A stretch of DNA of 64,000 nt from the human T2T-CHM13v2.0 reference genome, Homo sapiens: assembly GCA_009914755.4 (NCBI GenBank), contig CP068257.2, positions 8,384,001-8,448,000 of the forward strand. Direction: 5' to 3'. The notes under the pieces were generated by a model. It was not told where the DNA came from and made no database searches. It was given only the letters and a program-made list of their open reading frames with translations. Made by a program: the position numbers and the translations under genes. Shown in pieces: positions 1-64,000 of the stretch. The stretch's first letter is position 1; every line of letters begins with the position of its first letter.

Positions 1-1880
1 CCGTTCAAAAATATCCCTTTGCATATTGTACAAAAAGACTGTTTCTAAACTGTCAAATGCAAAGAAAGGTTCAACTCTGTGAGATGAAACCACACATCAC
101 AAAGAAGTTCTTCATAATGCTTCTGTCTGGTTTTTATGTGAAGATATTTCATATTTCACCATAGGCCTCAAAGAGCTCACAAATATCCCTTTGCAGACTC
201 TACAAAAAGACTGTTTTCGAACTGCTCCATGCAAAGAAAGGTTCAACTCTGTGAGACGAATGCACACATAAAAAAGAAGTTTCTCAGAATGCTTCTGTCT
301 AGTTTTTTTGTGAAGATATTTCTTTTTCACCATAGGCATCAAACCATTCAGAAATATCCCTTTGTAGATTGTACAAAAATACTGTTTCCAAACTGTTCAA
401 TCAACAGAAAGGCTCAAACCTGTGAGATGAAAGCACACATCACAAAGAAGTTTCTCAGAATGCTTCTGTCTAGTTTTTATGGGAGGATATTTCTTTTTCA
501 CCATAGGACGCAAACCCCTCAGAAATATCCCTTTGCAGATTGTAGATAAAGAATGTTTCCTAACTGCTCAATCAAAAGAACAGTTAAAGTCTGTGAGATG
601 AAAGCACACATCACAAAGAAGTTTCTCAGAAATCTTCTGTCTAGTTTTTATGTGAAGATATTTCCCTTCTAACGATAGGCCTCAAAGAAATCCAAATATC
701 GATTTGCAGATTCTACAAAATAGTGTTTCCAAACTGCTCAATCAAAAGAAATTTTCAACTCTGTGAGATGAAAACACACATCACAAAGAAGTTCTTCAGA
801 AAGTTTCTCACTAGATTTTATGTGAAGATATTTAGTTTTTCACCACAAGCCACAAAGTGCTCCAAATATCCATTTGCAGATACTTCAAAAAGAGTTTTTC
901 CAAAGTGCTCCAAATATCCATTTGCAGATACTTCAAAAAGAGTTTTTCCAAACTGCTCAATCAAAAGGAAATTTCAACCTGTGAGATGAATGCAAACATC
1001 ACAAAGAAGTTTCTCGGTATGCTTCTGTATAGTTTTTCTGTGAAGATATTTCCCATTTCACCATTGGCCTCAGTGGGCTCACATATATCCTTTTGCATAT
1101 TCTACAAAAGATTGTTTCCGAATTTCTCAATGAAAAGAAAGGTTCATCTCTGGGAGATGAATGCACACATGAATAAGAAGTTTCTCAGAAAGCCTCTGTC
1201 TAGTTTTTGTTTTAAGATATTTATTTTTCACCGTAGGCCTCAAACTGCTCAGAAATATTCCTTTGCAGATTGTACAAAAAGATGGTTTCCAAACTGCTCA
1301 ATGAAAACAAAGGTTCAACACTGTGACATGAATACTCACATCACAGAGAAGTTTTTCAGAAAGCTTCTGTTTAGTTTTTTAAGTGAAAATATTTCCTTTT
1401 TCACCATAGGCCTCAAAGCACTCCAAATATCCTTTTGCAAACTCTACAAAAAGAGAGTTTCCAAACTGTTCAATTAAAAGAAAGATTCAAATCTGTGAGA
1501 AGAAAGTACACATCATGAAGAAGTTTCTCATAATGCTTCTCTCTACTTTTTTTTGTGAAGATATTTCCTATGTCGCCATAGGCCTCAAAGATCTCACAAA
1601 TATCCCATTGCAGATTCTACAAAAAGACAGTTTTTGAACTGCTAAATGAAAAGAAAGGTTCAACTCTGTGAGACGAATGCACACATAATAAATTAGTTTA
1701 TCATAATGCTTCTGTCTAGTTTTTATGTGAAGATATTTCTTTTTCACCATAGGCATCAAACCGTTCAGAAATATCCCTTTGTAGATCGTACAAGAAGACT
1801 GTTTCCAAACTGCTCAATCAAAAGAAAGTTTCAAACTGGTGAGATGAATGAACACATAACAGAGGAGTTTCTCAGGAATC
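1..1880 (-). repeat. Alpha satellite, tandem ~171-bp monomers, antisense to the standard consensus. Monomers are divergent (monomeric-type).
   Basis: Repeated units such as 'ttctacaaaaagactgtttccaaactgctcaatcaaaagaaaggttcaactctgtgagatgaatgcacacatcacaaagaagtttctcagaatgcttctgtctagtttttatgtgaagatatttcc', the reverse complement of the canonical alpha monomer. Period is ~171 bp. Adjacent monomers are ~80% identical. Confidence 0.95.
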
Positions 1881-2331
1881 TTTTTTTTTTTATTTTCATC
1901 ACTTTATTTTACTTTTTTTAAAGTTAGTTTTTTTTTATTTATTATTATTATACTTTAAGTTTTAGGGTACATGTGCACAATGTGCAGGTTTGTTACATAT
2001 GTATACATGTGCCATGCTGGTGTGCTGCACCCACTAACTCGTCATTTAGCATTAGGTATATCTCCCAATTCTATCCCTCCCCCTTCCCCCCACCCCACAA
2101 CAGTCCCCAGAGTGTGATGTTCCCCTTCCTGTGTCCATGTGTTGCTCTCGTTGTTCAATTCCCACCTATGAGTGAGAATATGCAGTGTTTGGTTTTTTGT
2201 TCTTGCGATAGTTTACTGAGAATGATGATTTCGAATTTCATCTATGTCCCTACAAAGTACATGAACTCATCATTTATTATGGCTGCATAGTATTCCATGG
2301 TGTATATGTGCCACATTTTCTTAATCCAGTC
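1881..2331 (-). mobile_element. L1 (L1PA-type) 3' end fragment: ~380 bp of 3' ORF2/3'UTR plus a poly(A) tract with an interspersed A-rich segment.
   Basis: Reverse complement of the L1 3' end: 'tactttaagttttagggtacatgtgcacaatgtgcaggtttgttacatatgtatacatgtgccatgctggtgtgctgcacccactaactcgtc...caattcccacctatgagtgagaatatgcagtgtttggttttttgttcttgcgatagtttactgagaatgatgatttc...ggctgcatagtattccatggtgtatatgtgccacattttcttaatccagtc'. A T-rich run at 1881-1950 is the poly(A). Alpha resumes at 'cttctgtcttgtttttagtg'. Confidence 0.9.
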
Positions 2332-5300
2332 TTCTGTCTTGTTTTTAGTGAACATATTACCTTTCTCAACATAGGCCTCAAAGCAATCCAAACATCCATT
2401 TGCAGACTCTACAAAAAGACTGTTTCCAAACTGATCAATCAAAACAAATTTTTACGTCTGTGAGATGAAAGCACACATCACAAAAAAGTTACTCTGACAA
2501 CTTCTCTCTAGTTTGTATGTGAAGATATTTCCTATTTTAACTGAGGCTATAAAGGGCTCACATATATCCCTTTGAAGGTTCTACAAAAAGACTTTCCAAA
2601 CTGCTCAATCAAAAGAAAGGTTCAACTCTGTGAGATGAATGGACACATCACAAAGAAATTTCTTGGAATGATTCTATCTAGTTTTTATGTGAAGATATTT
2701 CTCTTTCACCATAGGCCTCAAAAGGATCAGAATTATCCCTTTGAAGATTGTACAATAAGCCTCTTTCTAACCTGCTCAATCAAAAGAAAGGTTCAACTCT
2801 GTGAGATGAATGCACACATCACAAGGAAGTTTCTGAGAAAGCTTCTGTTTAGTTTTTATGTGAGGATATTTCGTTTTCCACCATGGGCCTCAATAGCGCT
2901 CAAAATATCCATTTGCAGATTCTAGACAAAGAGTGTTTCCAAACTCCTCAATCAAAAGAAAGTTTCAATTCTGTGAGATGAAAGCACACATCACAAAGAA
3001 GTTTCTTAGAAAGCTTCTTTCTAGTTTTTATGTGAAGATATTTCACATTGCACCATAGTACTCAACACGCTCAGAAATATCCCTTTGCAGATTCTACAAA
3101 AGGGCTGTTTCCAAACTGCTCAATCCAGAGAAAGTTTCAACTATGAGAGATGAATGCACACATCACAAAGAAGTTTCTCAGAATGCTTCTTTCTAGTTTA
3201 TATGTGAAGAAAATTCCTATTTCACCATAGGCAATAAAGGGCTCACAAATATTTTTTTGCAGATTCTACAAAAAGACTGTATCCAAACTGCTCAATAAAA
3301 ATAAAGTTTCAACTCTGTTAGATTAATGGACACATCAAAAAGTAATTTCTCATAAAATTTCTGTTTAGTTTTTATGTGAGGATATTTCCTTTGTCACCAT
3401 TGGCCTCAAAGCACTCCTAATATCCATTTACAGATATCACAAAAAGAATGTTTCCAAACTGCTCAATCAAAAGAAAGTTTTAACTCTGTGAGATGAAAGC
3501 ACACATCTCAAAGAACTTTCTCAGAAAGCTTTGGTCTAGTTTTCATGTAAAGATATTTCCAGTTTCACCGTAGGCCTCAAAGGGCTAAGAAATATCCCTT
3601 TCCAGATTCTAAAAGACAACCATTTCCATACTGCTCAATCAAAAGAAAGCTTAAATTCTGTGAGGTGAATGCACACATCAGAATGAAGTTTCTCAGAATT
3701 CTCCTGTCTAGTTTTTATGTGACAATATTTACTATGTCACTATAAGCTTCAAATGTCTCAAAAATATCCCTTTGCAGATTCTACAAAAATATGGTTTCAA
3801 AAGTGTGAATTAAAAGAAACCTTCAACTCTGTCAGATGAATGAAGACATCACAAAGAAGTTCCTCAGAATGCTTCTGTCTAGTTTAAATGTGAAGATATT
3901 TCTTTTTCACATAGACCTCAAATGGCTCAGAAATACACCTTTGCAGAATGCAGGAAAAGACTGTTTCTAAACTGCTCAAACAAAATAAAGTTTCAACACT
4001 GTGAGATGAATGCACACATCACAAAGAAGTTTCTCAGAAATCTTCTGTCTAGCGTTTATCTCAAGATAATTCCTATTTTGCCATAGGAATCAATGTGCTC
4101 ACAAATATCCCTTTGCAGATTCTACAAAAGTTCTGTTTCCAAGCTGCTCAATCAAAAGAAACGTTCAACATTGTGAGATGAATGCACACATCACAAAGAA
4201 GTTTCTCAGAATGCTTCTGTCTGGTTATTATGTGAAGATACTTCCTTTTTCACCATGGGCCTGAAAACACTCTAAATATCCACTTGCAGATTCTACAAAA
4301 AGAGTGTTTTCAAACTGCTCAATGAAAAGAAAGGTTTAATTCTGTGAGATGAAAGCACACTTCACAAAAGTGTTTCTTAGAAACCTTCTATCTAGTTTTT
4401 ATGTGAAGATATTTCATATTTAAAAATAGGTCTCAATGGGCTCAAAAATATGCTCTTACAGATGCTACAAAAAGAGTGTTTCCAAAAAGCTCAATCAAAA
4501 TAAAGGTTTAACACTGTAAGATAAATGCACACATTACAAAGAAGTCTCTCAGAATTCTTCTGTATAGTTTTTTTGAGAAGCCACTTCTTTTTTCACTATA
4601 AGCCTGTCTGCTCACTAATAGCCCTCTGCAGATACTACAAAATACTCTTTCCAAACTGCTCAATCAAAATAAAGGTTCACATCTGTGAGATGAAAGCCCA
4701 AGTCACAAAGAACTTTCTCAGAAAGTTTCCGTCTAGTTTTTATGTGAAGATATTTCCTATTTCTCCTTAGGCCTCAAAAGGATCACAAATATCCCTATTC
4801 AGATTCTACAAAAAACTGTTTCCAAACTGCTTCATCAAAAGAAAGGTTCAATTCTGTGAGATCAATGCATACATACAAAATTAGTTTCTCAGAATGCTTC
4901 TGTCTAGTTTTTATGTGAAGTTATTACTTTTTCACCATAGGTCTCAAACTGCAAACAAATATTCCTTTGCAGATTGCACAAAAAGTATGTTTCCACACTG
5001 CTCAATGAACAGAAAGGTTCAACTCAGTGAGATGAATGCAAACATCACAAAGAGTTTTCTCAAAATGCTTCTGTCTAGGTTTTAGGTGAAGATATTTACT
5101 TTTTCACCATAGGCCTCAAACTGCTCACAAATATCCCTTTGCAGTTTCTACAAAACGACTTGTTGCCAAACTGCTCAATGAAAGGCAAGGTCCAAATCTG
5201 TGAGATGAAAGGACACATCACAAAGAAGTTTCTCAGAAAGTTTCTGTCTAGTTTTTAAATGCAGATATTTTCTTTTTCACTATAGGCCTCAAAGCACTCC

Positions 5301-8300
5301 AAATATCCGTTTGCAAGTTCTACAAAAAGAGTGTTTCCAAACTGCTCAATCAAAAGAGAGGTTCAACTCTTTGTGGTGAAAGCACACAGCACAAAGAAGT
5401 TTTACAAGAAGCTTCTGTCCAGTTTTTATGTGAAGACCTTTCCTATTTCACCATAGGTCCCAATGGGCTCACAAACATCCCTTTGCAGATTCTACAAAAG
5501 AATTCTTTCCAAACTGCTCAATCCATGGAAAGTTTCAACTCTGTGACATGAATGCACACATCACAAAGAAGTTTCTCAGAATGCTTCTGTCTAGTTTTTA
5601 TGTGAAGAAATTTCTTGTTCACCATAGGCCTGAAATGCTGCAAATATCCATCTTCAGATTCTACAAAAAGAATGTTTCCTAACTGCTCAATCAAAAGAAA
5701 AGTTCAACTCTGTGAGACGAAAGCACACAACACAAAGAAGTTTCTCTGAAAGCTTCTGTCTAGTTTTTTTGTGAAGATATTCCCTATTTCACCATAGTCC
5801 TGAAAGGGCTCACAAATATCCCTTTGCATATTATACAAAAAGACTGTCCCCAAACTGCTCAATCAAAAGAAAGTTTCAACTCTGTGTGATGAATGCACAC
5901 ATTACAAAGAAGTTTCTCAGAATGCTTTTGCTAGTTTTTATATGAAGATATTTCTCTTTCACAGTAGGCCTCAAATGGCTCAGAAATATCCCTTTGCAGA
6001 TTGTACAAAAAGACTGTTTCCAAACTGCTCAATCAAAAGAAAGTTTCAACACTGTGAGATGAATGCACACATCACAAAGAAGTTTCTCAGAATGCTTCTG
6101 TTAAGATTTCATGTGAAGATATTTCCTTTTTCACCATAGGCCTCAAAGGGCTCAGAAGTATTACTTTGTAGATTCTACAAAAGGTCGGTTTAGAAAACTG
6201 CTCAATCCAAAGAAAGGTTCAACTCTGTGAGATGAATGCACACATCTCAAAGAAGTTTCTCACAATGGATCTGTCGAGGTTTTCTGTGAAGATATATCCT
6301 TTTTAACCATAGGCCTTAAACTGCTCATGAATATCCCTCTGCAGATACTACAAAAAGACTGTTTCCAAACTGCTGCATCCAAAGAAATGTTCAACTCTGT
6401 GATATGAATACACACATCACAAAGAAGTTTCTCAGAATGCTTCTGTCTGGTTTTTATGTGAAGATATTTCCTATTTCACCATAGGCTGTAAAGGGCTCAC
6501 AAATATCCGTTTGCATATTCTAAAAAAAAGACTGTTTCCAAACTGTTCAAACAAAAGAAAGGTTCAACTCTGTGAGATGAATGCACACATCAGAAAGAAG
6601 TTTCTCAGAATGCTTCTGCCTGGTTTTTATGTGAAGATATTTCCTTTTTCAGCATAGGACTCAGTGGGCTCAGAAATATCCCTTTGCAGGTTCCACAAAA
6701 GGACTGTTTAGAAAACTGCTGAATCCAAAGAAAGATTCAGCTCTGTGAGATGAATACACACATCACAAAGAAGTTTTGCAGAATGCATCTGTCTAGTTTT
6801 TATGGAAAGATATTTCTTTTTTCACCATAGGCCTCAAAGTGCTCCAAATACCCATTTGTAGATTCTACAAAAAGAGTGTTTCCAAACTGCTCAATCAAAA
6901 GAAAGGTTCAACCTTGTGACACGGAAGTAAACATCACAAAGTAGTCTCTCAGAAAGCTTCTGTCTATTTTTTATGTGATGATATTTCCTATTTCACCATG
7001 GGCCATATAGGGCTCACAAATTTTTTTTGCAAATTCTACAAAAAGACTGTTTCCAAACTGCTCAATCCAAAGGAAGTTTCAACTCTATGAGATGAATGGA
7101 CACACCACAAAAAAGTTTATCAGAATGCTTCTATCTACTTCTTATGTGAAGACATTTTTTTTTCACCCTAGTCTTCAATGGGCTCAGAAATATCCCTCCT
7201 TTGTAGATTCTACAAAAGGACTGTTTCCAAACTGCTCAATCAAAGAAAGGTTCAACTCTATGAGATGAATGCACACATCACATAGATGTTTCTCACAATC
7301 CTTCTGTCTATTTTTTATGTGAAGGTATTTCCTTTTTCACCATAGGCCTCCAAGCACTCCAAACATCCACTTGCTGATTCCACAAAAAGACTGTTTCCAA
7401 ACCCCTCATTCAAAAAAGGATTCAACCGTATGAGATGAATGCACATATCACAGAGATGTTTCTCACAATGCTTCTGTCTATTTTTTATGTGAAGGTATTT
7501 ACTTTTTCACCATAGGCCTCAAAGCGCTCCAAACATCCATTTGCTGATTCCGCAAAAAGACTGTTTCCAAACTGCTCAATCAAAAGAAAGGTACAACTCC
7601 GTGTGTTGAAAGCACACATCACAAAGAAGTTTCTCAGAAAGCTTCTGTCTAGTTTTTCTTTGAGGATATTTCCTGTTTCACCATGGGCCATAAAGGGCTC
7701 AAAAATATTTTTCACAGATTCTACAAAAAGACTGTTTCCAAACTGCTCAATCCAAAGAAAGTTTCAACTCTGTGAGGTGAATGGACACAAGACAAAGAAG
7801 TTTCTCAGAATACTTCTGTCTAGGGTTTATGTGAGATATTTCCTTTTTCACCATAAGCCTCAAAGTGCTCCAAATATCCATTTGCAGATTCCACAAAAAG
7901 ACTGTTTCCAAGTTGCTCAATGAAAAGAAAGTTTCAACTCTGTGAGGTGAAAGCACACATCACAAAGAAGTTTCTCAGAAAGTATCTTTCTAGATTTTTT
8001 GTGAAGATATTTCCTTTTTCACCATAGGCCTCAAATCACTCCAAGTATCCATTTGCAGATTCTACCAAAAGATTGTTTACAAAATGCTAAATCAAAATAA
8101 AGTTTCAGCTCTGTGATGTGAATGCAGGCATCACAAAGGAGTTTCTCAGAAAGATTCTGTTTAGTGTTTATCTGAAGGTATTTCCTTTTTCTCCATAGAC
8201 CTCAAAGCTCTCCAAATATGCATTTCCAGATTCTATAAAAAGTCTGTTTCCAAACTGCTCAATGAAAAGAAAGGTTCAACTCTGTGAGATGAAAGCACAT

Positions 8301-10159
8301 ATCACAAGGAAGTTTCTCAGAATGTTTCTTTCTAGTTTTTTTTGGAAGATATTTCCTTTTTCACCATAGGCCTCAAAGCACTCCAAATATCCATTTGCAG
8401 ATTCTACAAAAAGACTGTTTACAAACTGCTCAATCAAAAGAAGTTTTCAACACTGTGAGATGAATGCACACATTACAAATTAGTTTCCCAGAAAACTTCT
8501 GTTTAGTTTTTATGTGAAGATATTTCCTTTTTCACCAGAGGCCTCAAAACACTCCAATTATCCATTTGCAGATTATGCAAAAAGAGTATTTCCAAACTGC
8601 TCATTCAAAAGAAACACTTAACTCTTTGAGATGAAAGCACTCATTAAAAATAAGTTTCTCAGAAAGCTTCTGTCTAGCTTTTATGTGAAGATATTTCCAA
8701 TATCACCAAAGGCCTCAATCGGCTGAGAAGTACCCCTTTGGGGATTCTACAATAGGACTGTTTCCAAACTGCTCTAGCAAAGGAAAGGTTCAACTCTGTG
8801 AGATGAATGCACGCATCACTAAAAGGTTTCTCAGAAAATTTCTGTGTAGTTTTTATGTGAAGATATTTCCTACTTCACCCTAGGCCTCAAAGGGTTCACA
8901 ATTATCCCTTTGTAGATTTTACAAAAAGACTGTTTCCAAATCTTCAATCAAAGAAATGTTCAAATGTGTGAGATGAATGCAAACCTCACAAAGAAGTTTC
9001 TCAGAATTCTTCCATCGAATTTTTATGTGATGATATTTCCTTTTTTACCATAGGCCTCAATATGCTCCAAATATACATTTGCAGATTCTACAAAAAGAGT
9101 GTTTCCAAACTGCTCAATCAAAAGAAAAGTTCAACTCTGTGAGATGGAAGCACACATCACAAAGAAGTTTCTTAGAAACCTTCTGTCTCGTTTTTATGGG
9201 AAGATATTTCGTATTTCACCATAGGCCTCAATGGGCTCAGAAATATACCTTTGCAGATTCTACAAAAAGATTGTTTACAAACTGCTCAATCCAAAGACAG
9301 GTTCAACACTCTGAGATTAATTCACACATCACAAAGAAGTTTCTCAGAAAGCTTCTGTCTAGTTTTTATGTGAAGATATTTCCTTGCTCACCATAGGCCT
9401 CAAACTGCTCACAAACATCCCTCTACAGATACTACAAAAAGACTGTTACCAAACTGTTCAATCAACAGAAGGGTTCAACTCTGTGTGGTAAATGCACACG
9501 TCACCAAGAAGTTTCTCAGAATGCTTCTGTCTAGTTTTTATGTGAAGATATTTCCTTTCTCATGAAGGCCTCAAACCACTCCAATTATCCATTTGCAGAT
9601 TCTACAAAAGATGGTTTCCAAACTACTCAATGAATAGAAAGGTTCAACTATGTGAGATGAAAGCACACATCACAAAGAAGTTTCATAAAATGTTGCTTTC
9701 TAGTTTTTAAGTGAAGATATTTCCTTTTTCACCATAGTCCTCAAAGTGCTCCAAATATCCATTTGCAGATTCTATAAAAAGTGTGTTTTCAAACTGCTCA
9801 ATCAAAAGAAAGGTTCAACTCTGTGAGATGGAAGCACACATCACAAATAAGTTTCCAGAAATCTTCTGACTAGTTTTTATATGAAGATATTTCCTATTTC
9901 ACCATGGACCTCAATGAGCTCACAAATATCCCTTTGCTGATTCTACAAAAGGACTGTTTTGAAACTGCTCAATGAGAAGAAAGGTTCAACTCTGTGAGAC
10001 GAATGCATACATCACAAAGAAGTTTCTCAGAATGCTTCTGTCTAGTTTTTAGGTGAAGATATTTTCTTTTTCACCATAGGCCTCAAAGTGCTCACAAATA
10101 TCTCCTTGCAGATTCTACAACAACAGAGTATCCAAATTGATTAATCAAAAGAATGTTTC
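2332..10159 (-). repeat. Alpha satellite, divergent ~171-bp monomers (continuation).
   Basis: Continuous alpha monomers with the same motif set as 1-1880. No other insertions noticed. Confidence 0.95.
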
Positions 10160-11066
10160 ACATAAAATCTCTAGAAGAAAACCTAGGCAATACCATTCAG
10201 GACATAGGCGTGGGCAAGTACTTCATGTCTAAAACACCTAAAGCAATGTCAACAAAAGCCACAATTGACAAATGGGATCTCATTAAACTAAGGAGCTTCT
10301 GCACAGCAAAAGAAACCACCATCAGAGTGAACAGGCATCCTACGGAATGGGAGAAAATTTTTGCAACCTACTCATCTGTAAAAGGGCTAATATCTAGAAT
10401 CTACAATGAACTCAGACAAATTTACAGGAAAAAGCAAACAACCCCATCAAAAAGTGGGCGAAGGATATGAACAGACATTTCTCAAAAGAAGACATTTATG
10501 CAGCCAATGAACAAATGAAAAAATGTTCATCTCCACTGGCCATCAGAGAAATGCAAGTCAAAACCACAATGAGATACCATCTCATGCCAGTTAGAATGGC
10601 AATCATTAAAAAGTCAGGAAACAACAGGTGCTGGAGAGGATGTGAGAAATAGGAATATTTTTGCACTGTTAATGGGACTGTAAACTAGTTCAACCATTGT
10701 GGAAGTTGGTATGGAGATTCCTCAGGGATCTAGAACTAGAAATCATTTGACCCAGCCATGCCATTACTGGGTATATACCCAAAGGATTATAAATCATGCT
10801 GCTATAAAGACACATGCACACGTATGTTTATAGTGACACTATTCACAATAGCAAAGACTTGGAACCAACGTAAATGTTCAACCACGATAGACTGGATGAA
10901 GAAAATGTGGCACATATACATCATGGAACACCATGCAGCCATAAAAAATGATGAGTTGATGTCCTTTGTAGGGACATGGATGAAGCTGGAAACCATCATT
11001 CTCAGTGAACTATCGCAAGGACAAAAAATAAAACACCACATGTTCTCACTCATAGTTGGGAGTTGA
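10153..11066 (+). pseudogene. Remnants of the L1 ORF2 C-terminal region, split over 3 frames (frameshifted). Not an intact gene.
   Basis: ORF-track peptides '[68 protein letters not shown]...', '[61 protein letters not shown]' and 'KKMWHIYIMEHHAAIKNDELMSFVGTWMKLETIILSELSQGQK' match the L1 ORF2p C-terminus but lie in different frames. Confidence 0.85.
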
Positions 11067-11330
11067 TCAAAGAAACACATGGACACAGGAAGGGAAACAT
11101 CACACACCACACACCAGGAACTGTAGTCAGGTGTGGGGAGGGGGAAGGATAGCCTTAGGAGATATACCTAATGTTAAATGATGAGTTCATGGGTGCAGCA
11201 CACAAATATGGCACATGTATACGTGTGTAACAAACTTGCACGTTGTACACATGTTCCCTAAAAAATAAAATATAATAATAATAAAAGTAAATAAATAAAT
11301 AAATAAACCCAGAGCTCCAAAAAAAAAATA
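10160..11330 (+). mobile_element. L1PA-type LINE-1 3' end (~1.17 kb: 3' ORF2, 3'UTR, poly(A)), 5'-truncated.
   Basis: Sense L1 sequence 'ctctagaagaaaacctaggcaataccattcaggacataggcgtgggcaagtacttcatgtctaaaacacctaaagcaatg...' through '...gggtgcagcacacaaatatggcacatgtatacgtgtgtaacaaacttgcacgttgtacacatgttccctaaaaaataaaatataataataataaaag'. An A-rich tail ends ~11329. The flanks 'aaaagaatgtttcac' (pre) and 'agaagaatggttcaac' (post) look like a ~15-bp TSD with 2 mismatches, in alpha sequence. Confidence 0.9.
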
Positions 11331-12105
11331 GAGAAGAATGGTTCAACTCTATGAGAAGAATGCACACATCACAAATAAATTTCTCAGAAAGCTTCTGTCT
11401 ACATTTTATATGAAGATATTTCCTTTTTCACCATAGGCCTCAAAGCACTCACAAATATCCCTTTGCAGATTCTACAAGAAAAGAGTTTCCCATCTGCTCA
11501 ATGAAAAGAAACGTTTACCGCTTGGAGATGAATGCACACATTACAAAGCAGTTTCTCAGAAACCTTCTGTCTAGTTTTTATGTGAAGATATTTCCTTTTT
11601 CGCCATAGGCCTCAAAGCACTCACAAATATCTCATTGCTGATCCTACAAAAAGACTGTTTCCAAACTGCTCAATCAAAAGAATGGTTTAACTGTTTGAGA
11701 TGAGTGCACTCCAAACACAGAAGTGTCTCAGAAAGATTCTGTCTAGTTTTCATGTGAATATATTTCCTTTTTCACCATTGGCCTCCAAGTGTTCACAAAT
11801 ATCCCTTTGCAGATTCTACAAAAAGACGATTTCCAATATGTTCAATCAACAGAAAGGTTCAAATCTGTGAGACTAATTCACACGTGACAAAGCAGTTTCT
11901 CAGAAACCTTCTTTCTAGTTTTTCTCTGAAGATATTTCCTTTTTCACCATAGGCTTCAAAGTGCTCACAAATATCCTTTTGCAGATTCTACAAAAAGAAT
12001 GTTACCAAACTGCTCAAACAAAAGAATGGTTCACATCTGTGAGATGAATGCACACATCACAGAAAACTTTCTCAGAAAGCTTCTGTCTACATTTTATGTG
12101 AAGAT
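11331..12105 (-). repeat. Alpha satellite monomers up to the junction with HSat3.
   Basis: Alpha monomers continue to '...cagaaagcttctgtctacattttatgtgaagat'. The sequence then switches abruptly at ~12105/12106 to 'cggagtgcagtggaatggaatggaatgg'. Confidence 0.9.
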
Positions 12106-13645
12106 CGGAGTGCAGTGGAATGGAATGGAATGGAATGGAATGGAATGGAATGGAATGGAGTAGAGTGAAGTGGAGTGGAGTGGATTGGAGTGGAATGGAG
12201 AGAAATGGAATGGAGTGGATTTCAAAAAAATGGAATGGAATGGAGTGTAGTGTAATGGAATGGAATGGAGCAGAGTGAAGTGGAATAGAATGGAGTGGAA
12301 TGGAATGGAGAGGAGTGGAATGGAATGGAGTGGAGTGGAGTGGATTGGAGTGGAGTGGAGGGGATTGGAGTGGAGTGGAGTGAAGTGGAGTTAAATGGAG
12401 TGGAATGGTATGGAATGGAATTGAATGGAATGGAGTGGAATGGAATGGAATGGAGTGGAGTGGAGTGGAATGGAGTGAAATGGAGTGGAGTGGAATCGAG
12501 TGAAGTGGAATGGAATGGAGTGGAATGGAACGGAGAGGAAATCAATGAAATGGAATGCAACACAGTGGAATGAAGTGGAGTGGAGTGCAGTGGAGTTGAG
12601 TGGAGTGGATAGGAATGCAGTGCAATGGAATGGAATGGAATGTAAGGGAGTGGAGTGGAGTGGATTGGAGTGCAGTGGAGTGGAGTGGAGTGGAATGGAG
12701 TGGAATGGAGTGGAATGGCATGGAGTGGAGACGAATAGAATGAAATGGAATGAAATTGAATGGAATGGAAATGAATGGAACGCAACGGAACGGAACAGAA
12801 TGGAGTACAGTGGAGAGGAGTTGAGTGGAGTGGATCGCAGTGCAGTGGAATGGAATGGAATGGAATGGAATGGAATGGAATGGAAAGGAATGGAATGGAA
12901 TGGAATGGAAAAGAATGGGATTGAGTGGAGTGGAATGGAAAGGAGTGGAGTGGAATGTAATGGAATGCAATGGAATGGAAAAGAATGGGATGGAGTGGAG
13001 TGGAATGGAAAGGAGTGGAGTGGAATGGAATGGAGTGGAGTGGAATGGAATGGAGTGGAGTGGAGTGGAATGGAGTGGAGTGGAGTGGAATGGAATGGAG
13101 TGGAGTGGAATGGAGAGGAGTGCAGAGGAATGGTATGGATTGGAATGGAATGGAAGGGAGTGGAGTGCAGTGGAGTGGATTGGAATGCAGTGGAATTGAA
13201 TGGAGTGGAATGGAATGGAGTGGAGTAGAGTGGAGTGGAGTGGAGTTGAGTGGGATGGATTAGAGTGCAGTGGAATGAAATGGAATGGAATGGAGTGGAG
13301 TTTGGTGGAGTGGAGTGAAGAGGAATTTAATGGAAAGGAGTGGACTGGAATTGTTTGGAGTGGATAGGAAGGAATGGAACATAAAGGAATGGAATGGAAT
13401 GGAATGGAATGGAAAGGAATGGAATGGAATGGAGTGGAGTGCAGTGGAGTTGAGTCGAGTCAATCTGAGTGCAGTGGAAAGAAAAGGAATGGAATGGAAC
13501 AGAATGGAATGAAATGGAATGGAATGGAATAGAGTAAAGTGGGATGGAAGGGAGTGCAGGAGAGTAGGGTGGAGTGGAGTGCAGTGGAGTGGAGTGGAAT
13601 GGAATGGAATGGAATGGAATGGAGTTGAATGGAATGGAAAGGAAT

Positions 13646-13725
13646 GGTGAAATGCATTGTGAGCTAAGATTTTGCCACTGCACTCCAGTCTGGGTGACAA
13701 AGTGAGATCCAAATGAGATAAAGTA
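13646..13725 (+). repeat. Representative copy of the Alu-derived motif fixed in the HSat3 unit (5'-truncated Alu right-arm 3' terminus plus A-tail remnant).
   Basis: 'ggtgaaatgcattgtgagctaagattttgccactgcactccagtctgggtgacaaagtgagatccaaatgagataaag' aligns to the Alu 3' end 'gcagtgagccgagatcgcgccactgcactccagcctgggcgacagagcgagactccgtctcaaaaaa'. Confidence 0.85.
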
Positions 13726-16700
13726 ATCGAATGGAATGCAGTAGAATGGAAGGGAATGGAGTGGAGTGGAGTGGAGTGGAGTGGAGTGGAGTGGAATGCA
13801 GTGGACTGGAGTGGAACGGAGGGGAATGGAATGGAGTAGAGTGGAATGGAATGGAAAGGAACAGAATGGAATGGAATGGAACAGAATAGAATGGAAGGTA
13901 ACAGAATGAAGTGGAGGGGAGAGGAGTGCAGTTGAGTGGAGTGGATCGGAGTGGAGTGGAATGGAATGGATTGAAATGGCATGGAATGGAGTGGAATGGA
14001 ATGGAGTGGAGTGGAGTAGAGAGGAGTGGAGTGGAGTGGAATGGAATGGAATGGAATGCAATGGAATGGTGAAATGTAATGTGAGCTAAGATTGTGCCAC
14101 TGCACTACAGTATGGGTGACAGAGTGACATCCAATAGAAATAAAGGAATGGAATGGAATAGAGTAGAGTGGAATAGAATGGAGTGGAGTGGAATGGAATG
14201 CAGTGGAACGCAGTGGAATGGAGTGTACTGGAATGGAGTAAAGTGGAATTGAGTGGAACAGAAAGAAATGGAATAGAGAGGAATGGAATGGAATGGAGTG
14301 GAATGGAATGAAGTGGAATGGAGCATAATGGAATGGAGTGGAGTGGAATGGAGAGGAATGGAATGGAATGGAATGGAATGGAATGGAATGGAGTGGAATG
14401 GAATGGAACGCAAATCAGTGGAATGGAATGGAGTGGAGAGGAGTGGAGTGGAGTGAAGTGGAATGGAGTTGAATGGAGTGGAACGGAGTGGAATGGAGTG
14501 AAATGGAATGGAGTGGAGTGGAATGGAATGGAGTGGAATGGAAAGGAACGGTACAGAATGAAAAGGAACGGAATGGAACAGAGTGCAGTGGAGTGGAGTG
14601 AGAGGAGTGGATCGGAGTACAGTGGAACGGAATGGAATGGAATGCAGTGGAGTGGAGTGGAGTAATGGAGTGGAGTAGAATGGAGTGGAGTGGAGTGGAG
14701 CAATGGAATGGAGTAGAATGGAGTGGAGTGGAAGGGAGTGCAGTGGAATGGAGTAGAATGCCATGGAATGGAATGGAGTGGAGTGGAATAGAGTGGAATG
14801 GAATGGAATGGAATGAAATAGAATGGAATGGAAGGGAAAGGAGTGGAGTGGAATGGAGTGGAATGGAATGGAATGGAATTGAATGGAATGAAATAGAATG
14901 GAATGGAAGGGAACGGAGTGGAGTGAAGTGGATTTGAGTGGAGTGGATTGGTGTGTAGTGGAATGGAATGGAATGGAAGGGAATGAAATGGAATAGAGTG
15001 GAGTGGAATGGAATGGAGTGGTATGGAGTGGATTGGAGTGGAATGGAGTGTAGTGGAATGGAGTGGAGTGGAATGGAGTGGAACGGAATGAAATGGAATA
15101 GAGAGGAATGGAATGGAATAGAATGGAATGACGAGGAATATAGTATAATGGAGTGGAGTGGAGTAGAATGGAGTTTAGTGGAATGGAGTGGAATGGAGTG
15201 GAATGGAATGGAAAGGAATGGAAAGGAATGCAATTGAGTGGAATGGAATGGAGTGGAGTGGAGGGGAGTGGAGAGGAGTGGAGTGGCATGCAGTGGAATG
15301 GAGTGCTATGGAGTGAAATGGAGTGGAGTGGAGTGGAATGGAATAGAGTGGAATGGAATGGAATGGTACAGAATGGAATGGAAAAGAATAGAAAGGAGTG
15401 GAGTTGAGTGGAGTGGAGTAGAGTGGAGTGGATTGGAATGCAGTGGAATGCAAGGGAATGGAATGGAATGGAGTGGAGTGGCGTGCATTGGAGTGGAGTG
15501 GAGTGGAGGAGAATGGAGTAGAATGGAGTGGAATGGAATGGAGTGGAGAGGAATGGAGTGGAATGGAATGGAAGGAATGGAATGGAACCGAATGGAAGGG
15601 AATGGAGTGGAGTGGAGTAGATTTGAGTGGAGTGGAATAGAGTGCAGTGGAATGGATTGGAATGGAATGGAGTGGAATGGAATGGAATAGAATGGAATGG
15701 AATGGATTGGAGTGGAGTGGAGGGGAATAGAGTGGAGTAGAGAGGAGTGGACAGGAATGGAGTGGAGTGGAATGGAATGGAATGGAGTGGAATGAAAAGG
15801 AATGGAGTGGAGTGGAATGGGCCGGAATGGAGTGGAATGGAGTGGAATAGAATGGAATGGAGTGGAGTGGAAAGGAATGGGGTGGAGTGGAATGGAAGGG
15901 AGTGGATTGGAGTGGAATTGAGTGGAGTGGAGTGGAATGGAGTGGAGTGGAGTGGAATGGAATGGAGTGGAGTGCAGCAGAATATAATGGAGTGGAATGG
16001 AATAGAATGGAGTGGAGTGGAGTGGAGTGGAGTGGAATTGATTGGAGTGCAGTGGAATGGAATGGAATGTAGGGGAGTGGAGTGGAGTGGAATGGAGAGG
16101 AACGAAATGGAGTGCAGTGGAATGGAATGGAACGAAATGGAATGGAATGGATTGGAATGGAATGGAATGGAACGGAAAGGAGTGGAGGGGAGTGGAGGGG
16201 AATGGAGTGGAGTGGAGTTGAGTGCAGTGGATCAGAGTGCAGTGGACTGGAATGGAATGGAATGAAATGGAATGGAGTGGAGTGGAATGAAATTTAATGG
16301 AACGAAGTGGATTGGAGTGGAGTGGAGTGGAGTGTAGTACAATGAAATGGAGAGGAGTGTAGTACAATGGAATGGAGTGGAATGTAGTACAATGGAATGG
16401 AGTGTAGTGTAGTACAATGGAATGGAGTGGAGTGCAATGGAATGTAATGGAATGGAGTGGAGTGGAGTGCAATGGAATCCAGAGGAGTGGAACGGAGTAG
16501 AGAGGAATGGCATGGAATGGAATGGAATGGAATGGAAAGGAATGCAATGGATTGTTGAAATGAAATATGAGCTAAGATTATACCACTGCACTCCAGTCTG
16601 AGTGACAGAGTAAGATCCAGTCGAAATAAACAACTGGAATGGAATGGAGTAAAATCGAAAGAAATGGAGTATACTGGAACAGAATGGAGTGGAATTGAGT

Positions 16701-19700
16701 GGAGTGGAGTGGATTGGAGTGGAGTGGAATGGAGTAAAGTGGAATGGAGTGGAATAGAGTGGAATGGAATGGAATGAAAACAAGTAGAATGGAATGGAAT
16801 GGAATGGAGTGGAACGGAGTTTAGTGGACTTGAATGCAGTGGAGTGGAATGAAGTGGAGTGGAATGGAGTTGAATTGAGTGGAATAGAATGGAATGGAAT
16901 AGAGTGGAGTGGAATGGAATAGAGTGGCATGGAGTGGAGTAGAGTAGAGTGGAATGGAATGGAATAGAATGGAGTGAAATGGAGTGGTGGGGAATGGAGT
17001 GGACTGGAACGGAATGGAGTGGAATGGAACAGAAATGAAGGGAAGAAAATGGAATGAAGAGGAGTGCAGTGGAGTGGAGTGGAGTTGAGTGGAATGGATC
17101 GGAGTGGAGTGGATTGGAATGAACTGGAATGGAATGGAATGGAGTGGAGTGAAGTAGAGTGGAGTAGAGCGGAGTGGAATGGAATGCAGTGGAGTGGAAT
17201 GGAATGGAATGGAACAGAAAGCAATGGAAGGGAACAGAATGGAATGGAACGGAACGGAAAGGAGTGGTGTGGAGTGGAGTGGAGTGGAGTGAAGTGGAAT
17301 GGAGTGTAGTGGAGTGAAGTGGATTGGAGTGGAATGGAGTGGTATGGAGTGGAGTCGAGTGGAATGGAATGGAATGGAACAGAATGCAATGCAACAGAAA
17401 GGAATGGAATGGAATGGAACGGAACACAGTTGAGTGGAGTGGAGTGGAGTTCAGTGGAGTGGAGTGGGGTTGAGTGGAATGGAATGGAATGGAATGGAAT
17501 GGAATGGAATGGTGAAATGGAATGTGAGCTAAGATTGTGCCACTGCACTCCTCTCTGGGTGACAGAGTGAGATCCAGTCGAAATAAAGGAATGGAATGGA
17601 ATGGAGAAGATGGTAATGGAATAGAGTGAAGAGGAATGGAATGGAGTGGCATGGAGTGTAGTGTAGTGGAATGGACTGGAGTGGAATGGATTGCAGTATA
17701 ATGGAGTGGAATTGAGTGGAATGGAATGGAATGGAATGGGGTGGAATGGAGTGGAATGCAGTGGAATGGAGTGGAGTGGAATGGAGGGGAGTTTGGTGGA
17801 ATGGAGTAGAGTGGAGTGAAATGGAATGAAATGGAATGGAGTGGAATGGAATGGAAAGGAGTGGAGTCGAATGGAGTAAAGTGGAATCGAATGGAGTGGA
17901 ATGGAAAGGAACGGAACAGAATGGAAGGCAATAGAACGGAGTGGACTGGAGTGAATTGAATTGGAGTTTTCTGGAGGGGATAGGAGAGCACTGGAATGGA
18001 ATGGAATGGAATGAAGTGGAGTGGAGTGGAATGAAGTGGAGTGGAATGGAGTGGAATGGAATGGAGTGGAGTGGCATGGAAATGAATGGAATGAAAAGGA
18101 ATGGAATTGAACGGAATGAAACGGAATGGAATGGAACAGAATGGAATTCAATGGAACAGAACGTAGTGGAGTGGAGTGGAGTGGATTTGACTGGAGTGGA
18201 TGGGAATGCAGTGGAATGGAATGGAATGGAATCGAATGGAGTGGAATGGAATGGAATGGAATGGAATGGAATGGAATGGAATGGAATGGAATGGAAAGGG
18301 GTGGAGTGGAATGGAATGGAGTGGAGTGGAATCGAGTGGCATGGAATGGAATGGTGAAATGTAATGTCAGCTAAGATTGTGCCACTGCACTCCAGTCTGG
18401 GTGACACAGTGAGATCCAAACGAAATAAAGGAATGGAATGGAATGGAATGGAATGGAGTAAAGAGGAATGGAATGAAGTGGAATAGAATGGAGTGGAGTG
18501 GAATGGAGTGGAATGGACTGGAATGGAGTGGAATGAAATCGAATGGAGCAGAATGGAGTGGAGTGGAGTGGAACGGATTCAAATGGAATGGATTGGAATG
18601 GAATGGAGTGGAATGGTATGGAGTGGAGTGAAGTGGAGTGGAATGGAGTGGAATGGAGTGAAATGGAGTGGAATGGAATGGAATGGAGTGGAATGGAATG
18701 GAGTGGAATGGTATGGAGTGGAGAGAAGTGGAATGGAATGGAGTGGAATGGTATGGAGTGGAGAGAAGTGGAGTGGAATGGAGTGGAATGGAGTGAAATG
18801 GAGTGGAATGGAATAGAGTGGAGTGGAATGGAATGGAGTGGAGTGGAATGGAGTGGAATGGAACGGAACAGAACGGAATGGAATGGAATGGAATGGAGTG
18901 AAATGGAGTGTTCTGGAGTGCAGTGGAATGGAGTGGAATGGAATGGAGTGGTGTGGAATGGAATGGAATGGAGTAGAATGGAATGGAATGGATTGGAATG
19001 TAGTGGAGTGGAATGGAGTGGAGTGGAACGGAGTGAAATGGAGTGGAATGGAATGGAGTTTAGTGTCGTGGATTGGAGTGGAATGGAGTGGAGTGGAACG
19101 GATTGAAATGGAGTGGAATAGAATGGAATTTAGTGGCGTGGAGTGGAGTGGAATGGAGTGGAATGGAGTAGAGTGGAGTGGATTGCAATGCGGTTGAATG
19201 GAATGGAACAGAACGGAATGGAATGGAACAGATTGGAACAGAGTGTAGTGGAGTTGAGTGGAGTGGAATTGAGATGAGTGTATCGGAGCACAGTGGAATG
19301 TAATGTAGTGTAATGTAACGGAATGGAATGGAAGGGAGTGTAGTGGAGTGGAGTTTAATGTAGTGGAGTGGAATGGAGTGTATTGGAGTGGAGTGGAGTG
19401 GACAGGAGTGGAATGGAGTGGAATGGAATGGAATGTGGTGGAATGGAATGGAGTGGAGTGGAATGGAATGAAGGGGAGTGAAGTGGAGTGGAATGGAGTG
19501 GAGTGGAATGGAATGGAGTAGAACGGAACTGAACGGAATGGAACGGACCAGAATGGAATGGAGCGGAGTGGGGTGAAGTTGAGTTGAGTGGAGTGAATCA
19601 TAGTGCACTGGAATGGAATGGATTGGAATGGAATGGAATGGAGTAGAATGGACTGGAGTGGAGTGAAGTTTAATGGAGTGGAGTGGAGTTGAGTGGAGTT

Positions 19701-22700
19701 GTGTGGAATGGAAGGGAATGGGATGGAATGGAATGCAATGGAATGGAATGGAATGGAATGGAATGGAAAGCAAAGGAGAGGAGTGAAGTGGGGTGGAGTT
19801 GAGTGCAGTGTATCAGAGTGCAGAGGAATGGAATGGAATGGAGTGGAGTGGAATGGAATAAAATTGAATGGAGCGGAGTGCAGTGGAGTGGTGTGGAGTG
19901 GAATTGAGTGGAATGGAGTGAAATGGAGTAGAGTGAAATGGAATAGAATGGAGTAGAGTGTAGTAGAATGGAGTGGAGTGGAATGGAATGGAGTGGAATA
20001 TAATGGACTGGAGTGGAATGGAATGGAGTGGAGTGGAGTGGAATGGAGTGGAATGGAGTGGAATGGAATGGATTGGAGTGGAAGGGAATGTATTGGAGTG
20101 GAATGGAATGGAACGGAAAGAAACAGAACAAAGGGGAATGGACTTGAATGGAGTGGAGTGGAGTTGAGTTGAGTGCATTGGAGTGCAGTGGAATGGAAAG
20201 GATTGGAGTTTAGTGGAGAGGAGTGGAGTGGAATGGAGTGAAATGGAGTGTAATGGAACGGAATGGAACGGAACAGAATGGAATAGAGAGGGGTGGCGTG
20301 GAGGGGAGTTGAGTGGAGTGGAATGAAGGGCAGTGGAATGGAAAGGAATGGAATGGAGTGGAGTGGAGTAGAGTGGCGTGTGGTGGAGTTGAGCAGAATG
20401 ATGTCGAATGGAATGGATTGGAATAAAATGGAATGGAGTGTAGTGCAGTGGAGTGGTGTGGAGTGGAATTGAGTGGAATGGAGTGAAATGAAGTGGAGTG
20501 AAATGGAATGGAATGGAGTGTAGTGTAGTAGAATGGAGTGGAGTGGAGTGGAACGGAATGGAGTGGAATATAATGGACTGGAGTGGAAGGGAATGGATTG
20601 GAGTGTAATGGAACAGAATGGAAAGGAATAGACTAAAGGGGAACGGACTGGAATGGAGTGGAGTGGAGTTGAGTGGAGTGGATCTGAGTGTAGTGGAATG
20701 GAATGGATTGGAGTTTAATGGAAAGGAGGGAGTGGAGTGGAGTGGAATGGAGTGTAATGGAGTGGAATGGAACGGAATGGAATGGAACAGAATGGAACAG
20801 AGTGGGGTGGTGTGGAGTGGAGTTGAGTGGAGTGGAACGAAGGGCAGTGGAATGGAATAGAATGGAATGGAGTGGAGTATAGTGGAGTGTGGTGGAGTGG
20901 AGTGGAATGGTGTGGAATGGAATGGATTGGAGTGGAATGGAATGGAGTGGAACGGAATGGAATGGAATGCAATGGAATGGAATTGAAGGGAATGGAATAG
21001 AGTGGAGTGGAGTGGGGTGTAGTGGAGTTGAGTCAAGTGGATTGGAATGCAGTGGAATGGAATGGAATGGAATGGAGTGCAATGGAATGGAATGGAATGG
21101 AGTGGAATGGAATGGAATGGAGTGCAATGGAATGGAATGGAATGGAGTGGAATGGAATGGAATGAAGTGGAATGGAATGGAATGGAGTGGAATGGAATGG
21201 AATGAAGTGGAATGGAATGGAATGCAGTGGAGAGGAGTGGAGTGCAGTGAAATGGAGTGGAGTGGAATGGAATGGACTGGAGTGGAATGAAATGGAATGG
21301 AATGGAGTGGATTGTAGTGGAATGGAATGGAGTGGACTAGAGTGTAATGAAGGATAGTGGAGTGGAATGGAACAGAGTGGAATGGAATGGAGTGGATCGG
21401 ACTGGAATGCAGTGGAGTGCAGTGGAGTAGAGTGGAGTGGAGTGGAGTGGAATGGAATGGAATGGAGTGGAATAGAAAGCAATAGAATGGAATGGTGACA
21501 TGAAATGTGAGTTAAGATTGTGCCACTGCACTGAAGTCTGGGTGAGAGAGTGAGATACAGTCGAAATTAAAGGAAGGAAAGGAATGGATTAAAATGTAAT
21601 GGAATGCAGTGGAGTGGAATGAAATGGAGTGGAATGGAGTTTTGGGGAGTGGAATTTAGTGGAGTGGAATGGAATGGAATGGAATGGAGAGGAATGGAAT
21701 GGAATGGAGTGGAATGAAGAGGAGTGGAGTGAAATGGAGTGCAGTGGAATGGGATGGAATGGAATGGAATGGAATGGAAAGCAATGGAGTGGATAGGCTT
21801 AGAATGGAGTGGAATGGAGTGGAGAGAGGTGGCATGGAGTGGAGTGGAGAGAAGTGGAGTGGAGTGGAGTGGAATGGAGTGGAAGGGAATGGTATGGAAT
21901 GGAATGGAATAGAACGGAATGGAGTGGAGGGGAGTGGATTGGAGTGGAATGGAGTGGATCGGGGTGTAGTGGAATGGAATGGAATGGAGAGGAATGGGTT
22001 GGAGTGCAGTGGAGTGGTATGGAGTGGAATGGAGTGGAATGGATTGGAGTGGAAAAGAATGTAATGGAATGGAACAGAATGGAGAAGAATGGAATGGAAT
22101 GGAATGGAACGGTATGAAACGGAGTGCAGTGGATTGGACTGGAGTGGACTTGAGAGCAGTGGAACGGAGTGCAGTGGAATGCAATGGAATGGAATGGAAT
22201 TGAATGGAATGGAGTGCAGTTGAACGGAATAGAATGGAATGGAGTGGAGTGGAATGGTGTGTATTGGAATAGAGTGCAATGGTTTGAAACGGAGTGGAGT
22301 GGAATGGAGTGGAGAGGAATTGAATGGAGTGGAATCGAACGGAATAAAACAGAATGTAATGGAATTGAATGGAACAGAGTGGAGTGGAGTAGAATAGAGT
22401 GGAACGGAATGGAACAAAATGTAACGGAATTGAAAGGAACAGAGTGGAGTGGAGTGGAATGGAGTGGAACGGAATGGAGTGGAGTGGAATGGAATGGAAT
22501 GGAATGGAACGGAATGGAATGGAATGGAAAGGAACGGAATGCAATGGAGGGGAAAGGAGTGGAGTGGAATGGAGCTGAGTCGAGTACAGTGCAATGGAAT
22601 GCAGTGAAATGGAATGGAATGGAATGGATTGCGGAGGAGTGGAGTGGAATGAAATGGAACAGAATGGGATTAAATGGAGTGGAGTGGAATTGAATGGAGC

Positions 22701-24787
22701 GGAGGGGAATGGAATGGAAAGGAGTGAAGTGGAATGGAATAGAGTGGAGTGAAATGGAATAGAGTGGAGTTTAGTGGTATGGAGAGGAGTTGAGTGGAAT
22801 GGAGTGGAGTGGAGTGGATTGGAATGGAGTGGGGTGGAGTGGAATGGAATGAGGTGGCGGGGAATGGAATGCAGTGGGTTGGACTGGAGTGGAGTGAAAT
22901 GGAATGGAATGAAATGGAATGGAATGGAATGGAACGGAATGGAATGTGTAAATGAAATGTGAGCTAAGATAGTGCCACTGGACTCCTGTCTGGGTGAAAG
23001 AGGGAGAAACAGTCGAAATAAAGGAATGGAATGGAATGGAGTGGAATGAAATGGAAAGGAGTGGAGAGGAATAGAATAGAGTGGAATGGTGTGGAGTGTA
23101 GTGGAATGGTGTGGAGTGTAGTGGAATGGAGTGGAGTGGAGTGGCATGGAATGGAATGGAATGAAGTGGAAAGGAGTGAAATGGAGTGGAATGGAACAGA
23201 ATGGAACGGAACACAACAGAACAGAGTGGAACAGAGTAGAGTGGAGTGCAGTGGATTTGTTTGGAGTGCATCGAAGTGCAAGGAATGGAATGCAATGCAA
23301 TGGAATGGAGTGGAGTGGAATAGAGTGGAGTGGAATGGAGTGGAATAGAGTGGAGTGGAATGGAGTGGAGTGGAATGGAATGGTGTGGAATGGAACAGAA
23401 CAGAACAGAGAACAATGAAAAGAAATGGAACGAAGCAGAGTAGAGTGGAGTGTAGAGGAGTGGAACGGAGTGGCGTGGAGTGGAGTGGAGTGGAGTGGAT
23501 TGGACTGGAATAGAATGGAATGCAACGGAATGGAAAGGAATTGAAAGTAATTGAATGGAACAGAACGGAATGGAGTGGAGTGGACAGGAGTGGAGTGGAG
23601 TTAAGTTGAGTGGATCAGAGTGTAATGGAATGGAGTGGCATGGAATGGAATGGAGTGGGGTGAAGTGGAGTGGAATGGAATGGAATGGAGTCTAGTGGAA
23701 CGGAAAGTAAAGGAATGGAATGGAATGGAGTCTGGTGGAATGGAAAGTAAAGGAATGGGATGGAATGGAACGGAATAGAATTGCAGGAAATAGAACGGAG
23801 TGGAGTGGAGTGGAGTTGAGTGGATTGGATGGGAGTGCAGTGGAATGGAATGGAATGTAGTGGAATGGAAAGGAATGCAATGGAATGCAATGGAATGGAA
23901 GGGAGTGGAGTGGATTGGAATGGAATGGAGTTTAGAGGAGTGGAGTGGAGTGGATTGGAGTGGAGTGGAATGGAATGGAGTGGAGAGGAGTGTAGTGGAA
24001 TGGAGTGGAATGGAATGGTAAGGAATGGAATGGAGCAGAGTGGAGTGGAATGGAATGGAGTGGCATGGAATGGAGTGGAGTTGACTGGAATGCAGTAGAG
24101 AGGAGTGTAGTGGAGTGGAGTTGAGTGGAGTAGAGTGTAATGGAGTAAAATGGATTATAGTGGAATGGAATGGAGTGGAATGGAATGGAACAGAAAGGAA
24201 TGGAATGGATTGGAACAGAATGGAGTGGAGTGGAGTGGAATGGAATGGAGTGGCATGGAATGGAGTGGAGTTGACTGGAATGCAGTAGAGAGGAGTGTAG
24301 TGGAGTGGAGTTGAGTGGAGTGGAGTGGAGTGTAATGGAGTAAAATGGATTATAGCGGAATGGAATGGAGTGGAATGGAATGGAACAGAAAGGAATGGAA
24401 TGGATTGGAACAGAATGGAGTGGAGTGGAGTGGAGTAGAGTTGAGTGGAGAGAAGAGGAGTGCAGTGGAATGGAATGAAATTTAGTGGAATGGAGTGGAG
24501 TGGAATGGAGTGGAATGGAGTGGAATGGAATGGAGTGGAGTGGAATTGAATGGAATGGAATGGAACTGAATGCAATGGAATGGAATGCAATGGAATGGAA
24601 AGGAACGAAATGGAGTGGAGTGGGGTGGAGCAGAGTAGACTTGAGTGGATCGAAGTGCAGTAGAATGGAATGGAATGGAATGGAGTTGAGTGGAATGGAA
24701 TGGAATGTATTGGAATGCAGTGGAGTGGATTGGAGTGGAAGGGAACGGAATGGATTGGAATGAATGGAATAGTGAAATGAAATGTGA

Positions 24788-25112
<325 letters not shown>

Positions 25113-28100
25113 GATTGTGCCACTGCACTCCAGTCTGGTAGAAAGTGTGCGATCCCTTCGAAATAAAGGAATGGAATGGAAAGGAGTGGAATGGGATGGA
25201 ATGGAGTGGAATGCAGTGGAGTGGAGTGGAATGGAGAGGAGTGGAATGGAGAGGGGTGGAATGGAAAGGAGCAGAACAGAATGGAATAGAATGGAGTGGA
25301 ATGGAATGGAATGGAGTGGAAAGGTACTGAGTGGAGTGGAGTGGAGAGAATTGGAGTTGAATGGAGTGGAATGGAGTGAAATTGATTGGAGTGGAATGGA
25401 GTGTAGTGGAATGGAATGGAGTGGAATGGAACGGAACAGAACAGAATGTGACGGAACAGAATGGAACAGAGTGAAGTGGAGTGGAGTGGTGTGGAATGGA
25501 GTGCAATGAAGTTGAATGGAAAGGAGTGGCATGGAATGGAATGGAATGGAACCGACTGGAATGGAATGGAGTGGAATGGAATGGAATGGAATGGAAAGGA
25601 ACAGAGTGGAGAGGAGTGGAGTGGAATTGAGTGGAGTGGATCACAGTGCAGTGGAATGGAATGGAATGGAATGGAATGGAATGGAATGGAATGGAAAGGA
25701 ATTGAATTGAGTGGTGTGGCATGGAATGGAATGAAAAGGAGTGGAGTGGAGTAGAGCGGAGTTGAGTGGAGTGGATCGGAGTGCAGTGAAATGGAATGGA
25801 ATGGAACCGAGTTGGTTGGAATGAAATAGAATGTAATGGAATGGAGAGGACTGGACTGGAGTGGAATGAAGCGGAGTGGAATGGAATGGAATGTAATAGA
25901 ATGGAATGGAGTGGAGTGGAATGGAGTGGTGTGGAGTGGAATCGAGTGGAATGGAATGGAAAGGAGTGGAGTAGAATGGAATGGAATGGAATGGAATGGA
26001 ATGGAGTGGAATGGAATGGAATGGAGTTAAATGGAATGGAGTGGAGAGAAGTGGAGTGGAGAGGAGTGGAATGGAGTAGAGTGGAGTGGAATGGAATGGG
26101 GTGGGGTGGAATGAAGTGGAGTGGAATGGAATGGAATGTAGGAGAGAAATGGAATGGAGTGGAGTGGAGTAGAATGGAATGGAGAGGAATTGAGTGGAAT
26201 GGAGTGAAATGGAATGGAGTGGAGTGGAATGGAATGCAGTGGAAAGGACTGGAATAGAACAGAATGGAATGGAACGGAATGGAATGGATTGGAGTGGAGT
26301 GGAGTGGAGTGGATTGGAGTGGAATGGAGAAGAAATGAATGGAGTGGAGTGGAATGGAATGGAATGGAACAGAAAGAAATGGAATGAAATGGAACGGCAT
26401 GGAATGGAATGGAACAGAATGGAGTGGAGTGGAATGGAGTGGAGTTGAGTGCAGTGGATAGGAGTGCAGTGGAATGGAACGGAATGGAATGGAATGCAAT
26501 GGAATGGAATGTAGTGGAGTGGAGTGGAATGGAATAGAATGGAATGGAATGGAGTGGACTGGAGTGGAGTGGATTGGAGTGGAGTGGATGGTGTGGAATG
26601 GAATGGAATTTATTGGAATGGAATGGAATGGAATGGAGTGGAGTGGAATAGAATGTAACGGAATGGAATGGAATAGAAAGGAATGGAATGGAATGGAATG
26701 GAATGGAATGGAATGGAATGGAAAGGAATGGAATGTTGTGGAGTGGAACGGAATGGAGTGGAGTGGAATGGAATGCACTGGAGTGGATTGGATTGGAATG
26801 GAATGGAGTGGAAAGGAATGGAATGGAATGGACAGGAATGGAGTGGAATGTAATGGAATGCAATGCAATGGAATGGAGTGGAATGTAATGGAATGCAATG
26901 GAATGGAATGGAATGGAATGGAATGGAATGGAATGGAATGGAATTGAGTGGAGTGGAGTTGTCTTGAGTGCAGTAGATCAGAGTGCATTGGAATGGAATG
27001 GAATGGAATCAAATGGAATGGAATGGAAGGGAGTGGAGCGGAATGGAATGGAATGGAATGGAGTACAGTGTAGTGTAGTGTAGTGTAGTGGAATGGAATG
27101 AAATGCAGTGGAGTACAGTAGATTGTAGTGGAGTGGAGTGGAATGCAATGGAATGCAGTGGAATGGAATGGAATGGAGTGGAATGAAATGGAAAGGAGTT
27201 TAATGGATTGGCATGGAATGGTGTGGAATGGAATGGAATGGAGTGGTATGCAACGGAATGGAATGGTATTGGGGTGGAGTGGAGTGGATTGAAATTGAGT
27301 GTAGTGGATCGGAGTGCAGTGGAATGGAATGGAATGGAATGGAATGCAATGAAATGGAATGGAATGGAACGGAATGCAACGGAGTGGAGTGAAGTGGAGT
27401 GGAGTTGATGGCAGTGGATCAGAGTGCAGTGGAATGGATTGGAACGGAATGGAATGGAATGGAGTGGAGTGGAATGGAATGGAATGAAGTGGAATGCAAT
27501 GGAGTCGAGTGGAATGGAGTGGAGTGGAGTGAAATGGATGAAATGGAGTGGAGTGGCGTGGAGTGGATTGGAATGGAATGGAACCGAATGGAATAGATAG
27601 GAAAGGAATGGAACGGAAAGAAATGGAGTAGAGTGGAGTGCAGTGGAGTGGAGTGGAGTGAAGTGGAGTGGAATCGAGTGGAATGGAGTGGAACAGAGTG
27701 GAGTGGAGTGGAACAGAGTGGAGTGGAGTGGAGTGGAGTGGAGTGGAGTGGAATGGAGTGGAACAGAGTGGAGTGGAATGGAGTGGAATGGAGTTTTGCG
27801 GAGTGGAGTGGAGGGAATGGAGTTGAGTGGAATGGAGTTTAGTGGAAAGGAATGGAATGGAATGGAAGGGAACGCAACTGAGTGGAGTGGAGTGGATTAG
27901 AATTGAGTGAAGTGTATCGGAGTGCAGGGGAATGGAATGGAATGGAATGGAATGGAATGGAATGGAATGGAATGGAGTGGAGTGGAGTGGATTGTAGTGG
28001 AAAGGAATGGAGTGGAGTGGAATGTATTGCAGTGCAGTGGAGTGAAATATAATGGAATCTAGTGGCATGGAATAGAATGGAGTGGAATGAAATGGAATGG

Positions 28101-31100
28101 GGTGGAATGGAATGGAATGGAGTGGTGTGGAATGGAATGGAATGGAGGGGAATGGAATATAATGGAATGGAATGAAATGAAAGGGAATGGTGAAATGATA
28201 TTTGAGCTAAGATCGTGCAACTGCACTGAAGTCTGGGTGACAGAGAGAGAGCCAGTCGAAATAAAGGAGTGGAATGAAATGGAGTCGAATGGAATGGAAT
28301 GGAGTGCAGTGTTATGGAATGGAGTGCAATGGATTGGAGTGGAGTGGAACAGAGTGCAGTGTAGTGGAGTTGACTGGAGTGGATCAGAGTGCAGTGGAAT
28401 GGAATGGAATGCAATGGGCAGGAAAGGAGTGTAGTGTAATAGAGTGGAATGGAGTGAACAGGTGTGGAGTGGAATGGAGTGGAGTGGAATGGAATGGTGT
28501 GGAATGGAAAGGAACAGAATGGAAAGGAACGGAATAGAATGGAATGGAGTGGAGTGAAGTGGAATGAAGAGGGGTGGATTGGAATAGAATGGACCCGTGT
28601 GTAGTGGAGTGGAGTGGATTGGAGTGGAATGTGGGGGAAGGGAATGGAGTGGAGTGGAATGGAATGTAATGGAACGGAATGTAATGGAACGGAATGGAAC
28701 AGAATGGAACGGAATGGAACGGAATGAACAGAATAGAATGGAATGGAACATAGTGGAGTGGATTGGAGTGGCGTAGAGTTGAGTGCAGTGTATTGCAGTG
28801 CAGTGGAATGGAATAGAATGGAATGGAATGGAATGGTGAAATGATATGTGAGCTAAGATTGTGCAACTGCACTCCAATCTGGGTGACAGAGAGAGTCCCA
28901 ATCCAAATAAAGGAGTGAAATGGAATGGAGTCGAATGGAATGGAATGGAGTGCAGTGGTATGGAATGATGTGCAATGGAGTGGAGTGGAACAGACTGTAG
29001 AGGAGTGGAGTTGACAGGAGTGGATCAGAGTGCAGTGGAATGGAATGGAATGCAATGCACAGGAATGGAGTGGAGTGGAATGGAGTGGAATGTAGTGAAC
29101 AGGAGTGGAGTGGAATGGAGTGAAATGGAAAGCAATGGTGTGGAGTGGCACGGAACGGAATGGAATGGAACTGAATGGAACAGAATGGAGTCGAGTGAAG
29201 TGGAGTAGAGTGGAATGGAATGGACTGGTGTGTAGCAGAGAGGAGTGGATTGGAGTGGAATGGAGGGGAAGGTAATGGAGTTGAGTATAATGGAATGGAA
29301 TGGAATGGAATGGAATGGAATAGAATGGAATGGAATGTAGTGGAGTGGATTGAAGTGGAGTGGAGTGGAGTTGAGCGGAGTGGAGTAGAGTGGAATGGAT
29401 TGGAGTGCAACAGAGTGGAGTGGAACGAAGTGGAATGGTTTGGAATGGAAGTTAGTGGCATGGAATGGAAAGGAGTGGATTGGAGTGGAGTGGAATGGGG
29501 TAGAATGGAGTGAAATGGAGTGGAGTGAAATGGAGTCGAATGGAATGGAGTGGAATGGCATGCAACAGAATGGAAAGGAAAGTAATGGAGAGGAGTGGAG
29601 TGAAGTGGAGTGGAGTTGAGTGGAGTGGATCAGAGTGTACTGGAATGGAATGGAATGGAATGGAGTGAAGTTGAATGGAACAGAGTGAAGTGGAGGGGAG
29701 TGGAGTGTATTGTAGTGGAGTGGAATGGAGTAGGGTGGAGTGGAGTGGAGTGGAATGGAATGGAATGGAATAGTGAAATGAAATGTGAGCTAAGATTCTG
29801 CAACTGCACTACAGTCTGGGTGACAAAGTTAGATCCAGTCAAAATAAAGGAATGGAAAGGTATGGAGTAAAATGAAATGGAATGGGTTGGAGTGAAATGG
29901 AATGGAGTGGAATGGAGTGGAGTGGAGTGGAATGGAGTGAAATGGAGTGGAGTGGAGTTTAATGGAATGGAATGCAGTGGAAAGGGAGGGAATGGAGTGG
30001 AGTGGAATGGAGTGAAATGGAGTGGAGTGGAGTTTAATGGAATGGAATGCAGTGGAAAGGGAGGGAATGGAGTGGAGTGGAATGCAGTGGATTGCAATGG
30101 AATGGAGTGGAATGTAGTGAAATGGAGTGGAGTGGAATGGAGTGGAGTGGAATTGAATGGATTGGAATGGAATGGAACAGAATGGAAGAGAATGGAAAGG
30201 AGTGGGGTGGAGTGGAGTGGAGTTCATTGGAGTGGATCGGAGTACACTTGAATTGAATGGAATGAAATGGACTGGAATGGAGTGTAGTGAGTGGAGAGGA
30301 GTTTGGTGGAATTGAGTGGAATTGACTGGAGTTGTGAGGAGTTGTGTGGAGTGGAGTGGAATGGAGTGGAATGGAAGGGAGTGGAGTGGAATGAAGTGGA
30401 ATGGAAGGGAGTGGAGTGGAATGGAATGGAATGGAACGGTATGGAATTGAATGGAACAGAATGGAGTGGAATGGAATGGAATGGAGTGGAGTGGAATTGA
30501 GAGGAGTGGGTCACAGTGCAGTGGAATGGAATGGAATTTGATGGATTGGAATGGAATGTAGTGGAGAGGAATGGAATGGAATAGAATGGAGTGGAGTGGA
30601 ATGAAATGGAGTGGAGTGGAGTGTAGGGGAGTGGAACGGAGTGGTGTGGAATGGAGTGGAATGGAGGGGAATGAAATGGAATGGAATGGAGTGGACTGGA
30701 AGGGAATGGATTGGAATGGAATGAAGTAAAGTGTATCGGAGAGGAGTCGAGTAAAATGGAGTGGAATGTAGGGAAATGGAGTGGAGTGATATGGAGGGGA
30801 GAGGAATGGAATGGAGTGGAATGGAATGAAACAGAATGGAACGGAATGGAACGGAGTGGAGTGGAGTGGAATGGAGGGGAGTTCAGTGGAGTGAAACCGA
30901 GTGCAGTGGAATGGAATGGAATGGAAAGGAATGGAGTGGAGTGAAGTAGAGTGCAGTGGAGTGGTGCGGAGTTGAGTGGAATGGTGTGAAGTGGAATGGA
31001 GTGGAGTAGAGTGGAATGAAATGGAATGTAACGGAATGGAATGGAATGAAATGAAATGGAATGGAAAAGAAAGGAACGGAGTGGAGTGGAGTGGAGAGGA

Positions 31101-34100
31101 GTAGAGTGGAGTGGATCGGAGTGCAGTGGAATTGAATGGAATGCAACTGGATGGAAAGGAATGGGGTGGAGTGGATTGGAATGGAAGGGAGTAGAGTGGA
31201 ATAGAGTGGAATGGAGTGAAGTGGAATGGAAAGGAGTGGAGTAGAATGGAATGCAGTGGAATGGAATGGAATGGAAGAGAATGGTGAAATGAAATGTGAG
31301 CTAAAATTGTGCCACTGCACTCCTTTCTGGATGACAGAGTGAGATTCATTTGAAATAAAGGACTGGAATGCAATGGAGTAGAATGGGAAGGAAAGGAGTG
31401 GAGTGGAATGGCATGGAGTGGAATGAAGTGGAGTGGAGTGGAATGGAGTGGAGTGGAATGGAGAGGAGTGGAATGGAGAGCAATGGAGTGGAATGGAATG
31501 GAATGGAGTGGAATGGAATGGAATGGAATGGAGTGGAATGGAATGGAATGGAATGGAATGGAATGGAATGGAGTGGAATGGAATGGAATGGAATGGAATG
31601 GAATGGAATGGAATGGAGTGGAATGGAATGGAGTGGAGTGGAATGGAATGGAATGGAATGGAATGGAATGGAATGGAATGGAGTGGAATGGAATGGAGTG
31701 GAATGGAGTGGAGTGGAGATGAGTGGAGTAGAATGGAGTGGAGTGGAATGGAGGGGTATGGAGAGCAATGGAATGGAATGTAATGGAGTGAAATGGAACG
31801 GAATGGAGTGGAATGAAATTGAGTGGAGAGGAGTGGAGTGGAGTGGAGTGAAGTGGATTGGAGTGGAGTGGAATGGAATGGACTGTAATGGAATGGAGAG
31901 GATTGGAATGAAATAGAACGGAATGGAATGGAATGTAACGGAATGGAAAGAAACAGAACGGAAGTGAGTGGAGTGGACTGGAATGCAGTGGAGTTGAGTG
32001 GAGTGGTTCATAGTGGAGTGGAATGGAATGGAATGGATCTGAATGGAATGGAGTGGAATGGAATGGATTGGAATGGAATGGAATGGAATGGAATGGAGTG
32101 TAGTGGAGTGGTGTGGAGTAGAGTGGAATGGAATGGAATGGAGTGTAGTGGAGTGGAATGGAATGGAGTGGAGTGGAGTGGAGTGATGTGGACTGCAATG
32201 GAATGAAGGGGATTGGAATGTAATGGAACGAAACGGAATGGAATGGAATGGAATGGAAAGGAAAGAAACAGAACGGAACTGAGTGGAGTGGACAGGAATG
32301 AAGTGGAGTTAAGTGGAGTGGTTCAGAGTGGAGTGGAATGGAATGGAATGGAATGTAAAGGAACGGAATGGAAAGAAGCAGAACAGAACTAAGTGGAGTG
32401 GAGTGGAATGCAGTGGAGTTGAGTGGAGTGGTTCAGAGTGGAGTGGGATGGAACGGAATGGAATGGATTGCAATGGAATGGAGTGGAGTGGAATGGAATG
32501 GAGTGGAGTGGTGTGGGGTAGAGTGGAAAGGGATGGAATGGAATGGAATGGAGTGTAGTGGAGTAGAATGGATTGGAGTGGAGTGGAGTGTAATGGTTTG
32601 GAGTGGAATGGAATGAAGTGGAGTGGAGTGGAGTGGAGTGTAATGGAGTGGAATGGATTGGAATGGAATGGAAAGGAATGGAGTGGACTGGAATGTAACG
32701 GAGTGGAATGGAATTGAATGGAGTGTACTGGAGTGGAGTCGAGTGGACTGTAATGGAATGGAAATGAGAGAAATGTAGTGGAGTGGTATGGATTGTAGTG
32801 GAATAGAAAGGAGTGGAATGGAATGGAACGGAAAGGAACAGATTGGAGTGGAGTGGATTGGAGTGGAGTTGAGTGGAGTGGATCGGAGTGGTGTGGAATT
32901 TAATGGAATGGAATGGAAAGGAATGGAATGGCGTGGAGTGGAATGGAATGGAGTGGAGTGGAATGGAATGGAATGGAGTGGAAGGGAATGGAGTGGAGTG
33001 GAATGGAATGGAATGGAAAGAAATGGCATGGAACAGAACGGAATGGAATGGAAAGGAATGGAATGGAGAGGAGTGGAGAGGTGTGGATTGGAGTTGAGTG
33101 GAGTGGATAAAAGTGCACTGGAATGGAATGGAATAGAATGGAATTGAATGGAATGGAATGGAAAGGAGTCAAGTAGAATGGAGTGGAGTGGCATGGAGTG
33201 GAGGGAAGTAGAGTGTAGTGGAGTGTAGTGGAATGGAATGTAATTGAGTGGAGTGTAATGGAATGGAATGGTGAAATGAAATGTGTGCTAAGATTGTGCC
33301 ACTGCAATCCAGTCTGGGTGACAGAGTGAGATCCAGTCGAAATGATGGAATGGAAGGGAGTAGAAAGGAAAGGAATGGAATGGAGTAGAGTGGAATGGAA
33401 TGGAGTGGAATGGAATGGAGCTTAGTGGAATGGAGTAGACTGGAATGGAGTGGAGTGGAATGGAGTGGAGTGGAGTGGAATAAAATGAAAAGGAATAGAT
33501 TGGAATGCAAGGAATGGAGTGGAGTGGAGTGGAGTTAGTGAAACGGAGTGGAGTGGAATGGAGTGGAGTGGAGTGGAATGGAGTGGAGTGAAATGGAATG
33601 GAGTGGAGCAGAGGGGAATGGAGTGGAATGGAATGGAATGGAATGGAATGGAGAGGAATGGAGAAGAATGGAGTGGAATGTAATGGAGTGGAGTGGAGTG
33701 GATTGGAGTGGAGTGGAGTATATAGGAGTGGAATGGAGTGAAATGGAGTGGAGTGGACTGGAGTGGAGTGGAATGCAATTGAGTGGAATTGAAAGGAACG
33801 GAACAGCTGCAACAGAACAGAATGAAATGGAGTGAGTGGAGTGGAGTGGAGTTGAGTGTAGTTGATCGGAGTGCAGTTGCATGGAATGGAATGGAATGGA
33901 TTGAAATTGAGTGGAGTAGAGTAGAGTTTAGTGGACTGTAGTGGAATGGAGTGGAGTGGAGAGGACTGCAGTGGAGTTGAGTGGAATGGGGTGGAATTGA
34001 GTGGAGCGGAATGGAGTCGAGAGGAATGGAATGGAATGGAATGGAATGGAATGGAATGGAATGGAATGGAACAGAATGGAATGGAACAGAACGGAATGGA

Positions 34101-34656
34101 GTAGAGTGAAATGGAGTGGAGTTGAGTGTAGTGTAGTGGCCTGGAGTGGAATGGAATGGAATAGAATGAAATGGAATGGAATGGTGAAATGAAATGTGAA
34201 CTGATTGTGCCACTGCACTCCAGTATGTGTGACAGAGTGAGATCCAGTCAAAATAAAGGAATGGAAGGAAATGGAGTAGAATGGAATGGAATGGAGTGGA
34301 GTGGAATGGAATGGAGTGGAATGAAATGGAATGGAGTGGAATGGAATGGAGTGGAGTGGAATAGAATGGAATGGATTGGAATGGAATGAAATGGAATGGA
34401 GTGGAATGGAAGGAATGGAGTGGAATGGAGTGGAGTGGAGTGGAATGGAGTGGAGTGCACTGAGTGGAATGGATTGGACTGGAATGGAATGGAGTGGAAT
34501 GGAGTGGAATGGAATGTAATGGATTGGATTGGAATGAAATGGAATGGACTGGAATGCAATGGAATGGAGTGGAGTGGAGTGGGATGGAGTGGAATGGAGT
34601 GAAATGGAGTGGAGTGGAGTGGAATGAAATGGAATGGAATGGAATGGAACGGAATG

Positions 34657-37600
34657 GTGAAATGAAATGTGAGCTGAGATTGTGCGACTGCACTCCAGCC
34701 TGGGTGACAGAGTGAGATCCTGTGGAAAGATAGGAAAGTAATGTTATGGAGTATACTGGAATTGAATGGAATGGAATGTAGTGGAGTGGAGTGGAGTGCA
34801 GTGGAATGGAGTGGAATGCAATGTGATTCAATGGAAAGGATCGGAGGGGAGTAGAGTGCAGTGGAATGGAGTGGAATGGAATGGGATGGAATGGAGAGGA
34901 GAGAAGAAAAGTGTAGTGGAGTGGAATGGAATGGAGTGGAGTGGAGTTGAGTGGACTGGAGTGGAATGGAGTGGAATGGAATGGAAAGGTGAAATGAAAT
35001 GTGAGCTCAGATTGTGCCACTGTGCTCCAGTCTGTGTGAGACAGTGAGACCCTGTCGAAAGAAAAGGATGGAATGGAATGGTGTGGAATGGAAAGGAACG
35101 GAATTGAATGGAGTGGAGTGGAGTGCAATGGAGTGGAATGGAATGGGATGGAAAGGAATGTAATGGTTTTGAGTGGAGTGGAGTGGAGTGATGTGGAATG
35201 GAGTGGAATGTAATGGGACGAATTGGAATGGAGAGGACTGGAGTGGATTGGAATGGAATTGAATGGAATGGAATGGAATGGAATGGAGTGGAGTGGAAAG
35301 GAGTTGAGTCCACTGGAATGCAATGTAATGGAACGGAATGGAATGGAATGGTGAAATTAGATGTGAGATGTGATTGTGCCACTGCACTCCAAACTGTGTG
35401 ACAGAGTGAGATGCTGTCAAAAGAAAGGAATGGAATGGAATGGAACAGAATGTAGAGGAGTGGAGTGCAGTGGAATGGAGTGGAATGCAATGTGATTCAA
35501 TGGAAAGGATCGGAGGGGAGTAGAGTGCAGTGGAATGGAGTGGAATGGAATGGGATGTAATGGAGAGGAGAGGAGAAAAGTGTAGTGGAGTGGAATGGAA
35601 TGGAGTGGAGTGGAGTTGAGTGGACTGGAGTGGAATGGAGTGGAGTGGAATGGAAAGGTGAAATGAAATGTGAGCTCAGATTGTGCCACTGTGCTCCAGT
35701 CTGTGTGAGACAGTGAGACCCTGTCGAAAGAAAGGGATGGAATGGAATGGAGTGGAATGGAAAGGAACGGAATTGAATGGAGAGGAGTGGGGTGGAGTGG
35801 AGTGGAATGGAGTGGAATGGAATGGGATGGAAAGGAATGTAATGGTTTGGAGTGGAGTGGAGTTGAGTGATGTGGAATGGAGTGGAAAGGAATGGGATGG
35901 ATTGGAATGAGATGGGATGGAATTCAATGGAATGTAGCAGAGTGGAGTGGACGGGAATGGAATGGAATGGACTGGAATGTAATGGAATGGAATGGCGTGG
36001 AGTGGAGTGGAATGGAATGGTTTCGAGTGGAATTGAATTGAGCGGAGGGTAGTGGAATGAAGTGGAGTGGAATTGAGTGGAATTGAAAGGATGGAATGGA
36101 ATAGAGTGGAGTGGTTTGGAGTGGAATGGAGAGGAAGGGAGTTGAATGGAATGGGATGGAATGGAATGGAGTGGAGGGGAGTGGAATGGAATGGAATGGA
36201 GTGGAATGGAAAGGAATGGAAAGGAATGGAACGGAATTGAATGGTGATGTGAAATGTGAACTGAAATTGTGTTACTGCACTCCAGCCTGGTTGACAGAGT
36301 GAGATCCTGTCAAAAGAAAGAAATAGAATGGAATGGATTGGAATGGAATGGAATGGAATGGAATGGAATGGAATGGAATGGAATGGAATGGAATTGAATG
36401 GAATGGAGTGGAGTGGAGTGGAATGGAGTGGAATGGAATGGGATGGAATGACATGGAGTGGAGTGGCGTGGAGTGGAATGGAGTGGAGAGGAGTGGAATG
36501 GAATGGAATGGAATGGAGTGGAATGGATATAGTGGAATGGAATGAAATGGAACGGATTGGAATGCAGTGGAATGGAATGGTGAAACCAAATGTGAGCTGT
36601 GATTGTGCCACTGAACTCCAACCTGGGAGAGAGAGTGAGATCCTGTCGAAAGAAAGGAAAGGAACCGAATGAATGCAATGGAATTGAATGGAGTGGAATG
36701 GAGTGGAATGGAGTGGAGTGGAGTGGCGTGGAGTGCAGGGGACTGGAGTGGAGAGGAGTGGAGTGGCGTGGAATGGAGGGGACTGGAGTGGAGAGGAATG
36801 GAGTGGAGGGGAATGGAGTGGTATGGAATGGATGGAGTGGAATGGAATAGAGTGGAGAGGAGTGGAGTGGAGTGGAATGGAGTGGAATCAAATGGGATAG
36901 AATGGAGTGAATTGGAGTGGAGTGGAGTGGAATAGAATGGAATGGAATGGAAAGGAATGGAATTCAATGGAATGGAATATAAAGGAATGGAGTGGAATGG
37001 AATGGTGAAATGAAATATGAACTGAAATTGTGTCACTGTACTCCAGCCTGGGTGACAGAGTGAGATCCTCTCAAAACAAAGAAATGGAATTGATTGCAGT
37101 ATAATGGAATGTAATGGAATGGAGTAAAGTGAAATGGAGTGGAGTTGAGTGGAATGGAGTCTAATGGAACCGGATGGAATGGAGTGGAGTGGTGTGGAGT
37201 GCAATGGAATGGAATTGAATGGAAAGGAGTGGAATGGATATGATGGAGTGGAGTAGAGTGGAAAGGAATGGAATGGAATGGAATGGAATGGAATGGAATG
37301 GAATGGAATGGAATGCAGTGGAAAGGAATGGTGAAATGAAATGTGAGCTGAGATTGTGCCACTGCACTCCAGGCTGGGAGACAGGATGAGATCCTGTAGA
37401 AAAAAAGGAATGGAATGGAATGCAGTGTCACAGAATAGAATGGAATATAGTGGAGTGGAATGGAGTGGAATGGAATGCGATGGACTGGAATGGAGTGTAG
37501 TGGTGTGGAGTGGACAGAAGTGGTAGGGAGTTGAATGGAATGGAGTGGAGTGGTGTGGAGTGGACTGGAGTGGAAGGGAGTTGAATTTAATGGGATGGAA

Positions 37601-37770
37601 TGGAATGGAGTGGAGGGGAGTGGAGTGGAATAAAATGGAATGGAATGGAATGGAATGGAATGGAATGGAATGGAATGGAATGGAATGGAATGGAACGGTG
37701 AAATGAAATGTGAACTAAAATTCTGTTACTGCACTCCAGCCTGGGTGACAGAGTGAGATCCTGTCAAAGG
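34657..37770. repeat. Higher-order module copy 1 (~3.1 kb; motif-variant order B'-D-E-D-C-F-G-H-C, with an internal ~670-bp tandem duplication).
   Basis: Begins with 'aaagataggaaagtaatgttatggagtatactggaattgaatgg'. The order of motif variants matches copy 2. 34775-35060 is ~97% identical to 35450-35725. Confidence 0.65.
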
Positions 37771-39649
37771 AAAGGAATGGAATGGAGTACAATGGAATGG
37801 AATGGAATGGAATAGAGTGGAGTGGAGTGGAATGGATTGGAATGTAATGTAATGGAATGACATGGAGTGGAGTGGAGTGGCATGGTTTGGAATGGAGTGG
37901 AATGGAGTGCAATGGAATGGAGTGGAGTGGAGTGGAATGGAATGGAATGGAATAGAATGGAGTGGAATGTAATGGAGTGGAGTGTAGTGGATTGGGGTGG
38001 AGTGGATAAGAGTGGAATGGAGTGGAATGGAGTGAAATGGAGTGGAGTTGACTGTAGTGGAGTGGAATGGAATGGAGTGGAATGGAAAGGAACGGAAAGA
38101 ACTGGAACGGAACGGAATGAAACGGAGTGAGTGGAGTGGAATGGAGTTGAGTGGAGATGATCGGAGTGTAGTTGCATGGAATGGAATGGAATGGAATGGA
38201 GTGGAGTGGAGTAGAGTGGAGTTTAGTTGATTGTAGTGGAATGGAGTGGAGTGAAGTGGAGAAGACTGCAGTGGAGTTGAGTGGCATGGAATGAAATTGA
38301 GTGGAATGGAGTGGAGAGGAATGGAATGGAATGGATCGGAATGCAATGGAATGGAATGGAACAGAACGGAATGGAGTAGAGTGGAGTGGAGTGGAGTGGA
38401 ATGGAATGACATGGAATGGAATGGAATGCAATGGAATGGAAAGGGGAAATGAAATGTGAGCTAAGATTGTGCCACTGCACTCCTGTCTGGGTGACAGAGG
38501 AAGATCCAGTCGAAATAATGGAATGGAAAGGAACGAAGTAGAATGGAATGGAATGGAGTGGACTGGAATGGAATGTAGTGGATTGGAGTAGAGTGGAGTG
38601 GAATGGAGTGGAGTGGAATGGAGTGGAGAGGAGTGGAGTGGAATGCAGTGGAGTGGAATGGAAAGGAATGGAGTGGAAATGAATGAAATGGAGTGGAATG
38701 GATTGGAGTGGAGTGGAATGGACTGCAGTGGAATGAAGTGTTGTGGAATGGAGTGGAATGGAGTGGAATGGACGGGAATGGAATTGAATGGAATGGAATG
38801 AAGTGCATTGGAATGTAATGGAGTGGAGTGTAGTGGGTTGGAGTGGATTGGAGTGGAATGGAGTGCAGTAGAGTGAAATGGAGTGCAGTGGAAAGGAGGG
38901 TAGTGGAAAGGATTGGAGTGGAATGGAACAGAATAGAACAAAATGGAACGGAATGGAATAGAGCGGAGTGGAGTGGAGTTGAGTGGAGTGGATCAGAATG
39001 CATTGGAATGGAATGGAATGAAATGGATGGAGTGGAGTGTAGAGTCGTGTAGTGGAGAGGAGTGGAGTGGAATGGAGTGGAGTGAAGTGGAGTGGAATGC
39101 AATGGAATGGAATAGAATGAAATGGAAAGGAATGGTGAAATTAAATGTGAGCTAAGATTGTGCCACTGCACTCCAGTATGTGTGACAGAGTGAGATCCAG
39201 TCGAAATAAAGGAATGGAACGAAATGGAGTATAATGGAATGGAATGGAGTGGAGTGGAATGGAATGGAGTGGAATCAAATGGAGTGGAGTGGAATGGAGT
39301 GGAGTGGAATGGAGTGGAGTGGAATAGAGTGGAATGGAGTGGAATGGAGTGAAATGGAATGCAGTGGACTGGAAGGAATGGAGTGGAATGGAGTGGAGTG
39401 GAGTCGAATGGAGTGGAGTGCTCTGAGTGTAATGGAGTGGAGTGGAATGGAATGGAGTGGAATGGAATGGAATGGTATGGACTGGAATGAAATGGAATGG
39501 AGTGGAATACAATCGAGTGGAGTGGAGTGGATTGGAGTGGAATGGAGTGGAGTGGAATGGAGTCGAATGGAGTGAAATGGAGTGGAGTGGAGTGGAGTGG
39601 AATGAAATGGAGTAGGAATGGAATGGAATGGAATGGAATGGAACGGAAT

Positions 39650-42350
39650 GGTGAAATGAAATGTGAGCTGAGATTGTGCCACTACACTCCAGCCTGGGTG
39701 ACAGAGTGAGATCCTGTTGAAAGAAAGGAAAGTAATGTTATGGAGTGTACTGGAATTGAATGGAATGGAATGTAGTGGAGTGGAGTGGAGCGGAAAGGAG
39801 TGGAATGCAATGTGATGCAATGGAAAGGATCGGAGTGGAGTGGAGTGCAGTGGTATTGAGTGGAATGGAATGGGATGGAATGGAGAGGAGAGGAGAAAAG
39901 TGGAGTGGAGTGGAATGGAATGGAGTGGAGTGGAGTTTAGTGGATTGGAGTGGAATGGAATGGAAAGGTGAAATGAAATGTGAGCTCAGATTGTGCCACT
40001 GTACTCCAGCCTGTGTGAGACAGTGAGACCCTGTCGAAAGAAAGGGATGGAATGGAATGGAGTGGAATGGAAAGGAACGGAATTGAATGGAGAGGAGTGG
40101 GGTGGAGTGGAGTGGAATGGAGTGGAATAGAATGGGATGGAAAGGAATGTAATGGTTTGGAGTGGAGTGGAGTTGAGTGATGTGGAATGGAGTGGAAAGG
40201 AATGGGATGGATTGGAATGGAGAGGACTGGAGTGGAGTGGAATGGAATGGAATGGAATGGAATGGAGTGGAGTGGAATAGAGTGGAGTGCACTGGAGTGC
40301 AATGGAATGGAATGGTGAAATTAAATGTGAGCTGTGATTGTGCCACTGCACTCCAGCCTTGGTGACACAGTGAGATGCTGTCAAAAGAAAGGAATGGAAT
40401 GGAATGCAGACGAGTAGAGTGGAGTGCAGTAGAATGGAGAGGAATGGAATGGATTGGAATGGGATGGGATGGAATTGAATGGAATGTAGTGGAGTGGAGT
40501 GGACTGGAATTGAAAGGAATGAACTCGAATGTAATGGAATGGAGTGGAGTGGAGAGGAGTAGAGTGGAGTGGAATGGAATGGTTTCCAGTGGAATTGAAT
40601 GGCGTGGAGGGTAGTGGAGTGAAGTATAGTGGAATGGAATGGAATTGAATGGGATTGAATGGAATGGAGTTGAGTGGTGTGGAGTGTACTGGAGTGTAAG
40701 GGAGTTGAATGGAATGGATTAGAGTGGTGTGGAGTGGAATGGAGAGGAAGAGAGTTGAATGGAATGGGATGGAATGGAATGGAGTGGAGTGGAGTGGAAT
40801 GGAATGGAATGGAATGGAATGGAAATGAATGGAATGGAATGGAATGGAATGGAATGGAATGGAATGGAAATGAATGGAATGGAATGGAATGGTGAAATGA
40901 AATGTGAACTGAAATTGCGTTACTGCACTCCAGTCTGGGTGACAGAGTGAGATCCTGTCAAAAGAAAGGAATAAAATGGAATGGATTAGAATGGAACGGA
41001 ATGGAATGGAATGGAATGGAACGGAATGGAATGGAACGGAATGGAATGGAATGGAGTGGAGTGGAGTGGAGTGGAATGGAGTGGAATGTAATGGGATGGA
41101 ATGACATGGAGTGGAGTGGCATAGAGTGGAATGGAGTGGAGTGGAGTGTAATGGAATGGAATGTAATGGAGTGGGATGTATATAGGGGAGTGGAGTGGAA
41201 TGGAATGGAATGAAATGGAATGGATTGGAATGCAGTAGAGTGAAATGGTGAAACGAAATATGAGCTGAGATTGTGCCACTGCACTCCATCCTGGGAGAGA
41301 GAGTGAGATCCTGTCAAAAGAAAGGAATGGAACGGAATGGAGTGCAATGGAACGGAATGGAGTGGAATGGAGTGGAGTGGAGTGGACTGGAGTGGAGAGG
41401 AGTGGAGTGGAGGGGAATGGAATGGTATGCAATGGATGGAATAGAATGGAATGGAGTGGAGAGGAGTGGAGTGGAGTGGAATGGAGTGGAATGGAATGGG
41501 ATCGAATAGAGTGAATTGGAGTGGAGTGGAATGGAGTGGAATAGAATGGAATGGAATGGAATTTAATGGAATGGAATGGAAAGGAATGGAATGGATTGGA
41601 ATTGTGAAATGAAATGTGAACTGAAACTTTGTCACTGCACTCCAGCCTGGGTGACAGAGTGAGATCCTCTCAAAACAAAGAAATGGAATTGAATGGAGTA
41701 TAACGGAATGTAATGGAATGGAGTAGAGTGAAATGGAGTGGAGTTGAGTGGAATGGAGTCTAATGGAACCGGATGGAATGGAGTGGAGTGGTGTGGAGTG
41801 CAGTGGAATGGAATTGAATGGAATGGAGTGGAATGGAATGGAATGGAATACAGTGGAAGGGATTGGTGAAATGAAATGTGAGCTGAGATTGTGCCACTGT
41901 ACTCCAGCCTGGGAGACAGTGTGAGATCCTGTAGAAAGAAAGGAATGGAACGGAATGGAGTGTAATGGAATGGAATGGAATGGAATGTAGTGGAACGGAA
42001 TGGAATGGAGTGTAGTGGAATGGAATGGAATGGAGTGTAATGGAATGGAATGGAATGTAGTGGAATGGAATGGAGTGGAATGGAATGGGATGGAATGGAA
42101 TGGAGTGCAGTGGTTTGGAGTGGACTGAAGTGGAAGGGAGTTGAATGGAATGGAGTGGAGTGGTGTGGAATGGACTGGAGTGGAAGGGAGCTGAATGGAG
42201 TGGGATGGATTGGAATGGAGTGGAGTGGAGTGAAGTGGGGTGGAATAGAATGGAATGGAATGGAATGGAATGGAATGGTGAAATGAAATGTGAACTGAAA
42301 TTGTGTTGCTGCACTCCAGCCTGGGTGACAGAGTGAGATCCAGTCAAAAG
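39650..42350. repeat. Higher-order module copy 2 (~2.7 kb; B'-D-E'-C-F-G-H-C).
   Basis: Begins with 'gaaagaaaggaaagtaatgttatggagtgtactggaattgaatgg', ~4.99 kb after the copy 1 start. Long stretches align to copy 1 at an estimated ~88-92% identity, for example 40880-41940 against 36240-37400. Confidence 0.65.
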
Positions 42351-44959
42351 AAAGGAATGGAATGGAATGGAGTAGAATGGAATGGAATGGAGTGGAGTGG
42401 AGTGGAGTGGAATGGAGTGGAATGTAATGGGATGGAATGACATGGAGTGGAGTGGCGTGGATTGGAGTGGAGTGGAGTGGAGTGGAATGGAATAGAGTGG
42501 AATGGATATAGTGGTGTGGAGTGGAATGGAATGCAGTGGAATGGAATGGAATGGAATGGAATGCAGAAGAGTGGAGTGGAGTGGAATGGAATGTAATGGA
42601 ATGGAAAGGAATGCAATGTAATGGAATGCAATGGAATGGTGAAATGAAATGTGAACTGAGATTGTGCCACTGTACTCCATCTTGGGTGACAGAGTGAGAT
42701 CCTGTCGAAAGAAAGGAATGGAATGGAAAGGAGTGTAGTGGAATGGAATGGAGTGGAGTTAAGTGGAGTGGATTGGCATGAATAGAATGGGATGGAGTGG
42801 AATGGAATGGAGTGGATAGGAGTGGAGTGGAGTTGAGTGGAGTGGATTGGGGTGGATTGGAGTGGAATGGAATGGGATGGAATGGAAAGGAGTGGATTGG
42901 AGTGGCGTGGAATGGAGTGGAATGGAATGGGATAGAATGGAATGGAGTGCAGTGGAGTGAAGTGGAGTGGAGTGGAGTGGAATGGAATGGAATTTAAAAG
43001 AATGGAATGGAATGAAAAGGAATGGAATGCTATGGTGAAATGAAATGTGAGCTGAGACTGTCCCACTGTACTCCATCCTGGGTGATAGAGTGAGATCCTG
43101 TCTTAAGAAAGGAAAGGAATGGAATGGATTGGAAAATAATGGAAAGGAATGGAATGTAGTGGAGTGGGTGGAGTGGAGTGGAGTGGACTGGAGTGGAGTA
43201 AAGTGGAGTGGAGGGGAATGGAGTGGAATAGAATGGGATGGACTGGAATGGAATGAAGTGGAGTGGAGTGGAGTGGAGTCGACTGGAGTGCAGAGAAGTG
43301 GAATGGAGTGGAATGGAAAGCAATGGAATGGACTCGAGTGTAGTGTAGTGGAGTGGAGTGGAATGGAGTGGAGTGGAATGCAATGGAATAGAATGGAATA
43401 GAATGCGATGGAATGCAATAGAATAAAATGGTGAAATGAAATGTGAGCTGAGATTGTGCCATGGCACTCCAGCCGGGGTGTGAGAGTGAGATCCTGTCAA
43501 AAGAAAGGAAAGGAGTGGAAAGGAGTGGAATGGAATAGAATGGAGTGGAGTGGAGTGCAGTAGAGTGGAGTGGAATGGAATGGGATGGAGTGGAATGGAG
43601 TGGAGTGGAGTGAACAAGAGTGGACTGGATTGGATTAAAGTGCAGTGAAGTGGAGGGGAGTGGAGTGGAGGGGAATAGAGTGGAATAGAATGGGATGGAT
43701 TGGAATGGAATGGAGTGGAGGTTAGTGGAGTGGAGTTGAGTGGAGTGCACTGGAGTGGAATGGAGTGGAATGGAATGGAATGGAATGGAGCCGAGTGGAG
43801 TGGAGTGTATTGGAGTGGAATGGAGTGGAGTGGAATTGAATAGAATGGAGCGGAGTTAAATGGAGTGGAGTGGAGTGGAGTGGAATGGAATGGAATGGAA
43901 TGGAATTGAACGGAATGGAAAGGAAAGGAATGCAATGGAATGGAATGGAGTGGAATGCAATGGAATGAAATGGAATAGAATGGTGAAATGAAATGTGAGC
44001 TGAGATTGTGCCACAGCACTCCAACCTGGGTGTGACAGTGAGATCCTGTCGAAGGAAAGGAATGGAATGGAAGGGAATGGAATGGAATGGAGTGGAGTGG
44101 AGTTGATGGGAGTGGAATAGAGTGGAATTGAATGGGATGGAGTGGAATGGAGTGGAGTGAAGTGGAGTGGAATGGAGTGGAATTGAATGGGATGGAATGA
44201 AATGGAGTGGAGTGGAGTGGAATGGAATAGGATGGAACAGAATGGAGTGCATTGCAGTGGAGTGGAGAGGAGTGGAATGGAATGGAACAGAGTGGAGTGG
44301 ACTGGAGTGGAGTAGAATGGAATGGAATAGAATGGAATGGACTCGTGAAATGAAATATGAGCTGAAATTGTGCCACTGCACTCCAGCCTGGGTAACAGAG
44401 TGAGATTCTCTCAAAGAAAGGAATGGAATCAAATGGAGTGGATTGGAATGGAGTGGAATGGAGTGTAGTGGAGTGGAGTGGAGTTGAGTGGAGTGCACTG
44501 GAGTGGAGTGGAGTGCACTGGAGTGGAATGGAGTGGAATGGAATGGTGAAATGAAATTTGAGATGAGATTGTGCTACTGCACTCCAGCTTGTGTCACAGA
44601 GTGAGATCCTGTCAAAAGAAGGGAATGGATTGCAGTGAAGTGGAATTGAAAGAAATGGAATGGAATGGAATAGAATGGGATGGGATGGAATGGAATGGGA
44701 TGGGATGGAATGGAATGGAATGGAATGGTATGGAATGGAATGGAGTGGAGTGGACTGGAGTGGTGTGGTATGGAATGGAATCTAATGGGACAGAATGTAA
44801 TGGAATGGAGTGGAGTGGAGTGCAGTGGAGTGGAATGGAGTGGAATGGAATGGGATGGAGAGTATTGATGCGGAGTGGACAGGAGTGGAGTGGAGTGGAC
44901 TGGAGTGGAAGGGAGTGGAGTGGAGTGGAGCAGAATGGAACAGAATGGAACGAAATGGA

Positions 44960-46590
44960 ATGGAATGGTGAAATAAAATGTGAGCTGAGATTGTGCCACT
45001 GCACTCCAGCCAGGGTGACAGAGTAAGATCCTTTCAAAAGATAGGAAAGTAATGTAATGGATTGTATTGGAATTGAATGGAATGGAATGCAGTGGAGTGG
45101 ACTGGAGTGGAGTGGAATGGAGTGGAATGTAAAGTGATGCTATAGAAAGGATCGGAATGGAGTGGAGTCGAATGGAATGGAATGGAATAAGATGGAATGG
45201 AGAGGAGAGGAGAGGATTGGAGTGGAGTGGAATGGAATGGAATGGAATGGAATGGAGTGGAGTGGAGTTGAGTGGACTGGAGTGGAATGGAGTGTAATGG
45301 AATGGAAAGGTGAAATGAAATGTGAGCTCAGATTGTGCCACTGTACTCCAGCCTGTGTGACAGAGTGAGACCCTGTCAAAAGAAAGTGATGGAATGGAAT
45401 GGAGTGGAATGGAAAGGAATGGAATTGAATGGAGTGGAGTGTAGTGGAATGGAATGGAGTGGAATGGAGTGGAGTGGAGTGGAATGGAATGGAGTGGAAT
45501 GGAGTGGAGTGGAGTGGAATGGAGTGGAATGGAATGGGATGGAAAGGAATGTAATGGTTTCAAATGGAGTGGAGTGATGTGGAATGGAGTGGAATATAAT
45601 GGGATGGATTGAATGGAGTGGAGTGGGATGGAATGGAGTGGAATGGAATGGAATGGAATGGAATGGAGTGGAGTGGAATGGAATGGAGTGGAGTGCACTG
45701 GAATGCAATGGAATGGAACGGAATGGAATGGAATGGTGAAATTAAATGTGAGCTGTGATTGTGCCACTGCACTCCAGCCTGGGTGGCAGAGTGAGATGCT
45801 GTCGAAAGAAAGGAATGCAATGGAATGGAATGGAATGGAGCGGAATGGAGAGGAGTGGTGTGGAGTGGAGTGGAGTGGAGTGGAGAGGAATGGAATGGAG
45901 TGGAATGGGATGGGAAGGAATTGAATGGAATATAGCGGAGTGGAGTGGAGTGGAATGGAATGGAATGGAATGGCGTGGAGTGGAGTGGAGTGGATTGGAG
46001 TTAAATAGAATGGAATTGAATGCAATGGAATGGTGAAATGAAATGTGATCTGAGATTGTGCCACTACACTCCAGCCTCAGTGACAGAGTGACACTCTTTC
46101 GAAGAAAACGAATGGAATGGAATGGAGTGGAATGGAATGGAATGGAGTGGAGAGTAGTGGAGTGGAGTGAAGTGGAGTGGAGAGGAATGGAATACTTTGG
46201 AGTGGAATTGAATGGAGTGGAGGGTAGTGGAGTGAAATGGATTGGAATGGAGTGGAATGGAATGGGCTGGAATGGAGTGGAGTGGTGTGGAGCGGACTGG
46301 AGTGGAATGGAATGGGTTGGAATGGAGTGGAGTGGTGTGGAGCGGACTGGAGTGGATGGGAGTTGAATGGAATGGAGTGGAGTGGTGTGGAGTGGACTGG
46401 AGTGGAAGGGAGTTTAATGGAATGGGATGGAATGGAATGGAGTGGAGTGGAGTTTAATAGAATGGGATGGAATGGAATTGAATGGAAAGGAATGGAATGG
46501 AATGGAATGGAATGGTGAAATGAAATGTGAACTGAAATTGTGTTACTGCACTCCACCCTGGGTGACAGAGTGAGATCCTGTCAAAAGAAA
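44960..46590. repeat. Higher-order module copy 3, partial/diverged (B'-D-E'-x-C).
   Basis: Begins with 'aaagataggaaagtaatgtaatggattgtattggaattgaatgg', ~5.3 kb after the copy 2 start. The D variant is at 45310, E' at 45735 and C at 46515. Confidence 0.55.
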
Positions 46591-47424
46591 GGAATGGAAT
46601 GGAATGGAGTAGAATGGAATGGAATGGAATGGAATGGAGTGAATTGGAGTGGAGTTTAGTGGAGTGGAGTGGAATGCTGTGGAATGGAATGGTATGGAAT
46701 GGAATGGAATGGCATGGAGTGGAGTAGAGTTGATTAGAGTGGAGTGGAGTGGAGTGGAATGGAGTGGAATACAATGGAATGGAGTGGAGTGGATTGGAAT
46801 GTAGAAGGGTGGACTGGAATGAAGTGGAATGGAACGGAATGGAATGGAATTGAATGGAATGGAGTGGAATGGAATGGAGTGGAATGGAATGGAATGGAAT
46901 GGAATGGAATGGAATGGTGAAATGAAATGTGAGCTGAGATAGTGCCGCTGCACTCCAGCCTGGGTGACAGAGTGAGATCCTGTTGAAAGAAAGGAATGGA
47001 ATGGAATGGAATGGAATGGAATGGAATGGAATGGAATGGAATGGAATGGAGTGAAGTGGAGTGGAGTGGAGTGGAGAGGAATGGAGTGGAATGTGATAGG
47101 ATGGATTGGAGTGGAATGGAGTAGAATGGACTGGACTGAGGTGGAGTGGATTGGAGTGGAATGGAGTGGAATGGAGTGGATGGAATGGAATGAAATGGAT
47201 TGGAATGGAATTGAGTGGATTGAAGTGGAGTGGAGTGGAATGAAGTGCAGTGGAATGTTATGGAATGGAAATGAATGGAATGGAATGCAATGAAATATAA
47301 TGGTGAAGTGAAATGTCAGCTGAGATTACTCCACTGCACTCCAGCCTGGGTGACAGAGTGATATCCTGTCGAAAGAAAGGAATGGAATGGAATGGAATGG
47401 TGTGGAATGGAATGGAATGGAAGG

Positions 47425-47525
47425 GAGTGTAGTGTAGTGTAGTGTAGTGTAGTGTAGTGTAGTTTAGTGTAGTGTAGTGTAGTGTAGTGTAGTGTAGTGG
47501 AATGGAGTGTAGTGTAGTGCAGTGT
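47425..47525. repeat. (GTGTA)n/(TAGTG)n pentamer microsatellite expansion (~19 units) inside HSat3.
   Basis: 'gtgtagtgtagtgtagtgtagtgtagtgtagtgtagtttagtgtagtgtagtgtagtgtagtgtagtgtagtgg'. A shorter run is at ~27061-27090. Confidence 0.85.
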
Positions 47526-48140
47526 AGTGGAGTGGAGTGGAGTTTAATGCAATGGGATGGAATTGAAGGGAGTGGAGTGGAGTGGAATGCAATGTAGTGA
47601 AAGGGAGTGTGATGGATTGGAATGGAGTGGATTGCAGTGGAGCGGAGTGTAGTGGAATGGAATGGAATGGAGTGGAATGGAATTGAATGGAATGCAATGG
47701 AATGGAATGGCGTGGAATGAATTGGAATGGAATGGTGAAATGAAATGTGAGCTGAGATTGTGCTACTTCACTCCAGGCTGGTTGACAGGGTGAGATATTG
47801 TCAAAAGAAAGGAGTGGAGTGGAGTGGAGTTGAATGCAATGGGATGGAATGGAATGGAGTGGAGTGGAGTCGAGTAGAGTGGTTTGGAGTGGAATGGAAT
47901 GGAATAGAATGGAAAGGAATGGAATGCAATGGAATGGAATGGAAAGGTGAAATGTAATGCGAGCTGAGATTGTGCCACTGCACTGCAGCCTGGGTTACAG
48001 AGTGAGATCCTGTCGAAAGAAATGAATGTAATGGAATGGAGTGGAATGTAATGGAATGGAATGTAATGGAGTGGGGTGGAGTGCAGTGGAGTGAGGTGGA
48101 GTGGAATGGAATGGGACAGAATGGAATGCAGTGGAGTGGA

Positions 48141-51100
48141 TTGGAGCACTTTGAGGCCTATGGTGGAAAAGGAAATATCTTCACATAATACCTAGACAGA
48201 AGCAGTCTGAGAAACTTCTTTGTGATGTGTGCGGTCTTCTCACAGAGTTGAACCTTTCTTTTTATTGAGCAGTTTGGAAACTCTTTTTGTAGAATCTGCA
48301 AGTGGACATTTGGAGCGATTTGAGGCATATGTTGAAAAAAAATCTTCACATGAAAACTAGACAGAAGCGTTCTGCAAACTTCTTTGTGATATGTGCATTC
48401 ATCTCAAATAATTTAACCTTTATTTGATTCAGCAGCTTTGAAACTCCCTTTTTGTATTATCTGCAAGTGGACATTTGGAGTGCTTTGAGGCATATGATGG
48501 AAAAGGAAATATCTTCAAAAAAGCTAGACAGAAGCATTCTGACAAATTTCTTTGTGATGTGTGCATTCATCTCACAGGTTTGAACCTTTCATTTGATTGA
48601 ACGGCTTTGAAAAACTTTGTACAATCTGCATGTGGAAATTTGGAGCACTTTGAATCCTATGGTGGAAAAGGAAGTATCTTCATATAAAAACTATACAGAA
48701 ACATTCTGACAAACTTCTTTCTGATGTGTGAATTTATCTCACAGATTTGAACGTTTCTTTTCATTGAGCAGTTTTGAAACACTCTTTTTGTAGAATCTGC
48801 AAGTGGATATTTGGAGAGTTTTCAGGCCTACGGTGGAAAAGGAAATATCTTCACATAAAAACTAAACAGAAGCATTCTGAGAAACTTCTTTGTGATGTAT
48901 GCATTCACCTCACAGTGTTGAAATTTTATTTTGATTGAGCAGTTTCAAAACACTCTTTTTGTAGAATCTGCAAGTGGACATTTATGAGCACTGTGAGGCC
49001 TAGTGTGGAAAAGGAAACATCTTCACATTAAAACTAGACAGAATAATTCTGACCAACTTCTTTTGGATGTGTGCATCTATCTTCCAGATGTGAACCTTAC
49101 TTTCGATTGAGCAGTTCTGAAACACTCTTTTTGTAGAATCTGCAAGTGGAAATTTGGAGCGCTTTGCAGGCTATGGTGGAAAAGGAAACATTTTCACATA
49201 AAAACTAGACAGAATCATTCTGACAAACTTCTTTGGGATGTGTGCATTCATCTGACAGAGTTGGAACTTTCTTTTGATTGAACAGTTTTGAAACACGTTT
49301 TGTAGAATTTGCAGGAGGACATTTGGAGTGTTTTGAGGCCTATGGTGGAAAAGAAAATATCTTCACTTAAGTGCTAAACAGAAGCATTCTGAGAACCTTC
49401 TTTGTGATGTGTGCATTCATCTCACCGAATTTAACCTTACTTTTGATTGAGCTGTTTTGAAACACTCTTGTAGAATCTGCAATAGGACATTTGGAGCGCT
49501 TTGTGGACTATGGTGGAAAAGGAAATAACTTCACATAAAAACTAGACAGAATCATTCTGAGAAAATTCTTTGTGATATGTGAATTCATCTTAGAGAGTTG
49601 AACCTTTCTTTTGAGCAGTTTTGAAAAACTCATTTGTAGAATCTATAATTGGTCATTTGCAGCACTTTGAGGCCTATGGTGGAAAAGGAAATATCTTCAC
49701 ATAAAAACTAGACAGAAGCATTCTGAGAATCTTCTTTATGATGTGTGCACTCACCTCACAGATTCGAACCTTTCTTTTGGTTGAGCAGTTTGGAAACACT
49801 CTTTTTGTAGAATCTGCAAGTGGATATTTGGAGTGCTATACTGCCTAAAGTGGAAAAGAAAATATCTTCACATAAAAACTAGACAGAAGCATTCTGAGCA
49901 ACTCCTTTCACATGTGTGCATTCACGTGACAGAGTTGAAATTTTCTTATGATTGAGCAGTTTTGAAACATTCTTTTTGAGAATCTGCAAGTGGATATTGG
50001 GAGAAATTTGAGGCCTGTTTTGGAAAAGGAAATATCTTCACATAAAAACTAGACAGAAGCATTCTGAGAAAATTATTTGTGATGTGTCCATGCATGTCAC
50101 AGGTTTGGAGATTTTTCCATTGAGCAGTTTTGAAATACTCTTTTTGTAGAATCTACAAGTGGATATTTTGGGAGCTTTGAGGCCTATGGTAGAAAAGGAA
50201 ATATCTTCACATAAAACAAGACAGAAGAATTCTGAGAAACTTTTTTGTAAGGTGGGCATTCATCTCACAGGGTTGAACCTTTCTTTTGATTGAGCAGTTT
50301 TAAACACTCTATTTGTAGAATCTGCATTTGGACATTTGGAGTGCTTTGCGGCCTATGGTAGTGAAAGAAATACCTTCACATAAAATCTAGAGAGAAGCAA
50401 TCTGAGAAACTTCTTTTTGATTTGTGTATTCATCTCACAGTGTTAAACCTTTCCTGTGATTGAACAGTTTGAAACTCTCTTTTTGTAGAATCTGATAGTG
50501 GACATTTGGAGCACTTTGAGGACAATGGTGGAAAAGGAAATATCTTTACATAAAAACTAGACTGAAGATTTGTGAGAAACTTCATTGTGATGTGTACGTT
50601 CATCTCACAAAGGTGAACCTTTATTTTGAGTGAGCAGTTTGGAAACACGGTTTATGTAAAATCTGCAAGTAGATATTTGGAGCGCTTTGCGTCCTATGTT
50701 ATAAAATGAAATACCATCACATAAAATCTTGACAGAAGCAATCTGAGAAATTTCTTTGTGATGTGTGCATTCATATCAAAGAGTTAAACCTTTGTTTTGA
50801 TTGAACAGTTTTAAAACTCTCTTTTTGTAGAACCTGCAATTGGACACTTTTAGCGCTTTGAGGCCTATGGTGGAATAGGAAACGTCTTCACATAAAAACT
50901 ACACAGAAGAATTCTGAGAAATTTCTTTGGGATACGTGCGTTCATCTTACAGAGTTTAATCTTTCTTTTGATTGAGCAGTTTGGAAACACTTTTTGTAGA
51001 ATCTACAAGTAGACATTTGCAGCGCTTTGAGGGCTGTGGTAGAAAAGGAAGTATCTTCACATAAAATCTAGACAGAAGCAATCTGAGAAACTTCTTTTTG

Positions 51101-51642
51101 ATGTGTGCATTCATCTCACAGAGTTAAAACTTTCTTTTGATTGAGTAGTTTAAAATTCTCTTTTTGTAGAATCTGCAAGTGGACTTTTGGAGCACTTTGA
51201 GGCCTATGGTGGAAAAGGAAATATCCTCACATAGAAACTAGATAGAAGAATTCTGAGAAACTTCATTGTGTTGTCTGTGTTTATCTCACAGAGTTGAAAA
51301 TTTCTTTTGATTGAGCAGTTTGAAAACTCTCTTTTTGTAGAATCTGCAAGTGGACATTTGAAGGGCTTTGCATCCTTTGGTACAAAAGGAAATACCTTCA
51401 CATAAATTCTAGACGGAAGCAATCTGAGAAACTTTTATTGTGATTTGTGCATTCACTTCACAGAGTTAAAACTTTCTTTTGATTGAGCAGTTTGAAACTC
51501 TGTTTTTGTAGAATCTGCAAGTGGACATTTGGAGCGCTTTGAGGCCTATGGTGGAAAAGGAAATATCTTCACAGGAAAACTAGATAGAAGTATTCTGAGA
51601 AACTTCTTTGTGATGTATGCAGTCATATCTCAGAGTTGAACC
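48141..51642 (+). repeat. Alpha satellite monomers in sense (consensus) orientation, opposite to block 1-12105.
   Basis: The junction '...gcagtggagtggattggag|cactttgaggcctatggtggaaaaggaaatatcttcacataa' at ~48138-48143 has 'tggag' microhomology. Monomers read 'tctgcaagtggatatttggagcgctttgaggcctatggtggaaaaggaaatatcttcacataaaaactagacagaagcattctgagaaacttctttgtgatgtgtgcattcatctcacagagttgaacctttcttttgattgagcagttt'. Confidence 0.95.
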
Positions 51643-51852
51643 TTTTTTTTTTGCCTTTCATTTTGTATACTTTATTTATTTTTTAATTTTTAATTTTGGT
51701 GGGTACTTAGTAGATATATATATTTATGGATATATGAGATGTTTTGATACAGGCATGCAGGGCATAACAATCACAGCATGGAAAATAGACTATCCATTCC
51801 CTCAAGTATTTATTATCCTTTGTGTTACAAACATCCAATTATACTCTTCTAG
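51643..51852 (-). mobile_element. L1PB/L1MA-like 3' terminus (~190 bp, same orientation as the SVA) ending in its own poly(A) (poly-T at 51643-51652). Interpreted as an SVA 3' transduction.
   Basis: 'ggtgggtacttagtagatatatatatttatggatatatgagatgttttgatacaggcatgcagggcataacaatcacagcatggaaaatagactatccattccctcaagtatttattatcctttgtgttacaaacatccaattatactcttctagtt' resembles the antisense of the 3' end of older primate L1s. Its minus-strand 3' end is A-rich with AATAAA-like signals ('...aaaattaaaaattaaaaaataaataaag...'), followed by (a)10-11, then alpha. Confidence 0.6.
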
Positions 51853-53616
51853 TTTTTGTTTTTGTTGTTTTTTTTTCTTTTTCTTTTTTATTGATCATTC
51901 TTGAGTGTTTCTTGCAGAGGGGGATTTGGCAAGGTCACAGGACAATAGTGGAGGGAGGTCAGCAGATAAACAAGTGAAAAAAGGTCTCTGGTTTTCCTAG
52001 GCAGAGGACCCTGGGGCCTTCCTCAGTGTTTGTGTCTCTGGGTACTTGAGATTAGGGAGTGGTGATGACTCTTAATGAGCATGCTGCCTTCAAGCATCTG
52101 TTTAACAAAGCACATCTTGCACCGCACTTAATCCATTTAACCCTGAGTGGACACAGCACATGTTTCAGAGAGCACCAGGTTGGGGGTAAGGTCGTAGATC
52201 AACAGCATCCCAAGGCAGAAGAATTTTTCTTAGTACAGAACAAAATGGAGTCTCCTATGTCTACTTCTTTCCACACAGACACAGCAACAATCTGATTTCT
52301 CTATCTTTTCCCCACATTTCCCCCTTTTCTATTTGACAAAACCACCATCGTCATCATGGCCCGTTCTCAATGAGCTGTTGGGTACACCTCCCAGATGGGG
52401 TGGCGGCCGGGCAGAGGGTCTCCTCACTTCCCAGAAGGGGTGGCCAGGCAGAGGCGCCCCCCACCCCCCAGACAGGGCGGCTGACTGGGCGTGGGCTGCT
52501 CCCCACCTCCCTCCCTGCCGGGGTGGCTGGCCGGGCGGGGGCTGCCCCCCAACTCCCTCCCAGATGGGGCGGCTGGCCGGGAAGGGGCTGCCCCCCACCT
52601 ACCTCCCAGATGGGGTGGCTGGCCGGGCAGGGGCTGCCCCCTGCCTTCCTCCTGGATGGGGCAGCTGGCCGGGGGGGGGGCTGCCTGCCATCTTCCTCCT
52701 GGACGGGGTGGCTTGACTGGTGGGGGTTGCCCCCCACCTCCCTCCTGGATGGGGTGGCTGCCAGGCGGAGACACTCCTCACTTCCCAGATGGGGTGGCTG
52801 CCGGGCAGAGGGGCTCCTCACTTCTCAGATGGGGCGGCTGCTGGGCAGAGGGGCTCCTCACTTCTCAGACTGGGCAGCCGGGCAGAGACACTCCTCACCT
52901 CCCAGACAGGGTTGTGGCTGGGTAGAGGCACTCCTCACATCCCAGATGGAGTGGCCGGGCAGAGGCGCTCCCCACATCTCAGACGATGGGCGGCCGGGCA
53001 GAGACCCTCCTCACTTCCTAGATGGGATGGCGACCGGGAAGAGGTGCTCTTCACTTCCCAGACTGGGCAGCCGGGCTGAGGGGCTCCACACATCCCAGAT
53101 GATGGGCGGCCAGGCAGAGACGCTCCTCACTTCCCAGATGGGGTGGCGGCTGGGCAGAGACTGCAATCTTGGCACTTTGGGAGGCCAAGGCTGGCGGCTG
53201 GGAGGTGGAGGTTGTAGCGAGCTGAGATCAGGCCACTGCACTCCAGCCTGGGCAACATTGAGCACTGAGTGAACGAGACTCCATCTGCAATCCTGGCACC
53301 TCGGGAGGCTGAGGCTGGCAGATCACTCGCGGTTAGGAGCTGGAGACCAGCCCAGCCAACACAGTGAAACCCTGTCTCCACCAAAAAAATACGAAAATCA
53401 GTCAGGCATGGTGACACATGCCTGCAATCGCAGGCACTCAGCAGGCTGAGGCAGGAGAATCAGGCAGGGAGGTTGCAGTGAGCAGAGATGGCAGCAGTAC
53501 AGTCCAGCTTCGGCTCAGCATCAGAGGGAGACAGTGGAAAGAGAGGGAGAGGGAGACCGTGGGGAGAGGGAGAGGGAGACCGTGAGGAGAGGGAGAGGGA
53601 GAGGGAGAGGGAGAAC
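51853..53616 (-). mobile_element. SVA body (hexamer, Alu-like, VNTR, SINE-R, poly(A)).
   Basis: As above. The component order reads right to left on the plus strand. Confidence 0.88.
52370..53160 (-). repeat. SVA VNTR (GC-rich ~35-50 bp units).
   Basis: Repeating 'cccagatggggtggcggccgggcagaggggctcctcacttc' type units. Confidence 0.85.
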
Positions 53617-56600
53617 TGAACCTTTCTTTTGAAGGACGAGTTTTGAAATACTCTTTTTGAAGAATCTGCAATTGGACATTTCGAGATCCTTGAGGCATGT
53701 GGTGGAAAAGGAAATATCTTCGCATAAAAACTAGGCAGAAAACTTCTGAGAAACTTCTTTGTGATTTGTGCATTCATCTCACAGAGGTAAACGTTTCTTT
53801 TGATTGAGCAGTTTGGAAACACTCTTTTTGTAGAATCTACAAGTGGACATTTGGAGCGCTTTGCAGCCTATGGTAGAAAAGGAAATATCTTCACATAAAA
53901 TCTAGACAGTAGCAATCTGAGGAACCCCTTTGTTATGTGTGCATTCATCTCCCAGAGATAAACCTTTCTTTTGATTGAGCAGTTTTGAAACTCTTTTTGT
54001 AAAATCTGCAAGTGGACATTTTGAGCACTTTGAGGCCAAAGGTGGAAAAGGAAATATCTTCACATAAAAACTAGAGAAAAGAATTTTGAGAAACTTGTTT
54101 GTGATGAGTGGGTTCAACTCATGGTGTTGAACCTTCCTTTTGATTGGGCAGTTTTGAAAATCTCTTTTTGTAGAATCTGCAAGTGGACATTTGGAGTGCT
54201 TTGCAGCCAATGGTAGGAAAGAAATATCTTCATATAAAATCTAGACAGAAGCAATCTGAGAAATTTCTTTCTGATGTGTTCCTTCCTCTTACAGAGTTAA
54301 AGCTTTTTTTTTTTGAATGAGCAGTATTGAAACTCTCTTTTTGTAGTATCTACAAGTGGACATTTGGAGCTTTTTGAGGCCTATTTTGGAAAAGGTAATA
54401 TCTTCACATAAAAACTAGACAGAAGAATTCTGACAAAGTTCTTGGCGATGTGTGCATTCGGTCTCACAGATTTCAACCTTTCTTTTGATTGAGCAGTTTG
54501 GAAACAGTCTTTTTGTAGAATTTGCAAGTGGAGATTTGGAGCTCTTTGCGGCCTATGGTAGAAAAGGAAATAACTTCACATAAAATCTAGACAGAAGCAA
54601 TCTGAGAAACTTCCTTGTGATGTGTTCATTTATCTCACATAATTAAACCTTTCTTTGGATTGAGCAGTTTTGAAACTCTCTTTTTGTAGAATCTGTAATT
54701 GGACATTTGGAGCACTTTGAAGTCTATGGTGAAAAAGGAAATATCTTCACATGAAAACCAGATAGAAGCATTCTGAGAAACTTTTTTGTGATGTGTGCAT
54801 TCATATCTCAGAGTTGAAGGTTTCTTTTAAATGACCAGTTTTGAAATCCTCTTTTTGAAGTATCTGCAAGTCGACATTTCGAGCACCTTGAGGCGTATGG
54901 TGGAAAAGGAAATATCTTCACATAAAATCTAGACAGAAGCAATCTGAGAAACTTCCTTGAGATGTGTTCATTTATCTCACAGTGTTAAACCTTTCTTTTG
55001 ATTGAGCAGTTTTGAAAATCTCTTTTTGTGGGATCTGCAAGAGGACATTTGAAGCTCTTTGAAGCCTATGGTGGAAAAGGAGATATCTTCACATAAAAAC
55101 CGGATAGAAGCATTCTGAGAAACTTCTTTGAGATGTGTGTATTCATCTCCCAGTGTTGAACATTTCTTTTGATTGGACAGTTTTGAAACTCTTTTTGTAG
55201 AATATGTAAGAGGATATTTGGAGAGCTTAGAAGTCAATGGTTGAAATGGAAATAACTTCACATAATAACTACACAGAAGCATTCTAAGGAACTTGTTTGG
55301 GATTTGTGCATTCATCTCACATAGTTGAACCTATCTTTTGATAGAGCAGTTTGGTAACTCTCTTTTTGTGGTATCTGCAACTGGATAATTGGAGCCCTTT
55401 GCAGCCAATGTTGGAAAAGGGAACATCCTCACATAAAAACTACACAGAAGTATTCTGAGAAACTTCTTTGTGATGTGTGTATTCATCTCACAGAGGTGAA
55501 TATTTCATTTGATTGAGCAGTTTTCAAACACTCTTTTTGTAGAATCTGCAAGTGTATAATTGGAGCGCTTTGAGGCCTATTGTTGAAAAGGAAATATCTT
55601 CACATAAAAAGTACACAGGAGCATTCTCAGGAACTTCTTTTTGATGTGAGCATTCATCTCACAGTATTGAAACTTTCATTATATTGAGCAGTTTGGAAAC
55701 ACTCTTTTAATAGAATCTGCAAGTGGATATTTGGAGCCCTTGGAGGCCTATTGGGGAAAAGGAAATATCTTCTCATAAAAACTACACAGAAGCATTCTGA
55801 GAAACTGCTTTTTGATGTGTGCATTCAAACCACATAGTTGAATTTATCTTTTGATAGAGCAGTTTTGAAACTCTCTTTTTGTAGAATCTGCAAGGGGATA
55901 TTTGGAGCTCTTTGTGGCCTATTGTGGAAAAGGAAATAACTTCACAGAAAAATTACACAGAAGCATTCTCAAAAACCTCTTTGTTTTGTGTGCATTCATC
56001 TCTCAGAGTTGAACTTTTCTTTTGATAGAGCAGTTCTGAAAATCTTTTTGTAGGATCTGCAAGTGGATAATTGGAGAGCCTTGAAGTGTATGGTGGAAAT
56101 TGAAATATCTTCACATAAAAAATACACAGAAGCATTCTGAGAAATTTGTTTGGGATGTGTGCATTTATCTCACAGAGTTGAACCTATCTTTTGATAGAGC
56201 AGTTTTGAAACTCTCTTTTTGTAGAATCTGCAAGGGGATATTTGGAGCCCTTTGAGGCCTATGGTGGAAAAGGAAATATCTTTATATAAAAACTACACAG
56301 AAGCATTCTGAGAAACTTCTTTGGGTTGTGTGCATTCTTCTCACAGAGGTGAAACTTTCATTTGATTGAGCAGTTTTCAAACACTCTTTCTGTGGAATCT
56401 GCAAGGATATAATTGGAGTGCTGTGAGGCCTATTGTGGAAAAGGAAACATCTTCACATAAAAACTACACAGAAGCATTATCAGAAACTTCTCTGAGATGT
56501 GTGTATTCATCTCACAGTGTTGAAAATTTCTTTTGATTGAGCAGTTTGGAAGCAATCTTTTTGTAGAATCTGCAAGTGGATATTTGGAGCCCTTGGAGGC

Positions 56601-59600
56601 CTAACGTGGAAAAGGAAATATCTTCACATAAAAACTACATAGAAGCATTCTGAAAAACTTCTTTGTGATGTGTGCATTCGTCTCACAGAGTTGAAACTTC
56701 CTTTTGATTGAGTAATTTTGAATCTCTCTTTTTGTAGAATCTGCAAGTGCATATTTAGAGGACTTGGAGGCATATGGGGGAAAAGGTAATATCTTCACAA
56801 AAAAATAAGCAGAAGCATTCTGAGAAACTTCTTTGTGATGTGTGTATTCATCTCACAGAGTTGAAACTATCTTTTGATAGGGCAGTTTTGAAACTCTCTT
56901 TTTGTAGAATCTGCAAGGGGATATTTGGAGCCCTTGTGACCCATGGTGGAAAAAGAAATATTTTAACAAAAAAACTGCATGGAAGCATTCTGAGAAACTT
57001 CCTTGTGATGTGTGTTTTCATCTCACAAAGTTGAACCTTTCTTTTGATTGAGCAGTTTGGAAACACTCTTTTCATAGAATCTGCACGTGGATATTTGGAG
57101 GGCATTTTGGCCAATGGTGGAAAAGGAAATATCTTCACATAAAAACTACAGAGAATTACTCTGATAAACTGCTTTTGATGTGTGCATTCAATTCAGAGTT
57201 GAACCTATCTTTTGTTAGAGGAGTTTTGAAACTGTCTTTTTTTGGAGTCTTCATGTGGATATTTGGAGCCCTTTGAGGCCTATGGTGGAAAAGGAAATAT
57301 CTTCTCATAAAAAGTACACAGAAGCATTCTGAGAAACTTCTTTGTCATGTGTGCATTTAGCTCACATATTTGAACCTTTCATTTGATTGAGGAGTTTTGA
57401 AACACTCTTTTTGTAGAATCTGCAAGTGGATATTTGCAGGGCTTTGGGGACTTTTGTAGAAAAGGAAACATACTCACATAAAAATTAACAGAAGTGTTCT
57501 CAGAAACTTCTCTGTGATGTGTGCATTCATCTCACAGAGTTGAACCTTTCTTTTAATTGAGTAGTTTTGAAACACTCCTTTTGTAGAATCTGCAAGTGGA
57601 TATTTGGTGTGCTTAGAGGCCTATGGTGGAAAAGGAAATAGCTTCACATAAAAACAACATGGAAATATTCTGAGAAACTTCGTTGTGATGTGTGTATTCA
57701 TCTCACAGAGTGGAACCTTTCTTTTGATTGAGTAGTTTTGAAACTTTCTTTTTGTAAAATCTGCATGTGGTTATTTGGAGCCCTTTGTGGCCAATGGACG
57801 AAAAGGAAATATGTACCCCTAAAAACTACACAGAAGCATTCTGAGAAACTTCTTTGTTTTGTATGCATTCATCTCATGGTGTTAAAGTTTCTATTGTTTG
57901 AGCAGTTTTGAGACACTCTTTTCGCAGAATCTGCAAGTGGATATATGGAGCGCTCTGAGGCCTATGGTGGAAAGGAATATACCTTCACATAAAAACTACA
58001 CAGAAGGATTCTGAGAAACTTCTTTGTGATGTGCGCATTCAACTTGCAAAGTTGAACTTATCTTTTCATATAGCAGTTTTGAAACAGTCTTTTTGTAGAA
58101 TCTGTGTGTGATTATTTGCAGCCCTTTGTGGCCAATGGTGGAAAAGGAAATGTCTTTCTCTAAAAACTACACAGAAACATTCTGAGAAACTTTTTTGTGA
58201 TGTGTATATTCAGCTCACAGAGTTGAACCTTTCATTTGATTGAGTAGTTTTGAAACACTCTTTTTGTAGAATCTGCAATTGGAAATTTGGAGCGCTTTGT
58301 CACCTAATGTGGAAAAGGTAATATCTTCACATACAAACTACACAGAAGATTCTGAGACACTTCTTTGTTTTGTGTGCATTCATCTGACAGAGTTGAACCT
58401 ATCTTTTTTTTGAGCAGTTTTGAAACTCTCTTTTTGTAGAATCTGCAAGTGGATATTTGGAGCCCTTTGTGGTCTATGGTGGAAAAGGATATATCTTCAC
58501 ACAAAAACTACACAGATGCATTTTGAGAAACTTTGTTGTGATTTGTGCATTCATCTCACAGAGTTGAAACTTTCTTCTGATTGAGCAGTTTGGAAACACT
58601 CTTTTCATGGAATCTTCAAGTGGATATTTGGAGCACTTTGAAGTCTATTGTGGAAAATGAAATATCTTAACATAAAAACTACAGAGAAGCATTCTGAGAA
58701 ACTTCTTTGTGATGTGTGCATTCAAATCACAGAGTAATATGTCTTTTGATAGAGCAGTTTTGAAACTGTCTTTATGTAAAATGTGCAAGTGGATATTTGG
58801 AGCCCTTTTTGGCCAATGGTGGAAAAGGAAATATCTTTCCCTAAAACTACACAAAGCATGCTTAGAAACTTCTTTGTGATGTGTGCACTCATCTCACACA
58901 GTTGAACCATTCTTTTGATTGAGCAGTTTGGGAAAATTCTTTCAGTAGAAATGCAAGTGAACATTTGGAGCCCTTGGAGCCCTATTGTATAAAAGTAAAT
59001 ACCTTCACTTAAAAACTACACAGAATCATTCTGAGAAACTTCTTTGTGATGTGTGCATTTCCTCACAGAGTTGATACTTTCTTTTGATTGAGCAGTTTTA
59101 AAACACTCTTTTTGTAGAATCTGGAAGTGTATAGTTGGTGCACTTAGAGGCCTATGGTGGAAAAGGGAATATCTTCACATAAAAACAACACAGAAGCATT
59201 CTGAGAAACTTCGTTCTGATGTGTGCATTCATCTCACAGAGTTGAATCTTTCTTTTGATTGAGCAGTTTTGGAACTTTCTTTTTGTAAAATCTGCATGTG
59301 GTTGCTTGGAGCCCTTTGTGGCCAATGGAGGAAAAGGAAATATGTTCCCCTAAAAACTACACAGAAGTATTCTGGGAAAATTCTTTGTAATGTGTGCATT
59401 CATCTCACAGTGTTAAATTTTGTATTGTTTGAACAGATTTGAGACACTTTTTTCACAGAATCTGCAAGTGGATATATGGAGCGCTTTGAGGCCTATGGTG
59501 GAAAGGGATATATCTTCACATAAAAACTACACAGAAGGATTCCGAGAAATTTCTTTGTGATGTGTGCATTCAACTCGCAGCATTTTACCGATCTTTTGAT

Positions 59601-62600
59601 ATAGCAGTTTTGAAACAGTCTTTTTGTAGAATCTGTGTGTGATTATTTGGAGCCCATTGTGGCCAATGGTGGAAAAAGAAATATCTTCCTCTAAAAACTA
59701 CAGAAACATTCTGAGAAACTTCCTTGTGATGTATACATTCAGCTCACAGAGTTGAACCTTTCATTTGATTGAGTAGTTTTGAAACACTCTTTTTGTAGAA
59801 TCTGCAATTGGAAATTTGGAGTGTTTTATCGCCTAATGTGGAAAAGGTAACATCTTCACATACAAACTACACAGAAGGATTCTGAGACACTTCTTTGTTT
59901 TGTGTGCATTTGTGTCACAGGGTTGATCCTTTCTTTAGACTGAGCAGTTTTGAAACACTCTTTTTGTAGAATCTGCAAGTGGTATTTGAGCACGTTGAGG
60001 CCTCTTGTGGAAAAGGAAATATCTTCACATAAAAATTACACAGAAGCATTCTGAGAAACTTCTTTGTGATGTGTCCATTCCTCTTAGGGTAGAACCTTTG
60101 TTTTGATTGAGCAGTATTGAGACACTCTTTTTGTAGAATCTGCAATTGGATATTTGGAGCGTTTTGAGTCCTATTGTGGAAAAAGAAATATCTTCCCCTA
60201 AAAACTAAACAGAAGCGTTCTGAAAAACTTCTTAGTGATGTGTGAATTGAACTCACATAGTTGAACCTATCTTTTGATAGAGCAGTTTTGAAACTCTTTT
60301 TGTAGAATCTGCAACTGGATATTTGGAGCCGTTTGTGGCCAATGGTGGAAAAGGAAATATCTTCACATAAAAACTACACAGAAGCATTCTGAGAAACTTT
60401 TTGTGATGTGTGCATTCAATTCACAGTGTTGATCCTATCTTTTGATACAGCAGTTTTGAAATTCTCTTTTTGTAGAATCTTCAAGTAGATATCTGAAGCT
60501 ATTTTTGGCCTAAGGTGGAAAAAAAAATCTTCACATAAAAACTACATAGAAGCATTCTGAGAAACTTTTTTGTGATGTTTGCATTCAACTCACAGTGTTG
60601 AAGCAGTCTCTTGATAGAGCAGTTTTGAAACTCTCTTTTGGTAGAATCTGCAAGTGGATATTTGGAGCCATTTGCACCTATGATGGAAAAGGAAATATCT
60701 TCACACAAAAACCACACAGAAGCATTCTGAGAAACTTCGTTGTGATATGTGCATTCATCTCAAAAATTTGAACGTTTCTTTTGATTGAGCACTTTTGAAA
60801 CACTCTTTGAGTAGAATCTGCAATGGGATATTTGGAGCGCTGTGAGGCCTATGGTGGAAAAGGAAATATCTTCACATAAAAACAACACAGAAGCTTTCTG
60901 AGAAACTTCTTTGTGATGTGTGCATTCAACTCACAGAGTTCAACCTATCTTTTTATAGAGCCGTTTTGGAACTCTCTTTTTGTAGAATCTGTAAGTGGAT
61001 ATTTGGAGCCCTTTGATGCCTATGTTGGAAGAGGAAATATCTTCACATAAAAACTACAGTGAAGCAATCTGAGAAACTTCTTTGTGATGTGAGCATTCAA
61101 CTCAAAGAGTTGAACCTATCTTTTGTTAGAGCAGTTTGGAAACCTCCTTTTTGTAGAATCTGCAAGCGGATATTAAGAGCCCTTTGCAGAGTATAGAGAA
61201 AAAGGAAATATCTTAACAAAAAAACTACACAGGAGCATTCTGAGAAAGTTCTTTGTCGTGTGTGCATTCAACACACAGAGTTGAACATATCTTTTGATAG
61301 GGCAGTTTTGAAGCTCTCTTTTTGTACAATCTGCAAGTGGATATTTGGAGCCCTTTGGGGCCTTTGGTGGAAATGGCAACATCTTCACATAAAAAGCACA
61401 CAGAAGCATTCAGAGAAACTTCTATTATTGTGGGCATTCATCTCACAGAGGTGAAACTCTCTTTTGATTGAGCAGCTTGGAAACACTCTTTTTGTAGAAT
61501 CTGCAAGTAGATATATGAAGCGCTTTGAGGCCTATTGTGGAAAAGGAAATATCTTCACAGAAAAACTACACAGAAGCATTCTGTGAAAATTCTTTGTGAT
61601 GTGTGCATTCATCGCACAGAGTTGCACCTTTCAATTCATTGAGCATTTTTAAAAATCTTTTTGTAGAAGCTGCAAGTGGATACAAGGAGTGCATTGAGGC
61701 CTATGGTGGAAAAGGAAATATCTTCATATAAAAACTTCACAGAAGCATGCTGACAAACTTCTTTGTGATGTGTGCATTCATCTCACAGAGTTGAAACTTT
61801 CATTTCATAGAGCCGTTTTGAAACACTCTTTTTGTAGAATCTGCAAGTGGATATTTTGAGTGCTTTGAGGTCTATGGTGGAAAAGGAAATATCTTCATAT
61901 AAACACTATGCAGAAACATTCTGAGAAACTTCTTTGTGATGTGTGCACTCATCTCATAGTGTTGAACCTATCTTTTTATATAGCAGTTTTGAAACTCTTT
62001 TTGTAGAATCTGCAAGAGGATATTTGTAGCCCTTTGCTGCCTATTGTAGAAAAGGAAATATCTTCTCATAAACATTACACAGAAGCATTCTGAGAAACTT
62101 CTGTCTGATGTGTGCATTCAGCTCACAGAGTTGAACCTATCTTTTCATAGAGCAGTTTTGAAACTCTCTTTTTGTAGAATCTGCAAGTGGATGTTTGGAG
62201 CCCTTTGCGGCCTGTTGTAGAATAGAAAATATCTTCACATCAAAACTGCACAGAAGCATTCTGAGAAACTTCTTTGTGATGTGTGCATTCAACTCACAGA
62301 GTTGAATCTTTCAGTTGATTGAGCAGTTTTGAAACACTCTTTTTGTAGAATCTGCAATTGGATATTTGGAGTGCGTTGAGGCCTATTGTGGAAAAGGGAA
62401 TAATTTCTCATAAAAGGTACACAGAAGCTTTCTCAGAAAGCTCTTTGTTTTGAGTGCAGTCATCTCACAGACTTGAAATTTCTTTTCATTGAGCAGTTTT
62501 GAAACACTCTTTTTGTATAATCTGCACGTGGATATTTGGAGCACTTTGAGGCCTATGGTGGAAAAGGAAATATCTTCACATAAAAACTACACAGAAGCAT

Positions 62601-63705
62601 TCTGAGAAAATACTTTGTGATGTGTGCATTCATATCACAGAGTTGAACCTGTCTTTCGATAGAGCCATGTTGAAATTCTCTTTTTGTACAATCTGCAAGT
62701 GGATATTTGGAGTCCTTTGTTGCCTGCTGTGGAAAAGGAAATACATTCTCTTAAAAGCTGCAGAGAAGCATTCCGGGAACATTCTTTGTGATGTGTGCAT
62801 TGATTTCACAGAGTTGAAGCTTTCTTTTGATTGAGTAGTTTTGAAACACTGTTTTCGTAGAATCTGCAAGTGGATATTTAGAGCGTTTTGAGGCCTATGG
62901 AGGAAAAGGACATATCTTCACATAGAAACTACCCAGAAGCATTCTGTGAAACTTCTTTGTGATGTTTGCATTCAACTCGCAGAGTTGAACCTATCTTTTG
63001 ATAGAGCAGTTTGGAAACTCTCTTTTTATAGAATCTGCATGTGGTTATTTTGAGACATTTGTGGCCGATGGTGGAAAAGGAAATATCTTTCCCTAAAAAT
63101 TACAGAGAAGCATTCTGAGAAACTTCTTTGTTATGTGTGCATTCATCTCACAGAGCTGAACTTTTCATTTGATTGGGCAGTTCTGAAACACTCTTTTTGT
63201 AAAATCTGCAATTGGATATTTGGAGCACTTTGAGACCTATTGTGGAAAAGGAAATATCTTCATATAAAAACTACACAGAAGCCTTCTCAGAAACGTCTTT
63301 GTGATGTGTGCATTCATCTCACAGTGTTGAACCTTTATTTTGATTTAGCAGTTTGGAAACACTGTTTTAGTAGAATCTGCAGCTGGATATTTGGAGCCCT
63401 CAGAGCCATATTGTGGAAAAGGAAATATCTTCATATAACAACTACACAGAAGCATTCTGAGAAACTTCTTTTTGATGTGAACATTCATCTCACAGAGTTC
63501 AACCTTTCTTTTGATTGAGCATTTTGAAACTCTCTTTTTGTAGAATCTGCAAGTGGATAATTGGAGTGCTTTGAGGCCTATGATGGAAAAGTAAATATCT
63601 TCTCATAAAAACTACACAGAAGCATTATGAGAAACTTCTTTGTGATGTGTGCATTCATCTCACAGAGTTGAACCTATCTTGTGATACAGCAGTTTTGAAA
63701 CTTTC
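53617..63705 (+). repeat. Alpha satellite monomers (sense orientation). Two recurring monomer flavours, loosely alternating. No CENP-B box seen.
   Basis: The flavours differ at '...ttgaacctatcttttgatagagcagttttgaaactctctttttgtagaatctgcaagtggatatttggagccctttg...' versus '...ttgaacctttcttttgattgagcagtttggaaacactctttttgtagaatctgcaagtggatatttggagcgctttgaggcctatggtgg...'. All carry 'ctatggtggaaaaggaa' (pJalpha-type). Confidence 0.9.
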
Positions 63706-64000
63706 TTTTTTTTATTATACTTTAAGTTTTAGGGTACATGTGCTCATTGTTCAGGTTTGTCACACAAGTATACATGTGCCATGCTGGTGCGCTGCACCCA
63801 CTAACTCGTCATCTAGCATTAGGTATATCTCCCAATGCTATCCCTCACCCCTCACCCCACCCCACAACAGTCCCCAGAGTGTGATATTCCCCTTCCTGTG
63901 TCCATGTGATCTCACTGTTCAATTCCCACCTATGAGTGAGAATATGTGGTGTCTGGTTTTTTGTTCTTGCGATAGTTTACTGAGAATGATGATTTCCAAT
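63706..64000 (-). mobile_element. L1PA-type 3' end (poly(A) plus 3'UTR, minus strand), truncated by the window edge.
   Basis: 'ttttttttattatactttaagttttagggtacatgtgctcattgttcaggtttgtcacacaagtatacatgtgccatgctggtgcgctgcacccactaactcgtcatctagcattaggtatatctcccaatgctatccctc...caattcccacctatgagtgagaatatgtggtgtctggttttttgttcttgcgatagtttactgagaatgatgatttccaat'. Confidence 0.9.

What the first reader, a model, noticed from the sequence alone, without database searches (positions are those of the whole stretch)
1..64000. Alpha satellite flanks an HSat3 block in opposite orientations (alpha(-) | HSat3 | alpha(+))
Alpha monomers at 1-12105 are the reverse complement of those at 48141-63705. The two blocks are not mirror copies. 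The left block is divergent monomeric alpha, and the right block has more homogeneous, loosely dimeric monomers. The L1 fragments near both outer edges are both minus-strand, so this is not a simple inverted duplication. Both alpha/HSat junctions are abrupt with 3-5 bp microhomology ('gat' at 12105, 'tggag' at 48140). That pattern suggests non-homologous end-joining or an insertion-type origin of the HSat3 array between two alpha layers, or an inversion breakpoint. Strand switches are useful landmarks for pericentromere evolution.
Basis: seen in the sequence. Interest (0 to 1): 0.5.

Follow-up and report, generated by a model that had tools for sequence, protein, structure and literature searches.

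The report
Known acrocentric alpha–HSat3–alpha junction module
This is an ordinary, already annotated piece of the short arm of human chromosome 21 (T2T-CHM13), where a 36-kb HSat3 block sits between an older and a younger layer of dead centromeric alpha satellite that point in opposite directions. The same module is copied on the other acrocentric chromosomes and on chromosome 20.

Summary
All 63 alpha-satellite hits at 9–12105 are on the minus strand and all 82 at 48136–63709 are on the plus strand. Between them lie 36,035 bp of HSat3 with GGAAT on the + strand throughout.

The flanks are two different monomeric alpha families. The left one is the 172-bp type, consistent with SF6/Ha. The right one is the 171-bp, A-box-only type, consistent with SF4/Ga.

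Eight landmarks (HSat3 boundaries, three L1s, L1MA2 piece, SVA) match the published T2T-CHM13 v1.0 annotation of chr21p to within about 6 bp: mon_21_2 | hsat3_21_12(A4) | mon_21_3. The published strand-switch table implies the same −/+ arrangement.

At least seven paralogous copies (chr13, 14 twice, 15, 20, 21, 22) keep the same flanks. Their HSat3 length ranges from 9 to 157 kb.

Both junction sequences occur in independent metagenome contigs that are 92–99% identical to the window, so they are old shared junctions and not assembly joins.

Inferred microhomology is 3 bp at the left junction and 5–6 bp at the right. That is somewhat more than chance and fits a microhomology-mediated non-homologous join.

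Strand switches occur about 17 times per Mb in divergent alpha satellite, so this is a known kind of feature and of low interest.

The parts
1..1875 (-). Monomeric alpha satellite, left block (172-bp type, SF6/Ha-like), first part
   Evidence: nhmmer hits are all on the minus strand. No higher-order repeat: lag identities are flat at about 0.81.
1876..2330 (-). L1 3' end fragment with poly(T) leader (published as L1PA3, 399 bp)
   Evidence: Sequence read. Opposite in orientation to the L1 at 10161. Table S15 has chr21 9122946–9123345 L1PA3 '-'.
2331..10160 (-). Monomeric alpha satellite, left block, main part
   Evidence: Across the left block, 31 of 58 monomers carry an extra base after consensus position 111/112, against 1 of 78 in the right block. 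All are A-type.
10161..11333 (+). L1 3' fragment with ORF2 C-terminus and poly(A) (published as L1PA4, 1126 bp), flanked by a target-site duplication of about 12 bp (AAGAATGKTTCA)
   Evidence: Sequence, translation and strand. Table S15 has chr21 9131173–9132299 L1PA4 '+'. The same element lies about 0.8 kb from an HSat3 edge in many paralogs.
11334..12105 (-). Last 772 bp of the left alpha block. The junction monomer keeps consensus positions 146–171 only.
12103..12105 (.). Left junction microhomology GAT
   Evidence: Alpha continues as ...GTGAAGAT|ATTTCC in other monomers. Inside the HSat3 block the motif GTGGAT|CGGAGTG(C/G)AGTGG recurs 9 times. The junction is identical in L001–L004.
12106..48140 (+). 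HSat3 array, 36,035 bp, with GGAAT on the + strand throughout. Divergent, with no clean long-period unit. Published as hsat3_21_12(A4).
   Evidence: Table S1 gives 36,055 bp when measured between the last and first full alpha monomers.
34640..48020 (+). Sub-block of HSat3 whose units include an amplified fragment of an Alu 3' end (about 60–75 bp, 11 copies), with local duplications at offsets of 0.67, 1.3 and 4.3–5.3 kb
48141..48146 (.). Right junction microhomology TTGGAG (alpha consensus positions 110–115, and also the end of the common HSat3 motif GTGGATTGGAG)
   Evidence: GTGGATTGGAG occurs 31 times inside the block. The junction is identical in L005–L010.
48141..51642 (+). Monomeric alpha satellite, right block (171-bp, A-type, SF4/Ga-like), first part
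51643..53614 (-). SVA_C (about 51890–53614) with its poly(A) tail (51853–51889), followed by an L1MA2-like piece of about 200 bp (51653–51852) and a second poly(A) (51643–51652). Flanked by TGAACC(TTT).
   Evidence: Sequence. Table S15 has L1MA2 '-' 167 bp 'adjacent to SVA_C, properly in Ga' and SVA_C '-' 1740 bp.
53615..63705 (+). Monomeric alpha satellite, right block, main part. Contains an old duplication of about 9 monomers (57667–58348 and 59197–59877).
63706..64000 (-). L1 3' end with poly(T) leader that runs off the window (published as L1PA2, 694 bp)
   Evidence: Table S15 has chr21 9184714–9185408 L1PA2 '-'.

Best explanation
The window is proximal chr21p of T2T-CHM13, at about chr21:9,121,013–9,185,012 in v1.0 coordinates. 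It holds one copy of an old pericentromeric module. An older dead-centromere alpha layer (SF6/Ha type, minus strand) and a younger one (SF4/Ga type, plus strand) are separated by an HSat3 tract of subfamily A4. Nothing here encodes a function. The interest lies in how the arrangement arose.

The likely history has three steps.
1. An HSat3 tract became joined to alpha satellite on each side by two non-homologous, microhomology-assisted joins (GAT on the left, TTGGAG on the right). This happened at or next to the border between two alpha layers, one of which was inverted relative to the other. The order of inversion and HSat3 arrival is not known.
2. L1PA4, L1PA3, SVA_C and L1PA2 elements then inserted into the flanks.
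3. The whole module was copied, in both orientations, by the segmental duplications and ongoing exchange that link the short arms of chr13, 14, 15, 21 and 22 and the chr20 pericentromere. During this time the HSat3 tract grew or shrank in pentamer register by slippage or unequal exchange. Its length now ranges from 9 to 157 kb between unchanged junctions.

Shown directly: strands, families, junction sequences, their presence in diverged copies, the conserved flanks, and the variable HSat3 length. Inferred: the joining mechanism and the order of events.
For: **Locus identity.** With one offset (window position 1 = chr21 9,121,013), the annotated HSat3 start and end, L1PA3, L1PA4, L1MA2, the SVA_C start and end, and L1PA2 all fall within about 6 bp of features seen in the window. 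The chr13 paralog misses by 40–98 bp.

**Strand and family in the published annotation.**
- Table S6 has an Ha/Ha '+/-' switch 5.8 kb left of the window.
- It has a Ga/Ga '+/-' switch 8.4 kb right of the window.
- This implies Ha(−) ... HSat3 ... Ga(+).
- A curator's note places the L1MA2/SVA 'properly in Ga'.

**Independent family tests here.**
- 53% of left monomers carry the extra base, against 1% of right monomers. Mean period is 171.3 bp on the left and 170.2 bp on the right. This matches the 172/171-bp criterion that separates SF6 from SF4.
- All monomers are A-type.
- The oldest L1 on the left is PA4. Within the window the right block has only an L1PA2, plus an SVA_C with its attached L1MA2 piece. 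This fits L1 dating of the two layers (Table S3).

**Age and sharing of the junctions.** The left junction occurs in 4 contigs and the right in 6 contigs that are 92–99% identical to the window.

**Paralogs.** Seven copies keep the flank distances:
- Ha/Ha switch to HSat3: 16.5–18.1 kb.
- HSat3 to Ga/Ga switch: 24.3–28.1 kb.
- HSat3 length: 9.2, 24.7, 36.06, 36.07, 58.4, 102.3 and 157.3 kb.

**Array dynamics.** Indels between paralog contigs and the window inside HSat3 are mostly 5, 10, 15, 20 or 25 bp.

**Microhomology.** It exceeds the random-join expectation: P = 0.05 on the left and 0.004–0.01 on the right.

Against: - The parental sequences at the breakpoints are lost. The microhomology lengths therefore rest on the alpha consensus and on recurring HSat3 motifs. 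TGGAG is very common in this HSat3 (1,626 copies in 36 kb).
- The order of events (inversion first, HSat3 first, or one complex event) is not constrained by anything in the window.
- I could not align to any assembly. The chr21 assignment rests on landmark spacing in published tables, and chr13 differs by only tens of bases.
- The Ha and Ga labels for the window itself are inferred from neighbouring table rows plus one length criterion. They are not from HumAS-HMMER.
- The single published marker 24-mer for HSat3A4 has no exact match in the block.
Confidence: 0.75

Rival explanations
1. A pre-existing strand switch: SF6(−) and SF4(+) alpha already abutted head to head after an earlier inversion, and an HSat3 seed was later inserted or amplified exactly at that border. 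This is an insertion-type origin in which the HSat3 is not involved in the inversion.
For: Published work says layer borders are abrupt and are places where other tandem repeats amplify. Alpha-to-alpha strand switches with gaps of 0–250 bp are very common in these same blocks. The HSat3 has one polarity throughout.
Against: The two alpha ends do not meet in phase: consensus position 146 on the left and 110 on the right. Both show microhomology to HSat3 and not to each other. Nothing else separates this from the main explanation. It is a variant in the order of events.
Confidence: 0.25
2. A single simple inversion inside one continuous alpha array, with HSat3 seeded at the breakpoint afterwards.
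For: The alpha on the two sides has opposite polarity.
Against: The flanks are different families. There are six near-diagnostic columns, and nearest neighbours fall in the same block for 131 of 136 monomers. The extra base occurs in 53% of left monomers against 1% of right. TE ages differ between the sides.
Confidence: 0.07
3. An inverted duplication (fold-back or palindrome) whose arms are the two alpha blocks and whose spacer is the HSat3.
For: The ← HSat3 → geometry. Inverted copies of the alpha–L1PA4–HSat3 edge do exist elsewhere in the same region, for example the start of mon_21_1 against the end of mon_21_2.
Against: The arms are only 79% identical, which is the background level between any two alpha monomers. 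No block-to-block alignment exists. TE content and L1 orientation are not mirrored.
Confidence: 0.03
4. An assembly artefact: a false join of alpha and HSat3 contigs.
For: Satellite-rich acrocentric arms are hard to assemble.
Against: Both junctions are found in independent short-read metagenome assemblies. The same architecture is annotated on seven loci in CHM13.
Confidence: 0.01

Closest known systems
T2T-CHM13 cenSat annotation chr21: mon_21_2 | hsat3_21_12(A4) | mon_21_3 (Altemose et al., bioRxiv 10.1101/2021.07.12.452052, Tables S1, S6, S15)
   Same: HSat3 length between full alpha monomers is 36,055 bp in the table and 12078/81–48135 in the window. L1PA3(−) 399 bp, L1PA4(+) 1126 bp, L1MA2(−)+SVA_C(−) 1740 bp and L1PA2(−) all sit at the same spacing. 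The Ha and Ga classes and strands implied by Table S6 also agree.
   Different: Nothing detectable. The paper does not single out this junction, and Table S6 lists only alpha-to-alpha switches with gaps up to about 250 bp. The switch across the HSat3 is therefore implicit and not tabulated.
Paralogous modules on chr13 (hsat3_13_10), chr14 (hsat3_14_18 inverted, hsat3_14_21), chr15 (hsat3_15_8), chr20 (hsat3_20_2) and chr22 (hsat3_22_20)
   Same: Same flanking strand switches at the same distances. Where the TE rows were read, the same L1s: L1PA4 about 0.8 kb from the HSat3 edge on chr13, 15, 20 and 21; the 399-bp L1PA3 on chr13, 15 and 21; the L1P1/L1PA3 pair on chr14 and 22. Same HSat3 subfamily label. 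The contigs with identical junctions at 92–99% identity are probably from these loci.
   Different: HSat3 length ranges from 9.2 to 157 kb. The SVA VNTR length differs (1803 bp on chr13, 1740 bp on chr21). One chr14 copy is inverted, in keeping with the known inversion of the SST1-centred homology region on 14p.
pTRS-47-type satellite III of chromosomes 13, 14 and 21 'contiguous with alpha satellite DNA' (Vissel, Nagy & Choo 1992, as cited in PMC4022460, where pTRS-47 is overlaid on HSat3A4 in the text, although the Figure S3 legend pairs the clones the other way round)
   Same: An acrocentric HSat3A4-class array directly abutting alpha satellite.
   Different: I could not read that paper or compare its clone sequence. 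Whether the cloned junction is this one is unknown.
Layered-expansion and 'segment cut-off' models of centromere flanks (Shepelev et al. 2009, PMC2729386; Altemose et al.)
   Same: An older SF6 layer and a younger SF4 layer lie side by side with an abrupt border. They are interrupted by another tandem repeat and an inversion, with L1 ages tracking layer age.
   Different: On the acrocentric arms these layers are not in place around the active centromere. They lie inside dispersed segmental duplications, so symmetry around a core cannot be read here.

Membership tests
Monomeric (non-HOR) alpha satellite | Tandem monomers of about 171 bp that match the alpha consensus | tested here: met
   145 nhmmer hits, 136 of them near full length. 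Identity to consensus is 85.7% (left) and 88.4% (right).
Monomeric (non-HOR) alpha satellite | No higher-order periodicity: monomers about 70–85% alike at every lag | tested here: met
   Lags 1–20 are flat at 0.80–0.81 (left) and 0.82–0.83 (right). No self-alignment of at least 300 bp at 88% or more.
Alpha SF6 (Ha / V1) for the left block | 172-bp monomer lacking the 1-bp deletion, with a minority of 171-bp monomers mixed in irregularly (Shepelev 2009 Text S1; Altemose Table S4 '172+171') | tested here: met
   The extra base after consensus position 111/112 is in 31 of 58 left monomers and 1 of 78 right monomers. Mean spacing is 171.3 bp against 170.2 bp. The published fraction of the long form is about 3/4; here it is about 1/2.
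Alpha SF6 (Ha / V1) for the left block | Assignment by the class-specific HMMs (HumAS-HMMER) | not testable with these tools
   The HMMs are not available. Table S6 gives an Ha/Ha switch 5.8 kb left of the window in the same mon block.
Alpha SF4 (Ga / M1) for the right block | 171-bp monomers, A-type only, monomeric | tested here: met
   No CENP-B box anywhere in the window. A curator's note says 'properly in Ga' and there is a Ga/Ga switch 8.4 kb further right.
   78 of 78 right-block monomers are closer to the A box. The even-lag excess is only 0.4 points.
Human satellite 3 | Diverged (GGAAT)n / (CATTC)n pentamer array | tested here: met
   TRF period 5, 7,085 copies, 70% matches. 146–192 GGAAT per 3 kb, all on one strand.
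HSat3 subfamily A4 | Subfamily-specific 24-mers (Altemose 2014) | tested here: inconclusive
   Only the single commonest 24-mer per subfamily was available. There were 0 exact matches for any subfamily. With up to 2 mismatches: A2 53, B5 39, A4 19, A1 8. The A4 label comes from the published annotation.
Microhomology-mediated end joining / template-switch junction | A few bases shared by both parents at the breakpoint, with no long homology and no filler | tested here: inconclusive
   3 bp on the left and 5–6 bp on the right, with parents inferred from consensus and recurring motifs. Null P = 0.05 and 0.004–0.01. The true parental sequences are unknown.
Simple inversion within one array | The same sequence family on both sides of each breakpoint | tested here: not met
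   The two sides are different families.
Acrocentric / chr20 pericentromeric segmental duplication | The same ordered landmarks at several loci with high identity | tested here: met
   Landmark spacing is shared by seven CHM13 loci. Junction-bearing contigs are 92–99% identical to the window.

The most novel reading that the evidence does not exclude
The HSat3 arrival or inversion at this spot could be the actual 'cut-off' event that removed the SF6 (Ha) array from homogenisation and let the remaining array evolve into SF4 (Ga). The junction pair would then be a datable molecular fossil of a centromere-layer transition. The published tables are compatible with the neighbouring HSat3(A4) islands on these arms also having alpha pointing away from them. 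If so, that might reflect repeated inverted-duplication cycles and not independent insertions.
Probability: 0.1. Interest if true: 0.35.

Novelty: already known. Interest (0 to 1): 0.1.

Why it matters
It matters little beyond bookkeeping. The locus is already annotated in T2T-CHM13. Strand switches, TE insertions and foreign satellite blocks are the expected decay features of dead alpha layers.

Two modest points are useful:
- The two exact junction sequences are conserved across paralogs whose HSat3 tract varies 17-fold. They are therefore fixed anchors for measuring HSat3 array dynamics and for tracing the duplication history of acrocentric short arms.
- Because the module is multi-copy, it is not a unique mapping landmark.

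Tried and rejected
- **Scans of bacterial/archaeal genome contigs.** Both junctions gave no hits.
- **Viral contig scan.** The right junction gave no hits.
- **Exact look-up of the 128-aa minus-strand ORF** that touches the right junction: not on record. The 50-aa plus-strand ORF worked.
- **HSat2/3 subfamily marker 24-mers** from Altemose 2014 Table 1: no exact match for any subfamily, so I could not confirm A4 independently.
- **Self-BLAST of the HSat3 block.** Megablast at 85% or more and 600 bp or more found nothing. Sensitive blastn timed out. I replaced it with a rare-k-mer bin matrix, which showed only modest local duplications in the right third.
- **PMC9233505** (journal version of Altemose et al.) is not held. 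I used the bioRxiv version and its supplement.
- **chr13 paralog as the source.** Considered and rejected because its SVA, L1PA2 and HSat3-end landmarks are 40–98 bp off.
- **SF5 for the right block.** Considered and rejected because there are no B-type monomers.
- **Alpha class consensus sequences.** Shepelev 2009 holds them only as images, so no class-level alignment was possible.
Full report
**1. What is in the window**

A 171-bp alpha-satellite consensus was searched by BLAST and by nhmmer. It gives 63 hits at 9–12077, all on the minus strand, and 82 hits at 48136–63709, all on the plus strand. A 28-bp partial monomer carries the left block to 12105.

Between the blocks, 12106–48140 is a pentameric array: TRF reports period 5, 7,085 copies and 70% matches. 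GGAAT is on the + strand in every 3-kb bin and ATTCC never occurs. GC skew jumps from about −0.13 to +0.8 and back to +0.15 at the two borders.

The alpha blocks are interrupted by:
- an L1 3' end on the minus strand at 1876–2330;
- an L1 3' fragment on the PLUS strand at 10161–11333;
- a minus-strand SVA at about 51643–53614;
- another minus-strand L1 3' end from 63706 to the end of the window.

The plus-strand L1 close to the left junction and the SVA were not mentioned.

**2. The two alpha blocks are different families, and neither is a higher-order repeat**

- Mean pairwise identity is 81.0% within the left block, 81.7% within the right block and 79.1% between them. Identity is flat across lags 1–20 in both blocks.
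- For 131 of 136 monomers the nearest neighbour lies in the same block.
- Consensus columns 74, 81, 102, 103, 135 and 164 are strongly differentiated. Position 135, for example, is A in 95% of left monomers and G in 92% of right monomers.
- An extra base after consensus position 111/112 is present in 31 of 58 left monomers and 1 of 78 right monomers. Mean monomer spacing is 171.3 bp on the left and 170.2 bp on the right. This is the criterion Shepelev et al. give for separating SF6 (172 bp, with a minority of 171 bp mixed in) from SF4 (171 bp). Altemose Table S4 likewise lists Ha as '172+171' and Ga as '171'.
- All 136 monomers are A-type and there is no CENP-B box. This excludes SF5-type A/B dimers.
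'More homogeneous' is 81.7% against 81.0%.

**3. Where it comes from**

The supplement of Altemose et al. (bioRxiv 10.1101/2021.07.12.452052) holds the CHM13 v1.0 cenSat, strand-switch and TE tables. On chr21 they list mon_21_2 (to 9,133,092), hsat3_21_12(A4) (9,133,092–9,169,147, 36,055 bp) and mon_21_3. The TEs listed are L1PA3(−) 399 bp, L1PA4(+) 1126 bp, L1MA2(−) 167 bp 'adjacent to SVA_C, properly in Ga', SVA_C(−) 1740 bp and L1PA2(−) 694 bp.

With the single offset window 1 = chr21 9,121,013, these land at window positions:

| Feature | Window position from the table |
|---|---|
| HSat3 | 12081–48135 |
| L1PA3 | 1935–2333 |
| L1PA4 | 10162–11287 |
| L1MA2 | 51689–51855 |
| SVA_C | 51871–53610 |
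| L1PA2 start | 63703 |

Each is within about 6 bp of what I see in the window. The annotated HSat3 limits are the last and first full alpha monomers, which is why 36,055 differs from my 36,035. The chr13 paralog (hsat3_13_10, 36,072 bp, SVA 1803 bp) misses the HSat3-end, SVA-end and L1PA2 landmarks by 40–98 bp. The window is therefore most likely CHM13 chr21p.

Table S6 has an Ha/Ha '+/-' switch at 9,115,225, which is 5.8 kb left of the window. It has a Ga/Ga '+/-' switch at 9,193,428, which is 8.4 kb right of it. The published annotation therefore already implies Ha(−) | HSat3 | Ga(+).

The region lies in the homology domain shared by 13p and 21p and inverted on 14p. The chr14 copy at hsat3_14_18 is indeed in reverse order.

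**4. It is a multi-copy, old module**

Seven CHM13 loci keep the same flanks, on chr13, chr14 (two copies), chr15, chr20, chr21 and chr22:
- The Ha/Ha switch (gap about 70 bp) lies 16.5–18.1 kb before the HSat3.
- The Ga/Ga switch (gap 20 bp) lies 24.3–28.1 kb after it.
- L1PA4 of about 1.13 kb lies about 0.8 kb from the HSat3 edge on chr13, 15, 20 and 21, the loci whose TE rows I read that far.
- HSat3 length is 9.2, 24.7, 36.06, 36.07, 58.4, 102.3 and 157.3 kb.

The left junction 26-mer is present in four metagenome contigs, which are human DNA in metagenome assemblies. They are 93–98% identical to the window. A 50-aa ORF spanning the right junction is encoded identically in eight contigs. 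The six that were read are 92–99% identical to the window, and the junction itself is base-for-base the same.

These identities are too low for alleles, so the contigs are probably paralogs. Both junctions therefore predate the duplications and are not assembly joins. Within HSat3, indels between these contigs and the window are mostly 5, 10, 15, 20 or 25 bp. That is the signature of slippage or unequal exchange in pentamer register.

**5. The junctions**

*Left.* Alpha reads ...TTTTATGTGAAGAT and would continue ATTTCC. The window continues CGGAGTGCAGTGGAATGG. Inside the HSat3 block the motif GTGGAT|CGGAGTG(C/G)AGTGG recurs nine times. The inferred HSat3 parent therefore shares GAT with alpha.

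*Right.* HSat3 reads ...GCAGTGGAGTGGATTGGAG, and GTGGATTGGAG occurs 31 times in the block. Alpha is certain from TTGGAGCACTTTGAGG, which corresponds to consensus positions 110 onward. TTGGAG (48141–48146) therefore belongs to both.

*Chance expectation.* Simulated random joins between the same sequences give P(≥3 bp) = 0.05 for the left junction. For the right junction they give P(≥5) = 0.010 and P(≥6) = 0.0036. This favours microhomology-mediated joining or template switching over blunt joining. It rests on inferred parents, however, and TGGAG is very common in this satellite.

*Phase.* The alpha ends do not meet in phase (positions 146 and 110) and belong to different families. A simple insertion into one array and a simple inversion within one array are both excluded.

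**6. Most likely history**

An HSat3 tract was joined non-homologously on both sides to alpha satellite, at or near an SF6/SF4 layer border where one layer was inverted. Retroelements then accumulated. L1PA4 is the oldest on the SF6 side. On the SF4 side the window holds only an L1PA2, plus an SVA_C with its attached L1MA2 piece. This fits the published L1 dating of these layers.

The module was later spread and kept similar by the duplications and exchange that link the acrocentric short arms and chr20. The HSat3 tract changed length during that time.

The right third of the tract (34.6–48.0 kb) carries an amplified Alu 3' fragment and some 0.7–5-kb local duplications. The rest does not, so the tract is itself composite. 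The order of inversion and HSat3 arrival remains open.

**7. Comparison with what is known, and verdict**

Altemose et al. state that divergent alpha is known to contain many inversions. They count 256 in 15.2 Mb, or 16.85 per Mb, which is about one per 59 kb and so about one expected in a window of this size. [quoted passage not shown] A satellite III of chromosomes 13, 14 and 21 contiguous with alpha satellite was reported in 1992, as cited.

The feature is real. It is nevertheless an annotated, multi-copy and expected kind of structure.

Novelty: already known. Interest: low.

Noticed in passing
window 51643-53614: The minus-strand SVA_C has its own poly(A) tail (51853–51889). Downstream of that lies an L1MA2-like piece of about 200 bp (51653–51852) and then a second poly(A) (51643–51652). 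The whole is flanked by TGAACC(TTT) on both sides. This looks like an SVA 3' transduction that carried a fragment of an old L1. The published table only remarks 'L1MA2 adjacent to SVA_C'.
   Followed up: partly
L003 (OJMB01000979.1) 1-1883 vs window 10161-12105: This contig has the exact left junction and 772 bp of matching alpha (overall 97.8%). It lacks the L1PA4 at the corresponding site, and the alpha further upstream is only about 82% identical to the window. It is either a paralog that never received the L1 or a chimeric short-read assembly.
   Followed up: partly
window 34640-48020: A fragment of an Alu 3' end (about 60–75 bp: GAGCTGAGATTGTGCCACTGCACTCCAGCCTGGG...GAGATCCTGTC plus an A-rich tail) occurs 11 times. 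It is always on the + strand and only in the right third of the HSat3 block. Local duplications there have offsets of 0.67, 1.3 and 4.3–5.3 kb. The HSat3 tract is therefore composite.
   Followed up: partly
window ~852-950: A tandem duplication of about 50 bp lies inside one left-block alpha monomer (AAAGTGCTCCAAATATCCATTTGCAGATACTTCAAAAAGAGTTTTTCC, twice). It shows up as two overlapping partial HMM hits.
   Followed up: no
window 57667-58348 and 59197-59877: An old duplication about 9 monomers apart in the right alpha block. Monomer pairs are 91–95% identical against a background of 82%.
   Followed up: no
CHM13 v1.0 chr21 8,905,724-9,133,092 (outside the window; published tables): The alpha island to the left of this HSat3 block starts with an inverted copy of its own end. 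L1PA4(−) of 1136 bp lies 812 bp after hsat3_21_11, and L1PA4(+) of 1126 bp ends 793 bp before hsat3_21_12. The same pairing appears on chr13, 14, 15 and 22. In the tables, the neighbouring HSat3(A4) blocks also appear to have '+' alpha on their right and '−' alpha on their left.
   Followed up: partly
window 10161-11333 flanks: The plus-strand L1PA4 fragment is bracketed by a target-site duplication of about 12 bp of alpha sequence (AAGAATGTTTCA / AAGAATGGTTCA). It is an ordinary retrotransposition into alpha that already existed.
   Followed up: no
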